Shown here: piece after piece, positions 1 to 64,000 of the stretch | Layout: each line of letters begins with the position of its first letter | Position numbering within the stretch: the stretch's first letter is position 1 | The notes under the pieces: model-generated | What the model saw: the letters and a program-made list of their open reading frames with translations, nothing else | What the model was told of the DNA's origin: nothing | The model's database searches: none | Position numbers and translations under genes: made by a program | NCBI GenBank assembly: GCA_026395685.1 | Contig: JAPLYG010000012.1 | Coordinates: 7,039 to 71,038 of the forward strand | DNA from: Candidatus Parcubacteria bacterium | GTDB lineage: Bacteria > Patescibacteriota > Patescibacteriia > CAIXNZ01 | Reading direction: 5' to 3' | Length of the DNA stretch: 64,000 bases

Positions 1-1428
1 ATTTTGATTTTAAATTTATCCAAAGGCAGAATCGGTGAAGATGCTTCAGCTTTGATGGGAGCTATGATGGTAACCAAAATTCAATTGGCTGCCATGAGCC
101 GTGTCGATATTCCGGAAGAAGAAAGAAATGATTTTTATCTCTATGTCGACGAATTTCAGAATTTTATTACTGATTCTTTTGCCAATATTTTATCTGAGGC
201 CAGAAAATACCGTTTAAATTTAACAATTGCTCACCAGTACATTGAACAGCTTGGTGAAGTAGTTTGTCCTGCCGTTTTCGGTAATGTAGGCACTATAATT
301 GTTTTTCGCATTGGTGCGGCCGATGCGGAGTTTTTGGAACAGGAATTTGCACCTAATATTACTATGGAGGATTTAGTAAATCTTCCCAAATGGCATGTTT
401 ATATGAAGCTGATGATTGATGGTATAACCAGTGATCCTTTTTCTGCCCGTGGTTTGCCGCCTGTTTTCAGTAAATCAATGGGTAATGAGGAAAAAGTAAT
501 CCGCGCCTCCCGCGAACGCTATACCAAACCGAGAGAAGTGGTGGAAGATAAAATATACCGTTGGAGCTTGGGAGATAAGGCCGAAGCAGGCCATGGTAAA
601 AATGTGCAGGCACCGATAGTTGTCGATACTTTTGCCAAAAGGCAGGAAAGCCGCGGTGATGACCGCAGAGATAATCGTCGCGATGATCGTCGTGATAATC
701 GTAGAGATGACAGACGTTCAGATTCTCGTCCGACCCAAAATAGACCAAGTAATCAGGCGCCAGCCAGGCCTGCAACTTCAAACCAGACAGTAACGACTCA
801 GCCTGCAGTTAAGCAAGATCGAAATGCCACCGCAAACCCAGCCAAGCAAATGTATCAGACAAATTGTGATAATTGTGGCATTGATATTGAAATTCCATTT
901 ATTCCGGATAAATCACGGCCGGTTTATTGTAAAGAGTGCCTGAAAAAATCAAGACGCGGAGAAATCAGCATCAAAGCGCCTAAGGCAATGGAAGTCTCAG
1001 AAGAGAAAGAAGCTGTACCAACCGTTTCATTAGATCAGTTAAATAAGCAGACCGTTGATTTTAAGGGCCGACCTCTGGCAAAGACTAGCCAACGTGAAGA
1101 AAAACCAAAACAGCCTGCGCTCAAAGAAGATCGCCCTCGTATTGAGCCGCCGCCAATCAGGACTGCGCCAAAACCAGAATCCCAGTCTGAAGATTTGAAA
1201 GCTGAATCAAAAGAAAAAGCTCCAAGGCAAAAACAGCCAAGAGTAGAAATTCCACCAATCAGGACCGCTCCCAAATCTGAGCCTAAGATAGAAACTAAAA
1301 CGGAAAGTAATGAAGGTGTATCAGCTCCTCAGCCATTGAAAAAGACTCAAGGTTCAGTTAATTTAATTGAACAGTTGGGGCAGGAGGATAGTGGCGAAGT
1401 TAAAGAGGGGGAGGAAGTGGAACTTTAA
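1..1428 (+). CDS. Partial (5'-truncated at window edge) TraG/VirD4/HerA-like AAA ATPase C-terminal region. It has a long low-complexity tail and a C-terminal CxxC...CxxC zinc ribbon.
   Basis: Walker-B-like YLYVDEFQNF is followed by LNLTIAHQ and VFRIG motifs typical of FtsK/TraG-type ATPases. Tail carries an RRDDRRDNRRDD repeat, a duplicated P(R)IEPPPIRTAPK segment and CDNCG...CKEC. No upstream start lies inside the window. Confidence 0.45.
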   Translation: MLILNLSKGRIGEDASALMGAMMVTKIQLAAMSRVDIPEEERNDFYLYVDEFQNFITDSFANILSEARKYRLNLTIAHQYIEQLGEVVCPAVFGNVGTIIVFRIGAADAEFLEQEFAPNITMEDLVNLPKWHVYMKLMIDGITSDPFSARGLPPVFSKSMGNEEKVIRASRERYTKPREVVEDKIYRWSLGDKAEAGHGKNVQAPIVVDTFAKRQESRGDDRRDNRRDDRRDNRRDDRRSDSRPTQNRPSNQAPARPATSNQTVTTQPAVKQDRNATANPAKQMYQTNCDNCGIDIEIPFIPDKSRPVYCKECLKKSRRGEISIKAPKAMEVSEEKEAVPTVSLDQLNKQTVDFKGRPLAKTSQREEKPKQPALKEDRPRIEPPPIRTAPKPESQSEDLKAESKEKAPRQKQPRVEIPPIRTAPKSEPKIETKTESNEGVSAPQPLKKTQGSVNLIEQLGQEDSGEVKEGEEVEL

Positions 1429-1565
1429 AATAATCAATAACCAATAATCAATCATCAAACAATACCAAATATTAAAATTCTAATCTCCGAATTGTTTTGT
1501 TATTAGTTATTAGACATTAGAATTTGTTTGAATATTGATTATTGATGCTTGGTGATTAAAAAATT

Positions 1566-2006
1566 ATGTTATATCTCGGTGCGGATCATGCCGGCTTTAA
1601 ATTGAAAGAGCAGCTTAAAAAGTATTTATTAACCCAAAAGATTAAATTTGCTGATTTGGGTAATTTAAAATTGGATAAAAATGATGATTATCCTGATTTT
1701 GGCTTTAAGGTCGCCAAGGCCGTATCTAAAGATGATGGTTCTAAGGGGATTTTAATATGCGGATCTTCTTTTGGCGTTTGCATTGTGGCCAATAAAGTTA
1801 AAGGGATTCGCGCAGTTTCTATAAGTAATATTAAAGACGCTAAATTGTCCCGCGAACATAATGATGCCAATGTTTTATGCCTTTCCGGCTGGGATTTGAA
1901 GTTGCCCTTGGCGCAGAAGATAATTAAAATTTGGTTGGATACTAAGTTTAATGGCGCGCCAAGACATAAAAGACGTTTAAATAAAATTAGCCGATATGAA
2001 AGCTAA
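1566..2006 (+). CDS. rpiB: Ribose-5-phosphate isomerase B
   Basis: MLYLGADHAGF...ILICGSSFGVCIVANK, RpiB/LacAB signature. Confidence 0.88.
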   Translation: MLYLGADHAGFKLKEQLKKYLLTQKIKFADLGNLKLDKNDDYPDFGFKVAKAVSKDDGSKGILICGSSFGVCIVANKVKGIRAVSISNIKDAKLSREHNDANVLCLSGWDLKLPLAQKIIKIWLDTKFNGAPRHKRRLNKISRYES

Positions 2007-2631
2007 GATTGTACCTACTATATTGACTCAAAGTTTTGCTGATTTTAAAAAGCGGCTGAAAGCTCTTGAGCCTTTTTTTAAATTAGTGCAGATTGATTGC
2101 GCGGACGGGAAATTTGTGAAGAACAAAACCTTCTATGATAAATTTGGAATCTGTAATCTGAAATCTGAAATCTATTATGAACTGCATTTGATGGTAAGGG
2201 AACCGCTTAGGGAAATTAAAAAGTGGGTTGGGTTTAAGAAAATTAAAAGCGTGATTTTTCATTATGAAGCTGTAAAAGAAAAAGAAATTTTAGAAATTAT
2301 AACTTTTTTACATAAAAAGGGGATTAAAGCGGGATTGGCGATTAATTTGGAAACTAAAGTTGAGAAGATAGCAAGAATTTTGCCTAAACTTGATGTTATA
2401 CTGGTTATGGGGGTTAAGCCGGGATGGGGAGGACAAAAAATAAGTCTGAAAGTTGTAAAGTCAAAAGTTTCTAAAGTCAGAAAGATGTTTCCGAATTTGG
2501 ATGTTGAAGTTGATGGGGGGGTTAATTTAAAAAATGCAAAGGAATTAATTCAATCGGGCGCTAATATTCTGGCAATAGGTAAGTCACTGAATTCCGAAGC
2601 GATAATTAAAAGATTTAAAGGTGTAAGATAA
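1996..2631 (+). CDS. rpe: Ribulose-phosphate 3-epimerase
   Basis: N-terminal KIVPTILTQSFADF and VMGVKPGWGGQK, DVEVDGGVN motifs of Rpe. Overlaps the rpiB stop. Confidence 0.82.
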   Translation: MKAKIVPTILTQSFADFKKRLKALEPFFKLVQIDCADGKFVKNKTFYDKFGICNLKSEIYYELHLMVREPLREIKKWVGFKKIKSVIFHYEAVKEKEILEIITFLHKKGIKAGLAINLETKVEKIARILPKLDVILVMGVKPGWGGQKISLKVVKSKVSKVRKMFPNLDVEVDGGVNLKNAKELIQSGANILAIGKSLNSEAIIKRFKGVR

Positions 2632-2651
2632 AGAACTAAAGAAAAAAGTTT

Positions 2652-3785
2652 ATGAGAGTAGCTTTGAATATTACGAGAGAATACTTAGGCGGGATAACAA
2701 CGGGAAATTACAGTTTATTGAATTTTTTAGAAAAAGCAGGTAAATCAACTATTGGGATAGAAGTAAACCCCAAAATGCATATCAGAGGGGCAACGGCTTT
2801 TTGGCATCTGAATCCGGATCTTTTTGAACAGCATATTTTTAATATTCATGACCTGCCGATTGGTAATATTATAAAAAAGGCTAAAACTTTAGGTGAGGTT
2901 GAGAAATTTTATCGTCCGATAATCAATAAAATCAAAATTGTCTTAAAACGAGAGGTGCCGGATGTGATTTTGCTTAATGGCACATATTATATACCCTGGA
3001 TGATTTCGATTGCCGCGTATGAGCTTGATATACCGATAGTCTTGCGTTACGCCGGCGTATTGTCAAAGGAAGTACAGTGGATGAGCCCGAAGGCCAGAAA
3101 GATTTTTTTGGCCATGGAAAGATCTTTTAAAAAACGGGTATATTCATATATGTTTCCTTCACAGATTACCAGGGATATAGTGGAAAAAGAAGTTTATAAA
3201 AGCTCAATAAAAAGAGCGTATATTATTCCTAATCCCGTGAATATTCCGGATTTGCTTGAATTGCGCCCTCCTGTTGATAGGCGTGTGGCAATTGTGGGCA
3301 GATATACCAAGATTAAGAATTTTGATACATTTTTCAAGATTGATCGGATTTTAAGAAATCAAAAGTGGAACCATGAATCCACCTTTGTGACAAAAGTTAA
3401 CGGGTTAAAAAAATTTCCCAAGACAATAAATATAATGGCGCCGATGAGGCCGGAAGGCTTGTATGAATTCTATATGTCGCAGGGATTAATTGTTTCACCT
3501 TCATACTTTGAAACTTTTGGAAACGTACCTATGGAAGCAGCTTGCTTAGGTGTGCCGGTTTTGGTCAGTGATCAAATGGGTTGTGCTGAGATTCTAAAGT
3601 TAGCTGGTTTATCAAATATGGTTATGCCTTTTGATAATTTGCATGCGGTAGCGGAAAGAATAAAAAAATTATGCGGACAGCAGATCTTGCCGCATCAGTT
3701 GAATAATTTGCGCAAAAGATTAAGCCCAAAATTAATTAATGAACAGATCCTCGCCGTTTTAAAAGTAACGGCCAAGAGCGTTTAG
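2652..3785 (+). CDS. GT-B glycosyltransferase (GT1/GT4-like)
   Basis: C-terminal E-x7-E-like motif ETFGNVPMEAACLGVPVLVSDQMG. Confidence 0.75.
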   Translation: MRVALNITREYLGGITTGNYSLLNFLEKAGKSTIGIEVNPKMHIRGATAFWHLNPDLFEQHIFNIHDLPIGNIIKKAKTLGEVEKFYRPIINKIKIVLKREVPDVILLNGTYYIPWMISIAAYELDIPIVLRYAGVLSKEVQWMSPKARKIFLAMERSFKKRVYSYMFPSQITRDIVEKEVYKSSIKRAYIIPNPVNIPDLLELRPPVDRRVAIVGRYTKIKNFDTFFKIDRILRNQKWNHESTFVTKVNGLKKFPKTINIMAPMRPEGLYEFYMSQGLIVSPSYFETFGNVPMEAACLGVPVLVSDQMGCAEILKLAGLSNMVMPFDNLHAVAERIKKLCGQQILPHQLNNLRKRLSPKLINEQILAVLKVTAKSV

Positions 3786-3917
3786 TATTATTGAATAAAT
3801 ATTTTGAAAAATATAAAGTTTGATTAATTATTGATATATATTTACGAATAAGCTACAGATCTACAGATAGCGCGGCTGATTAGTAGATTCGTAGTCAATT
3901 CGTAGATTAGTAACCAT

Positions 3918-4334
3918 ATGACCATTCATCGCTGTAAAATTTGCGGTTATATCTACAAAGACGGTGAAGCGCCGGCAGAGTGTCCGATTTGCCAGAATCA
4001 GAATTGCTTTGAAGAGATTCCTGAAGCTAAGGTCGATTATGAATTTTTTAAAGATTGCTGGACTCGACAGGTTAAATGGATGAATGCCACCAAATATCAG
4101 AATGAGATTATGTTAAATCCGGATGAAAATGTTTTAAAACAGCTGGCTGAAACCGAGAAAAAATTCCTGCTTGAAGGCAAACAGGCTTATTGTCCCTGCC
4201 GTATTTTAACAGGCAATGAACTGGCTGATCGCAAGATTATTTGTCCGTGTTATTTTTACATGGGGGAAGTGGAACTGCAGGGGAGATGCCATTGCAGTCT
4301 GTATGTGACACCGAAATGGGTGGAAAAGAAGTAA
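3918..4334 (+). CDS. Rubredoxin-like Zn/Fe ribbon fused to a ferredoxin:thioredoxin-reductase catalytic-subunit-like domain
   Basis: N-terminal CKICGY...CPICQ (rubredoxin-like). C-terminal CPC-x14-CPC-x12-CHC matches the FTR catalytic-chain Cys/His signature. Confidence 0.6.
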   Translation: MTIHRCKICGYIYKDGEAPAECPICQNQNCFEEIPEAKVDYEFFKDCWTRQVKWMNATKYQNEIMLNPDENVLKQLAETEKKFLLEGKQAYCPCRILTGNELADRKIICPCYFYMGEVELQGRCHCSLYVTPKWVEKK

Positions 4335-4341
4335 ACCGAGC

Positions 4342-4612
4342 AGCTGTCATTCAGAGCGAAGCCTCGAAAGGGCGCAGCGTGGAATCCTGTTTTCCGCATT
4401 CCCATTTCCGCTCAATGCTTGGCCTTGTTGCTCGGGATCCAATCCCCTCCTATCATTCTGGATTTGTAGAATACGGAATGTCGCTAGGGAATTGGATTCC
4501 TAAGCCCTATTCGCAATCTGAAAGGATTCTTCGCTACACTAACGGATTCCCTGTTTAAAGGGGAATATAAATTTCTAGCTTCGCTCTGAATGACGGCTGG
4601 CGTTTTCGCCCA
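4342..4612. repeat. MITE/REP-like element (family A, copy 1). About 258 bp bounded by 22-bp terminal inverted repeats, plus a GCGTTTTCGCCC tail.
   Basis: Left end CAGCTGTCATTCAGAGCGAAGC (4342-4363). Right end GCTTCGCTCTGAATGACGGCTG (4578-4599). The same cores recur at 11108-11292 and 14076-14170. The overlapping ORF 4241..4558 is probably not a gene. Confidence 0.6.
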
Positions 4613-4630
4613 AATTAACGATTTACAACT

Positions 4631-5041
4631 ATGGAAAATAATGACAGAAAAAAGAAACAAGTTTTAAAATTTGCTAAAATATACTCTGTTGTTTTAGTAA
4701 TTGCTGGCATAGTATATTCTTATGCAGTTTATGCTGCTTTAGAAATTTTAAGCCGCGGTACTGAATTTTTAGCAACTAGAAATTTATCTCAGTCAGAAAT
4801 CAAATTTAATATTATATTTTTTATTCTAGTAGCAATGTATTGCTTAATTGGTGGTTTCGGATTATATAAATCGAAAAAGTGGGCATTTTATTTTGTTGTC
4901 GGAATTGGAATCTTTATATTTTTTGTATCTGTTTTCCGATTTTTAACTTCGCTTGATTTTAATGTTCTTGGAATAACTGATATTGTTTTAGGCGTAACAT
5001 CAATTTATTTTATTAGAAATAGACGCTATTTTGAAAAATAA
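4631..5041 (+). CDS. Hypothetical integral membrane protein (4 predicted TM helices)
   Basis: Hydrophobic segments. Overlaps the start of the transketolase N-subunit gene. Confidence 0.45.
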   Translation: MENNDRKKKQVLKFAKIYSVVLVIAGIVYSYAVYAALEILSRGTEFLATRNLSQSEIKFNIIFFILVAMYCLIGGFGLYKSKKWAFYFVVGIGIFIFFVSVFRFLTSLDFNVLGITDIVLGVTSIYFIRNRRYFEK

Positions 5042-5861
5042 CATGAAAAATAACATCAAACAACTTGAAAAAATGGCCAATACTTTGCGCCAGGATGTAA
5101 TTCGCATGCTGGTTGAAGCAGGTAGTGGCCATACTGCCGGTCCTTTGGGATTAGCAGATATTTTTGCTGCCTTGTATTTTAATGTTTTAAAACATAATCC
5201 GAAAAATCCCAAATGGGAACAGCGCGATCGTTTATGTTTATCCTGTGGTCATGTCGTGCCGATTCGCTACGCGGCTATGGCGAGAGCTGGTTATTTTCCG
5301 TTGTCTTGGTTAAAGACTTTGAGAAAATTAGGCTCCAAATTGCAGGGCCATCCTTCATATCAGGATATGCCTGCTTTGGAACATTCCAGCGGGCCTTTGG
5401 GGCAGGGAGTTTCAGTAGCAGTTGGCATGGCTTTGGCGGCCAAAATGAAAAAGCAAAAGCATTTTGTTTATTGCGTTACTAGCGACGGCGAACAGGACGA
5501 GGGTGAAACCTGGGAAGCAATTTTATGCGCCGCCAAGTATAAGCTGGATAATTTGATTTTTATTCTGGATCGCAACATGATTCAGATTGACGGCTTTACT
5601 GAAAAAATAATGCCTCTGACGCATTTGCATGAAAAATATCAGGCGTTTAGATGGCATGTTCAGAAAATTGATGGTAATAATATGAAACAAATTTTAGCTG
5701 CGTTGAATAACGCTAAAAGAATTAAAGGTAAGCCAAAAGTTATTGTCGCTCATACAATTCCGGGTAAGGGGGTGAGTTTTATGGAGAATAAGTGGGAATG
5801 GCACGGGAAAGCGCCGACAGTTGAGGAGGCGAACAGGGCATTAATTGAACTTAAAAATTAA
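5031..5861 (+). CDS. tkt: Transketolase, N-terminal (TPP-binding) subunit of a split enzyme
   Basis: GSGHTAGPLGLADIFAALYF and GPLGQGVSVAVGMA motifs. Confidence 0.88.
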   Translation: MKNNMKNNIKQLEKMANTLRQDVIRMLVEAGSGHTAGPLGLADIFAALYFNVLKHNPKNPKWEQRDRLCLSCGHVVPIRYAAMARAGYFPLSWLKTLRKLGSKLQGHPSYQDMPALEHSSGPLGQGVSVAVGMALAAKMKKQKHFVYCVTSDGEQDEGETWEAILCAAKYKLDNLIFILDRNMIQIDGFTEKIMPLTHLHEKYQAFRWHVQKIDGNNMKQILAALNNAKRIKGKPKVIVAHTIPGKGVSFMENKWEWHGKAPTVEEANRALIELKN

Positions 5862-6900
5862 TTATAAAAACATGCGTACAATTATTATTTTATTTGTGGT
5901 GATTACCATTCTGACTTTAGTGGTTATAGGAGGAGTGGTTTATTATTCACAACTTAACAATATTAACAATTTGACCACCCAGCATCAGGCTGATTTGGAT
6001 AAGCTCAATCAGCAGATTCATGATTTACAGAAACAATTGGCGGATAATCAGCAATTTGATAATTCACAACCGGCAGTCAGGATTTTCGCCGAAGGTCAGC
6101 CTTATGAATTTCAATTAACGATTCCATCTGACTGGAAAGACGTCATTGTTGCTGAGGAACATCCGAGTGCTAAGGATGATCAGCGCGAGGTTGGTTATAG
6201 ATTTTCATTAACCGCCCCAAGCACACAAAAAGAAGCATTTATGTTTGTAATTAATGTTTATAAAAATGATATCTGGAAAAATGTTGAGGGTACTTTGCCC
6301 AATAATGAAGTGATTTATAAAAATACTGAGTATACGTATACTATGGGGCAGAGATTAGATTGGGGAGGTGAGGGGTTTTCAGACACTTTAACCCCAGCTT
6401 CAAGTATAATAAAAACTTTTAAGGCTAATGTTGTATCAATAGCCGATCCTTATGAAGGCTGGCTGACATATACAAACAGTAAATATGGTTATACAATAGC
6501 ATATCCTAAGGGTGCCCAGATTAAAGAAATTTCAAAAGATGAAATTTCAAAGTCTGACATAGTCGGAGTGGCAATTAATTATAAATATGGGCATGTCACA
6601 GTTATACTTAAGGAAGCATTTCCTGGCTGGGGTATCGGTTGCGATATTACTCCATTGAAAGAAAAAGTGACTATTGAAGGTAAGCTTTACAATTCAAGCG
6701 GTTATGATGTGCGTTGTCCCGGGACTGATAATTTACAAAATCATTCTCAAGTTCTAAAAACAGAAATTAACAGTAATCTGATGATTGAATATGGTTCATA
6801 CGCCTTAGAAAATCCTACAGCATTATTTAATTCATATTTAGAACAAAAGCCGGAAATAATTAAAATAGTTGAATCGTTTAATCGAACATTAGGGCAATGA
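5845..6900 (+). CDS. Hypothetical membrane-anchored protein (N-terminal TM, coiled coil, beta-rich domain) inserted between the two transketolase halves
   Basis: TM IIILFVVITILTLVVIGGVVYY. Coiled coil LDKLNQQIHDLQKQLADNQQ. Overlaps both tkt subunit genes. Confidence 0.5.
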   Translation: MNLKINYKNMRTIIILFVVITILTLVVIGGVVYYSQLNNINNLTTQHQADLDKLNQQIHDLQKQLADNQQFDNSQPAVRIFAEGQPYEFQLTIPSDWKDVIVAEEHPSAKDDQREVGYRFSLTAPSTQKEAFMFVINVYKNDIWKNVEGTLPNNEVIYKNTEYTYTMGQRLDWGGEGFSDTLTPASSIIKTFKANVVSIADPYEGWLTYTNSKYGYTIAYPKGAQIKEISKDEISKSDIVGVAINYKYGHVTVILKEAFPGWGIGCDITPLKEKVTIEGKLYNSSGYDVRCPGTDNLQNHSQVLKTEINSNLMIEYGSYALENPTALFNSYLEQKPEIIKIVESFNRTLGQ

Positions 6901-7850
6901 TTATAAATAATAAAAAACTAGAAATGAAATCCTGCCGCGACGGATTTGGCAAGGCGCTTTTGGAGTTGGGGAAGAAAGATAAGAAAGTGGTAGTTGTGTC
7001 CGCCGATTTGGCTGAATCAACTCGCTGTTTGGATTTTAGTAAAGAATATCCTAGCCGTTTTTTTGAAGTGGGAGTGGCAGAACAGAATATGGCGGGTGTG
7101 GGAGCTGGATTAGCTTTGGAAGGTTTGACACCGTTTATTTGTTCTTTTGCAGTCTTTAGTCCCGGTCGAAACTGGGAACAGATCAGGGTTTCAATTTGTT
7201 ACAATAAAGCCAATGTCAAAATCGTCAGTTCACACGCCGGTTTAAATGTCGGTGAGGACGGCGCCACTCATCAGGCGCTTGAAGATATTGCTTTGATGCG
7301 GGTTTTGCCAAATATGACTGTAATTGCGCCTTGCGACTTTGAAGAAACCCAAAAAGCGGTTATGGCGGCTGCTAAAATTGAAGGTCCTGTTTATATCCGT
7401 TTTGGACGCGAAAAGACGCCCATAATTTCAGGCAATTCAAAATTCCAAATCGGCAAAGCCAATATTTTAAGGCAGGGAAAAAATGTGACCATAATTGCCT
7501 GCGGACCCATGGTTTATGAAGCTTTGGCAGCAGCTGATGAATTAGCTAAACAAAAAATTTCAGCTGAAGTGATTAATTGCCACACCATTAAGCCGATTGA
7601 TAAGGCGACGATTATTAAATCTGCGAAAAAGACTAAAAAGGTAATCACTATTGAAGAACATCAGGTTAATGGGGGATTAGGCAGCGCCGTGGCAGAAGTT
7701 TTGAGCCAAAAATGTCCTGTGCCAATGAAAATTATCGGCATGCTTGATAAATTCGGTGAGTCGGGGACGGCGAAACAGCTTTTGGATAAATATGAATTGA
7801 ATGCAAGTAAAATAATTAAAGTGATAAAAATGAATGCTCGGAACCACTGA
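6897..7850 (+). CDS. tkt: Transketolase, C-terminal (pyrimidine-binding) subunit
   Basis: VVVVSADLAESTR...FEVGVAEQNMAGVGAGLALEG. Confidence 0.88.
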   Translation: MIINNKKLEMKSCRDGFGKALLELGKKDKKVVVVSADLAESTRCLDFSKEYPSRFFEVGVAEQNMAGVGAGLALEGLTPFICSFAVFSPGRNWEQIRVSICYNKANVKIVSSHAGLNVGEDGATHQALEDIALMRVLPNMTVIAPCDFEETQKAVMAAAKIEGPVYIRFGREKTPIISGNSKFQIGKANILRQGKNVTIIACGPMVYEALAAADELAKQKISAEVINCHTIKPIDKATIIKSAKKTKKVITIEEHQVNGGLGSAVAEVLSQKCPVPMKIIGMLDKFGESGTAKQLLDKYELNASKIIKVIKMNARNH

Positions 7851-7912
7851 TTTTAATCACTGATAACACTAATATTATCTGTGCGATCAGTGAATAATAA
7901 TCTGTGGTTAAG
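7839..7912. repeat. Imperfect palindromic element (family C), GGAACCACTGA...CTGTGGTTAAG
   Basis: Arms AACCACTGATTTTAATCACTGAT and ATCAGTGAATAATAATCTGTGGTT are reverse complements with few mismatches. Related to 15551-16112 and 20963-21036. Confidence 0.55.
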
Positions 7913-7930
7913 AAGATTCAATAAAAGTGT

Positions 7931-8815
7931 ATGAATAATCCTAAACAACTTTACATTCTCCCATTTGACCACCGCGCTTCCTTTTTTCGCGATCTTTTTG
8001 GCTGGAAAGAGCCTTTGACTAAAGCGCAATATAACAAAGTTAAAGAAGCCAAACAGATTATCTGGTATGCGTTTGTGCGATCTTGGGCCAAGTGCAAGAA
8101 AACTTGCAAAGGAAATATGGGGATTTTGGTTGATGAAGAGTTTGGAACTGATATCCTGAAAGCAGCTAAGAAGCTGGGTGCGGTCAGGATTTTGACCACT
8201 GAAAAAAGCGGACAGAAAGTTTTTGATTTTGAATTCGGCTCCAAGTTTGGCCAGCATCTTTTGAAATTCAAGCCTGAATATTCCAAAGTATTAGTCCGTT
8301 ATAATCCCGTGAATAAGAAGGATAATTTAGAGCAGCTTAAACGTCTGAAAAAGATGAGTGATTTTTGTCTTAAGAATAAGATCGGATTCCTGTTTGAACT
8401 TTTAGTGCCGGCCACCGATGAGCAGCTGAAAAAATATGGTAAGAATTATGACTTGAAAGCTCGTCCGTTTTTGTCAGTTCAGGCCATGAAGGAAATAAAT
8501 AAATTCGGCATTAAGGTTGATATTTGGAAGCTGGAAGCCATGCCCCGTAACTATTGGCCCAAGATCATTAAAGTCGCCGGGAAAGCCCAAATTGTGGTTC
8601 TGGGAAGGGCTGGCACTAAGGCTCTAGTCAGTCAATGGCTGAAATGTGCAGCTCAATTCAAGGAAATAATTGGTTTTGCAGTTGGACGCACTATCTTTTT
8701 TCAGCCTTTGGAACAATGGCGGGATGGGAAGATTAGTAAGGATAAGGCGATTGGTTTGATTGCGAAAAACTTTGAGTATTTTGTTTATTTATGGGAAAAG
8801 GCTAAGAAAAATTAG
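7931..8815 (+). CDS. Class I aldolase of the LacD / DUF2090 (IolC C-terminal-like) TIM-barrel family
   Basis: YILPFDHRASFF resembles the LacD AFDQRG motif and GIKVDIWKLE resembles LacD VDVLKVEVP. Sits in a pentose-phosphate context next to a PfkB kinase. Confidence 0.45.
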   Translation: MNNPKQLYILPFDHRASFFRDLFGWKEPLTKAQYNKVKEAKQIIWYAFVRSWAKCKKTCKGNMGILVDEEFGTDILKAAKKLGAVRILTTEKSGQKVFDFEFGSKFGQHLLKFKPEYSKVLVRYNPVNKKDNLEQLKRLKKMSDFCLKNKIGFLFELLVPATDEQLKKYGKNYDLKARPFLSVQAMKEINKFGIKVDIWKLEAMPRNYWPKIIKVAGKAQIVVLGRAGTKALVSQWLKCAAQFKEIIGFAVGRTIFFQPLEQWRDGKISKDKAIGLIAKNFEYFVYLWEKAKKN

Positions 8816-8820
8816 CTTCT

Positions 8821-8910
8821 GGGCGAAAACGGCTGTGTTTTGAGGACGGTAGAGACGCGGTATACCGCGTCTCTACCAGAGAACGTCTTCGACGACAGCC
8901 GTTTTCGCCC
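8821..8910. repeat. Nested palindromic element (family A-related)
   Basis: Outer perfect 16-bp inverted repeat GGGCGAAAACGGCTGT / ACAGCCGTTTTCGCCC. It encloses the perfect palindrome GTAGAGACGCGGTATACCGCGTCTCTAC. Confidence 0.65.
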
Positions 8911-8955
8911 GTAACCATTTCATAATTTAGATTTAATAATTCATAATTTAATTAT

Positions 8956-9927
8956 ATGTACGATATCGTCTCCATCGGCGCGGCAACAAAAGACGTTTAC
9001 TTAATCAGCAAGGACTTCAAATTAATCAAATCCAATAAATTTCCCACTGGCGTGGGGGAATGTTTTTCATATGGAGCCAAGCTGGAATTAGGCGATGTCT
9101 TTTTTGACATTGGCGGCGGAGCGACCAATTCAGCCGCAACCTTTTCCAACTTGGGATTAAAAGTAGGTATCTGCAGTCGCGTGGGCAAGGATATTTTTGG
9201 TCTGGAAATTTTGCAGCTTTTGGCTGACAAGGGGATTAGTTCCCTGGTTGTTTCTGATCACAAGCATAAGACAGCATATTCAACAATTTTAGTTATGTTC
9301 AATGGCGACCGTACAATTTTAGTTTATCGCGGCGCCAGCGCCAATTTTTCCGATAAAGATATTCACTGGGACAAATTAAAGACCAAGTGGATTTATTTAT
9401 CATCTGTTGCTGGTAGCACCAGTCTGCTCAACCGTTTGTTTGGTTATGCCAAAGCTAATAAAGTAAAAATATCATGGAATCCCGGAGGAGAAGAATTGAA
9501 GCTTGGCAAGCAGAATTTAGCGCGCTATATGAAAGACGCTTATATCTTTAATGTTAATAAAGAAGAAGCGGAAAGATTGACAGGTAAAAGGGAAATCAAG
9601 GATATTTTTAAAGAATTAAACCGTTTAAGCCCGGGATATAATTTAGTCACTGATGGCGCTAAAGGCGCGTATTTAAGCGACGGCATTTTGACTTATCATG
9701 CCCCGGCCTTAGTAACTGCAGTTAAAAATACCACGGGCGCAGGCGATGCTTTTGGCTCAGGATTTACGACCGGTATGTTATTAAAAAATGACTGGGATTA
9801 TGCTTTACGTCTGGGAATTTTAAATTCTCATGGCGTTTTGCAGGAAATGGGAGCCAAAAACGGCTTACTGAAGAGACTCCCGTCTCAAAAAGACCTTGAG
9901 CGGGTTAAAATTACTATTATTCGTTAG
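8956..9927 (+). CDS. PfkB-family carbohydrate kinase
   Basis: GGGATNSAATFSNLG and TGAGDAFGSGFTTGML signatures. Confidence 0.82.
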   Translation: MYDIVSIGAATKDVYLISKDFKLIKSNKFPTGVGECFSYGAKLELGDVFFDIGGGATNSAATFSNLGLKVGICSRVGKDIFGLEILQLLADKGISSLVVSDHKHKTAYSTILVMFNGDRTILVYRGASANFSDKDIHWDKLKTKWIYLSSVAGSTSLLNRLFGYAKANKVKISWNPGGEELKLGKQNLARYMKDAYIFNVNKEEAERLTGKREIKDIFKELNRLSPGYNLVTDGAKGAYLSDGILTYHAPALVTAVKNTTGAGDAFGSGFTTGMLLKNDWDYALRLGILNSHGVLQEMGAKNGLLKRLPSQKDLERVKITIIR

Positions 9928-10117
9928 AATAATAAATTTTGAGTTTTGACTTTTAAGCTTTGAGTTTTTTTAGTTATGCACAAGGGACTTGCATAATTTT
10001 TTCATTTGTTTTATTATGATTTAGAAATTAGTTGGCGGAAGGAAAAATGGGGGGATTTTTTATTTTAAAATATATTTTCAGCGTTAATTATTCTTAATTA
10101 ATATTAACGTATATATA

Positions 10118-10234
10118 ATGCCTATGTATAATGAACCATGTCCTGTCTGTGAAAACGATCCTTGTACCTGTGAAAGCGATTATATCTATCATGCTCCGAC
10201 TACGGGTGATACAGATGACGATTATGACTCTTAA
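10118..10234 (+). CDS. Possible small acidic Cys-rich peptide (38 aa, CPVC...CTC)
   Basis: MPMYNEPCPVCENDPCTCESDYIYHAPTTGDTDDDYDS, followed directly by a strong intrinsic terminator. No SD, but SDs are rare in this genome. Confidence 0.3.
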   Translation: MPMYNEPCPVCENDPCTCESDYIYHAPTTGDTDDDYDS

Positions 10235-10240
10235 AAGGAA

Positions 10241-10268
10241 GCCTCGCTGAAAAGCGGGGTTTTTTGAT
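10241..10268 (+). terminator. Rho-independent terminator
   Basis: GCCTCGCT-GAAA-AGCGGGG stem-loop followed by TTTTTTG. Confidence 0.6.
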
Positions 10269-10438
10269 TGTTACTAATATACTAATTAGCTACTAATCTA
10301 CTAATTTATAATTTGTAGATTTGTAGTTTATCTGTAGATATGAAACATATTTAATGAAGTTGATTTTTGGATGGGTTTTTGCTAAAATTAAGGTATTAAA
10401 TGGATACTAATCTACTAATTCGCTACGAATCTAATTAT

Positions 10439-11104
10439 ATGAAATTATATATAGTGGGTACTCCGATAGGAAATTTAGAGGATATTAGTTTAAGAGCCTT
10501 GAGAATACTCAAAGAGGTTGATTTTGTGTTATGCGAGGATACGAGGGTGACGCGGGTGCTTCTGGACAAGTATGAAATCAAGACACCGACTATTTCCTAT
10601 TTTCAGCATTCCGGGTTAACTAAGGTTAACCAGATTATTGACTTACTGAAGAACGGAAAAAATTTAGCTTTGGTTTCCGATGCTGGTACTCCTGGGATTT
10701 CTGATCCGGGCAATAAATTGATTGAATTAGTTTTAAAGGAATTGCCTGAAGTCAGGATTGAACCGATTCCCGGCGCCTGCGCAGCTATTTGCGCTTTATC
10801 CATTTCCGGTCTTCCGACTGATAAATTTATTTTTTACGGATTTTTACCTCATAAGAAAGGCAAGGAAACGATTTTGAAAGAAATTATCAGCAATAAGTTC
10901 ACTTCGGTTTTTTACGAATCAACTCATCGCATTTTAAAGACTTTAGGGAAACTGAAAGATTTGGGTCTTATGGACAAGCAGGTTGTGGTTTGCCGGGAAG
11001 TGACTAAGAAGTTTGAAACAACGTATCGCGGGAAAATTGAGGAAGTGTTGGAGAATTTGGAAAAGGATGTGACCAAGGGTGAATTTGTCGTTATTATAAG
11101 TTAA
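10439..11104 (+). CDS. rsmI: 16S rRNA (cytidine1402-2'-O)-methyltransferase RsmI
   Basis: MKLYIVGTPIGNLEDISLRALRILKEVDFVLCEDTR. The ORF track extends to 10400, but those extra codons lie in an AT-rich repeat. Confidence 0.88.
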   Translation: MKLYIVGTPIGNLEDISLRALRILKEVDFVLCEDTRVTRVLLDKYEIKTPTISYFQHSGLTKVNQIIDLLKNGKNLALVSDAGTPGISDPGNKLIELVLKELPEVRIEPIPGACAAICALSISGLPTDKFIFYGFLPHKKGKETILKEIISNKFTSVFYESTHRILKTLGKLKDLGLMDKQVVVCREVTKKFETTYRGKIEEVLENLEKDVTKGEFVVIIS

Positions 11105-11107
11105 GCT

Positions 11108-11292
11108 CGGGTATCACCGAATTCATTCGGTGATGCACCCATACAACGCCGAATGAATTCGGCGTTACCCCGGAAACGATGGGCGAAAACGCCCTTTGTC
11201 CTATTATTGTCATTCAGAGCGAAGCGAAGAATCTCTATGTTCAATTAGATCCCTCGTTACCTCGGGATGACAAAGGGCGTTTTCGTCCGTGA
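11108..11292. repeat. Family A nested palindromic element (copy 2)
   Basis: Palindromes CACCGAATTCATTCGGTG and ACGCCGAATGAATTCGGCGT. Outer inverted repeat GGGCGAAAACGCCCTTTGTC / GACAAAGGGCGTTTTCG flanks the core GTCATTCAGAGCGAAGCGAAGAATCTC...GGATGAC. Confidence 0.65.
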
Positions 11293-11323
11293 CAAATAAG
11301 CTATTAAACCAATTAACCATAAT

Positions 11324-11602
11324 ATGGAAATAAAACAACTTTTACAAAAATCCCGGGAGATTTGGGGTGAAGAAAAATTAACTTTATCACAAATTATTGC
11401 GCGTTTGGGCAAGGTTTTTGGTGATATTTGCCGTTATGAACGCAATGCGCCTAAAGATAAGGAAGTACACAATGATGAGGAATTAAAGAAGGAAATGGGT
11501 AATGTTATTTTTTCTACCATCCGCTGGTGCGAAGATTTGGGTTATGACCCTGAGGAATGTATTGACAAGGCAATCCAATGCCAGCAGGAATTTAAGAAAT
11601 AA
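11324..11602 (+). CDS. Small MazG-like nucleotide pyrophosphohydrolase
   Basis: All-alpha EExxE-type pattern: GEEKLTLSQIIARLGKVFGDICR...EELKKEMGNVIFSTIRWCEDLG. Confidence 0.5.
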   Translation: MEIKQLLQKSREIWGEEKLTLSQIIARLGKVFGDICRYERNAPKDKEVHNDEELKKEMGNVIFSTIRWCEDLGYDPEECIDKAIQCQQEFKK

Positions 11603-11620
11603 TTATTACTTTGCAATTAT

Positions 11621-11860
11621 ATGACGAAAAATAGGAAAAATGGGGTTATACTTTTAGTGGTTGGTACGATTCTTATTATTACGGCTGTGAATATGTATTT
11701 TTATTCTGATTTTTTAGTAAATCTGCTTAATCCGGCCAATCCGATAGAGCAGTTTGGACGAACAATCATAAAATACATGGCCATGGGGGATATGTTTATC
11801 AGCTTTGTCCTCTTTGGATTTGGTGTCTATTATATTAAAAAAGACGATGGTATTAATTAA
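11621..11860 (+). CDS. Small membrane protein (2 TM)
   Basis: Hydrophobic helices only. Confidence 0.35.
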   Translation: MTKNRKNGVILLVVGTILIITAVNMYFYSDFLVNLLNPANPIEQFGRTIIKYMAMGDMFISFVLFGFGVYYIKKDDGIN

Positions 11861-11866
11861 AAAAAT

Positions 11867-12496
11867 ATGTCGCAAATTTTAATTTTTGGCGATAGCATAA
11901 CTTACGGTGCCAGTGATTTGGAAGGGGGCTGGGTCAGCCGTTTGCGTAAATATGTTGATCAAAAGGGTCTGACTGATCCTGATTATTATAATTTGGTATA
12001 TAACCTGGGAATTTCCGGTAATAATACGACTGATCTTTTAAAACGTTTTGAATTTGAAGTACAGCAAAGAATTAAGGAGGAAGGGGAGACTGTTATTATT
12101 TTTTTGATTGGGACTAATGACTCTCAACTTTTTAAAGGCAAATTCAGGACTGAGCCCGTGCAATTTGAAAATAATTTACAGCAATTGTATGTTTTAGCTC
12201 AGAAATACAGCCAGAAAGTTATTTTCGTGGGTTTATTTCCCATAGATGAAAGTAAAACTTCGCCAGTTGCCTGGCATAAAGAAAAATTCTATAAAATTGA
12301 GAATATTAAAAACAATAATGATACTATTCGGAAATTTTGTGAGAAGAATGGGCTTTTATTTATTGAGATATTTGAGAATTTTATAAATCAAGATTATAAA
12401 AGTTTGCTAGATGATGGAATACACCCAACAACTTTGGGCCATGAGAAAATGTTTGAAATAATTAAAAATGATTTAATAAAGAATAAAATCATATAA
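11867..12496 (+). CDS. SGNH/GDSL-family hydrolase
   Basis: IFGDSITYG (GDS block), GTND block, and a C-terminal DDGIHPT (DxxH). Confidence 0.78.
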   Translation: MSQILIFGDSITYGASDLEGGWVSRLRKYVDQKGLTDPDYYNLVYNLGISGNNTTDLLKRFEFEVQQRIKEEGETVIIFLIGTNDSQLFKGKFRTEPVQFENNLQQLYVLAQKYSQKVIFVGLFPIDESKTSPVAWHKEKFYKIENIKNNNDTIRKFCEKNGLLFIEIFENFINQDYKSLLDDGIHPTTLGHEKMFEIIKNDLIKNKII

Positions 12497-12499
12497 TTT

Positions 12500-14074
12500 A
12501 TGCCCAAAGCTAAAACAGTAAAAACTAAGACAACTAAAACAAAAGAGTCAAAGACTTTTTATATTACCACAACTTTGCCGTATGTGAATGCTGATCCCCA
12601 TATCGGTTTTGCGGCGGAAATTGTTCGGGCTGATATTATTGCCCGTTATCAACGCACTCTGGGCAAGGATGTCTTTTTTAATACCGGTACGGATGAACAT
12701 GGTCAGAAAATTTATAATAAGGCTCTGGAAAACGGTAAGGATCCGCAGGCTTATGTTGATGAGTATGCCGCTAAATTTGAGCTTTTGGATGATACTTTAG
12801 ATTTGAGCTTTAATAGCTTTACTAGAACAACAAATCCCGAGCATGTGAATGCAGCTCAGGAATTTTGGAAACTGTGTGATAAAAAAGGTGATATCTATAA
12901 GAAAAATTATAAAATTAAATATTGCGTGGGGTGTGAATTGGAAAAAAGTGATTCAGAGCTGGTCGACGGCTGTTGTCCGCTTCATCCCAAACAAAAACTG
13001 GAAATTATTGACGAAGAAAATTATTTTTTTGCCTGGTCAAAATATCAGCAAAAACTTTTGAACCTGTATGAGGAAAATTCGGATTTTATCGTGCCCCAGC
13101 ACCGTTTGAATGAAATCAAGAATTTTGTGGCATCCGGACTTCAGGATTTTTCAATTTCCCGTTTAAAAAGTAAAATGCCCTGGGGAGTGCCGGTTCCGGG
13201 TGATGACGATCATGTGATGTATGTGTGGTTTGATGCTCTTGTTAATTATATTTCCTGCCTGGGCTGGCCTAAAGATAAAAAACAATTTAAAAAATTCTGG
13301 CCGGGAGTTCAGGTGGCGGGTAAGGATAATTTGCGACAACAAACCGCAATGTGGCAAGCAATGCTTATGTCCGCGGGTTTGCCAAATTCCAAACAGGTTT
13401 TAATTTTCGGTTTTATTAATTCCAACGGCCAGAAAATGAGTAAAAGTCTAGGAAATGTGATTAACCCGTTAGAGCTAGTGCAAAAATACGGCACAGACGC
13501 TGTCCGCTATTTTCTGGTTGCCGGCTTAACCGCGTATGAAGATAGCGATTTTACTTTTGAAAGATTTGAAGATAAATATAATTCAGCCCTGGCTAATGAA
13601 TTCGGCAACCTAGTTTCCCGCGTCCTGGCTATGACAGAAAAATATTATGGCGGCCAGGTGCCAAAATATAATGTCGACTCAGATAAATTTTTTGCCTTTG
13701 ATCTTAAGACCGACTGGGAAAAATACGATTTTTTCATGAAGAATTATAAGCTTGAAGATGCCCTCAATGTTGCCTGGGAAGATATCAGGCGCTGTAACAT
13801 ATATATTGATAGAAATAAACCCTGGGAGCTGGCTGCCAATAATGATGATGAAACTTTGCCGGATGTAATTTTTAACCTGCTGGAAACAATCCGCCAGATT
13901 AGTTGGATGATTTTGCCGTTTATGCCGCAAACAAGCGACAAGATTTTGGGGCAATTAGGATTTGATCAGGAGAAGGAAAAGGAAAAGGGGATTGAGGCTT
14001 TGCGCAAATGGGGCGGCATGAAATTGGGGCAGAAAGTTAATAAGGGTGAGAATTTATTTCCGAGGCTGGGTTAA
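12500..14074 (+). CDS. metG: Methionyl-tRNA synthetase (minimal form)
   Basis: PYVNADPHIGFA (HIGH) and KMSKSLGN (KMSKS). Zn knuckle CVGCE...CCPLH. Confidence 0.92.
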   Translation: MPKAKTVKTKTTKTKESKTFYITTTLPYVNADPHIGFAAEIVRADIIARYQRTLGKDVFFNTGTDEHGQKIYNKALENGKDPQAYVDEYAAKFELLDDTLDLSFNSFTRTTNPEHVNAAQEFWKLCDKKGDIYKKNYKIKYCVGCELEKSDSELVDGCCPLHPKQKLEIIDEENYFFAWSKYQQKLLNLYEENSDFIVPQHRLNEIKNFVASGLQDFSISRLKSKMPWGVPVPGDDDHVMYVWFDALVNYISCLGWPKDKKQFKKFWPGVQVAGKDNLRQQTAMWQAMLMSAGLPNSKQVLIFGFINSNGQKMSKSLGNVINPLELVQKYGTDAVRYFLVAGLTAYEDSDFTFERFEDKYNSALANEFGNLVSRVLAMTEKYYGGQVPKYNVDSDKFFAFDLKTDWEKYDFFMKNYKLEDALNVAWEDIRRCNIYIDRNKPWELAANNDDETLPDVIFNLLETIRQISWMILPFMPQTSDKILGQLGFDQEKEKEKGIEALRKWGGMKLGQKVNKGENLFPRLG

Positions 14075-14075
14075 T

Positions 14076-14170
14076 AACGCCCTTTGTCATTCTGAGCGAA
14101 GCGAAGAATCTACGACTTCGTAGATCCTTCACTCCGTTCAGGATGACAGTTTGAGGACAAAGGGCGTTTT
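14076..14170. repeat. Family A palindromic element (copy 3), directly after the metG stop
   Basis: CGCCCTTTGTCATTCTGAGCGAAGCGAAGAATCTACGACTTCGTAGATCC...CAGGATGAC...GACAAAGGGCG. Likely doubles as a terminator. Confidence 0.65.
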
Positions 14171-14183
14171 AGTTTAATCTTTT

Positions 14184-14873
14184 ATGCAAGTTAAGCAACT
14201 GAAATTCAATAATCATACTTTTAAGGTAAATCTCCGCGATCAGGCTGATGCCAGCGTCTTTGCGGAGATTTTTGAATTGCGAGAATATCGCAGTGCGGAA
14301 AGCATTATAAAATCAGCGCACTTTCCCATTATTGACGCGGGAGCACACGCCGGTTTTTTTGTTTTGTATTGCCGGGCGTTAAATGCTAAAATTAAGATAT
14401 ATGCACTTGAACCAGAGACGGAAAATGCTCAATTTTTAGCTAAACATTTGAAGTCTAATCGTATTCACGATGTTAAGATTTTTCAGCAGGCATTGGCTGG
14501 CAAAAGTGTGATCCGTGAATTTTTTGTTTCCGAGGATACGCACAATCATTCCTTGATTAAACCCGTGAAATATAAAGAAAAAATTTCAGTCAACTCTGAA
14601 AGCTTGTCAGAATTCTTAACTAATCATAAATTGGATCGAGTTAGCCTCCTGAAATTGGATATTGAAGGCGCAGAATACGAGGTTTTGGAAAATTTGGCTC
14701 AGAAAGATTGGCCAAAATTGGGAAATATATTATTAGAATACCATGATTTACCAGAAAAGAATCATCAGCAATTGGCTGAACTAATCCGTAGAAATGGCTT
14801 TAGTTTGGAGATTTTTCCGTCTCATTATGATAATAAACTCGGCTATATGCTGGCGAGGAATAAAATCGTTTAG
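14184..14873 (+). CDS. FkbM-family SAM-dependent methyltransferase
   Basis: DAGAHAGFF and LKLDIEGAEYEVLE motifs. Confidence 0.75.
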   Translation: MQVKQLKFNNHTFKVNLRDQADASVFAEIFELREYRSAESIIKSAHFPIIDAGAHAGFFVLYCRALNAKIKIYALEPETENAQFLAKHLKSNRIHDVKIFQQALAGKSVIREFFVSEDTHNHSLIKPVKYKEKISVNSESLSEFLTNHKLDRVSLLKLDIEGAEYEVLENLAQKDWPKLGNILLEYHDLPEKNHQQLAELIRRNGFSLEIFPSHYDNKLGYMLARNKIV

Positions 14874-14986
14874 CGTTTATCGGTATCGATAATCGTTACG
14901 TAAAATGTTTAACGTTAAACGTAACGGAAAACGCCTGCCTGCCGAAGCTTTAGCAGCGGCGAGAAACCGGATATCGAATAACTATT
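14874..14986. repeat. Family B repeat (copy 1)
   Basis: ATCGGTATCGATAATCGTTACG...TTTAACGTAACGGAAAACGCCTGCC...CGAATAACTATT. Near-identical copy at 28425-28513. Confidence 0.6.
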
Positions 14987-15040
14987 AGATAATTATTCAT
15001 TCAATAAAAATTAGTAATTTATAATTAAAAATTATTTCGT

Positions 15041-15550
15041 ATGACTATCTTTGATGTGATTTTATTAATCTGCCTGGGAGGGTTTGTACTTTTTGGTTTG
15101 TGGTTTGGCTTTATCCATACCCTGGGGTCTTTGGTCGGCACATTTGGCGGCGCTTTTCTTGCCGGCCAGTTTTATGGATTTCTGGCAAATTGGCTAGCTG
15201 CAGTTTTTGGCAATCCAAATCTGATGAAAATTTTTTCGTTTATTCTGATTTTCATAATTATTAACCGGCTGATCGGATTTGGCTTTTATGCCCTGGATAA
15301 AATGTTCAATTTTATGACCATTGTACCCTTTTTAAAGACAATTAACCGCTTGCTGGGCGGGTTCTTAGGCTTTTTTGAAGGCCTTTTGGTTGTGGGGCTC
15401 TCTTTATTCATAATTTCCAGATTCCCAGTCTCCGAGTGGTTTACCGGAGTTCTGCAGGCTTCTACCTTGGCAGGTTGGTTTATCGCGGTATCCGTAATAT
15501 TGCAGATGATGTTGCCGGAGCTGTTAAGGCAACTTAAATCAGTGATATAG
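15041..15550 (+). CDS. cvpA: CvpA-family membrane protein
   Basis: MTIFDVILLICLGGFVLFGLWFGFIHTLGSLVG and the overall TM topology. Confidence 0.55.
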   Translation: MTIFDVILLICLGGFVLFGLWFGFIHTLGSLVGTFGGAFLAGQFYGFLANWLAAVFGNPNLMKIFSFILIFIIINRLIGFGFYALDKMFNFMTIVPFLKTINRLLGGFLGFFEGLLVVGLSLFIISRFPVSEWFTGVLQASTLAGWFIAVSVILQMMLPELLRQLKSVI

Positions 15551-15672
15551 CTGAACCACTGAAATTAATTCACAGAAAACACTGAAATATAATAAACCAC
15601 TGAAATTTTCTCACTAAAAACACAGAAATATATTGAACCACTGAAACTAATTCACAGAAAACACAGAATTAT
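15551..15672. repeat. Tandem array of three ~40-bp units (family C words CCACTGAAA / CACAGAAAAC) upstream of the GxxExxY gene
   Basis: Units GAACCACTGAAATTAATTCACAGAAAACAC, AACCACTGAAATTTTCTCACTAAAAACACAG and GAACCACTGAAACTAATTCACAGAAAACACAG. Inverted copies of the same words lie at 16061-16112. Confidence 0.65.
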
Positions 15673-15679
15673 TTAATAT

Positions 15680-16060
15680 TTGAATAATATGGGGGAGTAT
15701 TTATATGAAGAATTGACATATAAAATAATTGGATCTTCTTTTGATGTCATTAAGCAGATTGGTTATGGTTATCGTGAAAAGATATATCAGCGCGCTTTAT
15801 CTGAAGAATTTGGCTCGAAAGGATTGAAATATAAAAGGGAATGTCCCATTAAAATCTATTATCGGGATAAAGTTATTGGTAAATACTATCTTGATTTTGT
15901 GGTGGATGATAAAATCGTAGTTGAATTAAAAGTCGCCAACAATTTTTATGTAAAAGACATTAAACAGGTTTTGAGTTATATGAAGGCGAATGATTATAAA
16001 TTAGGTCTGCTGATAATTATTACTAAAGATGGTGTTCGTGTAAAAAGACTTATTAATTAA
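15680..16060 (+). CDS. GxxExxY family protein
   Basis: GIGYREKIYQRAL...YYLDFVVDDKIVVELKV, matching the GxxExxY family pattern. Flanked by inverted family-C repeats. Confidence 0.7.
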   Translation: MNNMGEYLYEELTYKIIGSSFDVIKQIGYGYREKIYQRALSEEFGSKGLKYKRECPIKIYYRDKVIGKYYLDFVVDDKIVVELKVANNFYVKDIKQVLSYMKANDYKLGLLIIITKDGVRVKRLIN

Positions 16061-16116
16061 GTGAGTCTGCAATTCTGTGGATTCAGTGAATAAAATTCTG
16101 TGTTTAAACTTATACT

Positions 16117-16953
16117 ATGTTGATAGATAGCCACGCCCACCTCACCTTCAAAGACTTTGATCCCGACCTGGAGGAAGTTATTAGACGTTCTCTTGATTGT
16201 GGTACCCAAATTATCAATGCCAGTGCGGATTATGAGACCAGCGTTCAAGCTGTTGACTTGGCTCAAAATCGCGATGGCATGTGGGCTTTTATCGGCTGCC
16301 ATCCTGATGAATTGGCTAATGAAGAATTCAATATTGATAAATATAGGAAGCTGGCGTTATCAAGTAAAAAGGTGGTTGGAATAGGGGAAGTGGGCTTGGA
16401 TTATTATCGCCTTGATAACAACGCAGCTGAAATTAAATCAGAACAAAAGGAAATTTTTTTACAATTTATTAATTTGGCGCAGGAACTTGATTTGCCTCTG
16501 GTCTTACATGGACGTGGAAAGAAAGATGATCCCTATGGCGTATATGATGAGATGCTGGAAATTCTGAAGGCCGAAGTCTCCGCCTACGCTAAAGCTTCGG
16601 CGGACAGGCGAAGTATGAAGTCTGAAGTTAAAGGAGTTATTCATTGCTATGGCGGAAATTTGGAACAGGTAAAAAAGTTTATTGATTTGGGCTTTTACAT
16701 CGGTATTACCGGAATTGTGACATTTAAAAATGCCAAAGAATTGCAGGCAATAGTTAAGGAGATTTCTTTAGATAAAATGTTAATTGAAACTGACGCGCCG
16801 TTTTTAGCGCCAGATCCATATCGAGGGCAAAGGAATGAACCGAGTTATGTAAAATATGTTTGTCAGAAAATAGCGGAGCTGAAAGAATTGAGTTTTGACG
16901 AAGTGGCGAAGGCGACGCATGAGAATACTTGCAGACTATTTAATTTGAAATAA
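16117..16953 (+). CDS. tatD: TatD-family metal-dependent hydrolase/DNase
   Basis: MLIDSHAHL start; VGIGEVGLDY; IETDAPFL. Confidence 0.85.
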   Translation: MLIDSHAHLTFKDFDPDLEEVIRRSLDCGTQIINASADYETSVQAVDLAQNRDGMWAFIGCHPDELANEEFNIDKYRKLALSSKKVVGIGEVGLDYYRLDNNAAEIKSEQKEIFLQFINLAQELDLPLVLHGRGKKDDPYGVYDEMLEILKAEVSAYAKASADRRSMKSEVKGVIHCYGGNLEQVKKFIDLGFYIGITGIVTFKNAKELQAIVKEISLDKMLIETDAPFLAPDPYRGQRNEPSYVKYVCQKIAELKELSFDEVAKATHENTCRLFNLK

Positions 16954-16984
16954 TAATATACTAATAAATTTAATTTATAATTTT

Positions 16985-17896
16985 ATGGGAGAAAAAATTA
17001 CTACGTCGAAAATAGAAGAGCCTAGGAGTAGCGAAACCCAGGAAAAACTGGAAAAGAATTTTGAAATAAAAAAACAGTATCAAGAGCAATTTAATGCCCT
17101 TAAAGATACTGGGGTGATTGAACTTTTACCTAAATCGGGTAAGTATGGTGTTTATGATATTAGTGGCAATGAATGTCCGATACCAAGTTATGAGGAAATT
17201 CTGCAAAGAATGGAAGTAAAAGATGCGCTCCTAGAAAAGAAACGAGAACAGGTATTTACACAATTACTGCTAGTGCCGATCGGCACGCCACTATCTTTTT
17301 TGATTGACCGCGCCAGGGATTTGATCATCAAAAAGTATAATCAGGGTAAATTGCTGGATTTGGATGGTAATAAACTTTGGGTGGCGGAAAAGGAAGATCC
17401 AATATACGTTGACGGCATTTACGAAAACGCTGATTTGAGCGGGGATCTGGTGTATTATCCTCAAAAGTTTGATAAGCAGAACCATGGCGGTAAGACTAAG
17501 GGGGAATTAATTGCTGAATCAGGCAGTTGGCAAGTTATATTGATTAAAGACTTACCTAATTTGAAGGCTAAATCAAAGAAACATTTTGAAGCTGACAAAA
17601 GTCCATCAGAATATCTGGAGGAGATACAGACGGATAAGCAACATAAAGGTGAAGAATTTACTACGCCCGAAGCCTGGCTTACATATTTTATACAGTATTT
17701 ACAAATGCATAACCTAGTTATAGATGAGTACCGCCTTTTTGGTACAAGATGTTTTAATGTCGGAGCATATTTGAAAATCTCAAACAGTGTTCCGCTTACC
17801 TCTTGGAATACGTTTCATGGTGGTTTGGAACTGACTAGCAATATTTCTTATTTTCGCAATCCTGCAAATGGAACGCGTTCTGTTGTAAGGATTTAA
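16985..17896 (+). CDS. Hypothetical protein
   Basis: Long ORF with no recognisable motif. Confidence 0.4.
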   Translation: MGEKITTSKIEEPRSSETQEKLEKNFEIKKQYQEQFNALKDTGVIELLPKSGKYGVYDISGNECPIPSYEEILQRMEVKDALLEKKREQVFTQLLLVPIGTPLSFLIDRARDLIIKKYNQGKLLDLDGNKLWVAEKEDPIYVDGIYENADLSGDLVYYPQKFDKQNHGGKTKGELIAESGSWQVILIKDLPNLKAKSKKHFEADKSPSEYLEEIQTDKQHKGEEFTTPEAWLTYFIQYLQMHNLVIDEYRLFGTRCFNVGAYLKISNSVPLTSWNTFHGGLELTSNISYFRNPANGTRSVVRI

Positions 17897-17987
17897 TATT
17901 TTAGGAAATTAGATTTTAATAATTTTAGGGCTTTACTTTTTTTATTTTGAAATTTAGTAATTTTTTGTTAGTAAATTAGTATAAAAT

Positions 17988-18617
17988 ATGCCAACTTTTA
18001 AAAAAGAAAAAGAATTATGGGCTAGAGGTTACGATTTGGTCGCCGGTATTGATGAGGTCGGTCGGGGAGCCTGGGCAGGTCCGATTGTGGCAGCCGGAGT
18101 TATTTTTGCCAAAAGTTTAAAAATAAAGGGTTTAAACGATTCCAAGAACGTTTTAGCCGCTAAAAGGGAAGAGTTGGCAGAGATTATTAAATCAAAGGCT
18201 ATGGCCTGGACAATTCAAATTGTGGAGCATGATGTGATTGATGAAATCGGCGTGGGCAAGGCAAATGCCTTGGTCATTGATAAAGTCATTAATGCCTTAG
18301 ATCCCAAACCTCATTATTTACTGATCGATAAAGCCAGTTTGATTAAGTATAAAATCAGAATTCCCTGGGAAACGATTATTAAAGGGGATAGTAAGATCTT
18401 TTCTATTGCTGCAGCATCAATTATTGCTAAAGTAGCCAGAGATGAAATGATGCTAAAATTAGCTAAAATATACCCAAAATACGGGTTTGATAAGCATAAG
18501 GGTTATGGCACCAAATTGCATCAAAATATGCTTAAATTGCATGATATTTGTCCAATTCACCGCAAATCTTACCGTCCAATCAGCCAACCCAGTTTGTTAA
18601 ATTTTGAAGATGCTTGA
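17988..18617 (+). CDS. rnhB: Ribonuclease HII
   Basis: AGIDEVGRGAWAGPIVAAGVIF; LIDKA...; DSKIFSIAAASIIAK. Confidence 0.9.
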   Translation: MPTFKKEKELWARGYDLVAGIDEVGRGAWAGPIVAAGVIFAKSLKIKGLNDSKNVLAAKREELAEIIKSKAMAWTIQIVEHDVIDEIGVGKANALVIDKVINALDPKPHYLLIDKASLIKYKIRIPWETIIKGDSKIFSIAAASIIAKVARDEMMLKLAKIYPKYGFDKHKGYGTKLHQNMLKLHDICPIHRKSYRPISQPSLLNFEDA

Positions 18618-18745
18618 TTATTTTAATATTTTTAGATAAAATTAACAGTGAAACATAAAAATGGTTGTGGATAACTTTTGCCATTGCCAAAGAGAACTCA
18701 TATGAGTCTTTTTTATTTTTCAAACAAGAAATAAAGATTAAGAAT

Positions 18746-19024
18746 ATGGATGATAATAAACATGATAAAATTAATAAGCCCTGGTGGCAGGATTCAATAA
18801 TGCTATTTACTCAGCTTTCAGGCTGGATCGGCATTCCGGTTATTTTGGGGGTTTTTCTGGGCAGATGGCTGGATCAAAAATATAATACTGAACCGTGGCT
18901 ATTTTTAATTACAGTTGGCGTGGCCTTTGCTATTTCCATGATTGGTATAGTTAAAGAAGCTACTAGTGCGATGAGAAAAATTGAACAAGATACCAAAAAT
19001 CAAAAAAATGATATCAGTAAATGA
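18746..19024 (+). CDS. AtpZ/AtpI-like small membrane protein preceding the atp operon
   Basis: Two TM helices, positioned directly upstream of atpB. Start chosen at the internal ATG; the ORF track begins at 18665. Confidence 0.4.
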   Translation: MDDNKHDKINKPWWQDSIMLFTQLSGWIGIPVILGVFLGRWLDQKYNTEPWLFLITVGVAFAISMIGIVKEATSAMRKIEQDTKNQKNDISK

Positions 19025-19889
19025 AAACAATATATTAGTAGTAAATTTACCTGCAGAGCATGCTGAAAATTTGGTTGAAACTGAACAGGTTGAACACGAG
19101 CATACTTTATATGCGGAAACTATCTGGCAGGGAAAATATTTAACCATTACCAATTCCATGATTAATGCCTGGATTGTTGTTTTGATAGTTATTGTTTTGT
19201 CCTTGATAATAAAATTGAAAATTAAAAAAATACCCAGCGGAATTCAAAATGGAGCTGAAATGGTGATAGACGGCGCTCTCAATTTGGCTGATTCAGTTAC
19301 CGGAAACAGAGATAAAACATTGAAATTTTTCCCCATTTGTTTTGCATTGTTCATTTTCGTGCTGATAAATAACTGGTTGGGAATTTTACCCGGCGTCGGT
19401 TCGATCGGATTTAATATGGTTGAAGAAGGCCATAAAGTTTTTGTGCCCTTATTCCGCGGAGGTACTGCTGATTTGAATACTACTTTGGCTCTGGCTCTAT
19501 TAGCGGTAATCGGCTCTAATCTTGCCGGCGCGATATTTACCGGTTCCTGGAATTATTTTAATAAATTTATTAATATTAAGGCCTTTTTAGCGATACCGAA
19601 AAAGATTTTAAAGGATCCTACTGTGATTTTAGTTAATCCGATCAAAGCTTTTGTCGGTATTGTCGAAATTATCGGTGAAATTGCCAAAGTCGCTTCACTG
19701 TCGTTTCGTCTATTCGGTAATATTTTTGCCGGCGAAGTGCTTTTGGCATCAATGGCTGCGTTGGTTGCGTTTGTGGTGCCGATACCGTTTATGTTTTTGG
19801 AAATAATTGTCGGTATTATCCAGGCTTTGATTTTTAGTGTTTTGACCTTGGTTTACTTGACTATAGCTACCACTAAGGAAGAGCATTAG
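18981..19889 (+). CDS. atpB: F0F1 ATP synthase subunit a
   Basis: SLSFRLFGNIFAGEVLL signature with the essential Arg. Confidence 0.88.
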   Translation: MNKIPKIKKMISVNENNILVVNLPAEHAENLVETEQVEHEHTLYAETIWQGKYLTITNSMINAWIVVLIVIVLSLIIKLKIKKIPSGIQNGAEMVIDGALNLADSVTGNRDKTLKFFPICFALFIFVLINNWLGILPGVGSIGFNMVEEGHKVFVPLFRGGTADLNTTLALALLAVIGSNLAGAIFTGSWNYFNKFINIKAFLAIPKKILKDPTVILVNPIKAFVGIVEIIGEIAKVASLSFRLFGNIFAGEVLLASMAALVAFVVPIPFMFLEIIVGIIQALIFSVLTLVYLTIATTKEEH

Positions 19890-20042
19890 GTTGTAATGGT
19901 AAATAGGTAACAGATAATAGGTAATAAGGTAAAGTAAATTTCAATGCAGTTATCCTTATTACATATTACTAATTACTTATTTCTAAGCTGCAGCGAACGA
20001 CTTTAAAAAATTAAACAGTCAGTCGAGTCCAAGCAGCAATAA

Positions 20043-20267
<225 letters not shown>

Positions 20268-20329
20268 TTTTTGACGATAAGGGGATGCAAATTTCGTCCC
20301 CTTGGGCTAGGAATTATTGAAGTTTAAAA

Positions 20330-20455
20330 TTCAAAGTTTAAAGTGCAAAGTTACAGTTAATAATTTAAAATTTAGGAAGATTATTTAAAATAAAATATTC
20401 CAAAATTTTTTACTTTACTATGTAATTTTGCATTTTGCATTTTTAATTTTTAATT
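20330..20455. repeat. Family D AT-rich palindromic element
   Basis: AAAGTGCAAAGTTACAGTTAATAATTTAAAATTTAGGAAGATT, with a degraded return arm GTAATTTTGCAT. Shares a 27-bp identical core with 29541-29660. Confidence 0.55.
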
Positions 20456-20463
20456 ATTTTTAT

Positions 20464-20961
20464 ATGGAGTCACTTATTTCAACATTTCATTTAGACGTAA
20501 AATTAATTATTGCCCAGCTATTCAATTTTGCCGTGGTTGCTTTGGTTTTATGGTTTTTTGCTTTAAAACCTCTGCTGAAAGTAATGAGTGAAAGAACAAA
20601 AACCATTGAAAAAAGCTTGGCTGACGCCAAGAAAATTGAGGACAGGCTGGTTAAAACCGAAGCTGAAAAAAAACAGATTATTGATGCTACCAAGAAAGAA
20701 GCAGCTAATATACTTGATGAAACCAATAAAAAAGCCGAAGCCAATAAAAAAGAAATGGTGGAAAAGGCAAAAGATGAAATAGAAAAATTAATCGCTAAGG
20801 GTAAATATCAGATTTCTTCGGATAAGGAAAAAATGCTGGTTGAGGTTAAGGCTGAATTGGCGGATTTGGTAGTTGACGCGACTAAAAAGGTGCTTGGTGA
20901 GTCATTGACAAAGGAAGTCGACAGAAAAGTGGTAGAAGAAGCAGTTAAAAAGATACGTTAA
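20464..20961 (+). CDS. atpF: F0F1 ATP synthase subunit b
   Basis: N-terminal TM, then a long charged Lys/Glu-rich helix. Operon position. Confidence 0.75.
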   Translation: MESLISTFHLDVKLIIAQLFNFAVVALVLWFFALKPLLKVMSERTKTIEKSLADAKKIEDRLVKTEAEKKQIIDATKKEAANILDETNKKAEANKKEMVEKAKDEIEKLIAKGKYQISSDKEKMLVEVKAELADLVVDATKKVLGESLTKEVDRKVVEEAVKKIR

Positions 20962-20962
20962 C

Positions 20963-21036
20963 GGAACCACGAAAGGTGTTCACGAAAACCCACGAAAATT
21001 TTCGTGTATTTAGTGATAATAGTTTTGTGGTTAAGC
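20963..21036. repeat. Family C palindromic element (GGAACCACGAAA...TTGTGGTTAAG)
   Basis: Arms AACCACGAAAGGTGTTCACGAAAACCCACGAAAA and TTTTCGTGTATTTAGTGATAATAGTTTTGTGGTT. Confidence 0.55.
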
Positions 21037-21049
21037 TATCAATATAACT

Positions 21050-21454
21050 ATGAGAAAAATTTCCAGTAAGAAATACGCCCAGGCGTTATACGAATTGACC
21101 AATGATTTGTCCAAGGAACAGATTAAGCTTGAAATTGGAAATTTTATAAAACTTATTGCCAGAAATAAAGATTTAAATAAAATTGATAAAATATTTAAAG
21201 CTTTTGATGAATATGCCAAGAAACAGGAATCAATTGTAGATGTTTCTGTGGTTTCTGCTGAAATTTTGAGCCCAAGCCAAAAAGAAGATTTAAAGCAACA
21301 GATTAAAAAGGAACAAAAGGTTAAGACAGTTAATTTGCAGGAGCAGGTTGATAAAAGTTTGCTGGGCGGTTTTATTTTAAAAATAGGAGATACAATATTT
21401 GACGCCAGCTTAAAATCCAGATTAGCTAGTTTGCGTGCTGATTTGAAGAAATAA
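21050..21454 (+). CDS. atpH: F0F1 ATP synthase subunit delta (short form)
   Basis: SKKYAQALYEL N-terminus and C-terminal LLGGFILKIGDTIFDASL. Operon position. Confidence 0.7.
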   Translation: MRKISSKKYAQALYELTNDLSKEQIKLEIGNFIKLIARNKDLNKIDKIFKAFDEYAKKQESIVDVSVVSAEILSPSQKEDLKQQIKKEQKVKTVNLQEQVDKSLLGGFILKIGDTIFDASLKSRLASLRADLKK

Positions 21455-21631
21455 GGTTCTTAGAGAGAAGGTTCTAGAATTTTACTGTTAAGTGAATTGG
21501 TTAAGATGCTTGTAGGTGAGTAGTGTTGAGGTTAAGTTTAAAACACTAAACACTATCCACTTTCTACTTACGAGCATCCTAACCTTAACCTAAACACAAT
21601 TTTTATTATTAATTATTCATAATTTAAGAAT

Positions 21632-23164
21632 ATGTCAAATAAAGACCTAGTCATTGAGTCATTAAAACAGCAAATCAAAGACTTTAAAACAGGCTTAAAA
21701 GTTGAAAAAACCGGCACGGTAGTGGAAATCGGGGACGGCATTGCCAGAATTTCCGGATTGTCTGATTGCATGTCTTCAGAAATGTTGGAGTTCCAGACTA
21801 AGGGCGAGCCTGTTTATGGCGTGGCTTTGAATCTGGAAGAAGATTCTGTCGGCGCTATTATTCTGGGTGATTATCTAGAAATTAAAGAAGGCGATACTGT
21901 TAAAACAACCGGTCGTATTTTGGAGGTTCCCGTCGGTGAAATGATGGTCGGGAGAGTAATCAATCCCTTAGGACAAGCTTTGGACGGAAAAGGTGAAATT
22001 AAAACAAAGAAATTCTATCCGGTTGAAAAAATCGCTCCCCGCGTTATCACTCGTGAAGGAGTAAGACAACCATTACAGACTGGTATTAAGGCAATAGACG
22101 CTATGATTCCGATCGGACGCGGTCAGCGCGAATTGATTATTGGCGACCGCCAGACTGGTAAGACCGCGATTGCCATTGATACGATTATTAATCAAAAAGG
22201 GCAGGATGTTGTTTGTATATATGTTGCCATCGGTCAGAAGGAATCTAAGATCGCTAAGATTGTGGCAGAATTGGAAAAACGCGGAGCCATGGAGTATACA
22301 GTTGTAGTTTTAGCTGGTGCTTCTGACCCGGCTGCCTTATCATTTATTGCTCCTTATGCCGGCTGTGCCATTGGTGAATTCTTTATGGATCAGGGCAAGG
22401 ATGCTTTGGTGGTTTATGATGATTTATCCAAACATGCTGTGGCATACCGTCAGATTTCTTTGCTTTTAAGAAGACCGCCAGGACGTGAAGCATATCCCGG
22501 TGATGTCTTTTATTTACATTCTCGCTTACTTGAACGTGCTGCTAAATTAAATAAAAATTACGGTGGTGGCTCATTAACTGCTTTACCGATTATTGAAACT
22601 CAGGCCGGTGACGTGTCTGCATATATTCCGACTAATGTTATTTCCATTACTGACGGTCAGATTTATCTGGAAAGCGATTTATTTTATCAGGGCATCCGTC
22701 CGGCTTTAAATACCGGTATTTCAGTTTCTCGTGTCGGCTCAGCAGCTCAGATTAAAGCTATGAAAAAAGTAGCGGGTCGTTTGAAGCTTGATATGGCGCA
22801 GTATCGTGAAATGGCTGCTTTTGCCCAATTCGGTTCTGATTTGGATGAAGCGACCCGAAAGCAGATTACCCGAGGTCAGCGCATGCAGGAAGTTTTAAAA
22901 CAGGATCAGTATGTGCCAATGCCGGTTGCTAATGAGGTGGCGATTATTTACGCCGGCGTTAACGGCTATCTGGATGATGTCCCTGTGGAAAAAGTCCTGC
23001 AATTTTGCGATGGTTTTGATAAGTATTTGAATATTTCAGGCAAAGACTTGCTGAAGAAAATAACTGAAGAAAAAGATATTAGCGAAGAAACAGCGCTTAA
23101 GTTGAAGGAAATTATTAATGATTTTAAAAAGACTTTGGACTATTTAAGTAAATTGAATTATTAA
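21632..23164 (+). CDS. atpA: F0F1 ATP synthase subunit alpha
   Basis: GDRQTGKT P-loop; many conserved blocks. Confidence 0.95.
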
Positions 23165-23281
23165 TTTTTAAGTTTTAATTTTTAAAAAATGATTTAATGT
23201 TTTAATTTCGAATTTAAACATTAAGTAATTAAAAATTGATTATAAATTAAAAATTATAAATTATTCATTTGAACGATTGTT

Positions 23282-24184
23282 ATGCCCAATACCCGCGACA
23301 TCAGAAGACGCATCAAGTCCATCTCAAATACGAAGAAGATTACCAAGGCCATGGAAATGGTGGCTTCTTCTAAAATGAGAAGGGCAGTAAATGGAGTGCT
23401 GGCTTCCAGGCCATACTCTGATTTGGCGTGGCAATTGATTCTAAATGTCGCTGGTAAGGCTTCTATTAAGCATCACCGTTTACTAGCTAAAAGAAAAGAA
23501 ATTAAATCCATTGGTATCGTACTGATTACCTCAAATCGCGGTTTGTGTGGGTCATTTAACCAGCAGGTTATGAAATCAGCGGTTGAAATCATTAAAAACG
23601 AAAAAGCTCAGCATTTTGATTTGAAAGTTGATATTGTTTCAGTCGGTAAAAAAGGTGCGCGCTCTATGTTTAGGCAGGGATATAAAGTCGTGGCTGAATT
23701 TGAAAAGCCAGATGTGATCAATAGCATTTTAGACGTCAAACCAATGGCCAATATGATTATGTCAGACTTTTTACATAAAAAATACGATAAAGTTTATTTA
23801 ATTTACACTGACTATATTTCTGCCTTAAAGCAGATTCCCAGAGTGAAGCAGATTTTACCGATTGAACCTACTCCTGATTTATTCCTGGGCACGGTCATTG
23901 AACAAAAAGAACAAGCAGTTAAACAATTTGAATATAAATTTGAACCGCCGGCTAAGGAAATATTAGGGGAGTTGCTACCGCGTTTGCTTTCCGTCCAGGT
24001 CTATCAAGCTTATCTGGAAAGTAATGCCTCAGAGCATTCTGCCCGCATGCTAGCCATGAGAAACGCTTCAGACGCTGCCGGTGACATGATTAATGAATTA
24101 ACCTTAATTTTTAACCAGGCGCGTCAGTCTGCGATCACCAAGGAAATAGCGGAAATTGCCGGAGGCAAGGCCGCACTCGAATAA
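23282..24184 (+). CDS. atpG: F0F1 ATP synthase subunit gamma
   Basis: IRRRIKSISNTKKITKAMEMVASSKMRRA start and conserved C-terminus ...ITKEIAEIAGGKAALE. Confidence 0.9.
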   Translation: MPNTRDIRRRIKSISNTKKITKAMEMVASSKMRRAVNGVLASRPYSDLAWQLILNVAGKASIKHHRLLAKRKEIKSIGIVLITSNRGLCGSFNQQVMKSAVEIIKNEKAQHFDLKVDIVSVGKKGARSMFRQGYKVVAEFEKPDVINSILDVKPMANMIMSDFLHKKYDKVYLIYTDYISALKQIPRVKQILPIEPTPDLFLGTVIEQKEQAVKQFEYKFEPPAKEILGELLPRLLSVQVYQAYLESNASEHSARMLAMRNASDAAGDMINELTLIFNQARQSAITKEIAEIAGGKAALE

Positions 24185-24264
24185 ACTCGTCGGCCTTAAC
24201 ACTTTAGTGTTAAGGCGATGCACTCAAACACTAAAGTGTTTGAGCCGTAAATAAGGGTCAGGCA

Positions 24265-24318
24265 GCCATTACCGAGGAAATAGCTGAAATTGCCGGAGGT
24301 AAGGCCGCACTGGAATAA
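24265..24318 (+). repeat. Diverged duplicate of the last ~17 codons of atpG including the stop. It is separated from the original by a 76-bp palindrome-containing insert.
   Basis: GCCATTACCGAGGAAATAGCTGAAATTGCCGGAGGTAAGGCCGCACTGGAATAA versus GCGATCACCAAGGAAATAGCGGAAATTGCCGGAGGCAAGGCCGCACTCGAATAA at 24131-24184. Confidence 0.7.
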
Positions 24319-24366
24319 TTTAAAATTCAAAATGCAAAGTGCAATGTTACAAAGCAAAATGAATAA

Positions 24367-25779
<1,413 letters not shown>

Positions 25780-25828
25780 ATTTTTAATTTATAATTTTTA
25801 AACAATTTTTAATTTATAAATTTTAAAT

Positions 25829-26266
25829 ATGAAGATCACGATTTGTAGTTCTATTGAATTTACTCCTCAAATTAAAGAGGTATTAGATCAATTGTCCTCT
25901 TTGGGTCATATTGTTGAAATTCCCAAATATTCTCAAAAAATATTGAATGGGGATTTGACGTTAGAAGAATTTATGACAAAGAAGAGGAAGGAAGGTGATC
26001 TTGAATTTAGGAATAAGGCTGAAGAGGATTTAATTAAGCGATATTATCGTATCATAGATGAAAGTGATGCAATTTTAGTCCTTAATTTGGAGAAAAATGG
26101 TATCCAAAATTATATAGGCGGTAATACCTTCTTAGAAATGGGTTTTGCCTTTGTCTTGAATAAACAAATTTTTCTTTGGAACGATATTCCAAAAATGCAG
26201 TATAGTGATGAACTTATAGCAATGAAACCAACTATAATTAATCATGATTTGGGTAAAATCAAATAA
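25829..26266 (+). CDS. Nucleoside 2-deoxyribosyltransferase-like (NDT/PF05014-like Rossmann) protein inserted between atpD and atpC
   Basis: MKITICSSI start and a C-terminal GGNTFLEMGFAFVLNKQIF resembling the NDT block D.GT.FE.G.A.A.GKP. Confidence 0.45.
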   Translation: MKITICSSIEFTPQIKEVLDQLSSLGHIVEIPKYSQKILNGDLTLEEFMTKKRKEGDLEFRNKAEEDLIKRYYRIIDESDAILVLNLEKNGIQNYIGGNTFLEMGFAFVLNKQIFLWNDIPKMQYSDELIAMKPTIINHDLGKIK

Positions 26267-26268
26267 AT

Positions 26269-26703
26269 ATGAGCGACAAAAAAATACAATTTAAAATTAC
26301 CACCCCTGAGCGGGAAGTTTATAATGACCAGGTTGACCAGGTGACTATTCCAACCAGGACTGGTGAGATTACGGTTTTGCCGGAGCATATTCCTTTGGTT
26401 GCTATTTTAGTTCCCGGCGAGTTGGTGATAAAAAAGGATAAGGAGGAGATAAGTCTGGCAGTTAGTTCAGGCTTTATTGAGGTTTTGCCTGACAAGGTTA
26501 CGATTTTGGCTGATACGGCTGAATTAGCCGAGGAACTGGATGAAAAAGCGATTGAAGAAGCTCATCAGCGAGCTTTGGATATGCAAAAAGAAAAGCGTTT
26601 TGACGCTGAGGAATACACTGCTTTGGCCGCACAGATTGAAAGGGAATTGGCGCGTCTTAAAGTTGCCAGAAAGAAAAAATATCGCAATTTACCTAATTCC
26701 TAA
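26269..26703 (+). CDS. atpC: F0F1 ATP synthase subunit epsilon
   Basis: QFKITTPEREVYNDQVDQVTIPTRTGEITVLPEHIPLVAIL. Confidence 0.85.
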   Translation: MSDKKIQFKITTPEREVYNDQVDQVTIPTRTGEITVLPEHIPLVAILVPGELVIKKDKEEISLAVSSGFIEVLPDKVTILADTAELAEELDEKAIEEAHQRALDMQKEKRFDAEEYTALAAQIERELARLKVARKKKYRNLPNS

Positions 26704-26741
26704 CTTTAGACTTTATACTTTAAACTTTTAACTTTTTTATT

Positions 26742-27167
26742 ATGTCACACGGATGTAAGTATCTGATTCTTCACTGCATGGACTATCGTCTTCAGTCAGT
26801 CATTGAAGAATGGAAAAAACCCAAAGGTATTTCCGGGGATGTGGATGTTATGTCCATTGCCGGCTCCTGTAAAGATTTATCCAATTACGCAATTGGAACC
26901 TGCGAATCCAATTTTGTCATGGCCATGATTTCTTTGGCTTATGAGAAACACGGAGTCAGGAATATCATTTTGACTCAGCATGAAGACTGTGGCGCTTATG
27001 GTGGAAAAACTGCTTTTGCCAGTGATGAAGCTGAAAAAGCCAAAGTCGTCGGCGATATGATCAAAGCCAAAAAAGCTTTGTTGGATAAATTCGCTGATTT
27101 GCATGTGGAAATGTTTCGTATCAAGATGGTAGGCGAAGGCTGGGAGTTTGAGGCGGTGAATGACTAA
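26742..27167 (+). CDS. Short beta-class carbonic-anhydrase-like protein
   Basis: CMDYR (compare CxDxR) and HEDCGA (compare HxxCG) Zn-ligand motifs. Confidence 0.4.
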   Translation: MSHGCKYLILHCMDYRLQSVIEEWKKPKGISGDVDVMSIAGSCKDLSNYAIGTCESNFVMAMISLAYEKHGVRNIILTQHEDCGAYGGKTAFASDEAEKAKVVGDMIKAKKALLDKFADLHVEMFRIKMVGEGWEFEAVND

Positions 27168-27408
27168 ATAAGTCTAAAGTACAAAGGCTAAAGTCTAATT
27201 TTAGGAAGAAATATTTGAAAGTCGCTCAAGTGGGCGGCTTTTTTGGTTATTACGATATTATTGACAATTTAGTTAAAATATGCTATTTTATAATAATAGC
27301 CTGAACTGTAAGTAAGGCTATTTCTCCACAGCTGATTTGGGCAACCCCCATTCGTCCGGTCCGCCGGAAATCAGCCAACATGTACCTCAGGGTACAAAGG
27401 AGGTTTAT

Positions 27409-27904
27409 CATGTGTTCGTATCTTTGGGGTTCACCGATCTATTGTGACGGAGACTGGTTGGTGTGGTTATGTTCCTGGGCAGTGGCACTTGTAGTGCTAA
27501 TTGCCATATTCGGAATATTGCTTCTTCGGGGGTACATAACCTTTCGTCGTAACGAGAAAATTATTAAAGAGGCTGGTTTCCTGGAAGCATTACTAAAAAA
27601 AGCAGCAAACGAGAATCTTGAAGATGCACGCAATACTCTTTCGCCTTTCTACACGTCTGATCAAAAGACGCTCTTTATCCCGCGATATTTTTGGGAAATC
27701 AATGATGTTGACATTTTGGCACGCACACTCAGGACATTATTAAAACTGTCGGAAGAAGAAATGCGTAAGAATTTGTTAACGTGCGTTGCCAAGAAGCTGC
27801 GGGAATTGGCAAAATCAAATCCACGCAGAGCCTTCGAAATCCTAGCTCATCTGGGGAGCATGGATAAGGAACTTGCGGTATCAATTCCCAGGTACGTAAA
27901 ATAA
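27409..27904 (+). CDS. Hypothetical membrane protein in a GC-richer segment
   Basis: Strong SD AAGGAGG 7 nt upstream of the ATG, unlike most genes here. N-terminal TM helix. Confidence 0.45.
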
Positions 27905-27920
27905 AATAATCCACTACCCT

Positions 27921-27957
27921 AAGGGCGCTTTCATTCGTGAGAGCGCCCGTTTTTTTA
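27921..27957 (+). terminator. Rho-independent terminator
   Basis: GGGCGCT-ttcattcgtgag-AGCGCCC stem, then TTTTTTT. Confidence 0.7.
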
Positions 27958-28034
27958 AGTCCTAGATTACTTGACAGGATTTCGGTTTTAGTGTAAGGTA
28001 AAATGAAAGTTTAAAACAGTAATTGGAGGTAGAA

Positions 28035-28373
28035 ATGCAAAGTCTTTTGGCTACTGGTGAAGCAGCTGATTCTTTTAAAGCCAAAACAACTCCGTGTGCT
28101 GAACCACAAACCGCCAGACAGTACTGGGTTTGTGAAGTGATTCATGATCCTTTTCGCATTGGTCATCATGTGTATCAGGGAAAAGTCTTGAAATTCATTG
28201 CCGTTGCTTATTGCACTGATAAAAAGTCGGCAGATTCAATTGCTTACCATACCGGAAGATTTGTCGTAATATCCGATGTATTTAATCATCGTCAGGAAGA
28301 CCGCTTTCTACATAAAAAAAATTTCGAAATAATTTCGTTTTACTTTCCAGCCCCGCCCAAGCGTCTCCCCTGA
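28035..28373 (+). CDS. Hypothetical protein (GC-richer segment, SD GGAGGT)
   Basis: ORF with a canonical SD upstream. No recognisable domain. Confidence 0.4.
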   Translation: MQSLLATGEAADSFKAKTTPCAEPQTARQYWVCEVIHDPFRIGHHVYQGKVLKFIAVAYCTDKKSADSIAYHTGRFVVISDVFNHRQEDRFLHKKNFEIISFYFPAPPKRLP

Positions 28374-28424
28374 GGCGCTTTTATTTTACGCAGCGGGGAT
28401 TATAAGGTACAATAATTGAAGGTG

Positions 28425-28513
28425 TTCATCGTTAATCGGTATCGACAATCGTTACGATTATCGATTATCGTTTAACGTAACGGAAAACGTCTGCCGAAAA
28501 ACGAATAACTATT
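28425..28513. repeat. Family B repeat (copy 2), immediately upstream of rlmN
   Basis: ATCGGTATCGACAATCGTTACG...TTTAACGTAACGGAAAACGTCTGCC...CGAATAACTATT. Confidence 0.6.
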
Positions 28514-29521
28514 ATGAATATCACAAACTTAGAGACAATTTTAGAAAAAGAGCCTAAATTCCGAATCGAACAGGCGAAGGAGGCAATTTATAAGCAACTG
28601 ATTACTGATTGGTCAGCTGCTTTGAATTTGCCCCTGGAATTGCGAAAAAAGTTAGATAACGAGTGTCCTTTAGGAATTAAGGCTCAGGTTTTGGAATCAA
28701 ACGACAAAAAATCAGTCAAAGCCGCAATAACTTTAGCTGATGGTTTGAAAATAGAGACAGTTTTATTGCGCCATGGCGATAGAAATACAGTTTGTGTCTC
28801 TTCACAGGTGGGTTGTCCCTTGGGTTGCTTTTTTTGCGCCACTGGTCAGTCAGGATATAAGCGCAATCTGGGCGTGACTGAGATTTTAGAACAAGTTTTA
28901 TTTTTTAATCGTTATTTGAAAATTCAAAATGAAAAAGTCGATAATCTGGTTTTTATGGGCATGGGCGAACCGTTTTTAAATTATAATAATGTAATGAACG
29001 CGATTAAACTTTTGAATTCTGCGGAAACTTTTAATATCGGCGCTCGTCACATTTCTATTTCTACTATCGGCATTATTTCCGGCATCCAAAAATTAGCAAA
29101 TGAAAAATTGCAATTGAATTTGGCTATTTCTTTGCATGCCCCAAACGATGATTTGCGGGAAGAAATTATACCGGCTAATAGAACGTATGGTTTAAATAAT
29201 TTACTGGATGCAGTCGGCGATTATCTGAAAAAGACCAAGCGTCAGATTATGTTTGAATATATTATGTTTGAACGCTTCAATGATTCAAAGGAACAGGCAA
29301 TGGAATTGGTTGCTTTGCTTAAAAATTTACCCAAGCATCTTTATATTATCAATTTGATCCAATATAACCCGACTAAGGGTTTTTTGCCTTCTTCCCCTCT
29401 TGCGATTAAAACATTTCAGAAAATTTTAACCAGAAACGGAATTAAAACTACTATCCGTTTGCGCTTGGGCAGGGAAGTCAAAGGCGCCTGCGGACAATTG
29501 GCCGGTGATTTAGAGAAATGA
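28514..29521 (+). CDS. rlmN: 23S rRNA / tRNA adenine-C2 methyltransferase RlmN (radical SAM)
   Basis: CVSSQVGCPLGCFFCATG cluster; GMGEP block; C-terminal GACGQL. Confidence 0.85.
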   Translation: MNITNLETILEKEPKFRIEQAKEAIYKQLITDWSAALNLPLELRKKLDNECPLGIKAQVLESNDKKSVKAAITLADGLKIETVLLRHGDRNTVCVSSQVGCPLGCFFCATGQSGYKRNLGVTEILEQVLFFNRYLKIQNEKVDNLVFMGMGEPFLNYNNVMNAIKLLNSAETFNIGARHISISTIGIISGIQKLANEKLQLNLAISLHAPNDDLREEIIPANRTYGLNNLLDAVGDYLKKTKRQIMFEYIMFERFNDSKEQAMELVALLKNLPKHLYIINLIQYNPTKGFLPSSPLAIKTFQKILTRNGIKTTIRLRLGREVKGACGQLAGDLEK

Positions 29522-29540
29522 TATACTTGGTATAGTTAAA

Positions 29541-29660
29541 AATTTATAGTGCAAAGTTTAAAGTTGCAGTTAATAATTTAAAATTTAGGAAGATTTTATT
29601 TAATATTCTTCCTAAACTTTAAATTTTACACAGTAACTTTGCATTTTTAATTTTGAACTT
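29541..29660. repeat. Family D palindromic element (complete hairpin)
   Basis: AGTGCAAAGTTTAAAGTTGCAGTTAATAATTTAAAATTTAGGAAGATTTT / AATATTCTTCCTAAACTTTAAATTTTACACAGTAACTTTGCAT. Confidence 0.6.
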
Positions 29661-29674
29661 TAAACTAGTTCTCT

Positions 29675-30730
29675 ATGCCATATAAAGAAAAATTTAAACC
29701 GTTGAAATTTCCTCAAGATGAACAAAAACACGACCACATCATTGAATGGTGGTATTTTAACGGTAATCTAAAAACAAAAGACGGTCAGTCATTTTCCTAC
29801 ATGAACACTTTGTTTGCCACCAAGCCCAAACTGGTAAAAATTCCTTTTTTACAAAATATACCGGTCAAAACTTTATTTTTTTCTCATTATTTACTCAGTG
29901 ATAATAATAATCATAAATTCTGGGAAAAGGTTAATCCTTTGTGCCTTTTAGATCATAATAGTTTTTCCAAGCCATTACTTTGGGCTTCATATGACAATTC
30001 GTGTCTGATTGAGGAGGAAAAACTATTTAATTTTCATATTGTTAATGATTTTGTCGATTTGAATTTAAAAACCGCGAAAAAACCGTTATTGATAGATGGT
30101 AAAGGATTTATTGATTTGGGAGTAAAGACTACTTATTATTATTCGCTTACGCATTTGCATACTAGCGGATTAATTAAAATTAAAAATAAATGGCTTTCAG
30201 TTACGGGCCTAAGCTGGATGGATCACCAATGGGCTCAGACTCCACTGACCAAAGACGATAAATGGACCTGGTTTTCTTTGCAGTTAAATAATGGCTGGGA
30301 TATTATGGCTGTAGTTTATGGCGATGAAAAAAAGACCAGTCATGCCTCTATGATGGATAAAAATAATAGAGCTAGGACGACAAGCAATTTATTTTTTAAG
30401 GAGTTATCCCCGCAATATTCAAGTAAAGAAACAGGCGCTGTATATAAGCTGGGCTACGAGATATTTTTGCCTGATTGGAATCTGAAATTAACCGTAAAGC
30501 CCTATAATAAGGCGCAAGAAATGATTTTTGGCAATATAAATTATTGGGAAGGCTGTATGGATGTTCAGGGAGAGTTGAATAATAAAAAAATCAGCGGTCA
30601 GGGCTTTTTAGAATTAGTCGGAAGTCCTATGAAGAAAAGTTTGGCCAAGATTTATCTTAATAAGTTTCAAAAAAGCGGATTTAAAGATCTCAAAGCCGAA
30701 GTTTTGGAAAAGATAAAAATTTATCGTTAA
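29675..30730 (+). CDS. AttH/CrtC-like lipocalin-domain protein
   Basis: HDHIIEWWYFNGNL near the N-terminus, typical of the AttH/hydroxyneurosporene-synthase-like family. Confidence 0.4.
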   Translation: MPYKEKFKPLKFPQDEQKHDHIIEWWYFNGNLKTKDGQSFSYMNTLFATKPKLVKIPFLQNIPVKTLFFSHYLLSDNNNHKFWEKVNPLCLLDHNSFSKPLLWASYDNSCLIEEEKLFNFHIVNDFVDLNLKTAKKPLLIDGKGFIDLGVKTTYYYSLTHLHTSGLIKIKNKWLSVTGLSWMDHQWAQTPLTKDDKWTWFSLQLNNGWDIMAVVYGDEKKTSHASMMDKNNRARTTSNLFFKELSPQYSSKETGAVYKLGYEIFLPDWNLKLTVKPYNKAQEMIFGNINYWEGCMDVQGELNNKKISGQGFLELVGSPMKKSLAKIYLNKFQKSGFKDLKAEVLEKIKIYR

Positions 30731-30750
30731 TTATTCATGTGATTGAAATA

Positions 30751-30793
30751 AAAAAAGGCCGCCCTCAGCTCGGGGCGGCTTATTTTTATTTTT
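30751..30793. terminator. Bidirectional intrinsic terminator between convergent genes
   Basis: AAAAAAG-GCCGCCC-tcagctc-GGGGCGGC-TTATTTTTATTTTT. Confidence 0.75.
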
Positions 30794-30983
30794 CCGTGAC
30801 AGTGACGGGAGTCCCACATCCGGAGCATTTGAATACTTCACCGATCTTGACGATCAAAACTCTATGGTTTTTTAGAACTTTTTTCTGATCATCAGTCAGG
30901 GTATCTTGGTCCAGTTTTACCAGAATCTTCGTAGCTGTGCCGCAACCTTGGCACATATAACTTTCAATTTCAAGATTTGCCAT
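30786..30983 (-). CDS. Small double-CxxC zinc-ribbon protein
   Basis: CQGCG...CSGCG. SD AAGGAGGG 6 nt upstream of the ATG chosen here; the ORF track extends to 31007. Confidence 0.5.
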   Translation of the reverse strand: MANLEIESYMCQGCGTATKILVKLDQDTLTDDQKKVLKNHRVLIVKIGEVFKCSGCGTPVTVTEK

Positions 30984-31157
30984 TTTTGCCCTCCTTTTTT
31001 GGCTCATCTCAAATCGGTAAATCTCAGCTCAGCTTTTTTGCCGGGTCTAGACCAACAATAAAATCTTGGTCTTTTACAATTAAAAAATTACTACTAATTT
31101 GTGATTTTGTCAAGTCTGGCGAAAAAAATATATTTAGGGTAAAATGAAAGCATAAAT

Positions 31158-34100
31158 ATGTCTGAAACAAAGTCTAAATTCAATACGCAGCAGCAAAAAG
31201 CCATTACTTTTGGTAAGGGGCCGCTTTTGATCGTGGCTGGCGCAGGCACGGGCAAGACAATGGTTATCACTCAAAGAATAGCTCATTTGATTTTGGATCA
31301 AGATGTTAAAACCGATGCCATTTTAGCCTTAACTTTTACGGAAAAAGCAGCCGGGGAAATGCAGGAGCGCGTAGGTAATCTTATGCCTATTGGCTATGTT
31401 GACCTGTGGATATCTACGTTTCATTCTTTTTGCCAGAAAATTTTGGAACATCATGCTTTGGATATTGGTATTCCCAATGATTTTAAATTGCTGGATCAGA
31501 CCGCAGCCTGGCTTTTGGTTCGTCAGAATTTAGAAAAATTTAATTTGGATTATTATAAGCCTTTGGGCAATCCGACTAAATTCATTCATGCCATGCTGTC
31601 GCATTTTTCCCGCTGTAAGGATGAAGAAATTTATCCGGGTCAATATTTGGAGTATGCGGAAAAACAGGAACTTGATCTGGATAGCAAACAGGGCGACGAA
31701 GGCGTCATGGACGAAGTCAAAAGGCTGAAAGAGATTTCCAATGCTTATCATGTTTATCAACAGCTTCTTTTGGATAATAATGCTTTGGATTTTGGCGATC
31801 TGATTAATTACACTTTGAAATTATTCAAGGATCGCAAGAATATTTTGAAAAAATATCAGGAACAGTTTTCATATATTTTAGTTGATGAATTTCAGGATAC
31901 CAATTTCGCCCAATACAACTTAGTTAAACTTTTGGCAGGGGAAAGGAAGAATTTGACTGTGGTGGCTGATGATGATCAGTCAATCTATAAATTTCGCGGA
32001 GCTTCGGTTTCTAATATTTTAAATTTTAAAAATGATTATCCTGAGGCGGCAAATATAGTGCTGACTGAAAATTATCGTTCCTGCCAGGAAATCTTGGATT
32101 TATCATATAATTTTATCCAGTTAAATAACCCTAATCGCCTAGAGGCTCAAAAGAGTTATAAAATAAAGAAAAAATTAAAAGCAAATAAGGATTGCCAGGC
32201 TAATATTGAACATCTGCATTTTAAAACCATTGATGATGAGGTCAGGGGAGTAATTCAAAAAATTTTAGACATAAAAAAACAGTCCCGCGCAGCAGGATCC
32301 GCCTCTGGCAAAGAATTGTCTTGGCAGGACTTTGCGATTTTAGTGCGCGCCAATGACAGCGCTACCAGCTTTATCAATTTTTTGCGTAAAACTGATGTGC
32401 CATACCAGTTTGTGGCTATGCGCGGACTCTATGGCAAGGCAATTATTATGGATATTTTGAATTATTTTAAACTGCTGGATAATTATCATGAAAGCCCAGC
32501 AATTTTTCGTTTGCTCCGCTCGCCGATTGTAAATATTACAGACGAAGAACTTACCATACTTTGCCATTTTTCCAATAAAAAGAATTTTTCTTTATATGAA
32601 TCTTTGAAAATTGCCTCCACTATATTTGGGTTAAGTCCCGAGACTATTTCCCAGATAAATTTCTTTTTATCTTTAGTAGAAAAACATACGGCAATTACCC
32701 GGGAAAAAACCGTTGGTGAAGTAATGATTGCTTTTATGCAGGATTCCAAATATTTGGAAAAAATTATTCAGGCAGACGAAGAAATTGCCAAACAAAATGC
32801 GGATTATCTTAACCAGTTTTATAAGCGCATTAAAAAGTTTGAAGAAAGCGCAACAGACCCGTCTTTGCAGAATTTTATGGCTGAAATGGAGCTGGAGTTG
32901 GAATCAGGCGAAGAAGGCTCATTAAAATTTGACGTTGAGATGGGCCCGGATGTAATTAAAATCATGACAGTTCATGCCGCCAAAGGTTTGGAATTTGAAT
33001 ATGTTTTTATTCCCAATATGGTCGAACAGCGTTTCCCGACTAATAAAAGAGGAGAGCCGATTGAAATGCCTGAAGCTTTGGTTAAGGATATTTTGCCCGA
33101 AGGAGATTTTCATATTCAGGAAGAACGACGTTTATTTTACGTGGCAATGACGCGCGCCAAACAGGGACTATATTTTACTTCAGCTGATGATTACGGCGGT
33201 GCCAGAGCCAAAAAATTATCAAGGTTTTTAACAGAACTCGAGGAAACTAATAAAGGCTTTTCCACCTCCGCTACCACCTACGCTAAAGCTTCGGTGGATC
33301 AAGAAAAACACGTTGAGGCAAATATGGTTGAATTGAGAAAAACAAAGACTAGGTTTGATTTACCCACACAATTTTCTTTTTCCCAGATTGCAGCTTTTTC
33401 AAAATGTCCTTTCCAGTACAAGTTGTCGTTTATTTATAAAATTCCTGTCTTGGGCAAAGGAGTCTTTTCCTATGGCAAGAGTATGCACTCGGCTTTGCAG
33501 AGGTTTTTCGTTTTAGCCAATGAAAGAGCCAATGCCAGTCAGTCAGATTTATTTGGCGATAAAAAAGTAATTAATTCCAAGAAAATCGGTAATTTGGTCA
33601 GTCTGGAGGAATTTAAAAAGATTTTTGAAGAATCCTGGCTGGATGAATGGTACAACACCAAAGAAGATAAAGAAAAATACTACCAAAAGGGCAGGGGATT
33701 CATCAAATTATTTTACGATCAAAATAAAGACCAGGATATACAGACTATGGCTTTGGAAAAGGGTTTTAATATCAAACTGGCTCAGGAATATACGATTCGC
33801 GGTTTTATAGATCGCTTGGATTTACTGCCTGATCAGACTGTGGAATTGATTGATTATAAAACTGGCAATCCCAAGGAAAAATTAACTCCGGAAGAAAAGA
33901 CTCAGTTGCTTTTATACCAGTTAGCCTGTCAGAACTTGCCGGAAATTACCGGTGGTCGCAAGGTTTCAAAATTAACTTTTTATTACATTGACAATAATTC
34001 TCAATTGTCATTTTTAGGTACGGACAAGGAATTGGCTAAGGTTGAAACTGAATTTAGCAATACGATTTCTGAGATCAAGATCAGTAAGTTTGAAGCTCAG

Positions 34101-34163
34101 CCTGAATTTAATAAGTGTAAATTTTGCGATTTTAAGGGTATTTGCGAGTTTAGTATCAAATAA
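31158..34163 (+). CDS. UvrD/PcrA-type SF1 helicase fused to a C-terminal Cas4/AddB-like PD-(D/E)xK nuclease with a Cys cluster
   Basis: GAGTGKT Walker A; DEFQDT; a YRS variant of the YRC motif; C-terminal ...CPFQYKL...CKFCDFKGICEF. Confidence 0.8.
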   Translation: MSETKSKFNTQQQKAITFGKGPLLIVAGAGTGKTMVITQRIAHLILDQDVKTDAILALTFTEKAAGEMQERVGNLMPIGYVDLWISTFHSFCQKILEHHALDIGIPNDFKLLDQTAAWLLVRQNLEKFNLDYYKPLGNPTKFIHAMLSHFSRCKDEEIYPGQYLEYAEKQELDLDSKQGDEGVMDEVKRLKEISNAYHVYQQLLLDNNALDFGDLINYTLKLFKDRKNILKKYQEQFSYILVDEFQDTNFAQYNLVKLLAGERKNLTVVADDDQSIYKFRGASVSNILNFKNDYPEAANIVLTENYRSCQEILDLSYNFIQLNNPNRLEAQKSYKIKKKLKANKDCQANIEHLHFKTIDDEVRGVIQKILDIKKQSRAAGSASGKELSWQDFAILVRANDSATSFINFLRKTDVPYQFVAMRGLYGKAIIMDILNYFKLLDNYHESPAIFRLLRSPIVNITDEELTILCHFSNKKNFSLYESLKIASTIFGLSPETISQINFFLSLVEKHTAITREKTVGEVMIAFMQDSKYLEKIIQADEEIAKQNADYLNQFYKRIKKFEESATDPSLQNFMAEMELELESGEEGSLKFDVEMGPDVIKIMTVHAAKGLEFEYVFIPNMVEQRFPTNKRGEPIEMPEALVKDILPEGDFHIQEERRLFYVAMTRAKQGLYFTSADDYGGARAKKLSRFLTELEETNKGFSTSATTYAKASVDQEKHVEANMVELRKTKTRFDLPTQFSFSQIAAFSKCPFQYKLSFIYKIPVLGKGVFSYGKSMHSALQRFFVLANERANASQSDLFGDKKVINSKKIGNLVSLEEFKKIFEESWLDEWYNTKEDKEKYYQKGRGFIKLFYDQNKDQDIQTMALEKGFNIKLAQEYTIRGFIDRLDLLPDQTVELIDYKTGNPKEKLTPEEKTQLLLYQLACQNLPEITGGRKVSKLTFYYIDNNSQLSFLGTDKELAKVETEFSNTISEIKISKFEAQPEFNKCKFCDFKGICEFSIK

Positions 34164-34286
34164 TTGCAAACTGCTAATTTTTCGATATCTAGTCGTCCAC
34201 ATGCTGGGCGATTTTTTAATTACAGCAACTATTTTTTATGGTATAATATAAACAATAGTAATAATTAAATATTTAAATCCAAGTCT

Positions 34287-36752
34287 GTGATTTTTACCAA
34301 AATCAGCAATAGTAAGATTTGGCATATTTTTGGGGTTGGTATAATACTGATTAGTTTTATTTTTGGTCAGTTTTTTTATGCTTTAAATCTTTACGCCGCT
34401 ACCTTTGTAGAAATTTTTGAAGATACTGTTTACAAAGACGCTGCCAATACGACAGCTGACTGGGAATGGGATACTTCAAGCGCCCATTTAATAAACGGCG
34501 ATTGGCGCAAGGCAGACAATACTGACGATGAGGGTTCGTATGAAATAATTCAAACTGCAGTGATCGGACATTATAATGTTATTTCCGGACCTGATAATAA
34601 AGCGATAGTAATATATACGTCAAATAATATCCTTTATTCAATTAAATGGAATGATGCGGGAGAGTCTGTCTGTGGGGAAGGGATCACTGCATGCTGGACA
34701 AATATTGAGGGCACGGATATCTATCCGGATACACTTGGCACAATATCAGCTCTTAAATTGTCAGTAATTAAAAAATCTGACGGTTACCCAGCAGTGGCCA
34801 TAATTGCAAATGAAACACCGAAAAAATTATATTATGCTCAATATAGCCCGGGTGTCGGGTGGACAGCATCAGACGGTCAAACCCAAAGCTTTGAAATGAT
34901 TTCAGATGCCGCAGCAATTACAGAATATAAATCTTTTTCCTTTAAAGCAGATCAGTATGGCGAGCCCAGTATTGTGTGGTATGAAAAAACAGGGACAAGT
35001 CCGATTATAACAACTATTAAATATACCCGGCTGGATAATGGCGTCTGGAAACATGCTGATCGGACAACTTCTGGTAAGGAAACCATAGTTGTACGCAGTG
35101 GGACTGGATATACTGATTTTAATCCGGATTTTGATTATGTCGGCAGTAATATTTATTTTGCTGCCCAGATTATGAATATATCGTATAGCTCTTATGCCTG
35201 GAAATGGGATGGCGCAAATTGGGAAAATTTAGACGGGACTCATTTTGCTTCAGTGCCGGGAGGATTAGCAGATATCACTCTCTTACAAGCTACTTGTGCT
35301 AGGCCTAGTATTGCAATAAATTCATCAAATATTCCGTATGTAGCATGTACGACAGGTACATCCTCAATTAAAATTGCCCAAAGGCTAGATGGCGCCTGGA
35401 AATATCCTGACGGAATTACTGGCGGAGTTTTGTCTCTGGCCAATTTTACCTATAATATATTAATTGATATAGGCATTGATCGTGATGATAATCTGATGCT
35501 ATGGGAAGTTTCATATCCCACAACAACTACTGAAGCGGAAATATATTTTACCCAATGGAAAAGTGGCGCCTGGAAAAAATCCGACGGAGTTACAACCGGT
35601 TGGGAAGCGGCGAGTAATGTAACAAACGGCCAATTATTAAATGCCTATTATACAAATGATACTTCAACATTTGACCGGCCATATACGGTAGATGAAAATG
35701 GATATCCGATTTTTCTGTTTGTAAATAGCACCGGGACTCCCTCGCCTTATCCCGGATATGTTTCCCGTTATACAGGCAATGATATTAAGGGAGCTGATAA
35801 AACTTCAAATGATCAGGATACTGTTTTTCCTGATAGTAATTCGCAGATTTGGTATCCGGTAATATTTTTTGATTCTGAAACAAAAAATATTTTAGTACTG
35901 GGACAGAATATATCCCAAACCTTGCCTTTTTCAATGTTTAATAATAATGTTTACGATAATACTAATCAGGATTTAGTATCTTCAACAATTGCTACAGCTC
36001 ATAATAATTCAACAATTACCTCGGCCAAATTAACTGTCAGCGAAACAGAGCCTAGCAATACTGCTATTACTTATTATTTGAGTGCCGATGCTGGCAGCCA
36101 TTGGGAGGCAGTTACTCCCGGTGTCAGTCACGATTTTACCAATACTGGCACGGATTTACGCTGGAAAGCAAACTTGACTTCAAATAGCCAGGCAGCGACA
36201 CCCTCTCTTGATTATTTGTATATTGATGTGGACGGTAAAACAGCGGAAACTTCAGGCGATATCACCATCTCAGCCACTGTTGATCCGGAAATGTCTTTTA
36301 ACTTATCTGCCCAGACGTGTGATTTGGAATCTTTTTCCAGTACTGCCATAAAAACATGCAATTATTCCATAACAGTAAATACTAATGCAACCGGAGGTTA
36401 TGTTGCTTATCTTCGGTCTGTTGATGGTTTCAAAAGCGGTTCGAATGAATTAACGCCAGTTAGTGACGGTTTTGTGACTGTTGGGTCACAGGAGTATGGA
36501 GTTGCCACCAGCGATGCTGATTATGCTTCTTTGCAGATAAATAAACAGGTAACTGATTGTACTGCTTTAGATGACACCACCAGTCCGGTCAATGCTACTA
36601 GCCTTACTGCCAGCGATCAGTCATTTGCTAAAGAAGTTTTAGCGGTAGCTGATGAAGAAATAACTGTCTGCCACATAGCTTCGATTTCCGGCTCAACCCC
36701 AGCTGGCGTTTATTCTCAGATAGTCGTTATTACTCTTGTCAGTAATTATTAG
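34287..36752 (+). CDS. Large secreted/anchored surface protein (821 aa) carrying the cluster-specific C-terminal domain
   Basis: N-terminal signal/anchor. C-terminal ~170 aa is homologous to four downstream paralogs: VDPEMSFNL...C...CNY...NTNATGGYVAYLR...EYGVATS...CHIASISGSTPAGVYSQIVVITLVSNY. Confidence 0.6.
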   Translation: MIFTKISNSKIWHIFGVGIILISFIFGQFFYALNLYAATFVEIFEDTVYKDAANTTADWEWDTSSAHLINGDWRKADNTDDEGSYEIIQTAVIGHYNVISGPDNKAIVIYTSNNILYSIKWNDAGESVCGEGITACWTNIEGTDIYPDTLGTISALKLSVIKKSDGYPAVAIIANETPKKLYYAQYSPGVGWTASDGQTQSFEMISDAAAITEYKSFSFKADQYGEPSIVWYEKTGTSPIITTIKYTRLDNGVWKHADRTTSGKETIVVRSGTGYTDFNPDFDYVGSNIYFAAQIMNISYSSYAWKWDGANWENLDGTHFASVPGGLADITLLQATCARPSIAINSSNIPYVACTTGTSSIKIAQRLDGAWKYPDGITGGVLSLANFTYNILIDIGIDRDDNLMLWEVSYPTTTTEAEIYFTQWKSGAWKKSDGVTTGWEAASNVTNGQLLNAYYTNDTSTFDRPYTVDENGYPIFLFVNSTGTPSPYPGYVSRYTGNDIKGADKTSNDQDTVFPDSNSQIWYPVIFFDSETKNILVLGQNISQTLPFSMFNNNVYDNTNQDLVSSTIATAHNNSTITSAKLTVSETEPSNTAITYYLSADAGSHWEAVTPGVSHDFTNTGTDLRWKANLTSNSQAATPSLDYLYIDVDGKTAETSGDITISATVDPEMSFNLSAQTCDLESFSSTAIKTCNYSITVNTNATGGYVAYLRSVDGFKSGSNELTPVSDGFVTVGSQEYGVATSDADYASLQINKQVTDCTALDDTTSPVNATSLTASDQSFAKEVLAVADEEITVCHIASISGSTPAGVYSQIVVITLVSNY

Positions 36753-36801
36753 AAGATTAAGAAAAAAATATAGATAATTATATCTAAAACGAATACGAAA
36801 A

Positions 36802-38148
36802 ATGAATAGGTGCCTTAAAAAAAATAAATTTTTTCTGAATATTTTAATCCTGATGGTTTTATTTTTATTGGGCAATTGTTATATTGTCAGAGCTGCTAGC
36901 TTGTTTAGTTTAAGCGATAGAGTCACCAGACATGCGCCCTTGACGCCTTCTGACCACGCGATTACTTTTACTACGCCAAGCGGTTTGGGCGAAGCAGGAG
37001 ATTATATCAGAATCAGTTTTGACGGCGGTTTTGATTTAAGCTCAATAATTTTTTCCGATATTAGTTTGTCTCACGGCCCAATTTCAGGCTTGGAAATTAC
37101 TGAAACAGTATCTGCTGCGCCTTTAGCCACTAACTGGGGATTGACCATTTCCGGCAACCATCTTGATTTAATCCATCCTACTAATTCAGCTAATGGTGAT
37201 ATTGCGCCCAATGATATTATATATATTAAAGTCGGCGGGACTCATAAGATAATTAATCCGGCAACTATCGGCTCTAAAGTTATTTCTTTAGTAATTTATA
37301 ACAGTTCCAATATAATAATTGACAGCGGACGTCTGGCAATACCTGTTACCCAGGATCAGGTAGGTGTTGGCGGCGCACCATTTGGAACTTTACCCATACC
37401 CGTGACTTTGAATTTTCCTTATAGTGTCACCACAAATTCCCTGGATCTTGATTGGACTGAATATGTAGAATTATTGATTCCAAATCCGCAATTTGACCGA
37501 TATGAATTATATATGGGTACCAGCCCCGGAGTCACAAATTTAAACGGGATATTACTGCCCCCAGATCCTCCAAGCGATGCCTATGACATTACCAAAACGA
37601 TTTTTTCCATTGATGGCTTAGCGCCTAACCGCACTTATTATTTTGTAGTCTATGTTTATAATGACCTTGGCTATTATGCTGCTTCAAATGAAGTTTATGC
37701 TACTACGCAAAGTGGCGGTATAATTTGGCCGTCTTTGCCCGCAGCTCCTACTATAAATTCCAGAATTTGCCCTATTTTTTTGCCAAATACCGCAATTGAC
37801 GGCACTAAACCGGCAGGGACTGCGATTTATGTAAACGGCAGTACTCAGAATATAAATTACCCCACTGATTTATTATGGAATAAGCTGGTAAATCTGGGCT
37901 TGGGTACAAATTTATTTTTGATATATGCACAGGACAATTATGGGCAAAACAGCAGTATGCTGACTGCGACTGTAAATCGCTGCGAAGTAGGTGATACAAA
38001 TTGCAATTTATTGGTTGATGATTTTGATCTGGCAGGCTTGGCCGGACATTGGGAGACCAACTGGTGTTATGCTGATTTCAATGAAGACGGTATTGTTGAT
38101 GATTTTGATCTGTCAGGTCTAGCTGCACATTGGGATTCGGTGTATTGA
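36802..38148 (+). CDS. Secreted protein with a dockerin-like C-terminal pair of Ca-binding repeats
   Basis: Signal peptide. C-terminal CEVGDTNCNLLVDDFDLAGLAGHW...DFNEDGIVDDFDLSGLAAHW matches the dockerin DxNxDGxVDxxDL duplicated pattern. Confidence 0.5.
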   Translation: MNRCLKKNKFFLNILILMVLFLLGNCYIVRAASLFSLSDRVTRHAPLTPSDHAITFTTPSGLGEAGDYIRISFDGGFDLSSIIFSDISLSHGPISGLEITETVSAAPLATNWGLTISGNHLDLIHPTNSANGDIAPNDIIYIKVGGTHKIINPATIGSKVISLVIYNSSNIIIDSGRLAIPVTQDQVGVGGAPFGTLPIPVTLNFPYSVTTNSLDLDWTEYVELLIPNPQFDRYELYMGTSPGVTNLNGILLPPDPPSDAYDITKTIFSIDGLAPNRTYYFVVYVYNDLGYYAASNEVYATTQSGGIIWPSLPAAPTINSRICPIFLPNTAIDGTKPAGTAIYVNGSTQNINYPTDLLWNKLVNLGLGTNLFLIYAQDNYGQNSSMLTATVNRCEVGDTNCNLLVDDFDLAGLAGHWETNWCYADFNEDGIVDDFDLSGLAAHWDSVY

Positions 38149-38264
38149 GAAAATAGGTAATAGGAAATAAGTAATAAGGTAAAGGAAAAATATTAAGTAA
38201 TAATTCATTGGTAATCTGTAGTATGGATATGATTATTTAATAAATTTTTTCCAATCCGTATTTC

Positions 38265-40583
38265 TTGCTTCTTACTTCTTATTTCAAATTTAATAATATG
38301 AACAAGCTATCCAAAATTATTTTATTCTTATTATTGCTGGGGTTATTTTTGCCTTATTTGCCGGCTCAGGCAGCAGGAAATGCGATTTTTCGCCTGACCA
38401 GCGCCAAAACTGACTATTATGTCGGTGAAAATATTTATATTGATGTTATGGTTGAACCAAATGGCGAAAGCATTAATACCGTAAGATTAATTTCGGATTT
38501 TACAGGCGCCGATGTTTTAAATGTCTCTGATTTTAATTTGGGGACTGCATGGCCGACTCAAAGTCCCGGCAGGGAATTAAATAATACGACTGATCATATA
38601 AATGTCGGCGGATTTATTTTAGTTGAATCAATAAATGTAAATTCAAAATTTGGCACTTTAATTTTTAAGGCAAATCAGATTGGTACGTCCACAATTTCTG
38701 TGGCAACAGGTTCGCATTTGATTTCTCCGGATCAGATTGAAAGGTTAAATATCTTTGCTAGTCAAAATATCACCATCAATGTAATCGGTAATCCGCCTTT
38801 GCCGCCACCCCCACCACCGGCAAATCATGCTCCTGTTTTTTCTGCCATTGCTAATAAACAGATTAATTTGGGAGAAACTATTACTTTTCCAGTTTCAGCC
38901 ACTGATTCAGACAACGATTTGATAAATTTAAGCTGGACTATACCTAGTAGCGCAAATTTTAATAATGTAATCAATGATTCTGCTGCAGTCAGCGGTAATT
39001 TTTCCTGGACGCCTGCTTCGCAGGGTATATATACGGTAACTTTTACAGCTACTGACAATAATGTTGATGCCAAAACTTCAGTTTTGACTGTAGGTATTGG
39101 CGTCAATGTGCCTGCTCCTGCTCAAAATCATGCCCCTGTTTTCGAGCCAATCTTGGAAAAAACAGTCAATGCCGGTGAAATTTTAACTTTTACTGTTTCA
39201 GCTACTGATCCTGATGGCGATAATGTGACTTTGAGTTTGGAGCCATTAGAAACTGCCTCTTTAACTCCCATAACCTCGGGTATAACTTCTTCTTCACGTT
39301 TTAGCTGGACGCCTAAAAATTTTGGAATATATTATTTAGTTTTTAAAGCCAAGGATGATAATGCCGCTAGCCAGGAAAGCACGCAAACAGTGCGTATTAC
39401 AGTTTTTGGCGGTCAATGTCCTCCCTGTAGCAGCGGTGGCGGCGGTGGAGGCGCAACCTGTCCCATTCCCCAGTGTGAAAAACAGGATTTTAAAAAGCCT
39501 ATAAATAAGACTTTACCGGTTATTACTTCACCAACGCATCCCAGCCAGGAAATTTGGTATAGTAAAAATACGCCGCAATTTGTCTGGGAAGTTGCCGAAG
39601 AAAACTTAGGTTATGTTTTTAATATAGATCAAAATCCGCTTTCTGATCCGGCTATCGGCTATTTCTTTTCTCAGGATAAGGTTTTTTCTTTCAGCCAGGT
39701 AGCTGACGGCTTTTGGTATTTTCATTTAAAAGTAAAATACTCAGACGGCTATGGTCCGACTGCTCATTATCAGGTAAAAATTGACACCACGGCTCCGGAA
39801 TTTTTTCTGCCCAGTATAGAAGGCACTAAGCTATATTTTTCCGCTATAGATAAGCATTCTGGTCTAGCTTATTTTGAAATGAAGACTGATGACGGCAAAT
39901 GGCAAAAAATTCAGAGTCCATACACATTTACCAGCGAGGACCAAAATGCCAAGGTTATGACTTTGCGGGCTGTGGATAACAGCGGCAATGCGATTGAAGC
40001 CAGAATTGATTTGCCTAAAATGGAATTAATCAAGGAAGAACCCAAAAAGTATATTTTAAATCAGCCGAAATTTATAATAGAGCCGCTTATAATTGATAAA
40101 ATTGACTTTCCGGTGATTCGTGGCCGAGCCATGCCGAGCGCCAAAGTATTTTTATTCATTTCAACTGAGCCCCAAACAATAATTTATACCCTGGCTGATT
40201 ATCAGGGTAATTGGGTCGCTTATGCGGATAAAGAATTAGCGCCGGCGAAATATAGCATTTACGGCATTGCTAACTTAAATTTTACTGACTCTCCTCCTTC
40301 GGAAAAAGTTTATTTCAGCATCACTAAAGAACAGCAAAAGTTTATTTTTCACTGGTCATCTACGTGGCCTTGGTGGATATTAATGCTTTTGGTGATAATT
40401 TCCGGCGCCGTTGCCATTTACTTGTTATTAAAAGTAAAAAAATATTATTTAACAAAAAGAATTTTTCGCAAGGCATATAAAATAGGCAAGCATGACGGTA
40501 AAATTATAGAAAAAATAAATGAAATCAAACAACAAAAAAATCAGCTCAAAAAAATTGCTGCCAAGAGTAAAAACAGGCGTTAA
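38265..40583 (+). CDS. Membrane-anchored surface protein with two cadherin-like (He_PIG-type) repeats
   Basis: Signal peptide. Poly-Pro linker (PLPPPPPPA), then NHAPVF...TFPVSATDSDND and NHAPVFEP...TFTVSATDPDGDNVTLS repeats. A Cys/Gly-rich segment (CPPCSSGGGGGGATCPIPQCE) follows. C-terminal TM plus Lys-rich tail. Confidence 0.55.
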   Translation: MLLTSYFKFNNMNKLSKIILFLLLLGLFLPYLPAQAAGNAIFRLTSAKTDYYVGENIYIDVMVEPNGESINTVRLISDFTGADVLNVSDFNLGTAWPTQSPGRELNNTTDHINVGGFILVESINVNSKFGTLIFKANQIGTSTISVATGSHLISPDQIERLNIFASQNITINVIGNPPLPPPPPPANHAPVFSAIANKQINLGETITFPVSATDSDNDLINLSWTIPSSANFNNVINDSAAVSGNFSWTPASQGIYTVTFTATDNNVDAKTSVLTVGIGVNVPAPAQNHAPVFEPILEKTVNAGEILTFTVSATDPDGDNVTLSLEPLETASLTPITSGITSSSRFSWTPKNFGIYYLVFKAKDDNAASQESTQTVRITVFGGQCPPCSSGGGGGGATCPIPQCEKQDFKKPINKTLPVITSPTHPSQEIWYSKNTPQFVWEVAEENLGYVFNIDQNPLSDPAIGYFFSQDKVFSFSQVADGFWYFHLKVKYSDGYGPTAHYQVKIDTTAPEFFLPSIEGTKLYFSAIDKHSGLAYFEMKTDDGKWQKIQSPYTFTSEDQNAKVMTLRAVDNSGNAIEARIDLPKMELIKEEPKKYILNQPKFIIEPLIIDKIDFPVIRGRAMPSAKVFLFISTEPQTIIYTLADYQGNWVAYADKELAPAKYSIYGIANLNFTDSPPSEKVYFSITKEQQKFIFHWSSTWPWWILMLLVIISGAVAIYLLLKVKKYYLTKRIFRKAYKIGKHDGKIIEKINEIKQQKNQLKKIAAKSKNRR

Positions 40584-41268
40584 AATTTTGGTTTTAGCAA
40601 TTGTATTAACATTGTCTAAGGAAACCATTGCCGGCATGGCCAGTGATAATTATCGGATTTGGGTGGATACTTTTGATGCTGCAGGCGGAGCAACCAATAC
40701 TAGTGGTTTTAAGATCAATTCAAATTTATCTGATTTTAATGCTACGCAAAGTCAAAGCTCTAATTTTAGCCAAAAAATAGCTTTTTCTGGCATTTTGGAT
40801 GAGCCTACAGTCGGCTTTAACGTACAATCCGTAACCTTGGATTTTGGTCTTCTGTCAACCAATTCAACAAAATATGCTGTCCATACTTTTTCTGCGTTTA
40901 CCAATGCCCAAGAAGGCTATACAATTAAAATTTATGGCGATCCTTTGAAATCAAATGATTATATAATTCAGGAAATAGGCACTACAGCTTCGGCACCGAC
41001 TTTAGGCACTGAGCAATTTGGTATTAATTTAATGTTAAACAGCACTCCTTCAGCAGGCGCAAATCCTACCGGCGGCATTGGCCAGGCAGCAGTCAATTAC
41101 AACCAGGCTAATAAGTTTGCTTATCATGCCGGTGAAACTATTGCTTATGCTGAAAGCTATTCTTATCAAACCGATTATACCGTCACTGCAATTGTAAATA
41201 TTGCCGATGACACGCCGGCGGGAGCTTATACTACAATCTTGACTTATGAATTTATTCCGGTCTTTTGA
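40519..41268 (+). CDS. Small secreted paralog carrying the cluster C-terminal domain
   Basis: Ends DDTPAGAYTTILTYEFIPVF and carries the shared domain. Start is uncertain (overlaps the upstream gene; an alternative ATG lies at 40638). Confidence 0.45.
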   Translation: MKSNNKKISSKKLLPRVKTGVKILVLAIVLTLSKETIAGMASDNYRIWVDTFDAAGGATNTSGFKINSNLSDFNATQSQSSNFSQKIAFSGILDEPTVGFNVQSVTLDFGLLSTNSTKYAVHTFSAFTNAQEGYTIKIYGDPLKSNDYIIQEIGTTASAPTLGTEQFGINLMLNSTPSAGANPTGGIGQAAVNYNQANKFAYHAGETIAYAESYSYQTDYTVTAIVNIADDTPAGAYTTILTYEFIPVF

Positions 41269-41474
41269 GCCTAATTATCAGGCAAATCAATTTTGAAAAG
41301 TTTTGAGATTTGTTCGGGGTAAAGTTATCCACAGTTTTTATGTGCTAAGATAAAGTAATTTTTTAAATTATGGTATAATATAAACAGATATAGAAAGATT
41401 GGGGACAACTAGAATTTTTTTAAATATAAATCAATAATATATATTGATAATTAAAATTAATCTTAATACAAATT

Positions 41475-42578
41475 ATGAACAAATTCTTGAAAGTTGTAGG
41501 TATCTGGTCAATAGTTGCCATTGTATTTTCAATGAGCTTATTGGCTCCCATGCAAACTCAAGCTGCCGGCCAGCTGGGGTTGATTTCTGTTTTGCTAAAA
41601 GCAACAGACAGTGAAACAGGCAATAATGTATATGCAGTTAGCAGCCAGGTGCCATATACTTTTGTTAAATTTACGCCTATTGCCGATTTAGAGATTGATG
41701 ACGGTATTAAAGTTACTTTTACAAGCTTTACTGATTCGGTAGAAACTGCTGATGTGACTGTAACTCAAAATGCTGAAAGTTTAACTAAGACTGTTGTTGC
41801 TTCAGGGGGAAGTGGTGTCATACAAATTGAAATGGACTCGGCGACTACTGGCTCAAAAGTTAGTCCTGTTACTGTAAAAATCACCGGCGATGCAACAGAT
41901 TTAGTTACTCCGGGAAGTGCAAATACTTACACTGTTAACATTGAGGTTTATGATTTAGGAGCGGATGCTCATTTCGGTGGCGGTGATGATGTCTTACAGG
42001 ATAGCGGTGCGGCCGGTGTTATTATAGGCACTGCTGCTGGTTATCAAATCGGTATTACAGGTACAGTTGATCCGACTTTATCTATGGCTTTGACTCAGAT
42101 CGGCAATGATACTCCTACTTCAACCTGCGCTTTGGGAACTCTTACCAAAGATTTTGTAGAAACCTGCGGTTATGATGCTAAGATTTCTACCAATGCTACC
42201 GGCGGCTATACAGCGTATATCAGGGCAGGGGGCGGATTAATGAGCGGTGCTAATGAAATTGACAAAGTAGCTGAAGGAGATGATATTGATTTCGGAGTCG
42301 AAGAATATGGAATATCATCAAGTGATACAGGTACTGATATAATCAATAATAACTCGGGAACAAGTTGCACTCTTTTAGATCACACTACTACGCCAGCGAT
42401 GCCCGCAGATCCATTGACTAATGGCGGTGGTTTATATGTAGATAGATCATTTGCTTCTTCTACAGGCACGGCTTCTAATGAAAGGACAACAGTCTGTCAT
42501 GCAGCTGGTATTACAGCTGTTACTCCGGCAGGCAATTATACCCAGACTGTAACTATCACTATTGTCGGCAATTTTTAA
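41475..42578 (+). CDS. Secreted paralog with the cluster C-terminal domain
   Basis: VDPTLSMAL...C...CGY...STNATGGYTAYIR...EYGISSS...CHAAGITAVTPAGNYTQTVTITIVGNF. Confidence 0.6.
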   Translation: MNKFLKVVGIWSIVAIVFSMSLLAPMQTQAAGQLGLISVLLKATDSETGNNVYAVSSQVPYTFVKFTPIADLEIDDGIKVTFTSFTDSVETADVTVTQNAESLTKTVVASGGSGVIQIEMDSATTGSKVSPVTVKITGDATDLVTPGSANTYTVNIEVYDLGADAHFGGGDDVLQDSGAAGVIIGTAAGYQIGITGTVDPTLSMALTQIGNDTPTSTCALGTLTKDFVETCGYDAKISTNATGGYTAYIRAGGGLMSGANEIDKVAEGDDIDFGVEEYGISSSDTGTDIINNNSGTSCTLLDHTTTPAMPADPLTNGGGLYVDRSFASSTGTASNERTTVCHAAGITAVTPAGNYTQTVTITIVGNF

Positions 42579-42620
42579 AAATAAATAATTAATATAAAAA
42601 TAATAATTAAAAGGGGTAAT

Positions 42621-43619
42621 ATGAAAACAAAAAAATTTTTATTGCTGGCTGTAGTAATGCTGATTTGCGGATTAGCAATTCCTTTTGCCAGTAATGCCGT
42701 TACTGTTTCACCTCCAATTTTGGAGATTGAAGCAGCTAAAGGCCAGGTAATAACACAGTCAATTAAAGTTCGCAATGAAAGTTCTGATTTGGTTACTTAT
42801 TATTTGACATCTCAAAAATTTATTGCCGCCGGTGAAGGCGGAGCGCCGCAATTTGTGGAAGGAAAAGTGGAAGATGTTGACCTGGCATCCTGGATCAAGT
42901 TCCAGTATGACAGTATTAGTATCCCAGGCGGTCAGACAGTAGAAGTGCCTTTTACTATTGTTGTTCCTGAATTTGCCGGTCCGGGTGGTCATTATGCAGC
43001 TATATTTTTAAGCACTTTTCCGCCAGATGCAAAAGCTAATACTTCTCAAGTATCTATTGCCAGCAGAATCGGCACTTTGGTGCTCGTCAAAATTGCAGGC
43101 GAAGTGAAAGAATCAGCTGAATTATCAGAGTTTACAGCTGCTAAATCATATTCTTCCTTACCGGTAACTTTTGGAATCAGAGTAAAAAACATAGGTAATG
43201 TTCACGTGAAGCCAGTAGGATCAATCGTTATTAAGAATATGTTCGGTTCAGTCGCCGGCAATGTGATAGTCAATGAAGAAAGCGGAAACGTTTTGCCGGA
43301 TTCAATCAGAAAGTATGAAGCAAGCTGGGTGAAAAATCCAAATGCAGTCGGGGCTACGACATTCTGGGGAAAATATCGGGAAGAAAAGGAAAATTATGCT
43401 TTTGGCAAATATACCGCTGATTTAATGCTTTCTTATGGCACTGCAGGTAAACCTTTGCAGGCATCTGTAAGTTTCTTGGTCATTCCTTGGCATGTAATCT
43501 TAGTCAATTTGGTACTGATCATCATCGTTGTTATTATAATTTACTTATTAGTCAAGAGATATAATGCCTGGTTGATTACTAAATACGGCAAAAAACAAGA
43601 AAAGAAAGCTAAGAAATAA
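42621..43619 (+). CDS. CscA/DUF916-like surface protein (signal peptide, Ig-like beta-sandwich, C-terminal TM anchor with a basic tail)
   Basis: VTVSPPILEIEAAKGQVITQSIKVRNESSDLVTYYL (chaperone/DUF916-like N-domain pattern). C-terminal VILVNLVLIIIVVIIIYLLVKRYNAWLITKYGKKQEKKAKK. Confidence 0.45.
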   Translation: MKTKKFLLLAVVMLICGLAIPFASNAVTVSPPILEIEAAKGQVITQSIKVRNESSDLVTYYLTSQKFIAAGEGGAPQFVEGKVEDVDLASWIKFQYDSISIPGGQTVEVPFTIVVPEFAGPGGHYAAIFLSTFPPDAKANTSQVSIASRIGTLVLVKIAGEVKESAELSEFTAAKSYSSLPVTFGIRVKNIGNVHVKPVGSIVIKNMFGSVAGNVIVNEESGNVLPDSIRKYEASWVKNPNAVGATTFWGKYREEKENYAFGKYTADLMLSYGTAGKPLQASVSFLVIPWHVILVNLVLIIIVVIIIYLLVKRYNAWLITKYGKKQEKKAKK

Positions 43620-43734
43620 AGTGCAATTTGAAATTTTATTGTAATTGAATAAGAACATTTACAAAGAGGGACTGTGTGGAATCATGGTCCCTCTTTAAGT
43701 AATAAGCTATTAGTTTCATTATAAAAGTAAAGCA

Positions 43735-44145
43735 ATGAAAAAAATAATTAACATTATAATAGTGGCTGTTTTTTTGAATTTTTTTATGCTTTCTTTTGGC
43801 TATGGTCAGCAAAATGGGGTTGGTGTCGTGGGCATCGTGCCGGAAACTGATTTAAATAAAAATGTAAGACAGCTGGATGTGCAAACACCAGAAAATAGAC
43901 CAATTTTTAAGGAAAATAAATATTTATATTTTTTTGAAAAAGCACTGGGTTTAAGCCAGGAGACTGTAACAGATTCAGGAATGAATATAGAAACAAGGCA
44001 GACTGCCTATGACCAAACAGCAAGCAAATTGCTGCTCTGGGGCTTGCTTTTGATTATGGCGGTTCTGATTTGGATTATATTGAGCATTATAGATAGATTT
44101 ATTTTCAAACAGCAAAAGCATTATAAACATGCTCATGGATTGTAA
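43735..44145 (+). CDS. Small membrane protein (signal peptide + C-terminal TM)
   Basis: Hydrophobic termini. Lies within the surface cluster. Confidence 0.4.
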   Translation: MKKIINIIIVAVFLNFFMLSFGYGQQNGVGVVGIVPETDLNKNVRQLDVQTPENRPIFKENKYLYFFEKALGLSQETVTDSGMNIETRQTAYDQTASKLLLWGLLLIMAVLIWIILSIIDRFIFKQQKHYKHAHGL

Positions 44146-44190
44146 AATTTAGCGAAGTTAATAAGCGGAATAAGACAGGCAAGATAAAAT

Positions 44191-45225
44191 ATGAAAAAAA
44201 AACATCAACATAATATAATCATTCTCGTATGTATTTTATTGTCAGCTTTTCTTTTCCATCAGGCAAATGCAGGTCTGGTCAGTAATTTTAGTGACCAGTT
44301 AAGCAGGCTGGCAATCTCCACTAGCTCAAATCATACGCTTAATTTTACCATTTCATCTGATTTTTCCGCGGGAAAAACTCTGGAGCTGTATTTTGAATCC
44401 GGTTTTGATTTGAGTGATATTGATTATACTGACATAGATTTTAAGGATGACGGTGAAAATAAGAATTTGGGTGAAACTCCCGGAAACGGCGTCGGCAGTA
44501 ATATTGGTATTTCTGTTTCGGGCCAGACTATTATTTTTATTCAAAATGACACTGATTCTATTTCTGCGTCATCAGTCATAACCATTTTAATCGGCTTAAA
44601 TGCCAATCATCAGTTGCTAGGCACCATGCAGATGATTAATCCTGATCTGGGGGGAATATATAAAATCAGTTTAGCTGGCAATTTCGGCGATATGGGGACA
44701 ATCTCAGTACAGATTTTAAGTACTGACGGCGTCGGATTAAATGCTTCTATTGAGCCGGCAATGTCATTTAGCATCAGGAATTCTGAAGATTCGGAAAATT
44801 TTAGCGGTTGCAGTTTTAATAATCCATCAATCAGTTCTGTCAGTGAATGCAGCTTCAGGTTGGCAGCAGAAACTAATGTTTCTTCTGGTTTTCAGGTATG
44901 GTTACGTTCCGACGGAGATTTGCGCAATATTAACGGTACAATCGCCAAAGTTATTGAAGACCAGGAAATTACTGCCGGCAATGAGGCATTTGGACTGGCT
45001 TTACAATCCGGAACAGGTATAAATGAAGCAGGCGATTTTACTGACGATGAAACCCCAGTTTCATCCACAGATTCACTTTTAATTTATACAAATTCAGTGT
45101 ATAATTATATACAGGGGGAGTTATCCACAACCTCTATAATTACACTTAAATTAGCGATTTCACATACTACCAAGGCAGGTCATTACAGTCAAGCGTTTAT
45201 TTTTACATTATTGCCAAATTATTAA
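44191..45225 (+). CDS. Secreted paralog with the cluster C-terminal domain (divergent)
   Basis: IEPAMSFSIR...C...C...SSGFQVWLRSDG...EAFGLALQ...TKAGHYSQAFIFTLLPNY. Confidence 0.5.
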   Translation: MKKKHQHNIIILVCILLSAFLFHQANAGLVSNFSDQLSRLAISTSSNHTLNFTISSDFSAGKTLELYFESGFDLSDIDYTDIDFKDDGENKNLGETPGNGVGSNIGISVSGQTIIFIQNDTDSISASSVITILIGLNANHQLLGTMQMINPDLGGIYKISLAGNFGDMGTISVQILSTDGVGLNASIEPAMSFSIRNSEDSENFSGCSFNNPSISSVSECSFRLAAETNVSSGFQVWLRSDGDLRNINGTIAKVIEDQEITAGNEAFGLALQSGTGINEAGDFTDDETPVSSTDSLLIYTNSVYNYIQGELSTTSIITLKLAISHTTKAGHYSQAFIFTLLPNY

Positions 45226-45263
45226 ATAATTAATTCAGATATTTTATTCATTTTTTTTATTTT

Positions 45264-47060
45264 ATGATAAAAAATAAACAAAAATTTTTGGCGCTGTTCG
45301 TAGTTTTAGTTTTGCTAAGTTCATTTTTGGGTTCTGTCCCAAAGCAGGCACAAGCTGCCAGTCTCATTTCTCACTGGGAGTTTAATGGCAGTACGGCAGA
45401 TTCAGCAGGTACAAATAACGGGACATTGGAGGGCAGTGCTAGTGTAGCAAATAATTATTTAGATGTTGTTAGTTCAACTGCTGATTATGTTTCAGTCCCT
45501 GATGATGACAGCTTGAGTTTTGTATCCGGAGGAGTTGACCAGGCATTTTCAGTTTCCACTTGGGCAAAGCTGGATCCGGCAGGCAGCTTGTCTTTTCTCA
45601 AGAAAGGAAATATTGATGATTCAAATTTAGAATATCAATTTTCTTATAATTATTTGGGTAATGTGGAGCTTCTACTTTATGATGATAGTCATACTCCTGG
45701 TAATTATATAAGTATTCAATATGCTTTGGGGAATGATTACACAATGGACTACTTGAGTGAACACTGGATGCTTTTAACAGCTACTTATGACGGAGGAGGA
45801 GCAAGTGCCGTACTTAATTTATATGTCAATGGTTCTGTGGTAGATGCATTTAGCAGCGGAAGTAATTATGATAAAATGGCAAATGGAAATGGAATTCTGA
45901 AAATTGGTTCTGCGTCAGATGGAAATATTGATGATTTGAGAATTTATTCCGGAGAATTAACTGCTAATGAGGTGAGCACGCTTTTTTCCAGCCAGGCAAG
46001 TGACTTTCGCAGCACTTCAATTGCGACGCAGTTTTTGGATGCAGATGGCAACAATGTAGTAGCAGTTAGTACACCTGTAAACACTGCAAAAGTAATATTT
46101 TCTCCTCAAAATGAATTAAATAATAGTGATGGAGTTTTAATTAATTTCCAGTCAGATTTTGCTTTAGGCACTATTGATGACAGTTCAGTTGCGATAAGTC
46201 AGATGCATACAACAACTGATCTTACAGTTGAAACAGACGGTATAGACAAAAGCGGGCAAAATGTCAGGATAATTCTTGATGATACGGCCGGCGCTGGTGA
46301 TCGCAAGTCAGAACAGGTTACAGTTACGATTACTGACGCCATAACTACGCCGAGTGCTGGTACGTACATCATTATAGCTGAAACTTATGATTTGGGCAGT
46401 GATAATGCCTGGGGTGGGGTAGGAGGAGCGGCTGATACTTTAGAAGGTACAGCTTCAGCAGCAGCTTTTTTTGGTGATTATATAGTCAATATTAGCGGTT
46501 CAGTTGATCCGACATTAACCCTGACTTTGGCCAATTGGACTGATGCTAATGGTGATGTTGCTACCGCAAATACCTGTAATTTAAGTCCAGCTGCAAGATC
46601 TTTAACAAGCGCTGCGATTAATTTGTGCGGATATACTGCTAGCATATCTACAAATGCAACTTCCGGTTATATTGCCTATATTCGTGATAGCGGAGATTTT
46701 TCTTCCGGCAGTGATGTTTTGGCAGATGCGACAGGAACAGCTTCAATGAGCGCAAATCCAGCGGATGCTATTTATGGTGTGGCAACTGATTTTGCAGGTG
46801 GCGGCGTAGCCATTCAGTTTATAAATGATGTAGACGGTGATACTTTTAGAAATACGGGTGATCTTTATGCTATTATAACGAATGGTAATCGCTCCGGAGT
46901 CAATGCTAGTGGTATTACCGAAACTGATCAAAGCTTTGCCAAAAGCACTGAACCTGCGGATGATACTATTGTTTTAGGCCATATGGCAGCCATTGCCGGT
47001 GATACTCCGGCTGGAACATATAGTACGACTACTGTGATTACAGCCGTGGGAAATTTTTAA
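45264..47060 (+). CDS. Secreted protein: N-terminal LamG-like (Laminin_G_3) domain plus the cluster C-terminal domain
   Basis: LamG hallmark IDDLRIYSGELTANEVSTLF. C-terminal VDPTLTLTL...C...CGY...STNATSGYIAYIR...TPAGTYSTTTVITAVGNF. Confidence 0.6.
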   Translation: MIKNKQKFLALFVVLVLLSSFLGSVPKQAQAASLISHWEFNGSTADSAGTNNGTLEGSASVANNYLDVVSSTADYVSVPDDDSLSFVSGGVDQAFSVSTWAKLDPAGSLSFLKKGNIDDSNLEYQFSYNYLGNVELLLYDDSHTPGNYISIQYALGNDYTMDYLSEHWMLLTATYDGGGASAVLNLYVNGSVVDAFSSGSNYDKMANGNGILKIGSASDGNIDDLRIYSGELTANEVSTLFSSQASDFRSTSIATQFLDADGNNVVAVSTPVNTAKVIFSPQNELNNSDGVLINFQSDFALGTIDDSSVAISQMHTTTDLTVETDGIDKSGQNVRIILDDTAGAGDRKSEQVTVTITDAITTPSAGTYIIIAETYDLGSDNAWGGVGGAADTLEGTASAAAFFGDYIVNISGSVDPTLTLTLANWTDANGDVATANTCNLSPAARSLTSAAINLCGYTASISTNATSGYIAYIRDSGDFSSGSDVLADATGTASMSANPADAIYGVATDFAGGGVAIQFINDVDGDTFRNTGDLYAIITNGNRSGVNASGITETDQSFAKSTEPADDTIVLGHMAAIAGDTPAGTYSTTTVITAVGNF

Positions 47061-47208
47061 CTATATTGCTTACATAATGATAAAAAGACTCTGTTAAATG
47101 CAGGGTCTTTTAGGTTAGTAAAAAATAATAAAAGTTATTCACAATATAAGGCAAAATCAGGTCAAAATCGCTACAAAAATATTTAAAAAAGTGGTATAAT
47201 AAAATTAG

Positions 47209-50200
47209 ATGAAAAAGGCTAATTCTAAGACAATTATAGTAAAAGTTTCGTTTTGGCAGAAAATCAAGGGAGTATTAGTCCAGATGAAAAATCCTTGGGC
47301 TATTTTTGGTATTATTTTGGCTATTGGGGTGATTACTGCTGTTATAATTATATTTTGGTATTCTAATTATAAAGATTATATCATTGCAGGCGATGGTATT
47401 CGCGATACCATGACTTATCAGGGTAAATTAGTCAATGCTGATGGCGTTCCGCCTCCGGATGGTGATTATAGCCTGCAGTTTAAAATTTATGATTCATTAA
47501 CCAACGGTAATTTACTTTGGACTGAAATTTGGGATGGGGATGTTCACGTTGAACAGCCAGGTGCTTTGAAGGTTTCTGTCAGCGATGGAGTTTTTACCGT
47601 GGAATTAAATTCATTATGCGAAAGCTGGGCAGGTGATTGCGCTGAAACAGTTGATTATGGCGGGGGTAAGGTAATTACAGGTGTGACTTTTGATCAGGAC
47701 AGCTATTATTTACAGGTTGAACTTGATTATGCTGATGACGGTACTTTTGAGGAAATATTTTCACCGCGTAAAAGGTTTACTGCCACGCCTTATTCAATGA
47801 ACGCTGATAAACTTGACGGTAAAGATTCTACTGATTTTGTGGCCAAATCAGGCGGCGCAAATGCGCTTATGACCGGCAGTTTAACCACCACCAATGTTAT
47901 TGACAGCTCTTTGGTGACATATCAGCAGTTTGGTGAAACGGAGATTATTAGTGATACAGCCTATACCCATGATAGTGGCCCGAATAATTTGTCTGTAAAA
48001 TTGGTGAGTTCATATATTAGCGATGGCTACTTAGGTTTTAGAGGCAATCCTGAATATGCCCAAATAGATGATAATGATTTGCTGAGTTTTGGCACTGGCA
48101 GTGCTGATACGCCCTTTACTATTTCCGCCTGGGTTTTGGGCGCGGATATGAAAGATTTCATTATTGCCAGCAAGGGCATATATAACACCAGCGGTGAATA
48201 CAAATTTTTTATTGATGATAATTATAAATTGAGCGCACAGCTTTTTGACGAGAGTGTTGCCAATGCATATATCGGCCGAATGTATAATGCATCTTCCTTG
48301 GAAGGATTGGCAAATAGCTGGAACCATTTTGTCTTTACATATAATGGCAATGGCCAATCATCAGGCATAAAATTATATATTAACGGTGATCGTGTGGATG
48401 ATGAAAATAAACAAAATGGATCATATGTAGCCATGGAAACTTTGTCAGCTAATTTGATTATAGGACGTTATGATACTACATATTCTTTGGGTAAGATAGA
48501 TGATTATATGATTTATAGCCGGGAATTATCATTTGATGAAATTTTAAATTTATATAATGGGGTCCAGAATAAAGTTAATAAAAATAATTATAAGCTTAGT
48601 ACCTATTATCTTTCTTTGGATGGTTTAGCCAATGGTGTTTTTGATTCTGCAAATTTATATTATGATCCCAATTTCCAGCAGATTGTTTTTGATAGAAAAA
48701 TCTTTGTGCCGGATAATAAATCAGCAGCTGAAAATGAAAAAAATGACCGCGACTATACGCATTTTACAGATGCCAATAGAATATTAGCCTATGATTTTAG
48801 CATGCCAAATTCAGGCATATTGAATTTGGATGATATAACCGGCAATACTGACGGTAATAATGGGGGAGATACTACTTTTATCAATAATGGATTAGTGGGC
48901 TATGGCTATGCTTTGAATGCGGATGGAAGTTACATCAGCTTTAATGATCCCGGTATTAATACAACGACCGGTACTATAGAACTTTGGAGTAAATTAAATA
49001 ATATCTCCACTTCGGAAACAAATTATTTTGTTTACATGAGTGATACCGGCGGTGTTCAGCTGGCTTTTTGGAAACAGGATGCCGTCAATTTATATGTTAA
49101 GGTCGGTGATGCCACTGCAGTAGATACAACTTATGATTTTGTCGATAATAATTGGCATCATTTGGCTTTAACTTGGTCAGCAGGCGCTTATAAAGTATTT
49201 GTTGATGGTACGGCTGTTTATAATGCGGCTTATTCGACTTTAACGACCCCAACATCGTTATTTTTGGGTTATGGGAATATAGCCAGTACGTCATTAAATG
49301 GCAGTATGGACAGCGTGGCCATTTATAATGATGTCTTGACTGATGATGAAATTTTAAATCATGCTAAAAATGGCTTTTCAGGATTATATATTGATAATAC
49401 TTTAAACGACGGTGTAATCAGTACTAGTTTGGCAAACTTATTGGATAAATCATTCGGGGAAACTTTTGGCAATAAATTTGATCCATGTTATTTTCAATAT
49501 ACAGGACCCAAGAAATTATCTTTACCATTTTCTGAAGGTTATGGCTCTACAACTACCAGCGTTTCAAATAGTCAAGTAGCTACTCTTCATGGTTCTTCCT
49601 GGGTAAACAAAGGCTATAATGGCTCTGCTTTAAGTTTTGACGGGATAGATGATTATTTGGAAATGGAAGATAATTATGACTTAAATATTGATGTTTATGA
49701 TTTTGCCATTGAATTTTGGTTTAAAGGCAACGGCGTTTCAAATGCCGGCAAAAAAATAATTTCTAAGCGTTCGGGTGACACAGGATATGAGGTCTCTTTT
49801 GGCCCCGCAAAAGATAGCATAATATTTTTTCTTGGCGATGGCACTAATACTGTTACAGCGGTAGCTAATGGACCAAATAACATGTCTAGTGGGTCTTGGA
49901 ATCATGTCTTGATAAGTTTTGACCGCAGTGGCAATGCGGTAATGTATATCAATGCCTGGTCACAAGTAACAACTGATATTTCCTCATTAGACAGCTATAG
50001 CTTGAGCAATAGTGCTCCTTTATTCATCGGTAAAGATTCAACAGGAAATTATTTTAACGGAATATTGGATGGCGTAATTATTTATCATCTTTATGATGAT
50101 GGACAATCAGAAGCGCTTCCACAATTTAATATTTATGATTCTTACGCCCGTGTTTTTAATGCACCTGATATTCTGCTCCTTTTGGGAAGAAACTTGTCTA

Positions 50201-50721
50201 ATGCGACAGCACCGCTTGTCTCCATAAATCAATCCAAAATTGGGGATGCCGGAATTTTTGCCATGAATCATGAAGCTAATACAACTGGTTATCCGGTTGC
50301 TTTATGGAATGATAATTCCTATGATTCAGGTGGGAATAATATATACAATTTAATATATTTCGGCACTACCTCGATTAGTGGGGGCGGTAGTTCTTTAGAA
50401 TATGGCAATATAAAGTGGGACAGTACTAACAGCAGATTAGTCTTTAGCGACGGTATTCATCAGGCAAGCAGCAGCGATACAAATATTTTTGAAGGCATGA
50501 CCGCTATTGGTTCAACGACAACGCCCACCGAAATGCTGGAAGTAACTGGAAATATTACAGCCACAGGCACTATCCAAAGCGACCAGCCAAGCGTAATCAA
50601 AGTTAGCGGCGGCTCAACGCCCGGTTCTTCTTGCACGGTAGGGGATTTTACTTGGGATAATGATTATCTTTATATTTGTACAGCTACTGATACCTGGGAA
50701 ACGGCAGCAATTGCGCCTTGA
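47209..50721 (+). CDS. Giant (1170 aa) membrane-anchored protein with several LamG-like (concanavalin-type) domains
   Basis: N-terminal signal-anchor. Repeated LamG endings IDDYMIYSRELSFDEILNLY, MDSVAIYNDVLTDDEILNH and ILDGVIIYH. Confidence 0.6.
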   Translation: MKKANSKTIIVKVSFWQKIKGVLVQMKNPWAIFGIILAIGVITAVIIIFWYSNYKDYIIAGDGIRDTMTYQGKLVNADGVPPPDGDYSLQFKIYDSLTNGNLLWTEIWDGDVHVEQPGALKVSVSDGVFTVELNSLCESWAGDCAETVDYGGGKVITGVTFDQDSYYLQVELDYADDGTFEEIFSPRKRFTATPYSMNADKLDGKDSTDFVAKSGGANALMTGSLTTTNVIDSSLVTYQQFGETEIISDTAYTHDSGPNNLSVKLVSSYISDGYLGFRGNPEYAQIDDNDLLSFGTGSADTPFTISAWVLGADMKDFIIASKGIYNTSGEYKFFIDDNYKLSAQLFDESVANAYIGRMYNASSLEGLANSWNHFVFTYNGNGQSSGIKLYINGDRVDDENKQNGSYVAMETLSANLIIGRYDTTYSLGKIDDYMIYSRELSFDEILNLYNGVQNKVNKNNYKLSTYYLSLDGLANGVFDSANLYYDPNFQQIVFDRKIFVPDNKSAAENEKNDRDYTHFTDANRILAYDFSMPNSGILNLDDITGNTDGNNGGDTTFINNGLVGYGYALNADGSYISFNDPGINTTTGTIELWSKLNNISTSETNYFVYMSDTGGVQLAFWKQDAVNLYVKVGDATAVDTTYDFVDNNWHHLALTWSAGAYKVFVDGTAVYNAAYSTLTTPTSLFLGYGNIASTSLNGSMDSVAIYNDVLTDDEILNHAKNGFSGLYIDNTLNDGVISTSLANLLDKSFGETFGNKFDPCYFQYTGPKKLSLPFSEGYGSTTTSVSNSQVATLHGSSWVNKGYNGSALSFDGIDDYLEMEDNYDLNIDVYDFAIEFWFKGNGVSNAGKKIISKRSGDTGYEVSFGPAKDSIIFFLGDGTNTVTAVANGPNNMSSGSWNHVLISFDRSGNAVMYINAWSQVTTDISSLDSYSLSNSAPLFIGKDSTGNYFNGILDGVIIYHLYDDGQSEALPQFNIYDSYARVFNAPDILLLLGRNLSNATAPLVSINQSKIGDAGIFAMNHEANTTGYPVALWNDNSYDSGGNNIYNLIYFGTTSISGGGSSLEYGNIKWDSTNSRLVFSDGIHQASSSDTNIFEGMTAIGSTTTPTEMLEVTGNITATGTIQSDQPSVIKVSGGSTPGSSCTVGDFTWDNDYLYICTATDTWETAAIAP

Positions 50722-50758
50722 TAAGACTAAAAATAAATTTTAACTATAACAATAACTT

Positions 50759-50974
50759 ATGAAAATTTTTAAAAAACAAGAACAAAAAATAAGCTGGCTG
50801 CAGGTTATTACAGCCTTTACTTTAGGTATTTTAATTGCCGCTAATCTTTTTTTAATTTTTAATTTTTTTAACCTGCAAAGGGAAATAAACAAATTAAAGG
50901 CTGATGATATTGCGCTTGCTCAAGCAATTAACAGTCTGCTAGCCCAAGCAGAAGCAGTAAAAAATTCTAAATAA
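50759..50974 (+). CDS. Small membrane/coiled-coil protein
   Basis: One TM plus a short coiled coil. Confidence 0.35.
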   Translation: MKIFKKQEQKISWLQVITAFTLGILIAANLFLIFNFFNLQREINKLKADDIALAQAINSLLAQAEAVKNSK

Positions 50975-50976
50975 AT

Positions 50977-51264
50977 ATGGACCATATAAAAAATCTTTTG
51001 AGCAGGCGCATCAGACAATCTGCAATCGGCAGGCAGGTTGATCAGGCAATGATAATTGAATTTTTTGCGCAACTAATCAAAAAGAAACTCGGTGATAATA
51101 TTAGCCGTAGATTGAAACCTGTTTACTTAAAAAATAAGGATATATATATTGCCTGCGTCAGCTCGGTTATTAAACAGGAGATTATTTTACGCAAAGCTGA
51201 ATTATTGGCTGACGTAAACGAAAAATTTGGTCCGCAGACGATTATGGGTATAAAATTTATCTAA
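50977..51264 (+). CDS. DUF721/DciA-like small protein
   Basis: Pattern LKPVYLKNKDIYIACVSSVIKQEIILRKAELLADVNEKFGPQTIMGIKF resembles the DUF721 C-terminal block. Confidence 0.4.
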   Translation: MDHIKNLLSRRIRQSAIGRQVDQAMIIEFFAQLIKKKLGDNISRRLKPVYLKNKDIYIACVSSVIKQEIILRKAELLADVNEKFGPQTIMGIKFI

Positions 51265-51343
51265 AGTTAGACAAGATTTGGTATTTGTCAGAAGATAATT
51301 GTTGTGCTAAGATTTAATTATTAAGATAATATCTATTTAAAAT

Positions 51344-51736
51344 ATGACATTACGTGCATATATTATTTTGATTTTAGTAGCTACTTTTTCCTGCTATTTA
51401 GCGCTTTTGGCGGTTATTTACTTTTTTAATCCCTCTGAGAGCGGATCAGTGGCCTTGGCACTTTTTTACATAAGCCTGGCGCTCGCTTTGACCGGGACTT
51501 TTTCTTTAGTAGGCTTATTAAGCAGGCTGATCTTTACCAGCGAAAAATTGATGTTTAAAAAGGTTATTACTTCATTTCGACAGGGGATTTGGTTTTCTTT
51601 GTTGATTTGTATTTTACTGTATTTGAATAAAATAAAGATGCTGGAATGGAAGTATGTTATTATTCCGATAATTGCTTTTGCTCTGCTGGAATTATTTTTC
51701 TTAAGTTATAAGGCTAAACCTAATTTAAAAATATGA
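51344..51736 (+). CDS. Integral membrane protein (4 TM)
   Basis: Hydrophobic helices. Overlaps the proS start. Confidence 0.4.
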   Translation: MTLRAYIILILVATFSCYLALLAVIYFFNPSESGSVALALFYISLALALTGTFSLVGLLSRLIFTSEKLMFKKVITSFRQGIWFSLLICILLYLNKIKMLEWKYVIIPIIAFALLELFFLSYKAKPNLKI

Positions 51737-52986
51737 AGCAATCATTTCTCTTTACTAAAACTCAAAAAAATATTGCGGCTGAAGAAAAAAGCATTAATGC
51801 CCAGCTTTTGATTAAAGGAGCTTACATTGATAAATTAATGGCCGGAGTTTATACTCTTTTGCCCTTAGGTATGAGGGTTATTAATAAAATTGAAAATATA
51901 ATCCGCGAGGAAATGAATGCCATTGGCGGCCAGGAAATAGTCATGCCAGCCTTACAACCCAAAGAAAATTGGGAAACTACCGGTCGTTGGTCAAGTATGG
52001 ATGATTTATATAAGATTACTGATAGCCAGGGCCATGAAATGGCATTAGGTCCTACTCATGAGGAAATTGTCGTGCCATTGGCAAAGAAATTTATTTCTTC
52101 CTACAAAGATTTACCGGTTTATATTTATCAGTTTCAGACAAAATTTCGGATGGAATTGCGTTCCAAGTCAGGCATTTTGCGCGGACGGGAATTTTTAATG
52201 AAAGATTTTTATTCTTTTCATGCGGATGAAAAAGATCTGGAAGAATATTATGAAAAGGCCAAGCAGGCGTATTTTAATATTTTTAAACGCTGCGGTTTAG
52301 GTGAAAAAACTCATTTGACTTTTGCTTCCGGCGGAAGCTTTTCCAAATATTCTCATGAATTTCAGACCATTACTTTGGCGGGCGAGGATATTATTTATGT
52401 TTGCGAAAAATGCGGTTTGGCTATTAATCGTGAAATCAAGGATGAAACTGAAATTTGCCCAGATTGCGGAGCTAAAGATTTTAAAGAAGAAAAGGCCATT
52501 GAAGTCGGTAATATTTTCAAGTTGCTAACTAAATATTCAGGACCTTTTAACTTAAAATATACAGACAAAGAAGGGGTAGAGAAGCCAGTAATCATGGGTA
52601 CATATGGCATTGGTTTAGGCAGGTTAATGGGTACTGTGATTGAAGTTCATCATGATGATAAGGGCATAATCTGGCCTATGAGCGTGGCCCCGTTTCAGCT
52701 TCATTTAGTGACCTTGGGTGAAGCTCCAGAGCTTGCAAAACAGGCTGAAATTGTATATACTAGCCTAACTAAGGACGGATTCGAGGTTTTATTTGATGAT
52801 CGTAAAGAATCAGCCGGGGTAAAGCTTAATGATAGTGATTTATTGGGTTTGCCAATCAGATTGGTTATCAGCGCAAAGACTCAGGAAAAAGATTCTGTGG
52901 AAGTAAAATTACGCAATTCAGACAAGGTTGAACTCGTTAAGATTAATAAATTAGAAGACTATATAAATAAGCTTATTAAACAATAA
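51733..52986 (+). CDS. proS: Prolyl-tRNA synthetase (short form without editing domain, with a Zn-ribbon insert)
   Basis: LPLGMRVINKIENIIREEMNAIGGQEIVMPALQPKENWETTGRW; motif 2 FRMELRSKSGILRGREFLMKDFYSF. Insert CEKCG...CPDCG. Confidence 0.75.
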   Translation: MKQSFLFTKTQKNIAAEEKSINAQLLIKGAYIDKLMAGVYTLLPLGMRVINKIENIIREEMNAIGGQEIVMPALQPKENWETTGRWSSMDDLYKITDSQGHEMALGPTHEEIVVPLAKKFISSYKDLPVYIYQFQTKFRMELRSKSGILRGREFLMKDFYSFHADEKDLEEYYEKAKQAYFNIFKRCGLGEKTHLTFASGGSFSKYSHEFQTITLAGEDIIYVCEKCGLAINREIKDETEICPDCGAKDFKEEKAIEVGNIFKLLTKYSGPFNLKYTDKEGVEKPVIMGTYGIGLGRLMGTVIEVHHDDKGIIWPMSVAPFQLHLVTLGEAPELAKQAEIVYTSLTKDGFEVLFDDRKESAGVKLNDSDLLGLPIRLVISAKTQEKDSVEVKLRNSDKVELVKINKLEDYINKLIKQ

Positions 52987-53066
52987 ATTATAATTTGGGT
53001 AAGTAAGATGGCTAAAGAGGAAAAGCAGAGTAAAAAGGGGGTGAAAATTAGTAGCTTAGCAATATT

Positions 53067-54119
53067 ATGATTTTTGACCGAATTTTAGGAAAATTTTCTA
53101 AAGATGTGGGGATTGATCTGGGTACTGCAAATACCTTGGTTTACGTTAAAGATAAGGGCATTATTATCAATGAGCCTTCGGTTGTGGCTATTAACCAAAA
53201 AAATGGGCAAATTTTAGCTGTCGGTGATGAAGCCAGAAAGATGGTGGGCAAAACTCCCAGCTATATTTCAGCCATTAGGCCTTTGGTTGACGGAGTAATT
53301 TCTGATTTTGAAGTAACTGAAAAAATGCTTAAATACTTTATTGATAAGATAACCCAGGGCAAATTTGGCTGGCTAGCCAGGCCAAGAGTAGTCATCGGTA
53401 TTCCTCTGGACGTTACAGAGGTAGAAAAGAAAGCAGTTGAAGACGCAGCTTTATCAGCCGGAGCCCGAAAAGTATATTTAGTTGAAGAACCTATGGCAGC
53501 GGCAATTGGTTGCCGTTTACCTATTTCTGACCCGGTCGGTAATATGATTATTGATATCGGAGGAGGAACAACGGAAATCGCAGTAATTTCTTTGGGAGGA
53601 ATAGTTACTTTTAGAGCTATTAAAATAGCCGGAGACGAGATGAACAAAAATATTGTTCAATATGCCAGAAATAAATTCAATTTGTTATTGGGTGAAAAAG
53701 TTGCTGAAGAAATTAAAATTAAAATCGGTTCAGCTGCTGAATTGAAACAGACTCTGGAAGCACAAATGCGCGGTCGTGATTTAATTACTGGTTTGCCCAA
53801 GGAAATTATTGTTAATGATGAACAAATACGTGAAGCTTTAAGCAAGTCAATTAAAATGATAATTGATAATATTAAGGCAACTTTGGAAATTACCCCTCCC
53901 GAATTAGTTGCTGATATTTATGAGCGAGGTATTATTTTAAGTGGGGGCGGCGCTTTATTAAAAGGTTTAGACCGGGCAATCTCTCAGGCATCACAGATTC
54001 CAGTTTATGTCGCTGATGACCCATTGACTGCCGTGGCTCGGGGTACTGGTTATTTGCTTGATAACGAGGACTTGCTTAAAAATGTCGCAGTTACTCTTAC
54101 TTCTGAAGAATCAAGCTAA
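53067..54119 (+). CDS. mreB: Rod-shape-determining protein MreB
   Basis: DLGTANTLVYVK...EPSVVAI; IDIGGGTTEIAVISLGG. Confidence 0.92.
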   Translation: MIFDRILGKFSKDVGIDLGTANTLVYVKDKGIIINEPSVVAINQKNGQILAVGDEARKMVGKTPSYISAIRPLVDGVISDFEVTEKMLKYFIDKITQGKFGWLARPRVVIGIPLDVTEVEKKAVEDAALSAGARKVYLVEEPMAAAIGCRLPISDPVGNMIIDIGGGTTEIAVISLGGIVTFRAIKIAGDEMNKNIVQYARNKFNLLLGEKVAEEIKIKIGSAAELKQTLEAQMRGRDLITGLPKEIIVNDEQIREALSKSIKMIIDNIKATLEITPPELVADIYERGIILSGGGALLKGLDRAISQASQIPVYVADDPLTAVARGTGYLLDNEDLLKNVAVTLTSEESS

Positions 54120-54124
54120 ATTAT

Positions 54125-54934
54125 ATGCAAGTAGAAAGAAAAAATCGACTGGTAAAATTTTACTTGATAGCAGTTATTATACTGCTTATTTTTTTCCATT
54201 ATCTGGGTGTTTTAAGATTTGCCGAAAATGTTTTTGTCAATACTTATAGCTCGGGACAAAATAAAGTATATACTTTTTTTACTAAATTAAAATATTCCTT
54301 TGTAAATTATCAGGAAGCCCAAAATTTAAAGATTGAAAATGATCAGTTGAAACATCAGCTTAACCAGTTGGTTTTTGAGAAAAGCCAGCTGGAGTCTTAT
54401 AAGGTAGAAAATGAAAAGCTAAGAAGTTTCTTGAACTTTAAGGAAGATAAAAAGTTTGATCTGGTTTTAGCCAATGTGATCGGTAAAGATGCAACCAGGC
54501 AAAATATTTTAATAATAAATCGCGGCTTAGCAGACGGCATTAAAGAAGGCTTTGCTGCAGTTGTTGATAGCGGAATTATAATTGGTAAAGTAATAGAAGC
54601 AAAGGATAATATATCTTTAATTTTACTTTTAACTGATAAACAAAGCCAGCTGGCAGTCAGTACTGAAAATGTTAATAAAACCTGTGGCTTGGCACAAGGC
54701 GAATACGGATTAAGCTTAAGAGTCAGTCTCATTCCCCAAGATGTAGAAATTAAAGAGAATGATACTTTTATTACATCAGGCGCCGAAACAAATATTCCGC
54801 GCGGTTTGATTTGCGGCAAAATTAACCGTATAATCAGCCTGGAAAATGAGTTGTTTAAATCCGCAACCATCAGTTTGCCGCTCGATTATAATGAAATCAC
54901 TCTTTTAAGCATTGTAATCCCTAAAGTTTATTAA
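54125..54934 (+). CDS. mreC: Rod-shape-determining protein MreC
   Basis: N-terminal TM, coiled coil, C-terminal beta domain. Position after mreB. Confidence 0.6.
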   Translation: MQVERKNRLVKFYLIAVIILLIFFHYLGVLRFAENVFVNTYSSGQNKVYTFFTKLKYSFVNYQEAQNLKIENDQLKHQLNQLVFEKSQLESYKVENEKLRSFLNFKEDKKFDLVLANVIGKDATRQNILIINRGLADGIKEGFAAVVDSGIIIGKVIEAKDNISLILLLTDKQSQLAVSTENVNKTCGLAQGEYGLSLRVSLIPQDVEIKENDTFITSGAETNIPRGLICGKINRIISLENELFKSATISLPLDYNEITLLSIVIPKVY

Positions 54935-54935
54935 A

Positions 54936-55460
54936 ATGGTTAAATATCTATCATATTTATTATTTTCCTTAATATTAATATTTTTGCATCAAAGCTTTTT
55001 CGCCTCAATTGTGCCTGATGCTAATATTAATATTATTATTGTATTTTTGGTATTCGTAACTTTTGTCTGGGGGCTGGATGCGAGTTTCTATTTCGCCATT
55101 TTTATCGGTTATTTGCAGGGGTTTTATTCATATCTTCCTTTCGGGACTTTCATCCCAGTCTATCTGGCAATTATTGTTTTAGTGGATTATTTGCATCGTC
55201 AGATTTTTATTAATTTTACTTTTTCTACAAACTTATTGCTGATAATTATCAGCACCTTGTTTTATAACATTTTGTTGTTAATTCTGGCATTTTTTTTATA
55301 CCTGGTAAGGATAACTCAGGTATCAATAAATCTTGATAAAATATATTTCTCCAATTTAATATGGCTGACTATTGATAATTTAATTCTAAGCAGCCTGATT
55401 TATGTTGTTGCCAGCGCCATCTTTAGGAAAATGAATTTAACTATTTTGATAAAAAGATGA
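54936..55460 (+). CDS. mreD: MreD-like polytopic membrane protein
   Basis: Five hydrophobic helices. Position between mreC and PBP2. Confidence 0.5.
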   Translation: MVKYLSYLLFSLILIFLHQSFFASIVPDANINIIIVFLVFVTFVWGLDASFYFAIFIGYLQGFYSYLPFGTFIPVYLAIIVLVDYLHRQIFINFTFSTNLLLIIISTLFYNILLLILAFFLYLVRITQVSINLDKIYFSNLIWLTIDNLILSSLIYVVASAIFRKMNLTILIKR

Positions 55461-57379
55461 ACAGCCTTTTTGTTAAAAGACAATATCGGTCCATGATTGA
55501 AATAGATGATTTTTCGGTATATGATAATGATTGGCAGATAAATGGTTCGATAAATATTAAAGAATCTGATTTTATCGGAAAATTTTTAACAGATAAAAAA
55601 ATCGGATTTTTTCTTATTTGCATAATTGCAGTAATGGTATTTCTGTCGCTTCGGTCTTTTCAGTTGCAGATATTAAAAGGCAGCTATTATGAGCAGATAG
55701 CCGAGGCTAATCGTACTCAGGAAAAGCCTCTAATCGCTACCCGCGGCTTAATTTTTGATGTTCAAAAAAAATTGTTAGTAAAAAATATTCCATATTTTGA
55801 TGCTTTAATCGTGCCTAAAGATCTGAAAATAAATGATGCTGCCAGGCAAGAGCAGGTCAAAAAGATTGCCACTGCTTTAAATGTCAACGAGGCAGATATT
55901 ACCACCGAGCTTGCCAAACATCCTAAAAATTTTAAATATCCCATTATTGCTAAAGAAAATATAGATTATGAGCAGGCAATGCTTTTAAAAATAAAGGCAG
56001 GGGATACGCCAGGATATTATGTTGATACGCATTATGAGCGGCAATATCTGTATCCCAATGAATTTTCCCATATTATCGGTTACGAAGGTAAAATAACAGA
56101 GAATGAATTGAAAGAAAACGAAAAGTCCGACTATTTGCTTAATGACTATCTTGGTAAAACTGGTTTGGAGGCATATTATGAAGAAATTTTAAGAGGCAAA
56201 TACGGACAGGATTCAATAGAAGTTGATGTTTCCGGACAGGAGAAAAAAGTGATTGCACACCAGGAGCCGGAAAATGGTAAAAATTTAATTCTATCAATTG
56301 ATGCTCAAGTGCAACAAAAAGTTAGGGAAATTCTTGTGGCAAATTTAAGAAAATTTAATAAAACCAAAGCCAGCGTAGTAATGATTAATCCACAAAATGG
56401 TGAAATTTTATCATTGATTAGTTATCCTGATTTTGACAATAATTTATTTTCTTCAGGCATTTCTCGTGAGGATTATGCGAACCTGATAAATGATTCCAAT
56501 CAGCCGTTATTCGATAGGGCCATTAAAGGAGAATATCCTTCCGGGTCAAGTATTAAACCAGCCGTAGCCCTGGGAGCTTTACAAGAAAAGATTATAACTG
56601 ATAAAACAACTTTTATGAGCTCTGGAGGCCTTTGGCTCTATGATCGTTGGTTTTTTCCCGATTGGGCAGCGGGCGGACATGGTGTGACCAATGTCTACAA
56701 GGCAATTGCCTGGTCAGTCAATACTTTCTTTTATATTATCGGCGGAGGATATAACGATTTTAAAGGTTTAGGGCCGGAAGGCTTGGAAAAGTATTTTGTC
56801 TTATTTGGGTTTGGACAAAAAACTAATATCGATTTGCCAGGTGAAGCATCTGGTTTGGTACCAAATCCACTCTGGAAAATGCAAACAAAAAAAGAACAAT
56901 GGTATATAGGTGATACTTATCATATGGCAATTGGCCAGGGTGATGTCTTGGTTACGCCCCTGCAAATCGCAAATTTAACCGCGACGATCGCCAATGGCGG
57001 TACTTTATATCAGCCTCATATAGTTAAAGAGTTTTTTCCCAATAATGGCCAGTCAGAAGTAATAAAGCCGGTAATTTTAAGGGAAAATTTTATTGATAAG
57101 GAAAATATTGAAATTGTTAAAAAAGCCATGCGTCAAACAGTGACGATAGGGAGCGCGACTTTATTAAATAACCTGGATATTGCTGTCTCTGGTAAAACCG
57201 GTACTGCCCAATGGAATACTGAAAAAAATAATCATGCCTGGTTTACGGGTTTCGCGCCTTATGAAGATCCTCAAGTAGCGATTACAGTCTTGGTTGAAGA
57301 AGGCGGAGAGGGCAGCGCTGTGAGCGTGCCGATTACTTATGATATTCTCAATTGGTACTTTAACGTATATAAAAAATAA
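55457..57379 (+). CDS. mrdA: Penicillin-binding protein 2 (class B transpeptidase)
   Basis: SGSSIKP (SxxK) and KTGTAQ (KTG) motifs. N-terminal TM. Confidence 0.85.
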   Translation: MNSLFVKRQYRSMIEIDDFSVYDNDWQINGSINIKESDFIGKFLTDKKIGFFLICIIAVMVFLSLRSFQLQILKGSYYEQIAEANRTQEKPLIATRGLIFDVQKKLLVKNIPYFDALIVPKDLKINDAARQEQVKKIATALNVNEADITTELAKHPKNFKYPIIAKENIDYEQAMLLKIKAGDTPGYYVDTHYERQYLYPNEFSHIIGYEGKITENELKENEKSDYLLNDYLGKTGLEAYYEEILRGKYGQDSIEVDVSGQEKKVIAHQEPENGKNLILSIDAQVQQKVREILVANLRKFNKTKASVVMINPQNGEILSLISYPDFDNNLFSSGISREDYANLINDSNQPLFDRAIKGEYPSGSSIKPAVALGALQEKIITDKTTFMSSGGLWLYDRWFFPDWAAGGHGVTNVYKAIAWSVNTFFYIIGGGYNDFKGLGPEGLEKYFVLFGFGQKTNIDLPGEASGLVPNPLWKMQTKKEQWYIGDTYHMAIGQGDVLVTPLQIANLTATIANGGTLYQPHIVKEFFPNNGQSEVIKPVILRENFIDKENIEIVKKAMRQTVTIGSATLLNNLDIAVSGKTGTAQWNTEKNNHAWFTGFAPYEDPQVAITVLVEEGGEGSAVSVPITYDILNWYFNVYKK

Positions 57380-57527
57380 GGTCGAAGTCAAAGCCTGAAG
57401 TACAAAATATAATATAATCATTATTTACTCTTCATACTTCAAACTTAGTTTTCCACTTGACACAGAAGTTTGAAGCTGGTATTTTATATATTGTTACATA
57501 GATAAAATTATTCTTAATTTAACAATA

Positions 57528-57995
57528 ATGTCAGACGATAAGAAATATTTAACCCCCGAGGGCTTGAAAAAAGTTGAGCAAGAAGTGCATCATTTAAAAA
57601 CCGTACGCCGCCGGGAGATCAGCAGTAAAATTGAAGATGCTTTGAAATTAGGCGATATATCAGAAAATGCGGAATATCATGAGGCTAAAGATGAGCAGGG
57701 TATGCTTGAAGCTAGAATAAGAGAGCTGGAAGAAATTATTAATAACGCAGTAATCATTGAAAGTACTAATGGTAAGAAAAAATGTGTTTCTGTCGGTTGT
57801 ACAATTGAAGTAAAACTTGATAGCGATACTAAGAAATTTACGATTGTCGGTCCCAGCGAAGCAAACCCTTCTGTGGGTCTAATTTCCAATGAATCACCGA
57901 TTGGCCAGGCATTTTTGGGTAAAAAGATTGGTGATAGCGTTGATGTCCAGGCTCCAGCCGGTGTGATAAAATATAAGGTACTCTCAATTGAATAA
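57528..57995 (+). CDS. greA: Transcription elongation factor GreA
   Basis: LTPEGLKKVEQEVHHLKTVRRREI...ISENAEYHEAKDEQ. Confidence 0.9.
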   Translation: MSDDKKYLTPEGLKKVEQEVHHLKTVRRREISSKIEDALKLGDISENAEYHEAKDEQGMLEARIRELEEIINNAVIIESTNGKKKCVSVGCTIEVKLDSDTKKFTIVGPSEANPSVGLISNESPIGQAFLGKKIGDSVDVQAPAGVIKYKVLSIE

Positions 57996-58005
57996 AGATA
58001 TCAAA

Positions 58006-58041
58006 GAGTCCTCGCTAAGCGGGGATTCTTTGTTGTTTTTG
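58006..58041 (+). terminator. Rho-independent terminator after greA
   Basis: GAGTCCTCGC-taa-GCGGGGATTC stem, then TTTGTTGTTTTTG. The same CCTCGCT...AGCGGGG core occurs in the terminator at 10241. Confidence 0.6.
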
Positions 58042-58106
58042 ACTTTTAGCCGATTTTTCGTTAAAATTTAAGTATAACCAATAAACTAATAAACCAATAT
58101 ACACCT

Positions 58107-59546
58107 ATGTCTTTAGACGAACGCAAAATCCGTATAGAAAAATTAGAAAAAATAAAAGCAGATAAAATAAATCCTTATCCTGCCAAATATGATAAGAAAG
58201 TCAGCTTAATGCAGGCTTTTGAATCAAAAGAGGGGACAAAAGTCAAAACTGCCGGACGGCTTATGACCTTTAGAGACATGGGTAAGCTTTGCTTTTGCCA
58301 TTTAATGGACGAAAGCCATAAAATGCAAATCGCCTTACAGCTGGATAAGATCGGTGAAGAAAAATATAAATGGTTTGTGAAAAATCTGGATATGGGCGAT
58401 TTTATCGGAGTTGAAGGTGAGATCTTTACCACGCATAAAGGAGAAATTTCAATTTTAGTTTCTGATTACGAATTACTAACTAAAGCTCTGAGACCATTGC
58501 CCGAAAAATGGCATGGCATAACCGATGAAGAATTAAAACTGCGTAAAAGGTATCTTGATTTTATTTCTAATCCGGAATTAAAGGAGTTATTTTATCGTAA
58601 GGCAAAGTTTTGGCAGACCATGCGAGATTTTATGTTGGGAGAAGGATTTTTGGAAGTTGAAACTCCTGTTTTAGAAACCACTGCCGGCGGAGCTGATGCT
58701 GAACCTTTTGTGACTCATCATAATGCTTTAGATATGGATGTTTATCTGCGAATTTCTATGGGTGAATTATGGCAAAAAAGGCTGATGGTGGCCGGCTTTG
58801 AAAGAACATTTGAAATCGGACGCCAGTTTCGCAATGAAGGCATGAGCCGCGAGCATTTGCAGGATTATACTCAGATGGAATGCTATATGGCTTATGCAGA
58901 CTATAAAGACATGATGGCCTTGATGGAAAAAATGTATAAAAAAATTGTAAAAGAAGTATATGATAAAATGGAATTTGAAATCAACGGCTTTATGGTTGAT
59001 TTCAGTAAAAAATGGGAAACGATCGACTATGTAGAAAAAATTCAGAAAGATTTTGATCTGGATGTGACTAAGGCAACCAAAGAAGCATTGGTGAAAAAGC
59101 TTAAGGATTTAAAAATTGATTTTGATCCTAATTTGAGTAAAAACCGCTTGATAGACATTTTGTGGAAGCAAGTCAGAAAAACAATAGCCGGCCCGGCATT
59201 TTTGGTCGGACATCCTGTTGAAGTCGCGCCTTTGGCAAAACGAGATTTTAAAAATCCCGGACGAGTCCAGGAATTCCAAATAATATTAGGAGGTTCTGAA
59301 ATGGGCAAGGGATATAGCGAGTTAAATGATCCTATTGATCAGGCTCAGAGATTCAAAGAACAGGCTCAAATGCGACAGGCAGGGGATAAGGAAGCGCAAA
59401 TGCCAGATCAGGACTTTGTAGAGGCCCTGGAGTACGGAATGCCGCCGACAGCGGGTTTTGGCGTATCAGAAAGATTCTTTGCTTTCTTGGAAAATAAGAC
59501 TGCCAGAGAATGCCAGATTTTCCCACTGATGAAACCGGAAAGATAA
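58107..59546 (+). CDS. lysS: Lysyl-tRNA synthetase (class II)
   Basis: OB-fold N-domain AGRLMTFRDMGKLCFCHL; class II motifs. Confidence 0.9.
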   Translation: MSLDERKIRIEKLEKIKADKINPYPAKYDKKVSLMQAFESKEGTKVKTAGRLMTFRDMGKLCFCHLMDESHKMQIALQLDKIGEEKYKWFVKNLDMGDFIGVEGEIFTTHKGEISILVSDYELLTKALRPLPEKWHGITDEELKLRKRYLDFISNPELKELFYRKAKFWQTMRDFMLGEGFLEVETPVLETTAGGADAEPFVTHHNALDMDVYLRISMGELWQKRLMVAGFERTFEIGRQFRNEGMSREHLQDYTQMECYMAYADYKDMMALMEKMYKKIVKEVYDKMEFEINGFMVDFSKKWETIDYVEKIQKDFDLDVTKATKEALVKKLKDLKIDFDPNLSKNRLIDILWKQVRKTIAGPAFLVGHPVEVAPLAKRDFKNPGRVQEFQIILGGSEMGKGYSELNDPIDQAQRFKEQAQMRQAGDKEAQMPDQDFVEALEYGMPPTAGFGVSERFFAFLENKTARECQIFPLMKPER

Positions 59547-59585
59547 AATTCAATATTTAAATTTCTAAATATTAGTAAAAAATAT

Positions 59586-60548
59586 ATGGGCGAAAAATTT
59601 TATGAAAAGCCAGCCGTAAAAAAACAAGAGGATATTGAGAAATTCGGAGAAGCTTATGTATTTAAAGCTTTTCATGAATTGGGCTTTAAAATTGAATTGA
59701 TGCCTGAATTGTATGAACGCCTCATTGAATTGGCTACGATGGAAAAATCTCACTTTGTAGATGCTGTTAAAATGGCGAAAATGGTCGATGTTATTTGGGA
59801 TGATATTAGAACATTGCCTGACATTAAATTAACAAAGAACGAAATGAAATTAGCCTGCCTTTTTCATGATATCGGCAAATCAGGCCCTAAAGAAGCAGAA
59901 AACAGAGAGCAAAGGCGCATGATTCAAATGCTATTTAATCAAAAATATTTTAATCCAAAATCAGAGGGATTTAAAAATCTGAAAGGCCCTATTAAAAATT
60001 TAAGCATCGCTGATGCTTTGCAAATGGAAACCCAGATTGCCCCGCAGTCAAAAAAAAGAGTAATTGCGTATTTAGAAACATTAACGATTCATATATATAA
60101 TCCAGCCAGTAAAAAAGCCGAACCAGAAAAATTAGATATCAAAAAACATAAAATGATAGATTTTTGGCGCGAGCATGATTATTGGACTTTGAGTTTATTA
60201 AAAGCTTATGGTAATCATCAGGTTAATAATGACGTTAAGGAAGTTGCCAGTACCCATCATACGCTTGAAGGCCATGATCCGTGTGAAGTTGACGGAATGT
60301 TGAAACATGAATCAGCTACTATGGAATTATCGGATAAATACTTAATGCTGACTCTAATTGATAAATATCAGGCCTGGATCGATCGTTCCGGTCTTAGCCA
60401 TATTGTGGCAATTAAAAAATTAAAATCTGAAATAGCTCAAAGCTGGAAGGATAAAATTATTTCCAAAGAAGTAGCAAAAAAATTCCTCGATTGTTTAAGA
60501 AGAATTAAAAAATATAAAGATTTACCAAACTTAATCAACAAAGAATAA
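59586..60548 (+). CDS. HD-domain phosphohydrolase-like protein
   Basis: LACLFHDIGKSG HD motif. Confidence 0.55.
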   Translation: MGEKFYEKPAVKKQEDIEKFGEAYVFKAFHELGFKIELMPELYERLIELATMEKSHFVDAVKMAKMVDVIWDDIRTLPDIKLTKNEMKLACLFHDIGKSGPKEAENREQRRMIQMLFNQKYFNPKSEGFKNLKGPIKNLSIADALQMETQIAPQSKKRVIAYLETLTIHIYNPASKKAEPEKLDIKKHKMIDFWREHDYWTLSLLKAYGNHQVNNDVKEVASTHHTLEGHDPCEVDGMLKHESATMELSDKYLMLTLIDKYQAWIDRSGLSHIVAIKKLKSEIAQSWKDKIISKEVAKKFLDCLRRIKKYKDLPNLINKE

Positions 60549-60555
60549 TAAATTT

Positions 60556-60592
60556 AAAAGCCCCGAGTCATTTGACCCGGGGCTTTGTTTTA
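60556..60592. terminator. Bidirectional terminator between convergent genes
   Basis: AAAAGCCCCGAGTCA-tt-TGACCCGGGGCTTTGTTTT. Confidence 0.65.
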
Positions 60593-62032
60593 CATCTGGC
60601 CAGTCCAGCAGTAGGTGCAGAGTCTGTTTGTTGGCAATCCGATGCAGGAAATCGTTTCTTCCATGGTGGGATAAATAATCTGCTTAACCACCTCAATCTC
60701 TGACTCCCGGTTGACATCCCGGCGAATCCAATCAACCATAAACTGGTATTCTTCGGTAGCGGGATCGAGATATGGTCTCATATCGATCTCTTCAATGGGT
60801 TTGCCTTCTTTGGCAACCATAGCGCGACAGGCAGCTAATTCTGCTCTTTCACGGGTTGAAACTTCAAAGGGGCAGGTTTGCACTAAAGGCGGACAAGCCA
60901 GTCCCAGGTAGATGCCTTTGGGACGGCAGTCGCTGATTTTTTTGATCAGCTTTCGAAACTGGGTATTTCTCACCAGGGAATCATCCAGCATAAAAATTGT
61001 TTGGTCATTGATCAGTTCTTTGACTACAATGATTTTATGATGTGCCGCATCGTCACGTAATTCCTGGTTGGGATAAATATAACTGCGGGTATCGCCTTTT
61101 TTTAGCATGGGCCGTTTGAATGGCTTGCCCGAGGCAATAGCGGCTCCAATGCCATGTGCAGTGCCTGAATCAGGAATGCCCGTTAAATAATCGCAGTTTA
61201 GCCCCAGGGCATGGAATTTTTTCCACAATAACGCTCCCAGTGCGTAGCGAATGGTTTCGACGCATCTATTTTCAATAATCGCGGAAGGGAAGGCCGTGTA
61301 AACGTAAAGAAAGGCGCAAATTTTGCTGGTGTCTGATCCTTCTTGGAGAATCTCATAGCCTTTTTCGTTTAGAAGGCCAATTTCACCTGCCTGTAGCTCA
61401 TGTTCGCGTTCAAACCCGAGGTTAGGAAAAGCTGTTGTTTCAGAGGCGACTGCCCAAGCGTCCTTTTTAACGCCTATGGTCAGGGAAAAGGTGCCTCTTT
61501 TGCTTCTGGCAATATAAATGCCCTGGGGACAAAGTAAAAGCAGGGAAATGGATCCTTTGCCATCAATTGCCTGCCAGACTTTATTTATGCCATCAACAAA
61601 ATTATTTCCCTTGGCAATAATTTGGCCGACTACTTCGGCTTTATTGTAATTCCAGCTTTTTCTCTTCTCGTCATCGGTCATTTCCGTAAATGTTCGTCCT
61701 TCATTACGAAGTTTTTCTCCCAGTTCATGCAGGTTTTGGATATTGCCCTGCACACAAATCGCAAATTCTCCGTTTTTGGTATGAAAGGGAAGCGGCTGAA
61801 CATCATCGGAACTGATGACTCCGATTCCCATTTCACCGGTAAGCCTGGACAAATCATTAGCCAATCTTGATAAAAACGGGGTTTCCGTAATTTTATGAAT
61901 AGCCAATCTGGGACCGTTATCCCAAGTTACCATGCCGCCTATGGCGTTGCCCAGATGAGAATGGGCATTTGTACCGCGCCAAATATGGTAGCTGCAATTT
62001 TCTTTAGAAATAACTCCAAATAATCCTGACAT
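60590..62032 (-). CDS. PurF-like class-II amidotransferase/phosphoribosyltransferase homolog with Ser in place of the N-terminal nucleophile Cys
   Basis: PRTase motif IFMLDDSLVRNTQF. N-terminus is MSGLFGV (compare MCGIVGI). SD AAGGAGG upstream. GC is higher than the surrounding sequence. Confidence 0.6.
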   Translation of the reverse strand: MSGLFGVISKENCSYHIWRGTNAHSHLGNAIGGMVTWDNGPRLAIHKITETPFLSRLANDLSRLTGEMGIGVISSDDVQPLPFHTKNGEFAICVQGNIQNLHELGEKLRNEGRTFTEMTDDEKRKSWNYNKAEVVGQIIAKGNNFVDGINKVWQAIDGKGSISLLLLCPQGIYIARSKRGTFSLTIGVKKDAWAVASETTAFPNLGFEREHELQAGEIGLLNEKGYEILQEGSDTSKICAFLYVYTAFPSAIIENRCVETIRYALGALLWKKFHALGLNCDYLTGIPDSGTAHGIGAAIASGKPFKRPMLKKGDTRSYIYPNQELRDDAAHHKIIVVKELINDQTIFMLDDSLVRNTQFRKLIKKISDCRPKGIYLGLACPPLVQTCPFEVSTRERAELAACRAMVAKEGKPIEEIDMRPYLDPATEEYQFMVDWIRRDVNRESEIEVVKQIIYPTMEETISCIGLPTNRLCTYCWTGQM

Positions 62033-62290
62033 TTTAAATCCTCCTTGATTTTTTGTGAAAAAACAATAGAATCTCTTTGACCCCAGCTATATTTTAACAG
62101 ACTTGAAAACAAAGTCAATTTTTGCTAAGATTAGGATATGGTTGGATTCATTTAATAATGAAGACTATGAACCACGGATTATTTTCACGGATTTCCACAG
62201 ATACGATCTCGTTAAAATTTATGTTTCATCGTTTTCCAACTTTATACAACCTCATATAACCTAATAAAACATAATCTAACCTCAATAACT

Positions 62291-63610
62291 ATGCTCGACA
62301 TCAATTACATCAGAGACAACTTAAAGGAGTTTAAAAAAGCTGCTAAAAACAAGAAAATTGACGTAGATTTGGATAAGCTTTTGGAATTGGATGAACAAAG
62401 GCGTAAGTTAATCCAGGAAATGGATCTCTTGCGCAGCCAGCGTAATGAAAACGCTGATTTGCTTAAGGATCCAAAAAAACGCACAGATAACCTGATTGAA
62501 GATGGTAGGGCGTTAAAAGACAAGCTAGCTGGCCTGGAAAGCGAATATAACGCTGTTTTAAGCGAGTTTAATGCGATTATGGTAAAAGTGCCCACCATTC
62601 CTTCAGCAGATACTCCAGTGGGCAAAGATGAGTCTGAAAACGTGGAGTTTTATAAATGGGGTGAACCCAGGACATTTGATTTTGAGCCTAAAAGCTATAT
62701 GGAATTGGCTGAAAGTCTGGATTTATTAGATATTGAAAGAGGCGCTAAAGTAGGCGGCTATCGCGGTTATTATTTGAAAAATGAAGCAGTAATGATGCAG
62801 ATGGGCTTGATGATGCATGCTTTGACAAAATTAATTAGCAAAGGCTTTACTCCTATTATTCCGCCGACTTTGGTTAAGGAATTTGTCTTATTTGGCAGCG
62901 GTTACTTTGGCGGTACAGAATATAATCCTGATAAGGATGAAATCTATAAAATAGCCAATGATGAGAAATTAGCTGATGGCACGCTAAAAAAAGAGAATAA
63001 GTTTTTAATAGGAACAGCTGAGCCGTCACTTTTAGCCTATTATGCCGATGAAATTATTGAGGAAAAGGATTTGCCTAAGAAATTTGTGGGTTTTTCTCAA
63101 TGTTACCGCAGCGAAATCGGCAGTTATGGCAAGGATACCAAGGGCATTTATCGCGTTCATGAATTTATGAAAGTTGAACAGGTTTGTCTGACCAAGGCTG
63201 ATCCTGCAGAATCAGATAAAATGCATCAGGAAATTATTAAAATATCACAGGAATTGTTGGAAGATTTCAAATTGCCCTATAGATTATTACAAATTTGCAC
63301 AGGTGATATGAGTGCCGGAAAATATAAGATGTTTGATTTGGAAGCCTGGATGCCTAGCCGCAAAGGTTATGGTGAAACTGGTTCAGCTTCAAATTTCCTT
63401 GATTGGCAGGCCAGACGTCTAAATGTCCGTTATAAGGACGCGAATGGCGATAAGAAATATGTTCATATGATTAATAATACTGCCATTGCCAGCCCGAGAT
63501 TTTTGATTCCTATTTTGGAAAATTATCAAAATGCCGATGGTTCAGTTACAATTCCAGAATTGTTAAGGCCATATTTGGGGAATCAAGAAAAGATTATACC
63601 TAAAAAGTAA
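62291..63610 (+). CDS. serS: Seryl-tRNA synthetase
   Basis: MLDINYIRDN start, N-terminal coiled coil, class II motifs. Confidence 0.9.
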   Translation: MLDINYIRDNLKEFKKAAKNKKIDVDLDKLLELDEQRRKLIQEMDLLRSQRNENADLLKDPKKRTDNLIEDGRALKDKLAGLESEYNAVLSEFNAIMVKVPTIPSADTPVGKDESENVEFYKWGEPRTFDFEPKSYMELAESLDLLDIERGAKVGGYRGYYLKNEAVMMQMGLMMHALTKLISKGFTPIIPPTLVKEFVLFGSGYFGGTEYNPDKDEIYKIANDEKLADGTLKKENKFLIGTAEPSLLAYYADEIIEEKDLPKKFVGFSQCYRSEIGSYGKDTKGIYRVHEFMKVEQVCLTKADPAESDKMHQEIIKISQELLEDFKLPYRLLQICTGDMSAGKYKMFDLEAWMPSRKGYGETGSASNFLDWQARRLNVRYKDANGDKKYVHMINNTAIASPRFLIPILENYQNADGSVTIPELLRPYLGNQEKIIPKK

Positions 63611-64000
63611 AATTTATAGCTAATATCAGCCTAAATATTGCTATAGCATTATCTCTACTTGGATTTTTAATAGGGGATAGAGCATGAATTGAATATGGAT
63701 GAGTAAATTAGGGATACATTGAATATATTGCTGTAAATACTTGAATTATTTGTTTAAATAAGATGAATAATTATATTGTTCAATTATAAATATTTGAATA
63801 ATCATTTTGCGACACATGTGGAGGCATTCAAAGTTCAAAAAATATAAAATTAATCGGCCTCAGATAAAATACAAAAATCCATTTATTAAGTCTAGGGGGA
63901 AAATTAAATTTAAATTAATTTATCTTTTAGATTTATTAATTTTAATTGTTTCAGTAGGATTGATCTATTTTTTTTTATTTTCAAATTTTTATAAAATTAC

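Follow-up and report, generated by a model that had tools for sequence, protein, structure and literature searches.

Inverted doublets of probable SsnA-type recognition sites behind genes of a Candidatus Parcubacteria genome segment

The stretch of Candidatus Parcubacteria DNA analysed here (64,000 nt in full, hereafter the window) carries four intergenic hairpin elements, E1 (4342-4612), E2 (8821-8910), E3 (11108-11292) and E4 (14076-14170; all window positions). The module GTCATTC(W)GAGCGAAGCGAAGAATC that recurs among them is probably an SRM, the recognition site of an SsnA-type nuclease, and the doublets that it forms in the window are probably gene-less, non-autonomous relatives of nuclease-bearing cassettes, as judged from sequence and predicted folding. 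SRMs are known from the Ssn/NTS/SRM system (Chenal et al., Nat Commun 2025, PMC11893778) as imperfect palindromes of 20-50 nt that form hairpins, have a direction and are recognised by SsnA-type nucleases, which are ssDNA endonucleases of about 100 aa with GIY-YIG as their single domain, in the family of the Neisseria NTS/dRS3 repeat (NTS, CGTCATTCCCGCGMAVGCGGGAATCYRG). The window units belong to a G·A-loop subclass that the published SRM pattern misses. Their assignment would explain a very common but rarely annotated sequence and link it with enzymes whose family was not characterised until 2025.

Composition of the four elements

All four elements directly follow stop codons, as the earlier note had observed; the genes that end there are, in order, an FTR-like gene, a DUF2090 gene, a TP_methylase (rsmI-like) gene and the gene for MetG. 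The next start codons lie 13-45 nt 3' of the elements and the gene arrays are co-directional. The shared modules reported there were confirmed at their places and in numbers far above chance. With up to one mismatch, GGGCGAAAACGSC occurs five times in the window (4599-, 8821+, 8898-, 11181+ and 11276-), and with up to two mismatches it gives eight matches against 1.75 expected, a number reached in 0/100 shuffles; GTCATTCWGAGCGAAGC is present in four exact copies (4346+, 4578-, 11209+ and 14086+) against 0.23 expected. However, the single "Family A" in which the modules had been merged consists of three unrelated ones, namely the GTCAT stem-loop unit, the outer palindrome (GGGCGAAAACGSC) and the E2 core. 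E2 has no GTCAT unit, E4 has half of the outer module and E1 has one outer copy. A covariance-model scan of the whole window placed exactly four intact GTCAT units (11209-11233+, 11248-11271-, 14086-14110+ and 14123-14147-); together with two expanded ones they all fall inside 10 kb, and the remaining 50 kb of the window yielded no module copies. The features of E1 and E2 are as follows.

4341-4362, + strand: left terminal inverted repeat of E1, CAGCTGTCATTCAGAGCGAAGC, complementary to 4578-4599 at 21/22 positions
4346-4386, + strand: putative left SRM-like unit of E1 with expanded apical part, GTC-ATTC...GAAT-C, not an intact 25-mer
4363-4577, no strand: interior of E1, a unique patchwork of short GGAATCC/GGATTCC-type palindromes
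4525-4594, - strand: right SRM-like unit of E1, its apical loop split by about 42 nt, GTCATTCAGAGCGAAGC ... AGCGAAGAATC
4599-4611, - strand: outer module of E1, GGGCGAAAACGCC, a single copy without left partner
8821-8836, + strand: outer arm of E2, GGGCGAAAACGGCTGT, pairing with 8895-8910
8848-8877, no strand: core of E2, GGTAGAGACGCGGTATACCGCGTCTCTACC, a palindrome with GTAG ends, 30 nt self-complementary
8895-8910, - strand: outer arm of E2, reverse complement of 8821-8836

The 22-bp terminal inverted repeats ascribed to E1 are indeed there, and both of its GTCAT units are split or expanded, neither being intact; the left one has an exact head, GTCATTCAGAGCGAAGC, and closes with GGAATC, and the covariance model gives it no full-unit score. 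When compared with the 2.3 Mb of loci collected, the interior of E1 matched nothing, and the ORF that overlaps it (4241-4558) had no Pfam match. A reading of this interior as a decayed ssnA gene was rejected, there being no GIY-YIG signal with all filters off. E2 consists of the outer module without a GTCAT unit, built around a core that belongs to a separate, widespread palindrome family, found in 29 viral contigs, and is not an SRM. The features of E3 and E4 include all of the intact units.

11110-11164, no strand: 5' part of E3, two related hairpins, CACCGAATTCATTCGGTG and CGCCGAATGAATTCGGCG, kept at the orthologous site of the relative L160
11181-11200, + strand: outer left arm of E3, GGGCGAAAACGCCCTTTGTC
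11209-11233, + strand: intact SRM-like unit of E3, GTCATTCAGAGCGAAGCGAAGAATC (covariance model 40.6 bits, E = 4e-6)
11248-11271, - strand: intact SRM-like unit of E3, variant GTCATCCCGAGGTAACGAGGGATC (covariance model 26.3 bits, E = 0.003)
11269-11288, - strand: outer right arm of E3, on the + strand GACAAAGGGCGTTTTCGTCC
14076-14088, + strand: outer left arm of E4, AACGCCCTTTGTC, beginning 2 nt past the metG stop and overlapping the GTC head of the unit
14086-14110, + strand: intact SRM-like unit of E4, canonical, GTCATTCTGAGCGAAGCGAAGAATC (covariance model 43.6 bits, E = 1e-6)
14111-14122, no strand: spacer of the E4 doublet, TACGACTTCGTA, itself a small palindrome
14123-14147, - strand: intact SRM-like unit of E4, variant GTCATCCTGAACGGAGTGAAGGATC (covariance model 41.2 bits)
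14155-14170, - strand: outer right arm of E4, on the + strand GGACAAAGGGCGTTTT, ending 13 nt before the start codon of an FkbM-type methyltransferase gene

The window units thus listed form tail-to-tail inverted doublets with their heads outward and no nuclease gene; the E3 and E4 doublets are embedded in the outer palindrome, and the units of E1 form one larger composite. Two compensatory pairs and one loop base are all that distinguishes the two arms of the E4 doublet, and the GTCATCCTGAACGGAGTGAAGGATC variant type was seen again in five collected loci (L019, L040, L078, L108 and L136). Outer inverted repeats of 13-15 nt (AACGCCCTTTGTC / GACAAAGGGCGTT) are common to E3 and E4, although E4 lacks all of the outer module but its inner half (AACGCCCTTTGTC / GACAAAGGGCGTTTT). 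This outer palindrome is lineage-specific, since the composite of outer module and unit gave only chance matches in coding DNA when sought in viral contigs; matches to CRCCGAATKMATTCGGYG in these contigs likewise look like chance. The two hairpins in the 5' part of E3 are not SRMs and are ancestral to the locus.

The long nested inverted repeats of the earlier description fold, as RNA, into strong hairpins (E1, -109; E2, -66; E3, -88; E4, -50 kcal/mol), and DNA folding of the composites gave z = -6.4 for E3 and -7.1 for E4. Single units are unremarkable in nearest-neighbour DNA energy (-0.3 to -2.6 kcal/mol, z about 0), a point against the SRM reading. Rfam searches returned nothing relevant, either over the whole window at gathering thresholds or over 3.8-17 kb at E <= 5, nor did any tRNA turn up. 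A hammerhead-like interpretation of CUGA...GAA was dismissed on manual inspection, as N7-G8-A9 is missing from the core and Rfam has no match.

The GTCAT unit, its spread and its relation to known repeats

The module GTCATTC(W)GAGCGAAGCGAAGAATC is a separate 25-nt stem-loop with support from covariation, always preceded by GTC at its 5' flank and followed by C at its 3' flank. Over 50 distinct 25-nt variants, 94% of cells at paired positions are complementary and in six of the seven pairs both partners are seen to change; values this high did not arise in any of 500 shuffles, and register-shifted controls pair at 20-48%. From its GTC head, the unit proceeds through a 5-bp stem, ATTCT/AGAAT, that is free to covary, a tandem G·A/A·G internal loop and a 2-bp stem closing on a GNA loop (GCGAAGC), and ends with the 3' C. 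Head and trailing C are kept in 4/4 intact window units and in almost every partner arm that was identified by its head alone. Where orientation within doublets was scored, 69 of 165 cases were tail-to-tail and 11 head-to-head.

Far from being a set of unique local sequences, the units belong to a dispersed family, as had been proposed: at least 120 genome loci contain the 25-mer in exact form, coming by their record titles from about a dozen phyla, among them Acidobacteriota, Nitrospirota, Chloroflexota, Bacteroidota, Bacillota, Cyanobacteria, CPR, Planctomycetes, Verrucomicrobia, Nitrospinota and Proteobacteria, with Helicobacter also represented, and the same 25-mer is present in 39 IMG/VR viral contigs. 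The G·A-loop subclass is large, spanning CPR bacteria, Acidobacteria, Cyanobacteria, Firmicutes and phage contigs. A literature search with the literal unit sequence retrieved no paper. Translation of the units yields the familiar spurious peptides "VILSEAKNL" and "RFFASLRMT".

The correspondence with NTS/SRM sites is close. The window units are likewise directional, with the GTC head directly before an ATTC...GAAT palindrome and a C directly after it; their apical part is variable and dispensable; and units of this type are intergenic, clustered, distributed across phyla and found flanking single-domain GIY-YIG genes of ~100 aa in a motif-gene-motif layout. The flanking GTC and C are the positions that count in the published system, in which the C just past the palindrome is critical for binding by SsnA, the 3 nt ahead of the palindrome are critical for cutting, and the NTS loop is dispensable and tolerates extension (PMC11893778). 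In contrast to the continuous NTS stem (ATTCCCGCG/CGCGGGAAT), that of the window units is broken by the tandem G·A/A·G loop and capped by a GCGAAGC-type mini-hairpin, and unlike published SRM sites, G·A units mostly occur as tight tail-to-tail doublets, here in a CPR genome segment devoid of the gene. The two types nevertheless meet in one doublet of the locus L076, which pairs a canonical NTS-type unit with a G·A-type unit. The published SRM pattern, HGTCWYN(0-2)YYVSBRHN(0-5)WNVSBRGN(0-2)RNCYNB, matched nowhere in the window; it matches NTS, whereas seven of seven G·A-type test units fail it. That pattern was an operational search tool derived from 29 genomes rather than a definition of the family, and an SRM was found nearby in 71% of ssnA homologues (PMC11893778). 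Because the pattern misses the G·A subclass, the published counts of Ssn-motif association (71% and 42%) are probably underestimates. As a well-defined and highly conserved site, the subclass is also a candidate for a new ssDNA-cutting specificity.

Other repeat families share some of these traits. In Neisseria, the dRS3 repeats and the intergenic mosaic elements (NIMEs) have the ATTCCC-N8-GGGAAT palindrome core, which is the NTS core, and they bracket short intergenic segments and build mosaics, but dRS3 is genus-specific as described and without the G·A loop, and the literature links it to phage integration and recombination hot spots. REP/BIME/REPIN repeats with their RAYT transposases also consist of short and imperfect palindromes with a head conserved at the 5' side, often in inverted doublets, recognised as ssDNA hairpins and vastly outnumbering the single associated nuclease gene that they flank; they differ in their head (GTAG versus GTCA), in their enzyme (HUH Y1 transposase versus GIY-YIG) and in being species-specific rather than spread across phyla. 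With IS200/IS605 elements and their palindrome-associated miniature derivatives the units would have in common ssDNA hairpin ends, cleavage beside the hairpin, the lack of target duplication and the existence of gene-less derivatives, whereas the catalytic family (HUH), the processing of both ends on the same strand and the much larger size of the elements set IS200/IS605 apart. The small dispersed repeats (SDR) of heterocystous cyanobacteria are very small hairpins nested in each other and in other repeats, as seen here, and, unlike the present units, are restricted to their lineage; no nuclease gene is known to be associated with them.

Adjoining GIY-YIG genes and insertion history

Sensitive searches of the 64-kb window found no ssnA gene. 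In the collected loci, however, small single-domain GIY-YIG genes adjoin units or doublets in all eight members of the subfamily that were seen (L034, L044, L120, L161, L245, L246, L256 and L257). Six of the eight have units on both sides; L120 stops at a contig end, and in L034 the downstream unit lies in a doublet. A lone unit on the 5' side of the gene (L034, L044, L161 and L256) gives the layout unit-> gene-> <-unit, the downstream inverted unit of L034 being part of a doublet, and ssnA is located between or beside complete doublets in L246 and L257. The unit-flanked ORFs match Pfam PF01541 (E = 6e-17 and 3e-12) and no other domain; their products are 105-123 aa long in the examined loci and mostly 93-125 aa among the 120 homologues listed, against about 94-120 aa for the Ssn family. 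Proteins flanked by G·A units are 45-63% identical to that of L245, which has near-canonical NTS flanks, compared with 26-38% to the UPF0213 structure 1ZG2. By these sequence criteria, the genes are predicted to encode the nuclease of the published Ssn family (candidate cd10448). No more than about 2% of the canonical units collected adjoin a GIY-YIG gene, and a first tblastn for such genes gave just three loci; the link is convincing because of the orthologous site in L161 and the homologue look-ups.

Of the sampled relatives that carry an ssnA-like gene at the rsmI site, L161 is the closest, its MetG being 77% identical to that of the window. Behind its rsmI-like gene come a unit, a GIY-YIG ORF, a second unit and then GGGCGTTTTCGTCC, whereas in the window the rsmI-like gene is followed by a unit, 14 nt, a unit and the identical GGGCGTTTTCGTCC. 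A GIY-YIG gene also follows rsmI in a third relative, while L160 has a short hairpin, GGGCGA-ggca-TTTTCGCC, in place of the SRM-bearing insert of the window, and L265 has a Y1_Tnp gene directly after rsmI; the site differs in every relative. This comparison of rsmI ends was made by reading the sequences, MAFFT global alignment being uninformative. E4 is missing after metG in four relatives (MetG identity 77-90%), and L265, with a spacer of 21 nt, has no E2. Since both are missing in close relatives, E2 and E4 appear to be recent insertions, in keeping with the mobile-element activity that the earlier note had proposed. Such presence/absence patterns between relatives at 77-90% protein identity, and the comparisons of filled and empty sites in a small CPR genome, lend circumstantial support to the mobility both of motif-ssnA-motif units and of their gene-less doublets, an idea raised by Chenal et al. 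(PMC11893778).

Mechanism and alternative readings

In the mechanism that we envisage, a single-stranded unit would fold, be bound by Ssn and be cut a few nt upstream of its GTC, as has been shown for other members; a heads-out doublet would be cut once at either outer boundary, the two cuts falling on opposite strands. Doublets would be miniature, non-autonomous relatives of unit-ssnA-unit cassettes and would spread into intergenic hairpins. Their long hairpins, when transcribed, may also act as RNA structures, a secondary and unproven role. A bolder version, which we regard as possible but rather doubtful, is that SsnA moves SRM doublets in trans as miniature mobile elements, cutting both outer boundaries on opposite strands, with preferential insertion into the loops of existing intergenic hairpins and with one extremely conserved G·A-loop site circulating between phyla and phages. 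If so, this would be a transposition-like system based on a GIY-YIG ssDNA nuclease, parallel to REPIN-RAYT.

GIY-YIG domains are typical of homing endonucleases, and ssnA might accordingly be a homing-type selfish gene that invades pre-existing host hairpins, the units being retained by the host for some other purpose and the doublets being empty target sites and not derivatives of a cassette. The gene-bearing and gene-less versions of the same site in relatives would suit this reading, as would the frequent position of ssnA between or beside complete doublets (as in L246 and L257). We consider it unlikely, as the units have no known independent function that could keep 25 nt unchanged through about a dozen phyla, gene-less doublets themselves show presence/absence among close relatives (E4), and the published enzyme cuts ssDNA outside the motif and not a dsDNA homing site. 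This enzyme binds its hairpins as ssDNA only, dsDNA, RNA and the opposite strand not being substrates (PMC11893778), and this inability to bind the RNA form also weighs against the elements being primarily RNA-level structures, that is, intrinsic and possibly bidirectional terminators or 3' mRNA stabilisers in which the repeated sequence is incidental. To the credit of that view, which we rate as somewhat less probable still, all four elements abut stop codons, the composite hairpins are very stable, the outer arms flank a GC-rich stem with an A-run on one side and a T-run on the other (GGGCGAAAACG...CGTTTTCGCCC), and TTTTAGTTTAATCTTTT comes after E4. The GGGCG stem end is followed by T4, and the T-rich tail of E4 is longer. 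But a terminator has no need of unpaired bases that are conserved (GTC head, tandem G·A, trailing C), or of a 25-mer that stays identical between phyla and in phages; start codons so close downstream, in co-directional arrays, are a poor fit; the same genes abut without a hairpin in close relatives; and Rfam has no match.

Two transposase-based accounts remain, both of which we regard as very improbable. The elements had been called REP/MITE-like, and the REP analogy is apt in kind, the hairpins being tied to a small nuclease gene and often arranged as inverted doublets, but they are neither a genome-specific REP family nor classical MITEs. For a REP/REPIN system mobilised by a RAYT (HUH Y1 transposase) one can cite the inverted doublets of imperfect palindromes, the GTAG at the ends of the E2 core, which resembles REP heads, and the Y1_Tnp gene directly after rsmI in L265. 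The GTCAT units, however, begin with GTCA and have no GT(A/G)G head, REP families are species-specific whereas this motif crosses phyla, and the Y1_Tnp gene of L265 is flanked by different hairpins, TAACACNCTAAAGNGTGTTA. Moreover, tblastn with the L265 Y1 transposase and an IS200 TnpA sequence found no Y1 transposase in the window, and no recurrent transposase, Y1 or other, emerged among about 3,500 clustered ORFs within 2 kb of 170 units, the clustering recovering only related phage genes. This same lack of transposase genes, in the window and recurrently beside units, tells against classical MITEs with TIRs at their ends that a DDE-type insertion sequence gave rise to and moves, for which the 22-nt terminal inverted repeats of E1, the outer inverted repeats common to E3 and E4 and the insertion polymorphism among relatives could be adduced, and so does the lack of any visible target-site duplication: no direct repeat abuts E1, E2 or E3, and E4 has only an imperfect pair, GGTTAAT / GTTTAAT. 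The "TIRs" of E1 are SRM units around a unique interior, and where the earlier note had suggested a check for a cognate transposase, the gene that travels with the units in gene-bearing relatives encodes, by its predicted product, a GIY-YIG nuclease of the published Ssn family and not a known transposase.

Composite elements and the 25-nt hairpin unit

The earlier note described two modules repeated at four intergenic places of the window, 4342-4612 (E1), 8821-8910 (E2), 11108-11292 (E3) and 14076-14170 (E4), and reading of these places together with a scan of the window confirmed that both modules are present. The outer module, a palindrome arm (GGGCGAAAACGSC), was found in five copies at ≤1 mismatch and in eight matches at ≤2 mismatches (1.75 expected; eight was reached in 0 of 100 shuffles), and GTCATTCWGAGCGAAGC in four exact copies against 0.23 expected. 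Both modules are real, but they are not common to all four elements: E2 consists of the outer module only, E4 has only its inner half, and in E1 each of the two GTCAT units is either split or expanded. A covariance model recovered exactly four intact units in the 64 kb, all within E3 and E4. RNA folding, proposed as a check, gave very stable folds for the E1-E4 composites, as did folding as DNA. The neighbouring genes are as follows.

3918-4334, + strand, FTR-like gene
between the FTR-like and DUF2090 genes, + strand, DUF2127 gene
7931-8815, + strand, DUF2090 gene
after the DUF2090 gene, + strand, PfkB gene
10400-11104, + strand, TP_methylase/rsmI-like gene
12500-14074, + strand, MetG gene
14184-14873, + strand, FkbM-type methyltransferase gene

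MetG of the window is 88-90% identical to metagenome proteins and ~60% identical to those of Uhrbacteria, Magasanikbacteria, Torokbacteria and Falkowbacteria, which assigns the window to Patescibacteria/CPR. The G+C content is ~37%, with positive GC skew across the 3.5-17.5 kb profiled.

The 25-nt unit (GTCAT module) has the layout GTC-ATTCT-GA-GC(GAA)GC-GA-AGAAT-C. The second arm of E4, read on its own strand, is GTCATCCTGAACGGAGTGAAGGATC, and the five differences between the E4 arms comprise two compensatory pairs (T6-A22 to C-G; G11-C17 to A-T) and one loop base. Units collected from 2.3 Mb of loci with a pattern fixing only GTCA, both GA steps and the final TC yielded 50 distinct 25-nt variants, in which 94% of cells are paired and six of the seven stem pairs show both-sided changes, values that none of the shuffled controls attains; in register-shifted controls pairing drops to 20-48%. 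The stems include ATTCT/AGAAT, ATCCT/AGGAT, ACCCT/AGGGT, ATGCT/AGCAT, ATTCC/GGAAT and ATTGC/GCAAT, and the apical part ranges from GCGAAGC up to hairpins of 15-40 nt. This variation argues that the GTCAT module is a hairpin in its own right, a support that is comparative rather than thermodynamic, because the nearest-neighbour energies of single units are unremarkable. The DNA mini-hairpin d(GCGAAGC) is famously stable, and sheared G·A pairs in tandem add stability; both contributions may be overlooked by standard energy parameters.

A probable G·A-loop subclass of the Ssn system

The exact 25-mer was found in 39 IMG/VR contigs of very diverse composition and in at least 120 loci of the species-representative genome set. 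By record titles, the matches listed include isolates of Pedobacter, Mucilaginibacter, Calothrix PCC 7716 and Helicobacter marmotae, as well as MAGs of Acidobacteriota, Nitrospirota, Chloroflexota, Bacteroidota, Bacillota, CPR groups, Planctomycetes, Verrucomicrobia, Nitrospinota and Proteobacteria. Given this spread, the element is not a genome-specific REP or MITE; the earlier interpretation is partly supported.

NTS (CGTCATTCCCGCGMAVGCGGGAATCYRG), a longer, directional motif, includes the Neisseria dRS3 repeat; across many phyla, homologues of SsnA, a single-domain GIY-YIG protein of 94 aa (CDD cd10448), are flanked by NTS-like "Ssn-related motifs" (SRMs) (Chenal et al. 2025, PMC11893778). 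SsnA binds the hairpin as ssDNA only, not as dsDNA, RNA or the reverse strand, and its cleavage site lies a few nucleotides 5' of the motif; binding depends critically on the C that follows the palindrome and cutting on the three bases that precede it, whereas the loop is dispensable and extendable (PMC11893778). Transformation of N. meningitidis with DNA that carries NTS is restricted by the system, and the NTS-ssnA-NTS arrangement has been likened to an insertion sequence and to the REP-RAYT relationship (PMC11893778). The window units have in common with NTS/SRM the GTCATTC...GAATC arms, the GTC head (5' end), the trailing C and the gene association.

The last is seen directly in a relative (L161) whose MetG is 77% identical to that of the window. 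There, downstream of the rsmI-like gene come a unit (GTCATGGTGAGCATAGTCGAACCATG), an ORF of 105 aa with a GIY-YIG domain (PF01541, E = 6e-17), an inverted unit and GGGCGTTTTCGTCC; the window has, at the equivalent place, a unit, 14 nt, an inverted unit and the identical GGGCGTTTTCGTCC, that is, gene-bearing and gene-less states of one orthologous site. In a third relative, a GIY-YIG gene 82% identical has the same synteny as in L161. A profile built from these proteins found five members in all collected loci, four of which abut units, and in further look-ups the GIY-YIG genes of L245, L246, L256 and L257 were all bracketed by units or doublets (two units in inverted orientation). Wherever the 5' side of the gene abuts a single unit only, the order reads unit->, gene->, <-unit. 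The family comprises at least 8,000 clusters at E ≤ 1e-5, and the contigs bearing it are mostly short, as expected if assemblies break at repeats. No transposase recurs among the neighbours of units.

Proteins adjoining units with the tandem G·A internal loop share 45-63% identity with a protein that has near-canonical NTS on its flanks and 26-38% with the UPF0213 protein 1ZG2, the nearest solved structure, and in one locus (L076) a canonical NTS-type and a G·A-type unit are partners in a single doublet. NTS fits the published degenerate SRM pattern, but neither the window units nor the units flanking the eight ssnA genes do so; the G·A-loop type is therefore a subclass that the published search missed. 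The window element is probably a new member, within this subclass, of the Ssn/SRM system described recently; in this CPR genome it takes the form of doublets that lack the gene and lie inside lineage-specific palindromes.

A downstream inverted partner, with tails (3' ends) facing and heads outward, accompanies 42% of canonical units, and an upstream one only 7%. ssDNA-specific, strand-specific binding and cleavage just upstream have been reported for other family members (PMC11893778). The units of the window would be substrates of an Ssn-type enzyme with its gene elsewhere in the genome; in heads-out doublets, cleavage would fall on both outer edges, and the doublets may represent non-autonomous mobile derivatives.

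Arrays of bare heads (GTCATYCTGAG) spaced by ~20 nt lie 5' of complete units in L257 (~1270-1400), L040, L060, L153 and L018, which points to partial duplications that occurred repeatedly, or to nested insertions, at the head in these genomes.

Presence and absence in relatives

E4 is absent 3' of metG in four relatives (L160, L161, L265 and L266; MetG identity 77-90%), and E2 is absent in L265, where the DUF2090-PfkB gap is 21 nt. The syntenic stretches of the two closest relatives (L265, 22 kb; L266, 7.5 kb) contain no significant unit, the best match being in L265 at E = 0.1. The spacer downstream of rsmI differs in every relative: L161 and the P0050 contig carry ssnA cassettes, L266 has unrelated hairpins, and L265 (6097-6729, orthologous to window ~11105-11320) has, directly after rsmI, a 210-aa Y1_Tnp (PF01797) gene with its own flanking hairpins (TAACACNCTAAAGNGTGTTA) and then a type ISP restriction-modification gene. 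In this CPR lineage, mobile DNAs of different kinds have a hot spot between rsmI and metG. From these comparisons E2 and E4 appear to be recent insertions; no target duplication is evident at the elements, with junctions not definable to the nucleotide at this level of MetG identity (77-90%).

The elements could also act as terminators or mRNA stabilisers. Such an action is possible as a side-effect but unlikely to be their main function, given that start codons lie only 13-45 nt downstream and that the relatives manage without the hairpins.

The last metG codons (14062-14075, ctgggttaataa) resemble the outer module, and just after E4 (14166-14183) stands CGTTTTAGTTTAA, resembling the ancestral metG end (CGTTTAGTTTAA in L161). 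Insertion of E4 may have replaced the C-terminal codons and stop of metG.

Outer palindromes and other repeats

The outer palindrome GGGCGAAAACGSC / GSCGTTTTCGCCC is confined to the lineage of the window. Its 11-mer core GGGCGAAAACG has four copies in the window (the full module, five at ≤1 mismatch) and occurs elsewhere as single copies, probably by chance; no genuine composite of outer module and unit was found in viral contigs. The arms AACGCCCTTTGTC / GACAAAGGGCGTT are common to E3 and E4, with the inner doublet flipped relative to an 11-nt asymmetry. Of E3, L160 has the first two hairpins, followed only by a short hairpin, GGGCGA-ggca-TTTTCGCC, where the window has AAACGCCCTTTGTC...doublet...GACAAAGGGCG, which suggests that the SRM-bearing piece of E3 was inserted into the loop of a small hairpin that predates it.

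Related hairpins at 11115-11132 (CACCGAATTCATTCGGTG) and 11147-11164 (CGCCGAATGAATTCGGCG) are distinguished by one compensatory change, from A-T to G-C; both are retained at the orthologous site of L160 (88-141; MetG identity 77%) and are therefore older than the SRM insertion.

The E2 core GGTAGAGACGCGGTATACCGCGTCTCTACC (8848-8877) is a perfect palindrome with GTAG/CTAC ends. Its family, GTAGAGACGCG-N6-CGCGTCTCTAC with the middle mostly GATTAATC, occurs in 29 IMG/VR contigs. Like the SRM units, to which it is unrelated, this second hairpin family crosses lineages; its head is REP-like.

Several other repeats were observed in the window. A 72-nt direct repeat (14868-14939 and 28424-28495; 82% identical), rich in CGTTA/ATCG motifs, adjoins an inverted 30-mer, CGCCTGCCTGCCGAAGCTTTAGCAGCGGCG (14932-14961 and 16581-16610); this is another GC-rich intergenic palindrome family. 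AT-rich intergenic modules (AGTTTAAAATTCAAAGTTTAAAGTGCAAAGTT...) recur in direct and inverted orientation over 9 kb (20321-20466, 24317-24389 and 29533-29677), and a 41-nt unit, TGAACCACTGAAAT...CACTGAAATAT, is present in three tandem copies at 15552-15672. Finally, a 62-nt direct repeat (24123-24184 and 24257-24318; 87% identical) with TAA at the end of each copy looks like duplicated gene ends, 134 nt apart.

Follow-up and report, generated by a model that had tools for sequence, protein, structure and literature searches.

The ATP synthase operon described here is interrupted by a small gene, termed X, which lies between atpD and atpC and encodes a remote relative of the nucleoside 2-deoxyribosyltransferases (NDTs). 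The best joint explanation, which we regard as moderately probable, is that X is a nucleoside monophosphate (NMP) N-glycosidase that was recently relocated into the atp operon and has no role in the ATP synthase. Counted against this explanation is that the sequence links of X to characterised enzymes are weak.

Gene X in the ATP synthase operon

The window, by which we mean the whole 64,000-nucleotide stretch of DNA that was analysed, contains a complete F-type ATP synthase operon on the + strand with the gene order atpB-E-F-H-A-G-D-X-C (Table 1). Judged by its conservation, the X open reading frame (ORF) is a real gene. An identical protein (P0001) is encoded in an NCBI metagenome-assembled genome named Candidatus Parcubacteria bacterium, and an independent JGI contig carries a 96% identical X protein (P0002) within the same atpG-atpD-X-atpC order, so an assembly chimera does not account for it. 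For atpD, the true start is likely the ATG at 24412, giving a 455-aa protein that agrees with the gene call on the P0002 contig.

X is separated from atpD by 49 nt and from atpC by 2 nt, and a scan for terminator-like sites was negative over the interval from atpD across X to atpC. Downstream of atpD, the first strong signal of this kind is a hairpin behind a beta-carbonic-anhydrase-like (CA-like) gene. Because terminators are lacking and spacing is tight, co-transcription is plausible, and X is probably transcribed together with the atp genes, with atpC probably translationally coupled to it. The transcript covering the atp genes, X, atpC, and the CA-like gene would probably end at the hairpin, behind which lies a good promoter-like site (27261-27289). 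Similar CA-like genes are found 3' of atpC in many related loci (L087-L091 and others), and within this clade the atp transcription unit seems to end regularly with this gene. The initial annotation had proposed a 145-aa gene between atpD and atpC that is co-transcribed with its neighbours; the ORF, the Pfam-identified flanking genes, and the order on the P0002 contig bear out the first statement, and the second is consistent with the sequence organisation.

No clear Shine-Dalgarno sequence precedes any gene of the atp operon, and such sequences are absent from most genes here. The leaders of the atp-operon genes are AT-rich, and that of X has the same character and shares the sequence AATTTTTAATTTATAA with the atpA-atpG spacer. 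This motif is present in 11 copies (at most two mismatches, both strands), against 1.8 expected by chance, and is concentrated in the atp intergenic spacers, with sites at 23156-23262, 25779-25819, and 20438-20453, among others. The atpD-X spacer has no similarity to the atpD-atpC spacer of the related locus L087, which lacks X. The latter (L087 positions 4878-4924) is filled by repeats of the CACGAAAA type, which in the window occur in the atpF-atpH spacer (20962-21010) together with the palindrome CACGAAAATTTTCGTG.

Table 1. Positions of the main features discussed in the text (coordinates of the window).
Feature	Position	Strand	Description and basis
Upstream atp genes (atpB, atpE, atpF, atpH, atpA, atpG)	18981..24184	+	ORFs; synteny with L087; starts at atpB 18981, atpE 20055, atpF 20428, atpH 21050, atpA 21632, atpG 23282
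atpD (F1 beta)	24370/24412..25779	+	PF00006/PF02874, E=2e-74
atpD-X spacer	25780..25828	.	49 nt, A/T letters only; AATTTTTAATTTATAA twice
Gene X	25829..26266	+	145-aa ORF, ATG start, TAA stop; NDT-superfamily protein, predicted nucleotide N-glycosidase
atpC (F1 epsilon)	26269..26703	+	PF02823, E=3e-28
Beta-carbonic-anhydrase-like (CA-like) gene	26742..27167	+	PF20393; Pfam match; related atp loci
Terminator-like hairpin	27217..27242	+	11-bp stem and T run; first strong one 3' of atpD
Block PBP2 - greA - lysS - HD protein - (reverse-strand GATase_7) - serS	55457..63610	+	Contains neither X nor CTP_transf_like
GATase_7-domain protein	60590-62032	-	480 aa; only long reverse-strand gene in the window

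X is a distant NDT-superfamily protein

Homologues of X are abundant: a protein search returned more than 1000 at E<=1e-3, and a profile search of a library clustered at 50% identity returned 1496 clusters at E<=1e-3, of which 929 reached E<=1e-10. Their hosts are mostly Patescibacteria and DPANN archaea, with a few Bacteroidota. The latter include the free-living Draconibacterium sp. (L030) and Sunxiuqinia rutila (L031), whose family members are 53-55% identical to X. The presence of the gene in Bacteroidota and in many DPANN archaea points to transfer between phyla and between domains.

X matches PF05014 (Nuc_deoxyrib_tr) with 15.5 bits (E=0.02), below the Pfam gathering threshold of 28.8 bits. 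Weak PF05014 matches were obtained for 34 of 38 diverse family members (best E=4e-5), and the threshold was passed solely in the fusion protein P0122, by an N-terminal domain distinct from the X-type one (43.3 bits). PF15891 was absent from the Pfam matches of X listed at E<=1, and NCBIfam, PADLOC, and PHROGs gave zero matches. Searches of PDB chain sequences with X alone and with the family profiles A1 and A2 produced spurious low-complexity or helical matches and nothing significant.

The relationship to proteins of known structure was recovered by fold comparison alone. An AlphaFold2 model of the X monomer, built from the family alignment, has a pLDDT of 95 and a pTM of 0.89. Its top Foldseek matches in the PDB are the Trypanosoma brucei NDT, the CMP N-glycosidase BcmB, YtoQ, human DNPH1, and the D. 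psychrophila NDT (probability 1.00, TM about 0.45-0.60), and the 16 best-ranked PDB matches are all NDT, BcmB, YtoQ, or DNPH1 (probability 0.98-1.00, TM 0.40-0.60). In the viral library BFVD, the best matches are phage N-deoxyribosyltransferases (E=7.5e-6). Given these fold matches and the sub-threshold PF05014 score, X belongs to the NDT superfamily as a distant relative and falls outside PF05014 at the Pfam level; we are highly confident of its membership in the superfamily.

Two further groups of proteins were considered. YtoQ of B. subtilis (8of6, TM 0.58) is likewise small, uncharacterised, and NDT-like; X has no match to a YtoQ-family Pfam entry. The LOG/PpnN nucleotide 5'-monophosphate nucleosidases convert NMPs to base and ribose 5-phosphate, the same reaction as proposed below for X, and the X motif Y-I-G-G-N-T-x-x-E resembles PGGxGTxxE, the LOG motif. 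A SLOG-type molybdenum cofactor binding protein (6y01) is among the weaker structural matches. Assignment of X to the LOG/SLOG nucleosidases was rejected: no LOG Pfam match was found at E<=1, the X motif (IGGNTFLE) is one residue shorter, and NDT-type proteins outrank them in both fold searches.

The family retains the nucleophile Glu and a putative phosphate loop, but not the triad Tyr and Asp at the aligned positions

The active site was analysed by aligning X and its homologues with L. leichmannii NDT (LlNDT) and human DNPH1 (HsDNPH1), whose reference sequences were checked against the PDB, using MAFFT and hhalign. Enzymes of the NDT/DNPH1 type are obligate dimers in which the neighbouring subunit completes the active site, and their general-acid Asp sits about 5 A from the nucleophile Glu. 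The 5'-phosphate site of DNPH1 is formed by the amides of the C-G-S-I-R-G loop together with Ser98 and Ser128'.

The key residues of X in the family alignments A1 and A2 are C6, S8, Y72, D80, N86, K89, Y95, G97, N99, E103, and K112. E103 lies in the block GGNTFLEMGFAFVLNKQIF (residues 97-115) and aligns with the nucleophile Glu of both reference enzymes in MAFFT (LlNDT E98, HsDNPH1 E104), where it opens the helix that follows beta3, and with that of DNPH1 also in hhalign. Of 38 family members, 37 have Glu at this position and one has Asp. The invariant D80 falls on the conserved Asp within the 'aDvvvA' strand (LlNDT D80), and the conserved loop C6-G/S-S8-I9 aligns with C26-G27-S28-I29 of DNPH1. 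MAFFT and hhalign gave the same pairings for E103, D80, and this loop. In DNPH1, the backbone NH groups of this loop hold the 5'-phosphate and the 3'-OH, Cys26 lies 3.7 A from the nucleophile, and the conserved beta1 Tyr hydrogen-bonds the Glu (PMC10483697).

The other two residues of the triad are not conserved at the aligned positions. The position of the Tyr (HsDNPH1 Y24, LlNDT Y7) is T4 in X and V, I, T, or A across the family, and that of the Asp (HsDNPH1 D80, LlNDT D72) is Y72 in X and Y, H, or W in the family. Five positions before Y72, most family members have an acidic residue (D67 in X). The invariant G97 occupies the position of DNPH1 Ser98, and the alignments revealed no counterpart of Ser128'. 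These alignments are statistically weak: hhalign of A2 against a vertebrate DNPH1 profile, built from the listed low-diversity vertebrate orthologues, gave E=0.009 with low probability, and comparisons with the single DNPH1 and LlNDT sequences were insignificant, that with LlNDT being out of register. With the nucleophile and a DNPH1-like phosphate loop kept and Tyr, Asp, and Ser98 replaced, the family appears to have a second-shell chemistry of its own, and since two of the three triad residues are not conserved, the chemistry or substrate of X could differ from those of NDT and DNPH1.

These results support two suggestions of the initial annotation, an NDT-like Rossmann-type fold, which the AlphaFold2 model and Foldseek place at the remote end of the group, and an active-site Glu, which corresponds to the NDT/DNPH1 nucleophile. 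Of the two Pfam families that it named for comparison, PF05014 gives a weak match that stays below the family threshold, and PF15891 was absent from the matches listed at E<=1.

Fusion partners and neighbours suggest a role in nucleotide house-cleaning

MazG, NUDIX, and YjjX proteins are, together with Maf, classical house-cleaning enzymes that convert non-canonical NTPs to NMPs. Among the representatives of the X family, X-type domains are fused to NTPase_I-T, which we take to be the YjjX-type ITP/XTP pyrophosphatase, in six independent clusters, to NUDIX in three, and to MazG in two. Several other representatives consist of tandem NDT-like domains. In P0121, P0122, and P0128, the X-type domain is joined to a second, divergent NDT-like domain, in P0121 also with MazG, which suggests that these tandem proteins are covalently linked pseudo-dimers of a normally dimeric enzyme.

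Gene neighbourhoods in 80-odd genomes carrying X homologues include Maf (four loci and P0003), HD phosphohydrolases, NUDIX proteins, and a PfkB kinase alongside SAH hydrolase. The neighbour found most often, a small CTP_transf_like nucleotidyltransferase (11-12 loci), does not belong to the house-cleaning enzymes. After the proteins from atp operons, the next-closest homologues (63-67% identity) adjoin Maf, wyosine-biosynthesis genes, TauE and a radical SAM gene, or Gmad2 together with CTP_transf_like and serS. Maf proteins act as pyrophosphatases on modified NTPs and release NMPs (PMC3899018).

The NDT fold, the phosphate loop, and the fusions to house-cleaning pyrophosphatases together suggest that X handles the NMP product of its partners. 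That X is an NMP N-glycosidase is a prediction from its modelled fold, one conserved catalytic residue, and these Rosetta-stone fusions, and we consider it about evenly balanced. Such an enzyme would cleave the N-glycosidic bond of nucleoside 5'-monophosphates to give the base and (deoxy)ribose 5-phosphate. During cleavage, the ribosyl group would become covalently attached to Glu103 as an intermediate, in the manner of DNPH1, which acts on 5hm-dUMP, and of MilB/BcmB. X would thus act after Maf, MazG, NUDIX, and the YjjX-type ITPase in the disposal or recycling of non-canonical nucleotides. Literature searches on the X family, YtoQ function, and atpD-atpC insertions returned nothing relevant.

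One close parallel is DNPH1/Rcl (2'-deoxynucleoside 5'-phosphate N-hydrolase, 5-hydroxymethyl-dUMP N-hydrolase; PF05014), which has the same fold as X (Foldseek probability 1.00), a similar size (X has about 145 aa), an identical beta1 loop (C-G-S-I), and its nucleophile Glu at the same G-x-x-x-E-x-G-x-A helix start (X E103, DNPH1 E104). For both proteins, the inferred role is the removal of non-canonical nucleotides. They differ in that X has T/V/I/A in place of Tyr24, Y/H in place of Asp80, and Gly97 in place of Ser98, carries a helical insertion of about 30 residues (33-63), and is only about 12-16% identical. A second parallel is provided by MilB/BcmB, NDT-fold N-glycosidases that hydrolyse the ribonucleoside monophosphates CMP and hydroxymethyl-CMP (4jen; second-best structural match, E=1.2e-3). 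MilB and BcmB reportedly also lack the catalytic Tyr and have instead a Phe that accommodates the 2'-OH. No significant sequence similarity to X was detected, and unlike X they are encoded in nucleoside-antibiotic biosynthesis clusters.

X might instead be a genuine nucleoside 2'-deoxyribosyltransferase that swaps the bases of deoxynucleosides in salvage, which we consider unlikely. Type I/II NDTs (L. leichmannii 1f8x, T. brucei 2a0k, L. mexicana 6qai, D. psychrophila 7o62) share the Glu nucleophile and the 'aDxxxA' strand with X and are among its best structural matches, 2a0k with the best Foldseek E-value (4.5e-4) and 7o62 with the best TM-scores (0.59-0.67); JGI names several family members 'nucleoside 2-deoxyribosyltransferase', and a thymidine-phosphorylase-family gene lies about 5 kb away at one locus. 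The taxonomic distribution would also fit, as the family is concentrated in salvage-dependent symbionts with reduced genomes (CPR, DPANN), for which an absence of de novo nucleotide synthesis is generally reported. However, X has at the aligned positions no equivalents of LlNDT Tyr7, Asp72, and Asp92, the first two of which correspond to the residues that NDTs have in common with DNPH1, and its beta1 loop is CGSI as in DNPH1, compared with YFGAGWF in L. leichmannii NDT. In addition, the PF05014 score is sub-threshold, and all fusion partners of the family yield nucleoside monophosphates, not nucleosides.

X entered the atpD-atpC junction recently

Comparison with related loci showed that the atp linkage of X is confined to a shallow lineage. 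None of 86 loci with X homologues (40-67% identity) has atp genes within 6 kb, and X is present in none of 80 related atp loci retrieved with atpC as a probe; the order atpD-X-atpC was found elsewhere only on the P0002 contig. The atpD-atpC spacer has a median length of 54 nt in 74 operons with an intact junction, compared with 489 nt here. The L087 locus is highly similar to the window in amino acid identity (atpD 94.7%, atpC 90.7%, CA-like gene 79%), and its spacer of about 47-50 nt contains no X. Nucleotide homology between the two breaks off exactly at the atpD stop codon and sets in again with the atpC ATG. As homology breaks at the junction, the insertion is younger than the split from the L087-like relative and thus recent; we are almost certain that X was inserted in this lineage specifically.

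The same junction carries other cargo in related CPR lineages. In L119/L120 (4615-4977), it contains a 23S_rRNA_IVP/bAvd-like four-helix-bundle gene (PF05635, E=7e-32), and in L132 (4665-5000) an ORF for a hydrophobic protein of 111 aa, with gaps of 1 nt and 0 nt to the flanking genes. The atpD-atpC junction is thus permissive and accepts unrelated small genes. Further small insertions relative to L087 are present in the atp operon of the window, and, with other cargo at the junction, this favours neutral hitch-hiking of X over selected co-regulation. The insertion is probably neutral, as far as can be inferred from these comparisons.

Two additional inserts were noted. Directly 3' of the atpG stop codon (24185-24320), a 75-nt insert with two hairpins (CCTTAACACTTTAGTGTTAAGG, CTCAAACACTAAAGTGTTTGAG) is followed by a duplicate of about 60 nt that comprises the 3' end of atpG and the post-stop sequence found in L087, which is the ancestral one. 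The structure resembles a small element that integrated into the end of atpG and either carried in a substitute 3' end or created it by duplication. Just 3' of the atp unit, a segment of about 1.1 kb (27168-28513) with the ORFs 27380-27904 and 28023-28373, neither of which has a significant Pfam or PHROG match, is missing from L087. There, the CA-like gene is followed after about 230 bp by the next conserved gene, the counterpart of window ORF 28514-29521, which judging from its sequence is presumably rlmN-like. The segment is a second recent insertion.

That X is an insertion, as first proposed, is well supported by the X-less related operons and by the homology breaks in L087. The functional interpretations then attached to its position fare worse. 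Of the two observations that the initial annotation named as jointly refuting it, one was made, in that the gene lies elsewhere in related genomes without atp linkage; the other, a lack of similarity to the NDT fold, was not. X also has no atp-related Pfam or NCBIfam match that would connect it to ATP synthase subunits or assembly factors; as a component of the F1Fo operon, it was rejected on this ground and because it is missing from all 80 related atp loci. A functional tie to the ATP synthase is, in our assessment, very likely lacking.

The placement would be adaptive if X acted directly on the F1 sector or on adenylates, for instance by cleaving AMP as an N-glycosidase, with its expression tied to that of the ATP synthase. 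We consider this highly improbable. Tight operon packing with translational coupling to atpC, the preservation of the order in two independently sampled populations, and the general principle that operon membership often reflects function would speak for it. Against it stand the complete lack of atp linkage among the family loci and related atp loci surveyed, including the relative with a 95% identical atpD, the unrelated cargo at the same junction in other lineages, the missing similarity to ATP synthase subunits or assembly factors, and a conserved family context of a different kind (greA-lysS-serS, see below). The same low probability applies to a more specific version, according to which X is an AMP/NMP N-glycosidase captured adaptively by the atp operon, so that monophosphate trimming and the recovery of ribose 5-phosphate for fermentation would be coupled to F1Fo levels.

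Least probable of all is selfish or defence cargo, either a TIR/SLOG-like effector that degrades NAD+ or signalling nucleotides or a mobile-element gene in a highly expressed operon: NDT, TIR, and SLOG folds are related, TIR domains occur among the weaker structural matches, the GC content of X is below that of its flanks, and AbiEii and Schlafen-like genes lie near one family locus, but PADLOC and PHROGs returned nothing, low GC is a family-wide trait, the dominant contexts are housekeeping ones (aminoacyl-tRNA synthetases, greA, nucleotide enzymes), X is a single small gene without partner genes, and its borders show no target-site duplication, terminal repeat, integrase, or transposase, only AT-rich low-complexity pseudo-palindromes. 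A known anti-phage defence system was likewise rejected, on the missing PADLOC match and the housekeeping context. The co-regulation with energy metabolism and the selfish or phage-defence role that the initial annotation had envisaged are therefore not sustained.

Probable origin in a greA-lysS-X-serS block

In a tblastx comparison, 14 of 85 X-bearing loci had X flanked by lysS and/or serS, in the co-directional order (PBP)-greA-lysS-[CTP_transf_like]/X-serS, and a CTP_transf_like gene often accompanied X there. The window contains a corresponding block without X (Table 1), which is the probable ancestral home of the gene; no second copy, paralogue, or pseudogene remnant of X was found elsewhere in the window. 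The new site of X and the vacated ancestral block would thus both lie within the same stretch of DNA. Between lysS and serS, the position that X and CTP_transf_like occupy in relatives is taken by the HD gene and the GATase_7 gene, the latter of which has the highest GC content (45%) of the 54 window genes. Given this position, the GATase_7 gene may be replacement cargo.

In the simplest history, X would have left the greA-lysS-X-serS block and landed in the atpD-atpC spacer; alternatively, it would have been lost and then horizontally re-acquired. X has a GC content of 30.1%, compared with 37.5% for the window and 42-43% for atpD and atpC. The GC content of family members averages 3.7 points below that of their surroundings, and the offset of X falls at the 11th percentile of the family. 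Low GC is thus typical of the family and only weak evidence of a foreign origin, and it was downgraded as a sign of horizontal transfer. With the nearest non-atp homologue 68% identical and the GC offset at the 11th percentile, relocation and re-acquisition are not separable.

Implications for the X family and its hosts

The near-universal adjacency of atpD and atpC can be broken in CPR genomes, where the junction repeatedly takes up unrelated small genes. The atp insertion itself is a minor, lineage-specific curiosity, and the greater value lies in the uncharacterised family behind X, which comprises about 1500 clusters at 50% identity centred on CPR bacteria and DPANN archaea, has the NDT/DNPH1 fold with an altered active site, and is recurrently linked to four classes of house-cleaning NTP pyrophosphatase. 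If the adaptive AMP/NMP reading were true, X would represent a new control of energy charge in an organism with minimal metabolism. If X is an NMP N-glycosidase, as in the explanation we prefer, the family would be a prokaryotic functional counterpart of human DNPH1 and would provide presumed nucleotide scavengers with a two-step sanitising or recycling route, from non-canonical NTP to NMP and on to base and ribose 5-phosphate.

Follow-up and report, generated by a model that had tools for sequence, protein, structure and literature searches.

A divergent, adhesin-rich operon, probably of the Pam pilus type, in a Parcubacteria genome

Introduction

Pam pili were recently described by Troman et al. 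in the ultra-small CPR bacterium Candidatus Mycosynbacter amalyticus (Saccharimonadia), where cryo-EM revealed that they polymerise by donor-strand exchange (bioRxiv 10.64898/2026.03.03.709456). They have been found only in CPR bacteria, mainly Saccharimonadia and Microgenomatia; no usher has been reported for them, and the fibre is linear, not coiled. According to the same study, PamC and PamD are PapD-like proteins, each with a membrane helix and two domains of Ig-like fold, the donated linker ranks with the best-conserved parts of the pilins, PamT lacks a linker, and ATP synthase genes and a co-located 'tail fibre-like protein' are conserved neighbours of pam operons.

A second system of relevance is encoded by the Csc/WxL clusters of Lactobacillales, in which CscA is a WxLIP (DUF916-DUF3324-TM), CscB and CscC are WxL proteins and CscD is a small LPXTG protein (PMC10599100). 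In published AlphaFold models a WxLIP strand was predicted to complete the WxL sandwich, and the structure of WxLIP bound to WxL has now been solved (9i25). Unlike a pilus, the WxL system is regarded as a complex bound to the wall and not as a fibre.

Here we analyse a 16.5-kb block of genes (34287-50721) from a Parcubacteria metagenome-assembled genome (MAG), within a window of 64,000 nucleotides, the whole stretch of DNA that was analysed. From its genes and models, we consider it probable that a CPR bacterium encodes here a pilus and adhesin operon of the Pam type, one that is divergent and rich in adhesins. In what follows, proteins are named by the first coordinate of their gene.

Results

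Locus layout and genomic context

The block consists of ten consecutive open reading frames on the forward strand, and Kyte-Doolittle scans found an N-terminal hydrophobic segment in all ten products; both observations agree with a sequence-only reading of this DNA, which had described ten same-strand genes for signal-peptide or anchor proteins. Hydropathy further indicated C-terminal membrane helices in the products of 38265-40583, 42621-43619 and 43735-44145 and an N-terminal anchor in that of 47209-50721. At 34191-34247 on the forward strand, a terminator-like hairpin closes the helicase gene that lies upstream, and the best promoter-like site (with a TG-extended -10) comes next; this is the likely start of the operon, as predicted from consensus matches and not from functional evidence. 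An ATP synthase operon lies 8 kb upstream of the cluster, and the gene of a fibre-like protein (see below) forms its 3' end; as in Pam loci, both are thus found nearby in a CPR host.

The same reading had suggested looking for the cluster in related genomes. Gene order is kept in two of them (L001 and L011), and the grouping of the ten genes is thus not due to chance. Ortholog identity is 47-72% for the machinery genes and 32% for the main pilin (41475-42578), whose neighbouring genes are at 62-72%; a main pilin that evolves faster than the machinery is the pattern expected for an exposed fibre. More widely, 22 distinct related loci from several CPR classes were examined, and in 21 of them a chaperone gene adjoins a pilin-domain gene; they include Saccharibacteria loci with the order PamT-like gene, chaperone, ~480-aa pilin, chaperone. 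The proteins of the window itself are 100% identical to NCBI entries of a 'Candidatus Parcubacteria bacterium' MAG, in line with the occurrence of Pam pili in CPR bacteria only. Seven related loci are titled Gammaproteobacteria or Pseudomonadales, and at least one of these looks mislabelled.

A shared Pam pilin domain

A C-terminal domain of ~165 aa is common to the products of 34287-36752, 40519-41268, 41475-42578, 44191-45225 and 45264-47060; blastp, hhalign and HMM searches agree on these five genes, for which a common domain of ~170 aa had been claimed. By blastp, 34287 aligns with 41475 at 40% identity over 177 aa (E 1e-30) and with 45264 at 37% (E 2e-22), and residues 49-367 of 41475 align with residues 262-598 of 45264 at 33% (E 2e-30). 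Matches of 44191 to the other shared-domain proteins are at ~24% identity (E 1e-9), and those of 40519 are weak (E 0.01). The 40519 and 41475 families were linked by hhalign (probability 96.7%, E 4e-10, 151 columns), HMMs built from either family each matched all five proteins, and an HMM of the C-terminal domain matched 45264 with E 2e-32.

By profile matching, this domain is the C-terminal domain of CPR Pam pilins (NF058581). The NCBIfam Pam pilin and PamT models (NF058581 and NF058579) match four of the five proteins, and 45264 is joined to these by blastp and HMM. Matches to NF058581 were significant and below the curated cut-off for 34287 (E 4.5e-9), 41475 (E 8e-11) and 44191 (E 1e-6); 40519, with 128.7 bits against a cut-off of 55, is the only one of the ten proteins above a curated NCBIfam cut-off. 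In the pilin family, 61 of 83 members match NF058581. The family of 41475 comprises 3472 clusters at E<=1e-3, and many of its members are long proteins with the C-terminal domain alone, at their end.

The shared domain had been thought to resemble WxL domains, a view that comparison with the profile did not support. Pfam WxL (PF13731) matched none of the ten proteins and, with the threshold relaxed to E<=1 to 10, none of 126 family members either, and hhalign of the shared domain against WxL gave probabilities of 0.1-7%, below 10%; the Pam pilin models match instead. Unlike in Csc/WxL clusters, the expected two or more WxL-domain proteins are not found with these profiles. A weak colinear WxL signal is present at the positions of both motifs (top score 16.8 bits, against 9.5 bits for decoys), whose W-x-L tryptophans are replaced here (GY..., ...LTY/VTI).

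Two-domain pilins and a PamT-like protein

AlphaFold, NF058581 and HMM searches identify the 367-aa product of 41475-42578 as a two-domain shaft pilin. Its AlphaFold model (pLDDT 90.2) comprises a signal peptide, a nine-strand sandwich (aa 35-185), a linker (aa ~190-203, extended in the model at aa 191-201) and the C-terminal domain (aa 202-367), with cysteine pairs 218/231 and 298/341, and as modelled it reproduces the published PamA/PamB layout of nine-strand N-terminal domain, conserved linker and paired cysteines. The linker 'YQIGITGTVDPTLS', encoded at 42042-42083 (forward strand), is a putative donor strand; in an alignment of 83 pilins it is the best-conserved 12-residue window ('IGITGTVDPTLS'), followed by the C-terminal strand ('TPAGNYTQTVTI'), and its DNA is also conserved with 46472-46529. 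As in Pam pili, the linker and the C-terminal binding site are thus the most conserved regions. A second two-domain pilin of 344 aa (44191-45225; NF058581, blastp and HMM), with the cysteine pair 207/220, is conserved in L001 (62% identity) and is a candidate adaptor or base-proximal subunit.

The 249-aa product of 40519-41268 comprises little beyond the pilin C-terminal domain and resembles the domain-only PamT of Pam systems. It matches NF058579 (CPR_pilus_PamT) with E 2e-45 over positions 8-241 of 241, at 155 bits against an equivalog cut-off of 240, as well as NF058581; it has 53 homologs. It is a candidate tip or initiator subunit by its domain content, a role that is less clear-cut because the protein carries a linker-like motif ('KIAFSGILDEP') upstream of the domain, whereas the published PamT has no linker.

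A membrane-tethered chaperone related to WxLIP

The 332-aa product of 42621-43619 begins with a signal peptide, continues with two beta-sandwiches (aa 27-131 and 149-287) and ends in a membrane helix and a basic tail (AlphaFold, pLDDT 86.7), and its model superposes on the chaperones FimC, PapD, SafB, CsuC and CfaA over 145-181 residues. As modelled, it is a PapD/FimC-like chaperone with a C-terminal membrane helix, like PamC and PamD. Its family also aligns by hhalign with seven WxLIP (DUF916-DUF3324-TM), all of them plasmid proteins of lactic acid bacteria, over 215 columns that cover both domains (probability 97.7%, E 2.3e-12). Pfam PF06030 (WxLIP_PGBD/DUF916) matches 22 of 48 family members, three of them above the gathering cut-off; DUF3324 has no Pfam match at the cluster. 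The CscA/DUF916 architecture that had been recognised in this gene is therefore confirmed by fold and by profile alignment: 42621 shares the composition of WxLIP (CscA: DUF916, DUF3324 and membrane helix) and is a clear relative of it.

Adhesin-bearing proteins

Two of the shared-domain proteins are fusions. The 821-aa product of 34287-36752 (NF058581, blastp, HMM and repeat analysis) begins with a signal or anchor segment, continues with ~640 aa that contain six 'GxWxxxDG' repeats, appear propeller-like and have no Pfam match, and ends with the linker 'GDITISATVDPE' and the Pam pilin C-terminal domain (aa 659-821; cysteine pairs 678/691 and 758/795). The 598-aa product of 45264-47060 (Pfam, blastp and HMM) is a lectin-bearing pilin, with a signal peptide, a LamG domain (aa 72-238; Laminin_G_3, E 9e-13), a pilin N-terminal domain, the linker 'YIVNISGSVDPT' and a pilin C-terminal domain.

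The 1170-aa product of 47209-50721, earlier noted as a multi-LamG protein, indeed has three Laminin_G_3 domains by Pfam, but is without a pilin domain; Pfam, NCBIfam and hydropathy describe it as an N-terminally anchored, fibre-like adhesin with a membrane helix (aa 27-54), after which comes a fibre N-domain of the 'mosaic adhesive trimer' kind (aa 66-214). The N-domain recurs beside chaperones in three Saccharibacteria loci (L013, L026 and L028), and the protein probably corresponds to the 'tail fibre-like protein' of the Pam study.

Candidates for termination and anchoring

The architecture of PamR (an N-terminal strand, two FnIII domains and a C-terminal membrane helix) was not found in any single cluster protein by Pfam, NCBIfam or hydropathy; its features are split among three. 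The first is a 448-aa donor-only protein (36802-38148; blastp, Pfam and repeat analysis) with a signal peptide, a pilin-type N-terminal domain (aa 7-164; 30% identity to aa 2-162 of 44191, blastp E 1e-10), the linker-like 'QDQVGVGGA', an fn3 domain (E 1e-5) and a duplicated dockerin-like C terminus; it is without the pilin C-terminal domain. Its Dockerin_1 match is sub-threshold (E 0.06; E 0.013 in an ortholog), and the dockerin call, which the sequence-only reading had also made, is supported because a 41-nt segment of the dockerin region is duplicated. The L001 ortholog is 70% identical. The protein is a candidate terminator or adaptor that, by its domains, would dock onto the cohesin of the next gene.

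That gene (38265-40583) encodes a 772-aa membrane-anchored scaffold, characterised by Pfam, NCBIfam, hhalign and hydropathy. It has a signal peptide, a cohesin-like N-terminal domain, two Big_9/PKD/He_PIG Ig domains, an OmpL47-type barrel and, towards the C terminus, a membrane helix (aa ~699-726) and a basic tail, and is thus the membrane-anchored He_PIG protein that had been anticipated. Its N terminus aligns with cohesin-TM proteins of L002, L012 and L024 (hhalign probability 95.2%, E 2.5e-8). In L002 and L012, too, the chaperone gene has dockerin and cohesin genes beside it, and there the dockerin proteins have donor-strand-like N termini ('QVTVTATVPE' and 'NITITATV', respectively) and are each followed by the cohesin-TM protein.

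The third protein, of 136 aa (43735-44145; sequence, hydropathy and synteny), is a candidate anchor by its composition: a signal peptide, a pilin-linker-like mature N terminus ('QQNGVGVVGIVPETD'), a spacer and a C-terminal membrane helix (aa ~94-126). Orthologs occupy the same position in L001 ('NVSIGGIVPVTD') and L011 ('MNVSGFVPVTD'). Thus 43735 has a strand and a membrane helix, 36802 a strand, fn3 and dockerin, and 38265 a cohesin and a membrane helix; in Parcubacteria and Paceibacteria, a dockerin-cohesin plug may fix the base of the fibre instead of PamR.

Discussion

Because the NCBIfam models for Pam pilins and PamT recognise the shared domain, 'Pam-type pilus operon' appears a better label for this block than csc/WxL complex. 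The domain identities, the fold and homology of the chaperone, the pilin architecture, the conservation of the linker and the synteny are the observations behind it. Differences from the described Pam systems also exist: the operon comes from a Parcubacteria MAG, a single chaperone is found where Pam systems have PamC and PamD, five genes carry the pilin domain, in some cases fused to LamG or to a propeller-like region, a dockerin/cohesin pair and a strand-plus-membrane-helix protein occur in place of PamR, and most proteins score below the NCBIfam cut-offs. Of these, the single chaperone, the lack of a PamR architecture and the low scores count against the assignment, as does the linker-like motif of 40519. 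The alternative proposal of an attachment apparatus of an episymbiont comes close to the Pam-type label.

The polymerisation, the subunit order and the two anchoring routes that we infer would amount to an usher-less, chaperone-assisted, donor-strand-exchange fibre on the cytoplasmic membrane of a cell without an outer membrane. All subunits would be exported by Sec, and the chaperone (42621) would cap the open C-terminal domain of each with its own beta-strand. The PamT-like 40519 would start the fibre at its distal end, after which the pilins 41475 and 44191 would add singly, each placing its conserved linker strand (IxIxGTVDP) in the C-terminal domain of the preceding subunit. The same pilin chassis would carry the propeller-like 640-aa region of 34287 and the LamG lectin domain of 45264; with these binding modules, the fibre would therefore display several adhesins, presumably for host-cell glycans. 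Growth would be stopped by a protein that can donate a strand but has no acceptor domain, either 43735 or 36802, the dockerin of the latter plugging into the cohesin of 38265. The multi-LamG protein 47209 would be a separate, co-regulated adhesin.

Such a fibre shares with chaperone-usher pili the use of Ig-like subunits with an incomplete fold, the logic of tip, shaft and terminator, and adhesins that combine a lectin with a pilin, comparable to FimH and PapG. In contrast to those pili, there is no outer membrane and no usher (Pfam and NCBIfam found no usher-like domain in the ten proteins), the chaperone is tethered to the membrane, the donor strand would lie inside the subunit, where it links two domains, and would not be an N-terminal extension, and the fibre, as in Pam, would be linear rather than coiled. 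Sortase-dependent pili differ further: a C-terminal LPXTG motif is present in none of the ten proteins, and no sortase was found among the ten cluster genes (Pfam and NCBIfam).

The resemblance to Csc/WxL clusters deserves closer consideration. The chaperone is homologous to WxLIP over both domains, and the locus, like WxL loci (PMC10599100), combines a small protein made of the domain alone, large adhesins that end in the domain, a two-Ig protein tethered to the membrane and a small protein with an anchor. The idea of a divergent csc/WxL analogue is thus supported for the WxLIP homolog and for the parallel logic of the cluster, and not supported for the shared domain. A complex that does not polymerise, in which each shared-domain protein is held on the WxLIP-like protein by strand complementation and the adhesins are displayed close to the cell surface, as proposed for Lactobacillales, nevertheless seems unlikely to us. 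The shared domain is recognised by the Pam models but not by the WxL model of Pfam; nothing like the two-domain pilins and their donor linker has been described in WxL systems, and with their strongly conserved linker these pilins fit a polymer proven by cryo-EM; a ratio of at least five subunit genes to one chaperone is easier to reconcile with a catalytic chaperone than with a one-to-one holder; and an LPXTG protein of the CscD type is lacking, the small 43735 being anchored by a membrane helix.

It is less probable still that the cluster is a loose set of independent adhesins sharing a C-terminal domain for membrane or wall association, with no dedicated assembly pathway. The mutually unrelated N-terminal modules and the many long family members that carry the domain only at their end would suit such a set, but a gene for a chaperone fold adjoins the domain genes in all but one of the distinct related loci examined across several CPR classes, gene order is conserved, and the best-conserved element is the linker upstream of the domain. 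The dockerin-like C terminus of 36802, the cohesin-like N terminus of 38265 and the LamG domains, which could serve as carbohydrate-binding modules, also bring to mind a cellulosome-like complex that binds and processes polysaccharide. We regard this as highly improbable: profile searches including Pfam and NCBIfam found no catalytic domain (glycoside hydrolase or lyase) in the ten proteins, there is a single dockerin and a single cohesin, and the pilin and chaperone genes would be left unexplained.

Beyond the Pam-type assignment, the finding that the chaperone is a clear relative of WxLIP suggests a shared origin of the two surface systems. We tentatively propose, with chances that we put slightly below even, that CPR Pam pili and the Csc/WxL clusters of Firmicutes represent two branches of a single, ancient system of assembly in bacteria that have no outer membrane, a system that may have consisted of a membrane-tethered PapD-like chaperone and subunits whose incomplete C-terminal sandwich is completed by a donated strand. 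The window would be a bridging case, in which homology of the chaperones is evident and homology of the subunits (pilin domain and WxL) is hinted at. If this is true, WxL domains would have to be seen as degenerate forms of the pilin domain and WxLIP as a chaperone, not as a protein that binds peptidoglycan or the host, and some WxL loci might form short fibres.

The cluster as a probable pilus operon

We consider it likely that the ten genes at 34287-50721 (named here by their start coordinates) form a Pam-type donor-strand-exchange pilus and adhesin operon, a variant of a very recently described system. Pam pili were first identified in 2026, in one cultivated Saccharibacterium, and cryo-EM structures have been reported for two Pam filaments of the Saccharibacterium Ca. 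Mycosynbacter amalyticus (bioRxiv 10.64898/2026.03.03.709456). In this system, each of the pilins PamA and PamB has a nine-strand sandwich at its N terminus, one linker strand and, at the C terminus, an Ig-like domain that is open and receives the linker donated by the following subunit; the chaperones, PamC and PamD, resemble PapD and FimC and retain a membrane helix at the C terminus, the tip subunit PamT comprises the domain alone, the terminator PamR combines FnIII with a membrane helix, and an usher is absent (bioRxiv 10.64898/2026.03.03.709456). In contrast to the two Pam chaperones, the window cluster has one; it also differs in carrying five pilin-domain genes, two of them fused to binding modules, and in having no PamR-like protein among its ten genes.

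The ten + strand ORFs lie head to tail with short intergenic gaps, the one overlapping pair being 38265-40583 and 40519-41268 (65 nt). A hairpin resembling a terminator (34191-34213) closes off the PcrA/UvrD-like helicase gene upstream and is followed by the region's best promoter-like site (34219-34247), both by consensus match only. Hydropathy scans found a hydrophobic segment at the N terminus of each of the ten proteins, in agreement with the earlier description of ten consecutive same-strand genes for exported or anchored proteins, as well as C-terminal membrane helices in 38265, 42621 and 43735 and an N-terminal anchor in 47209. The annotated start of 38265, a TTG, is probably too early, as the ATG before the signal peptide (MNKLSK...) sits 11 codons downstream. 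Current annotation calls all ten proteins either 'hypothetical' or 'LamG domain-containing'. A 351-aa ORF (29675-30730), flanked by rlmN and the helicase gene, is matched by no NCBIfam model at E<=1e-5.

At 18981-26266, 8 kb upstream of the cluster, an operon encodes the a, b, alpha, gamma and beta subunits of an F-type ATP synthase. ATP synthase genes are a conserved neighbour of pam operons, a feature left unexplained (bioRxiv 10.64898/2026.03.03.709456); their proximity here and the fibre-like N-terminal domain of 47209, which recurs beside chaperones in Saccharibacteria loci, fit the reported neighbourhood features.

The shared pilin domain and the main pilin

Five genes had been described as sharing one C-terminal domain, and this was upheld by two methods. 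The domain, of about 165 aa, is common to 34287, 41475 and 45264 (37-40% identity, E 1e-22 to 1e-30, blastp) and recognizable in 44191 (about 24% identity to the others, E 1e-9); 40519 gave a weak blastp match to the other carriers, and its family is joined to that of 41475 by hhalign (probability 96.7%, E 4e-10). Because NCBIfam models match where Pfam gives no answer, we assign it to the Pam pilin C-terminal domain: NF058581 ('CPR_Pam_pilin_C, Pam pilus system pilin subunit') scores 128.7 bits on 40519 against a cut-off of 55 and also matches 34287, 41475 and 44191 significantly, and 40519 is also matched over its whole length by NF058579 ('CPR-type pilus protein PamT'; E 2e-45, below the model's equivalog cut-off). 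Both models trace to the 2026 preprint (bioRxiv 10.64898/2026.03.03.709456). In searches of PDB sequences, neither the pilin nor the PamT-like protein nor the chaperone had a significant match. When 1.84 billion cluster representatives were searched by profile, 3472 clusters were assigned to the pilin family at E<=1e-3, mostly of about 350 aa but with many long proteins that carry the C-terminal domain alone, at their end; NF058581 matches 61 of 83 sampled members.

The main pilin, 41475, was modelled from an 83-sequence alignment (pLDDT 90.2), with a signal helix followed by nine strands (aa 35-185), a linker in extended form and a sandwich at the C terminus, the arrangement of PamA and PamB. 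Its C-terminal domain contains the cysteine pairs 218/231 and 298/341, a pattern also present in 34287. The linker IGITGTVDPTLS (aa ~190-203) is the most conserved 12-residue window of the alignment and the C-terminal strand TPAGNYTQTVTI ranks second; linker and C-terminal strand show the same conservation pattern in PamA and PamB (bioRxiv 10.64898/2026.03.03.709456).

Adhesin-bearing subunits and proposed fibre anchoring

The two pilin-domain genes fused to binding modules are 34287 and 45264. In 45264, a LamG domain precedes a complete pilin. The N-terminal 640 aa of 34287 (34287-36200), which have no Pfam or NCBIfam family match, contain six GxWxxxDG repeats spaced by about 55-60 aa and look propeller-like from their sequence; the gene also contains three 46-nt DNA repeats, at 35023, 35374 and 35548. 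Pfam placed three LamG domains in 47209, one in 45264 and Big_9/PKD/He_PIG domains in 38265, bearing out the domains named earlier; in 36802 it matched fn3 and, below threshold, a dockerin. Pfam scans of the unassigned regions gave no match in the N termini of 36802 and 38265, in 43735 or at the ends of 47209. Adhesin-bearing subunits are swapped in the related locus L001, in which Kelch propellers take the place of the window's LamG. A separate observation concerns L002, in which a 9711-aa protein (1-7771) carries at its end the C-terminal domain of Pam pilins (HMM E 3e-40) and is immediately followed by a pilin and two paralogous chaperones; this is apparently a giant adhesin on the same pilin chassis.

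By their motifs, 43735, 36802 and 38265 could be candidates for the role of PamR. In 43735 (136 aa), a signal peptide is followed by GVGVVGIVPETD, a spacer and a membrane helix; GVGVVGIVPETD resembles the pilin linker motif, which is kept in both orthologs. In 36802, a pilin N-terminal domain, sharing 30% identity with its counterpart in 44191, is accompanied by a linker-like segment and, at the C terminus, by a duplicated dockerin-like module; the protein has no acceptor domain. 38265 has a cohesin-like domain at its N-terminal end, related to those of cohesin-TM proteins in L002, L012 and L024 (probability 95.2%, E 2.5e-8, hhalign), and a membrane helix at its C-terminal end. In L002 and L012, the chaperone gene is directly followed by that of a dockerin protein, with the mature N terminus 'QVTVTATVPE' or 'NITITATV', respectively, and then by that of the cohesin-TM protein. 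From motifs and synteny, we propose that the fibres are terminated by donor-only proteins; in these lineages, a membrane helix would hold the base directly, or a dockerin-cohesin plug would do so.

Several other readings of the block were considered. A cellulosome was rejected because no enzymes are present among the cluster proteins, and a sortase-assembled pilus because the ten genes encode neither an LPXTG motif nor a sortase. A mobile element or prophage was also rejected: the composition of the block is the same as that of its flanks, and the inverted repeats are only weak, including a 29-nt pair near the two ends of the block that is 76% complementary.

Relation to WxL systems

The sequence-only reading had proposed either a divergent csc/WxL-type complex or a new attachment apparatus of an episymbiont. 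The second proposal agrees with a Pam-type pilus and adhesin operon; the first was correct as to a DUF916/CscA-like gene, but was not supported as to a WxL domain.

The DUF916/CscA-like gene is 42621. All 391 homologs detected come from CPR bacteria, and in its model (pLDDT 86.7), two beta-sandwich domains are followed by a long helix at the C terminus. Pfam PF06030 (WxLIP_PGBD, formerly DUF916) matches 22 of 48 relatives, three of them above the gathering cut-off, and the family profile ranked EfmWxLIP1 first among 177,635 PDB sequences, at a non-significant E of 0.07. For comparison, we used seven real WxL loci on plasmids of Lactococcus, Enterococcus, Lactiplantibacillus, Latilactobacillus and Vagococcus; the alignment of the 42621 family with their seven WxLIPs has a probability of 97.7% (E 2.3e-12, hhalign) over 215 columns and spans both domains. 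On this profile evidence, the Pam-type chaperone family is homologous to WxLIP/CscA, and the chaperone, at least, is common to the Pam and WxL systems. WxL, DUF916 and DUF3324 are unmentioned in the Pam preprint (bioRxiv 10.64898/2026.03.03.709456), and our literature search found no paper connecting Pam chaperones with WxLIP/CscA. NCBIfam has no model for the Saccharibacteria chaperones, and hence offers no direct link by sequence to PamC and PamD as named.

The shared pilin domain had been likened to the WxL domain itself. Pfam WxL matched neither the ten proteins nor any of 126 relatives, and when Pam C-terminal profiles were compared with 12 WxL domains by hhalign, the probabilities were 0.1-7%. 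These weak alignments are colinear and located at both W-x-L motif positions, Pam 'TNAxxGYxxxV' lying opposite WxL 'DxRGxxxGWxLxV' and Pam 'AGxYTxxLTYxF' opposite WxL 'YxTTLTWxL', and the global hhalign P-value is 0.003, compared with 0.2 for a reversed control. A WxL HMM scored 212 Pam C-terminal domains above their reversed copies (top scores 16.8 and 9.5 bits; seven real sequences at E<0.01), a rank test that overstates significance as the domains are mutually related. Because the partner proteins, chaperone and WxLIP, are homologous, we lean towards homology of the subunits as well. The Pam and WxL systems may be a single assembly pathway, of ancient origin, in bacteria that lack an outer membrane. 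Among the WxL loci L005-L010, on plasmids of lactic acid bacteria, the order small WxL protein, WxLIP, large adhesin with C-terminal WxL and small LPXTG protein recurs, and the C termini of several large adhesins annotated only as BspA, MucBP or Ig-like align with WxL domains.

WxL loci are relevant to gut colonization and virulence in Enterococcus, Listeria and Lactobacillus. The chaperone homology ties two literatures together and suggests a testable reinterpretation of these loci. CPR bacteria, which account for much of bacterial diversity, live in attachment to other cells, by mechanisms of which, to our knowledge, little has been described. The locus would be a modular platform, with exchangeable lectin-like heads (LamG and propeller here, Kelch in relatives) carried on a conserved pilin chassis, and these heads are concrete candidates for host-recognition proteins in uncultivated lineages. 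It would also extend the Pam machinery to Parcubacteria, which are not listed among the classes of highest Pam prevalence (bioRxiv 10.64898/2026.03.03.709456).

Conservation and distribution

The window proteins are identical to MAG entries titled 'Candidatus Parcubacteria bacterium'. The cluster is conserved in two related genomes, gene order being the same in L001 and L011. Identity to the L001 orthologs is 70% for 36802, 55-64% for 38265, 65% for 40519, 72% for 42621, 47% for 43735 and 62% for 44191. The main pilin 41475 is only 32% identical to its counterpart (L001 8801-9949), and because the flanking machinery genes of the same two genomes share 62-72%, sequence divergence suggests that this exposed subunit is under strong diversifying selection. 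L001 also has, between chaperone and small anchor gene, an inserted 123-aa gene (11200-11571) whose product has a PF05635 domain ('23S rRNA intervening sequence protein') and which has no counterpart in the window.

A scan of GTDB species genomes yielded 20 loci in Parcubacteria, Paceibacterota, Saccharibacteria, Levyibacteriota and others; with L001 and L002, these made up the 22 distinct loci surveyed by HMM searches, L003 being set aside as a duplicate of the L002 locus cut at a contig end. A pilin-domain gene adjoins a chaperone gene in 21 of the 22, the exception being L028. The Saccharibacteria-type order is PamT-like protein, chaperone, pilin of about 480 aa and chaperone. A Saccharibacteria contig (L013, 476-5864) has four chaperone paralogs, with a pilin-domain gene splitting the first from three in tandem. 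Pam-like chaperone and pilin genes also occur in seven GTDB-representative MAGs titled 'uncultured Gammaproteobacteria' or 'Pseudomonadales' (L017, L018, L020, L022, L023, L025 and L027), whose loci have GC contents of 0.39-0.45; these titles are probably mislabels, and for the chaperone of L018, a relative sharing >=90% identity occurs in a MAG titled 'Patescibacteria group bacterium'.

Follow-up and report, generated by a model that had tools for sequence, protein, structure and literature searches.

Gene Content of the Locus

The window, that is, the whole stretch of 64,000 nt analysed here, contains a gene cluster in which five genes encode proteins that share a positionally conserved domain of ~170 aa at their extreme C-terminus. 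These proteins, designated P1 to P5, are all encoded on the + strand, as are all the features for which coordinates are given below. A six-frame scan of the whole window found exactly five copies of the domain and no sixth, and the positions given for them in an earlier sequence-only reading of this DNA lie close to the HMM envelopes. P1 (821 aa, 34287..36752) has a hydrophobic N-terminal signal-like segment and an N-terminal region of ~620 aa, for which the Pfam scan returned no match and no family was assigned, followed by a Pam-type C-terminal domain (putative linker strand 36261-36308; HMM envelope, linker included, 36216-36749), and is a candidate adhesin-bearing pilin. P2 (249 aa, 40519..41268), identical to NCBI protein NTZ49_03370, has a short N-terminal region ahead of its Pam C-terminal domain (envelope, linker included, 40714-41265). 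P3 (367 aa, 41475..42578), close in size to PamB, is laid out as a two-domain pilin with an N-terminal domain, a putative linker strand (42048-42095), and the C-terminal domain (envelope, linker included, 41985-42575). The same two-domain layout is found in P4 (344 aa, 44191..45225; linker strand 44731-44778; envelope, linker included, 44671-45222), with another type of N-terminal domain and a divergent C-terminal domain (TKAGHY...LLPNY). In P5 (598 aa, 45264..47060), a LamG (concanavalin-like) domain (Laminin_G_3, E 9e-13) precedes a P3-like N-terminal domain, the linker strand (46485-46532), and the C-terminal domain (envelope, linker included, 46425-47057), which makes this protein a candidate lectin-bearing pilin. 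P3 and P5 are similar over 350 aa (E 2e-31), and the N-terminal domains fall into two sequence types, one shared by P3 and P5 and the other by P4 and a 448-aa protein.

A syntenic operon is present in the relative L001. The 448-aa protein (36802..38148; 70% identical to its L001 orthologue) carries a signal-like segment, the N-terminal domain homologous to that of P4 (E 7e-12), an fn3 domain (E 1.2e-05), and a dockerin-like C-terminal tail (Dockerin_1, 18 bits; 23.9 bits in the L001 orthologue). It has neither the Pam C-terminal domain nor a TM helix, and may be a base or terminator subunit. Its segment 'PIPVTLNF' was considered as a donor strand and rejected, its position being the start of the fn3 match. 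The 772-aa membrane-anchored surface protein (38265..40583; 69% identity to the L001 orthologue) combines Ig-like domains (Big_9/PKD) with a signal-like segment and, at aa 700-726, a C-terminal TM helix, and is a candidate membrane anchor of the system; Pfam gave no support for a cohesin-like N-terminus in this protein as a partner of the dockerin-like tail. A two-domain Ig-like protein of 332 aa (42621..43619) and a small protein of 136 aa (43735..44145) are also encoded in the cluster; the latter has hydrophobic N- and C-terminal segments and no Pfam or NCBIfam match, and is kept in the syntenic locus (45% identity to the L001 orthologue), as is P4 (58%). A fibre-like surface protein of 1170 aa (47209..50721), with an N-terminal TM segment, a Bdello_MAT_N-like N-terminus, and three LamG domains, is tied to the pilus locus by position only. 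[quoted passage not shown] Among the cluster ORFs scanned with Pfam and NCBIfam, there were zero matches to usher, sortase, or sorting-machinery families, and the C-termini of P1-P5 (...GNF/NY/PVF) show no LPXTG, hydrophobic tail, or charged end.

Conservation and Distribution of the C-Terminal Domain

In the MAFFT alignment, the five domains have 10 invariant columns. BLASTP of the domains, with SEG and composition correction, gave E-values of 7e-37 (P1-P3), 1e-27 (P1-P5), 3e-19 (P3-P5), 5e-12 (P1-P4), 2e-11 (P3-P4), and 2e-4 (P1-P2), and a profile made from non-window relatives alone scored all five proteins with values from 4e-57 to 1e-18 (P4, E 8e-39; P5, E 6e-41). These results confirm that the five proteins share a real positional domain, as had been read from the sequence. 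The alternative raised in the same reading, a purely compositional similarity of Thr/Ser-rich low complexity, is dismissed: the S+T content of the domains is moderately high (21-26%), but the similarity survives composition correction, is recovered by a profile from unrelated genomes, and involves conserved Cys, Gly, Pro, and aromatic columns in a family with 1534 relatives. The conserved blocks that had been listed hold for P1, P3, and P5, whereas several of them fail in P2 and P4, clearly the more divergent of the five. Similarly, paired cysteines are a family-wide property, with two or four per domain (four in P1 and P3, two in P4 and P5), but P2 has none.

An exhaustive HMMER search recovered 1534 representatives of the family at 50% clustering, distributed in many CPR lineages, so that the domain is not specific to this cluster as had been thought. 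A word-indexed search with the P3 domain alone returned no matches, missing even P3 itself, and the same search with an alignment as query returned mainly PamT-like proteins. The N-terminal parts of relatives include LamG, beta-propellers, Kelch, FG-GAP, and beta-helix domains, in agreement with the earlier idea of a common C-terminal module under varied N-terminal parts.

The observation that the domain ends at the stop codon extends to the family: the domain end is exactly the protein C-terminus in 202/206 relatives and the stop codon in 142/145 genes near chaperone homologues, and 138 of 141 relatives have an aromatic last residue (F in 124, Y in 14). This strictly terminal position would be compatible with a C-terminal sorting or secretion signal (compare the outer-membrane beta-signal and the T9SS C-terminal domain) that a dedicated export or attachment system would recognise and then cleave off. 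In chaperone-usher pilins, the free C-terminal carboxylate takes part in chaperone recognition, and the position of the domain is therefore explained equally well by chaperone binding. CPR bacteria have a single membrane, without an outer membrane; the domain is large (150-180 aa), and the scanned ORFs of the cluster include no sorting-machinery match. Furthermore, the corresponding C-terminal domain of PamA and PamB stays in the mature filament (10.64898/2026.03.03.709456), and a sorting signal is extremely unlikely.

Relationship to the Pam Pilins

Pam pili have been described in Candidatus Mycosynbacter amalyticus, with the pilins PamA, PamB, PamE, and PamT and the chaperones PamC/PamD, which are PapD-like and have a membrane anchor (10.64898/2026.03.03.709456). 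In PamA and PamB, both with paired cysteines, a linker strand connects an N-terminal domain (a nine-strand beta-sandwich) to an Ig-like C-terminal domain that is truncated. They are joined by donor-strand exchange; in the filaments observed by cryo-EM, the next pilin inserts its linker strand into the C-terminal domain (10.64898/2026.03.03.709456). The NCBIfam model of the pilin subunit of this system, NF058581 ('CPR_Pam_pilin_C'; curated cut-off 55 bits), matches four of the five proteins. P2 is the sole copy above the cut-off (128.7 bits), and the matches of P3 (E 8e-11), P1 (E 4.5e-09, 36.6 bits), and P4 (E 9.7e-07) are significant and lie below it. P5 has no direct match to the model and was assigned to the Pam family because of its similarity to P3. 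Among the relatives, 85/93 match NF058581 at E <= 0.001. P2 additionally matches the PamT model NF058579 over its full length (E 2e-45, 155 bits), short of the equivalog cut-off of 240, and hhalign connects the PamT-like family with the C-terminal-domain family (98.4%, E 7e-15). The link of P1-P5 to PamA and PamB is an indirect one, through profile and transitive homology. The PDB sequence search with the family profiles returned no Pam entry, nor was there one among the listed structural matches. Most likely, the domain is the module, already described, that joins the subunits of Pam pili, and the locus is a divergent five-pilin Parcubacteria example of this system with a membrane-anchored chaperone of its own.

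Predicted Fold and Proposed Donor Strand

The AF2 model of P3 has a pLDDT of ~90 over the C-terminal domain, and the top Foldseek matches of this domain are almost all chaperone-usher pilins, with CfaB first (E 1.2e-3) and CsuA/B also among them. The domain is therefore predicted to adopt a truncated Ig-like pilin fold, which agrees with the beta-sandwich proposed earlier. The pLDDT of the P3 N-terminal domain is below 50, since the alignment has no depth there. We read the alternating strand at the C-terminus as probably the last (F) strand, which would line the donor-strand groove.

Just upstream, the VDPxLSxxL block occupies the position of the donated linker strand in PamA and PamB, and the NF058581 match begins directly after the conserved VDPxLSF block. 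When PDB sequences were searched, the only informative hit, and the top one for the family profile, was the donor strand of CfaB fused onto CfaE, 'ITVTASVDPVIDL'. This class 5 motif, ITVTASVDPVIDL, corresponds to VtItAtVDPtLsF in the family, and both have the TN... strand and the C-terminal AGxYxGxV strand in collinear positions. With hhalign, the family and the class 5 pilins show a similarity (P 3.9e-4) that exceeds 200/200 shuffles and, at a probability of 35%, is marginal. P2 retains a segment, EPTVGFNV, with homology to the linker strand. By analogy with these systems, we propose that the VDPxLSF block is the linker (donor) strand and that it would be donated in trans.

These predictions bear on the proposal of the sequence-only reading that the module serves for wall or partner binding. 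A non-covalent, peptidoglycan-binding wall anchor, as classically described for WxL proteins, would fit a domain that is always C-terminal beneath variable N-terminal parts, and the family of the putative partner protein is annotated as 'WxL Interacting Protein, peptidoglycan binding domain'. However, known wall-binding families (WxL, LysM, SLH, and others) are unmatched in Pfam and NCBIfam, the predicted fold is closest to that of donor-strand pilins, the NCBIfam model that does match is named after a pilus subunit, and the Pam C-terminal domain is the subunit interface of the filament (10.64898/2026.03.03.709456). A role as wall anchor is very unlikely, and the evidence points to subunit polymerisation. 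Partner binding stands in a narrow sense, the partner being a strand that the chaperone or an adjacent subunit provides.

A Membrane-Anchored Chaperone-Like Protein

The 332-aa protein, present in a single copy in the window, has a signal-like segment and a C-terminal TM helix (aa 281-319). Its AF2 model (pLDDT 90.5) comprises two beta-domains and a helix at 290-331, and its first Foldseek match is WxLIP (9i25_C, E 4e-12), followed by the chaperones CfaA, CsuC, DraB, Caf1M, and FimC of chaperone-usher systems. Neither the protein nor its homologues match PapD in Pfam, the likeness to PapD being one of fold only. In other CPR genomes, a gene ending in the domain is found within 10 kb of a chaperone homologue in 75/79 loci, and all 145 of the domain-ending genes at these loci are on the strand of the chaperone gene. 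The protein is predicted from its model to fill the role described for PamC/PamD. Its homology to WxLIP of Firmicutes is strong (hhalign, 97.2%, E 4.4e-11 over 221 columns; PF06030 matches in 35/80 homologues; E 0.007 for the PDB sequence of EfmWxLIP1) and is apparently a new result.

This homology, together with the best structural match of the chaperone being a WxLIP bound to a long WxL protein, is also what would be expected if the domain-bearing proteins were adhesins, each bound 1:1 to the WxLIP-like protein by strand insertion and displayed without polymerisation. The layout of the cluster, with a small domain-only protein, large proteins with a C-terminal domain, and a two-Ig-plus-TM partner, resembles that of WxL clusters as well. 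Nevertheless, the domain matches the model of the Pam pilins, of which PamA and PamB form filaments by cryo-EM (10.64898/2026.03.03.709456), and the conserved donor-like strand is kept in 5/5 proteins. Moreover, the domain has no detectable sequence similarity to the WxL domain: PF13731 had zero matches among 93 plus 49 family members, no WxL chain appeared among the listed fold matches, and the hhalign scores between the two (P 0.18 and 0.021) were exceeded by 17/60 and 7/60 block shuffles. Homology of the WxL domain to the Pam C-terminal domain was consequently rejected by sequence. Display without polymerisation is an improbable explanation for the cluster as a whole, although it and the pilus may both be true for different subunits.

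Proposed Assembly and Its Significance

CPR bacteria presumably live attached to host cells, and only a small number of the structures on their surface are known. We consider it likely that P1-P5 serve a CPR (Parcubacteria) bacterium as subunits of a Pam-type pilus. Each of them would be exported by Sec, and the last ~150 aa would form an incomplete Ig-like pilin domain, in which the C-terminal strand, TPAGxYxQxVTxTVxGNF-COOH, would flank a groove. V-x-I-T-A-x-V-D-P-x-L-S-F-x-L, the conserved block that directly precedes this domain, would be the linker or donor strand. The membrane-anchored 332-aa chaperone would cap the groove first, and its strand would then be displaced by the linker strand of the next subunit in a donor-strand exchange, giving a linear filament for which usher and outer membrane would be unnecessary. 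The variable N-terminal parts, such as the LamG domain of P5 and the ~620 aa of P1, would be displayed along the filament or at its end as candidate host- or ligand-binding modules, and P2 would be a PamT-like single-domain member. Polymerisation, subunit order, and host binding in this bacterium are inferred from chaperone-usher biology and the Pam preprint.

The recognition of Pam pili dates from 2026 and came from a single cultivated Saccharibacteria relative (10.64898/2026.03.03.709456), and the present locus would place the same machinery in a Parcubacteria-type genome, with a set of subunits enlarged to five and lectin-like heads. Such loci may be under-annotated, because the curated cut-off passes only one of the five subunits. 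Compared with the syntenic relative, the shaft and adhesin subunits are 27-35% identical, whereas the flanking helicase is 88% identical, and this fast change of the subunits would fit a pressure for host specificity.

Comparison with Known Systems

The locus shares with the Pam system the layout of N-terminal domain, putative linker strand, and C-terminal domain, a PamT-like single-domain member, a two-Ig membrane-anchored chaperone, Sec-type N-termini on all parts, paired cysteines, a CPR host, and the proximity of an ATP synthase operon and a fibre-like protein. The differences begin with the lineage, which is Parcubacteria-type here, while the Pam preprint stresses Saccharimonadia and Microgenomatia and does not mention Parcubacteria (10.64898/2026.03.03.709456). 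Four of the five copies lie below the curated cut-off or have no direct match, five proteins end in the domain, one chaperone is present instead of the two of M. amalyticus (PamC, PamD), and the N-terminal add-ons are larger (LamG in P5, ~620 aa in P1). P2 keeps a linker-homologous segment, whereas PamT is described without a linker strand (10.64898/2026.03.03.709456). PamR, which resembles RbmA and has tandem FnIII domains together with an N-terminal strand and a TM helix at the C-terminus (10.64898/2026.03.03.709456), is also absent, as no ORF of the cluster has its combined FnIII and TM architecture; in its place are the 448-aa protein, with fn3 and the dockerin-like tail, and the 772-aa protein, with Ig-like domains and a TM helix, and these two are possibly a split equivalent of PamR.

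Among other surface fibres, sortase-assembled Gram-positive pili rely on an LPXTG sorting signal and a sortase gene, both absent from the cluster ORFs scanned here. Fold scores for TasA of Bacillus and the archaeal bundling pili (AbpA) were lower than those for chaperone-usher pilins, there was no camelysin/TasA family match, and we know of no dedicated chaperone of the 332-aa type for these donor-strand fibres. Chaperone-usher fimbriae of class 5 (CFA/I, CS1) and of the archaic type (Csu) provide the closest structural match for the pilin fold, and they are also similar in the donor-strand motif (class 5) and in the fold of the chaperone. However, the usher family is unmatched among the cluster ORFs scanned, the chaperone is membrane-anchored here and soluble and periplasmic there, the pilins of this locus carry an extra N-terminal domain before the donor strand, and the similarity in sequence is marginal.

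In the WxL/WxLIP systems (DUF916-DUF3324; Csc clusters of Firmicutes; PDB 9i25, 9i1y), the partner protein is homologous to the 332-aa protein across both Ig-like domains and likewise ends in a TM segment, and these clusters also combine one small domain-only protein with large proteins bearing a C-terminal domain. In contrast to WxL clusters, the present locus has no LPXTG protein or sortase gene, and WxL proteins are described as peptidoglycan binders and not as filaments. The homology of the chaperone to WxLIP offers a handle on the origin of usher-free donor-strand systems, and the donor-strand motif common to class 5 fimbriae is a weaker lead on the same question. Pam pili of CPR bacteria, WxL/WxLIP clusters of Firmicutes, and class 5 and archaic chaperone-usher fimbriae of Proteobacteria could share one ancient strand-complementation ancestor, a tentative idea that we regard as rather doubtful. 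Its chaperone half is supported by the strong WxLIP homology, the sequence similarity of the pilins to class 5 gives a modest hint, and sequence comparison gives no support for linking the Pam C-terminal domain with the WxL domain. If the idea is true, a chaperone anchored in the membrane would have been retained in single-membrane lineages, for which an usher was never necessary, donor-strand complementation may likewise assemble or hold the 'peptidoglycan-binding' WxL proteins, and the chaperone-usher pathway would have a single-membrane ancestor or sister.

Five Proteins Share One C-Terminal Domain

A C-terminal domain of about 170 aa closes five forward-strand ORFs between 34.3 and 47.1 kb, namely P1 (34287-36752, 821 aa), P2 (40519-41268, 249 aa), P3 (41475-42578, 367 aa), P4 (44191-45225, 344 aa), and P5 (45264-47060, 598 aa), and a six-frame scan found exactly these five copies in the window. 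When their C-termini are aligned with MAFFT, the similarity follows position: ten columns are invariant, and the other copies share 23-43% identity with P1. Pairwise BLASTP, with SEG and composition correction on, related P1 to P3 (E 7e-37), P5 (E 1e-27), P4 (E 5e-12), and P2 (E 2e-4), and P3 to P5 (E 3e-19) and P4 (E 2e-11), while a profile made solely from relatives outside the window matched all five (4e-57 to 1e-18). Together, these results confirm the sequence-only reading that five proteins align along one domain, and refute the alternative that their similarity is merely compositional. The common motif description proposed for them needs some correction: P2 and P4 have diverged much further than the others, and the number of cysteines in the domain is not constant, with four each in P1 and P3, two each in P4 and P5, and none in P2.

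The domain had also been called cluster-specific. This is contradicted by a HMMER search, run exhaustively with a profile of the five sequences, in which 1534 cluster representatives passed E <= 1e-3 and 524 passed E <= 1e-10. Relatives range from 117 to 1604 aa, and in 202 of 206 the domain stops at the final residue of the protein; among 141 relatives, 124 have F and 14 have Y there. Family-wide, the domain carries 2 or 4 cysteines, with the consensus VtITAtVDPtLsF.L..ntCdLGTLS...v.TCsY...VsTNAtnGY..yI..DG.L ... GtEeYG ... C ... vCHaAaIsg.TPAG.YsQtVTyTVvGNF. The N-terminal parts of the relatives include LamG, BNR, FG-GAP, Kelch, beta-helix, and dockerin modules, among others, and because they are so diverse, the proposal of one shared module beneath diversified N-termini holds.

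Probable Assignment to Pam-Type Pilins

No Pfam model covers the domain. NCBIfam has one, NF058581 ('CPR_Pam_pilin_C, Pam pilus system pilin subunit'), which was matched by 85 of 93 relatives, by P2 (128.7 bits, over the cut-off of 55), and by P3 (E 8e-11), P1 (E 4.5e-09), and P4 (E 9.7e-07). P5 gave no direct match to this model and corresponds to P3 plus a LamG domain (P3-P5 E 2e-31). P2 also matched NF058579 (PamT) over its full length (E 2e-45), under the equivalog cut-off. Pam is a surface pilus of CPR bacteria; in filaments of Ca. Mycosynbacter amalyticus, the pilins PamA and PamB were identified by cryo-EM, in both of which one linker strand connects a beta-sandwich at the N-terminus to a truncated Ig-like domain at the C-terminus, the subunits being held together by donor-strand exchange, and the pam operon also encodes the PapD/FimC-like chaperones PamC and PamD with C-terminal TM helices, the single-domain PamT, and the FnIII-plus-TM protein PamR (10.64898/2026.03.03.709456). 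The shared domain, which couples a donor strand to an incomplete Ig-like domain, most likely serves Pam-type pilins as their polymerisation module, and the pilins of this organism would polymerise through it; it is most likely not the wall anchor suggested earlier.

Predicted Fold and Proposed Donor Strand

The AF2 model of P3 has a pLDDT of about 90 over the linker and C-terminal domain, and below 50 in the N-terminal domain. The Foldseek comparison suggested by the sequence-only reading, made against the PDB, returned mostly chaperone-usher pilins, with CfaB at the top (E 1.2e-3), followed by CsuA/B, CS20, PapA, FimA, and the PapG pilin domain. The NF058581 match starts directly after the VDPxLSF block, which occupies the place given to the linker strand in the preprint (10.64898/2026.03.03.709456). 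This block (VtItAtVDPtLsF), on the forward strand at 36261-36308 in P1, 42048-42095 in P3, 44731-44778 in P4, and 46485-46532 in P5, with a P2 counterpart at 40780-40827, is similar to the donor strand at the N-terminus of class 5 fimbrial major pilins (CfaB VEKNITVTASVDPVIDL). Among PDB sequences, the family profile matched best 'EKNITVTASVDPVIDL', the end of the CfaE chain 2hb0, a peptide corresponding to the first 20 residues of both mature CfaB and the CS17 major subunit. It is the class 5 donor strand, fused in cis in that construct.

A collinear hhalign alignment (P 3.9e-4) of 141 Pam linker-plus-domain sequences with seven class 5 major pilins extends from the donor strand over the TN strand to the C-terminal AGxYxGxV strand, and none of 100 column shuffles (mean 11.6) or 100 block shuffles (mean 19.4, maximum 28.7) reached its score of 29.8. 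This result supports the VDP block as a donor strand, and the sequence comparison offers a moderate hint that Pam and class 5 pilins may share a common ancestry. In the PamT-like P2, repeated S-x-N-Y/F motifs take up about 50 aa ahead of a retained linker-homologous segment (40780-40827, forward strand; EPTVGFNV), whose presence is at odds with the description of PamT as lacking a linker strand (10.64898/2026.03.03.709456).

The Predicted Chaperone and Its Distribution

The 332-aa chaperone-like protein (42621-43619, forward strand) has two predicted beta-domains and a long C-terminal helix (AF2, pLDDT 90.5). Foldseek placed first WxLIP of E. faecium, the WxL partner protein of Firmicutes (9i25_C, 9i1y; E about 4e-12), followed by RbmA and then the chaperone-usher chaperones CfaA, CsuC, DraB, Caf1M, and FimC. 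A low-confidence loop (aa 131-150) between two conserved strands (GGHYAAIF and IGTLVLV) would be placed like the F1-G1 loop of PapD-type chaperones. PF06030 was matched in 35 of 80 homologues, the family has a sequence match to EfmWxLIP1 (E 0.007), and hhalign aligned it with WxLIP over 221 columns (97.2%, E 4.4e-11); it is clearly homologous to WxLIP (DUF916-DUF3324-TM).

Among GTDB species representatives, homologues of the chaperone occur in Falkow-, Uhr-, Buchanan-, Kerfeld-, Staskawicz-, Nomura-, and Doudnabacteria, as well as in Minisyncoccales, Paceibacterota, and others. At least one ORF ending in the domain lies within 10 kb of the homologue at 75 of 79 loci; all 145 such ORFs are on the strand of the chaperone, and in 142 the domain runs to the stop codon. 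The usual number of such ORFs per locus is one or two, against five in the window. Several contigs with CPR-type chaperone/pilin clusters (L013, L021, L026, L048, and others) are labelled 'uncultured Gammaproteobacteria', 'Pirellulales', or 'Methylomirabilis'; these labels are probably wrong or the contigs mis-binned.

Divergence from a Syntenic Locus

The gene order of the cluster (34287-47060) recurs in the JGI contig L001 (3681-20281). Identity is 88% for the flanking UvrD-like helicase, 70% for the chaperone and a 448-aa protein, 69% for a 772-aa protein, 65% for P2, and 58% for P4. For P1, P3, and P5 it is just 27-35% and confined to the C-terminal domain, against 58-70% for the core, so the shaft and adhesin pilins evolve far faster than the core; judged from these identities, P1, P3, and P5 are hypervariable pilins. 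A small membrane protein of 136 aa (43735-44145, forward strand), with hydrophobic segments at both ends and no family match, keeps its position in both contigs at 45% identity. In L001, the PamT-like gene and the pilin gene after it are separated by a gene matching Pfam 23S_rRNA_IVP (11014-11382), which the window lacks.

Comparison with the WxL and Pam Systems

WxL clusters resemble the pilin cluster in combining a small domain-only protein with large proteins carrying the domain C-terminally, and in having one partner protein whose two Ig domains are accompanied by a TM helix. The Pam preprint makes no mention of WxL (10.64898/2026.03.03.709456). Pfam and hhalign detected no significant sequence similarity between the cargo domains, the Pam C-terminal domain and WxL, and the Pam-WxL link is established for the chaperone only.

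The locus is a divergent Parcubacteria member of the pilus kind described in 2026; the Pam system is very new and the locus widens it, the core finding being already present in NCBIfam and the preprint (10.64898/2026.03.03.709456). The window has one chaperone, whereas the preprint describes two (PamC and PamD), and no FnIII-plus-TM PamR was found at the locus. The 448-aa protein (36802-38148, forward strand), without the Pam C-terminal domain, combines a P4-like pilin-type N-terminal domain (E 7e-12) with an fn3 domain and ends in a dockerin-like tail, for which no cohesin-like partner domain was detected. The next gene encodes the 772-aa protein (38265-40583, forward strand), with Ig-like domains and a C-terminal TM helix, and the two together might be a split PamR-like anchor.

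ATP synthase genes are conserved neighbours of pam operons, near which a 'tail fibre-like' protein was also noted (10.64898/2026.03.03.709456). About 8 kb upstream of the cluster, an F-type ATP synthase operon (20428-26266) has Pfam matches for subunits b, delta, alpha, gamma, and beta, and a 145-aa ORF without a Pfam match at the expected epsilon position. The cluster is followed by a LamG/MAT-like fibre protein of 1170 aa (47209-50721, forward strand), which carries a TM segment at its N-terminus and three LamG domains, and whose N-terminal part is similar to the 'mosaic adhesive trimer' fibre family of Bdellovibrio; it is a possible counterpart of the 'tail fibre-like' neighbour. With an ATP synthase operon and a fibre protein nearby, the surroundings of the cluster match the Pam neighbourhood of the preprint.
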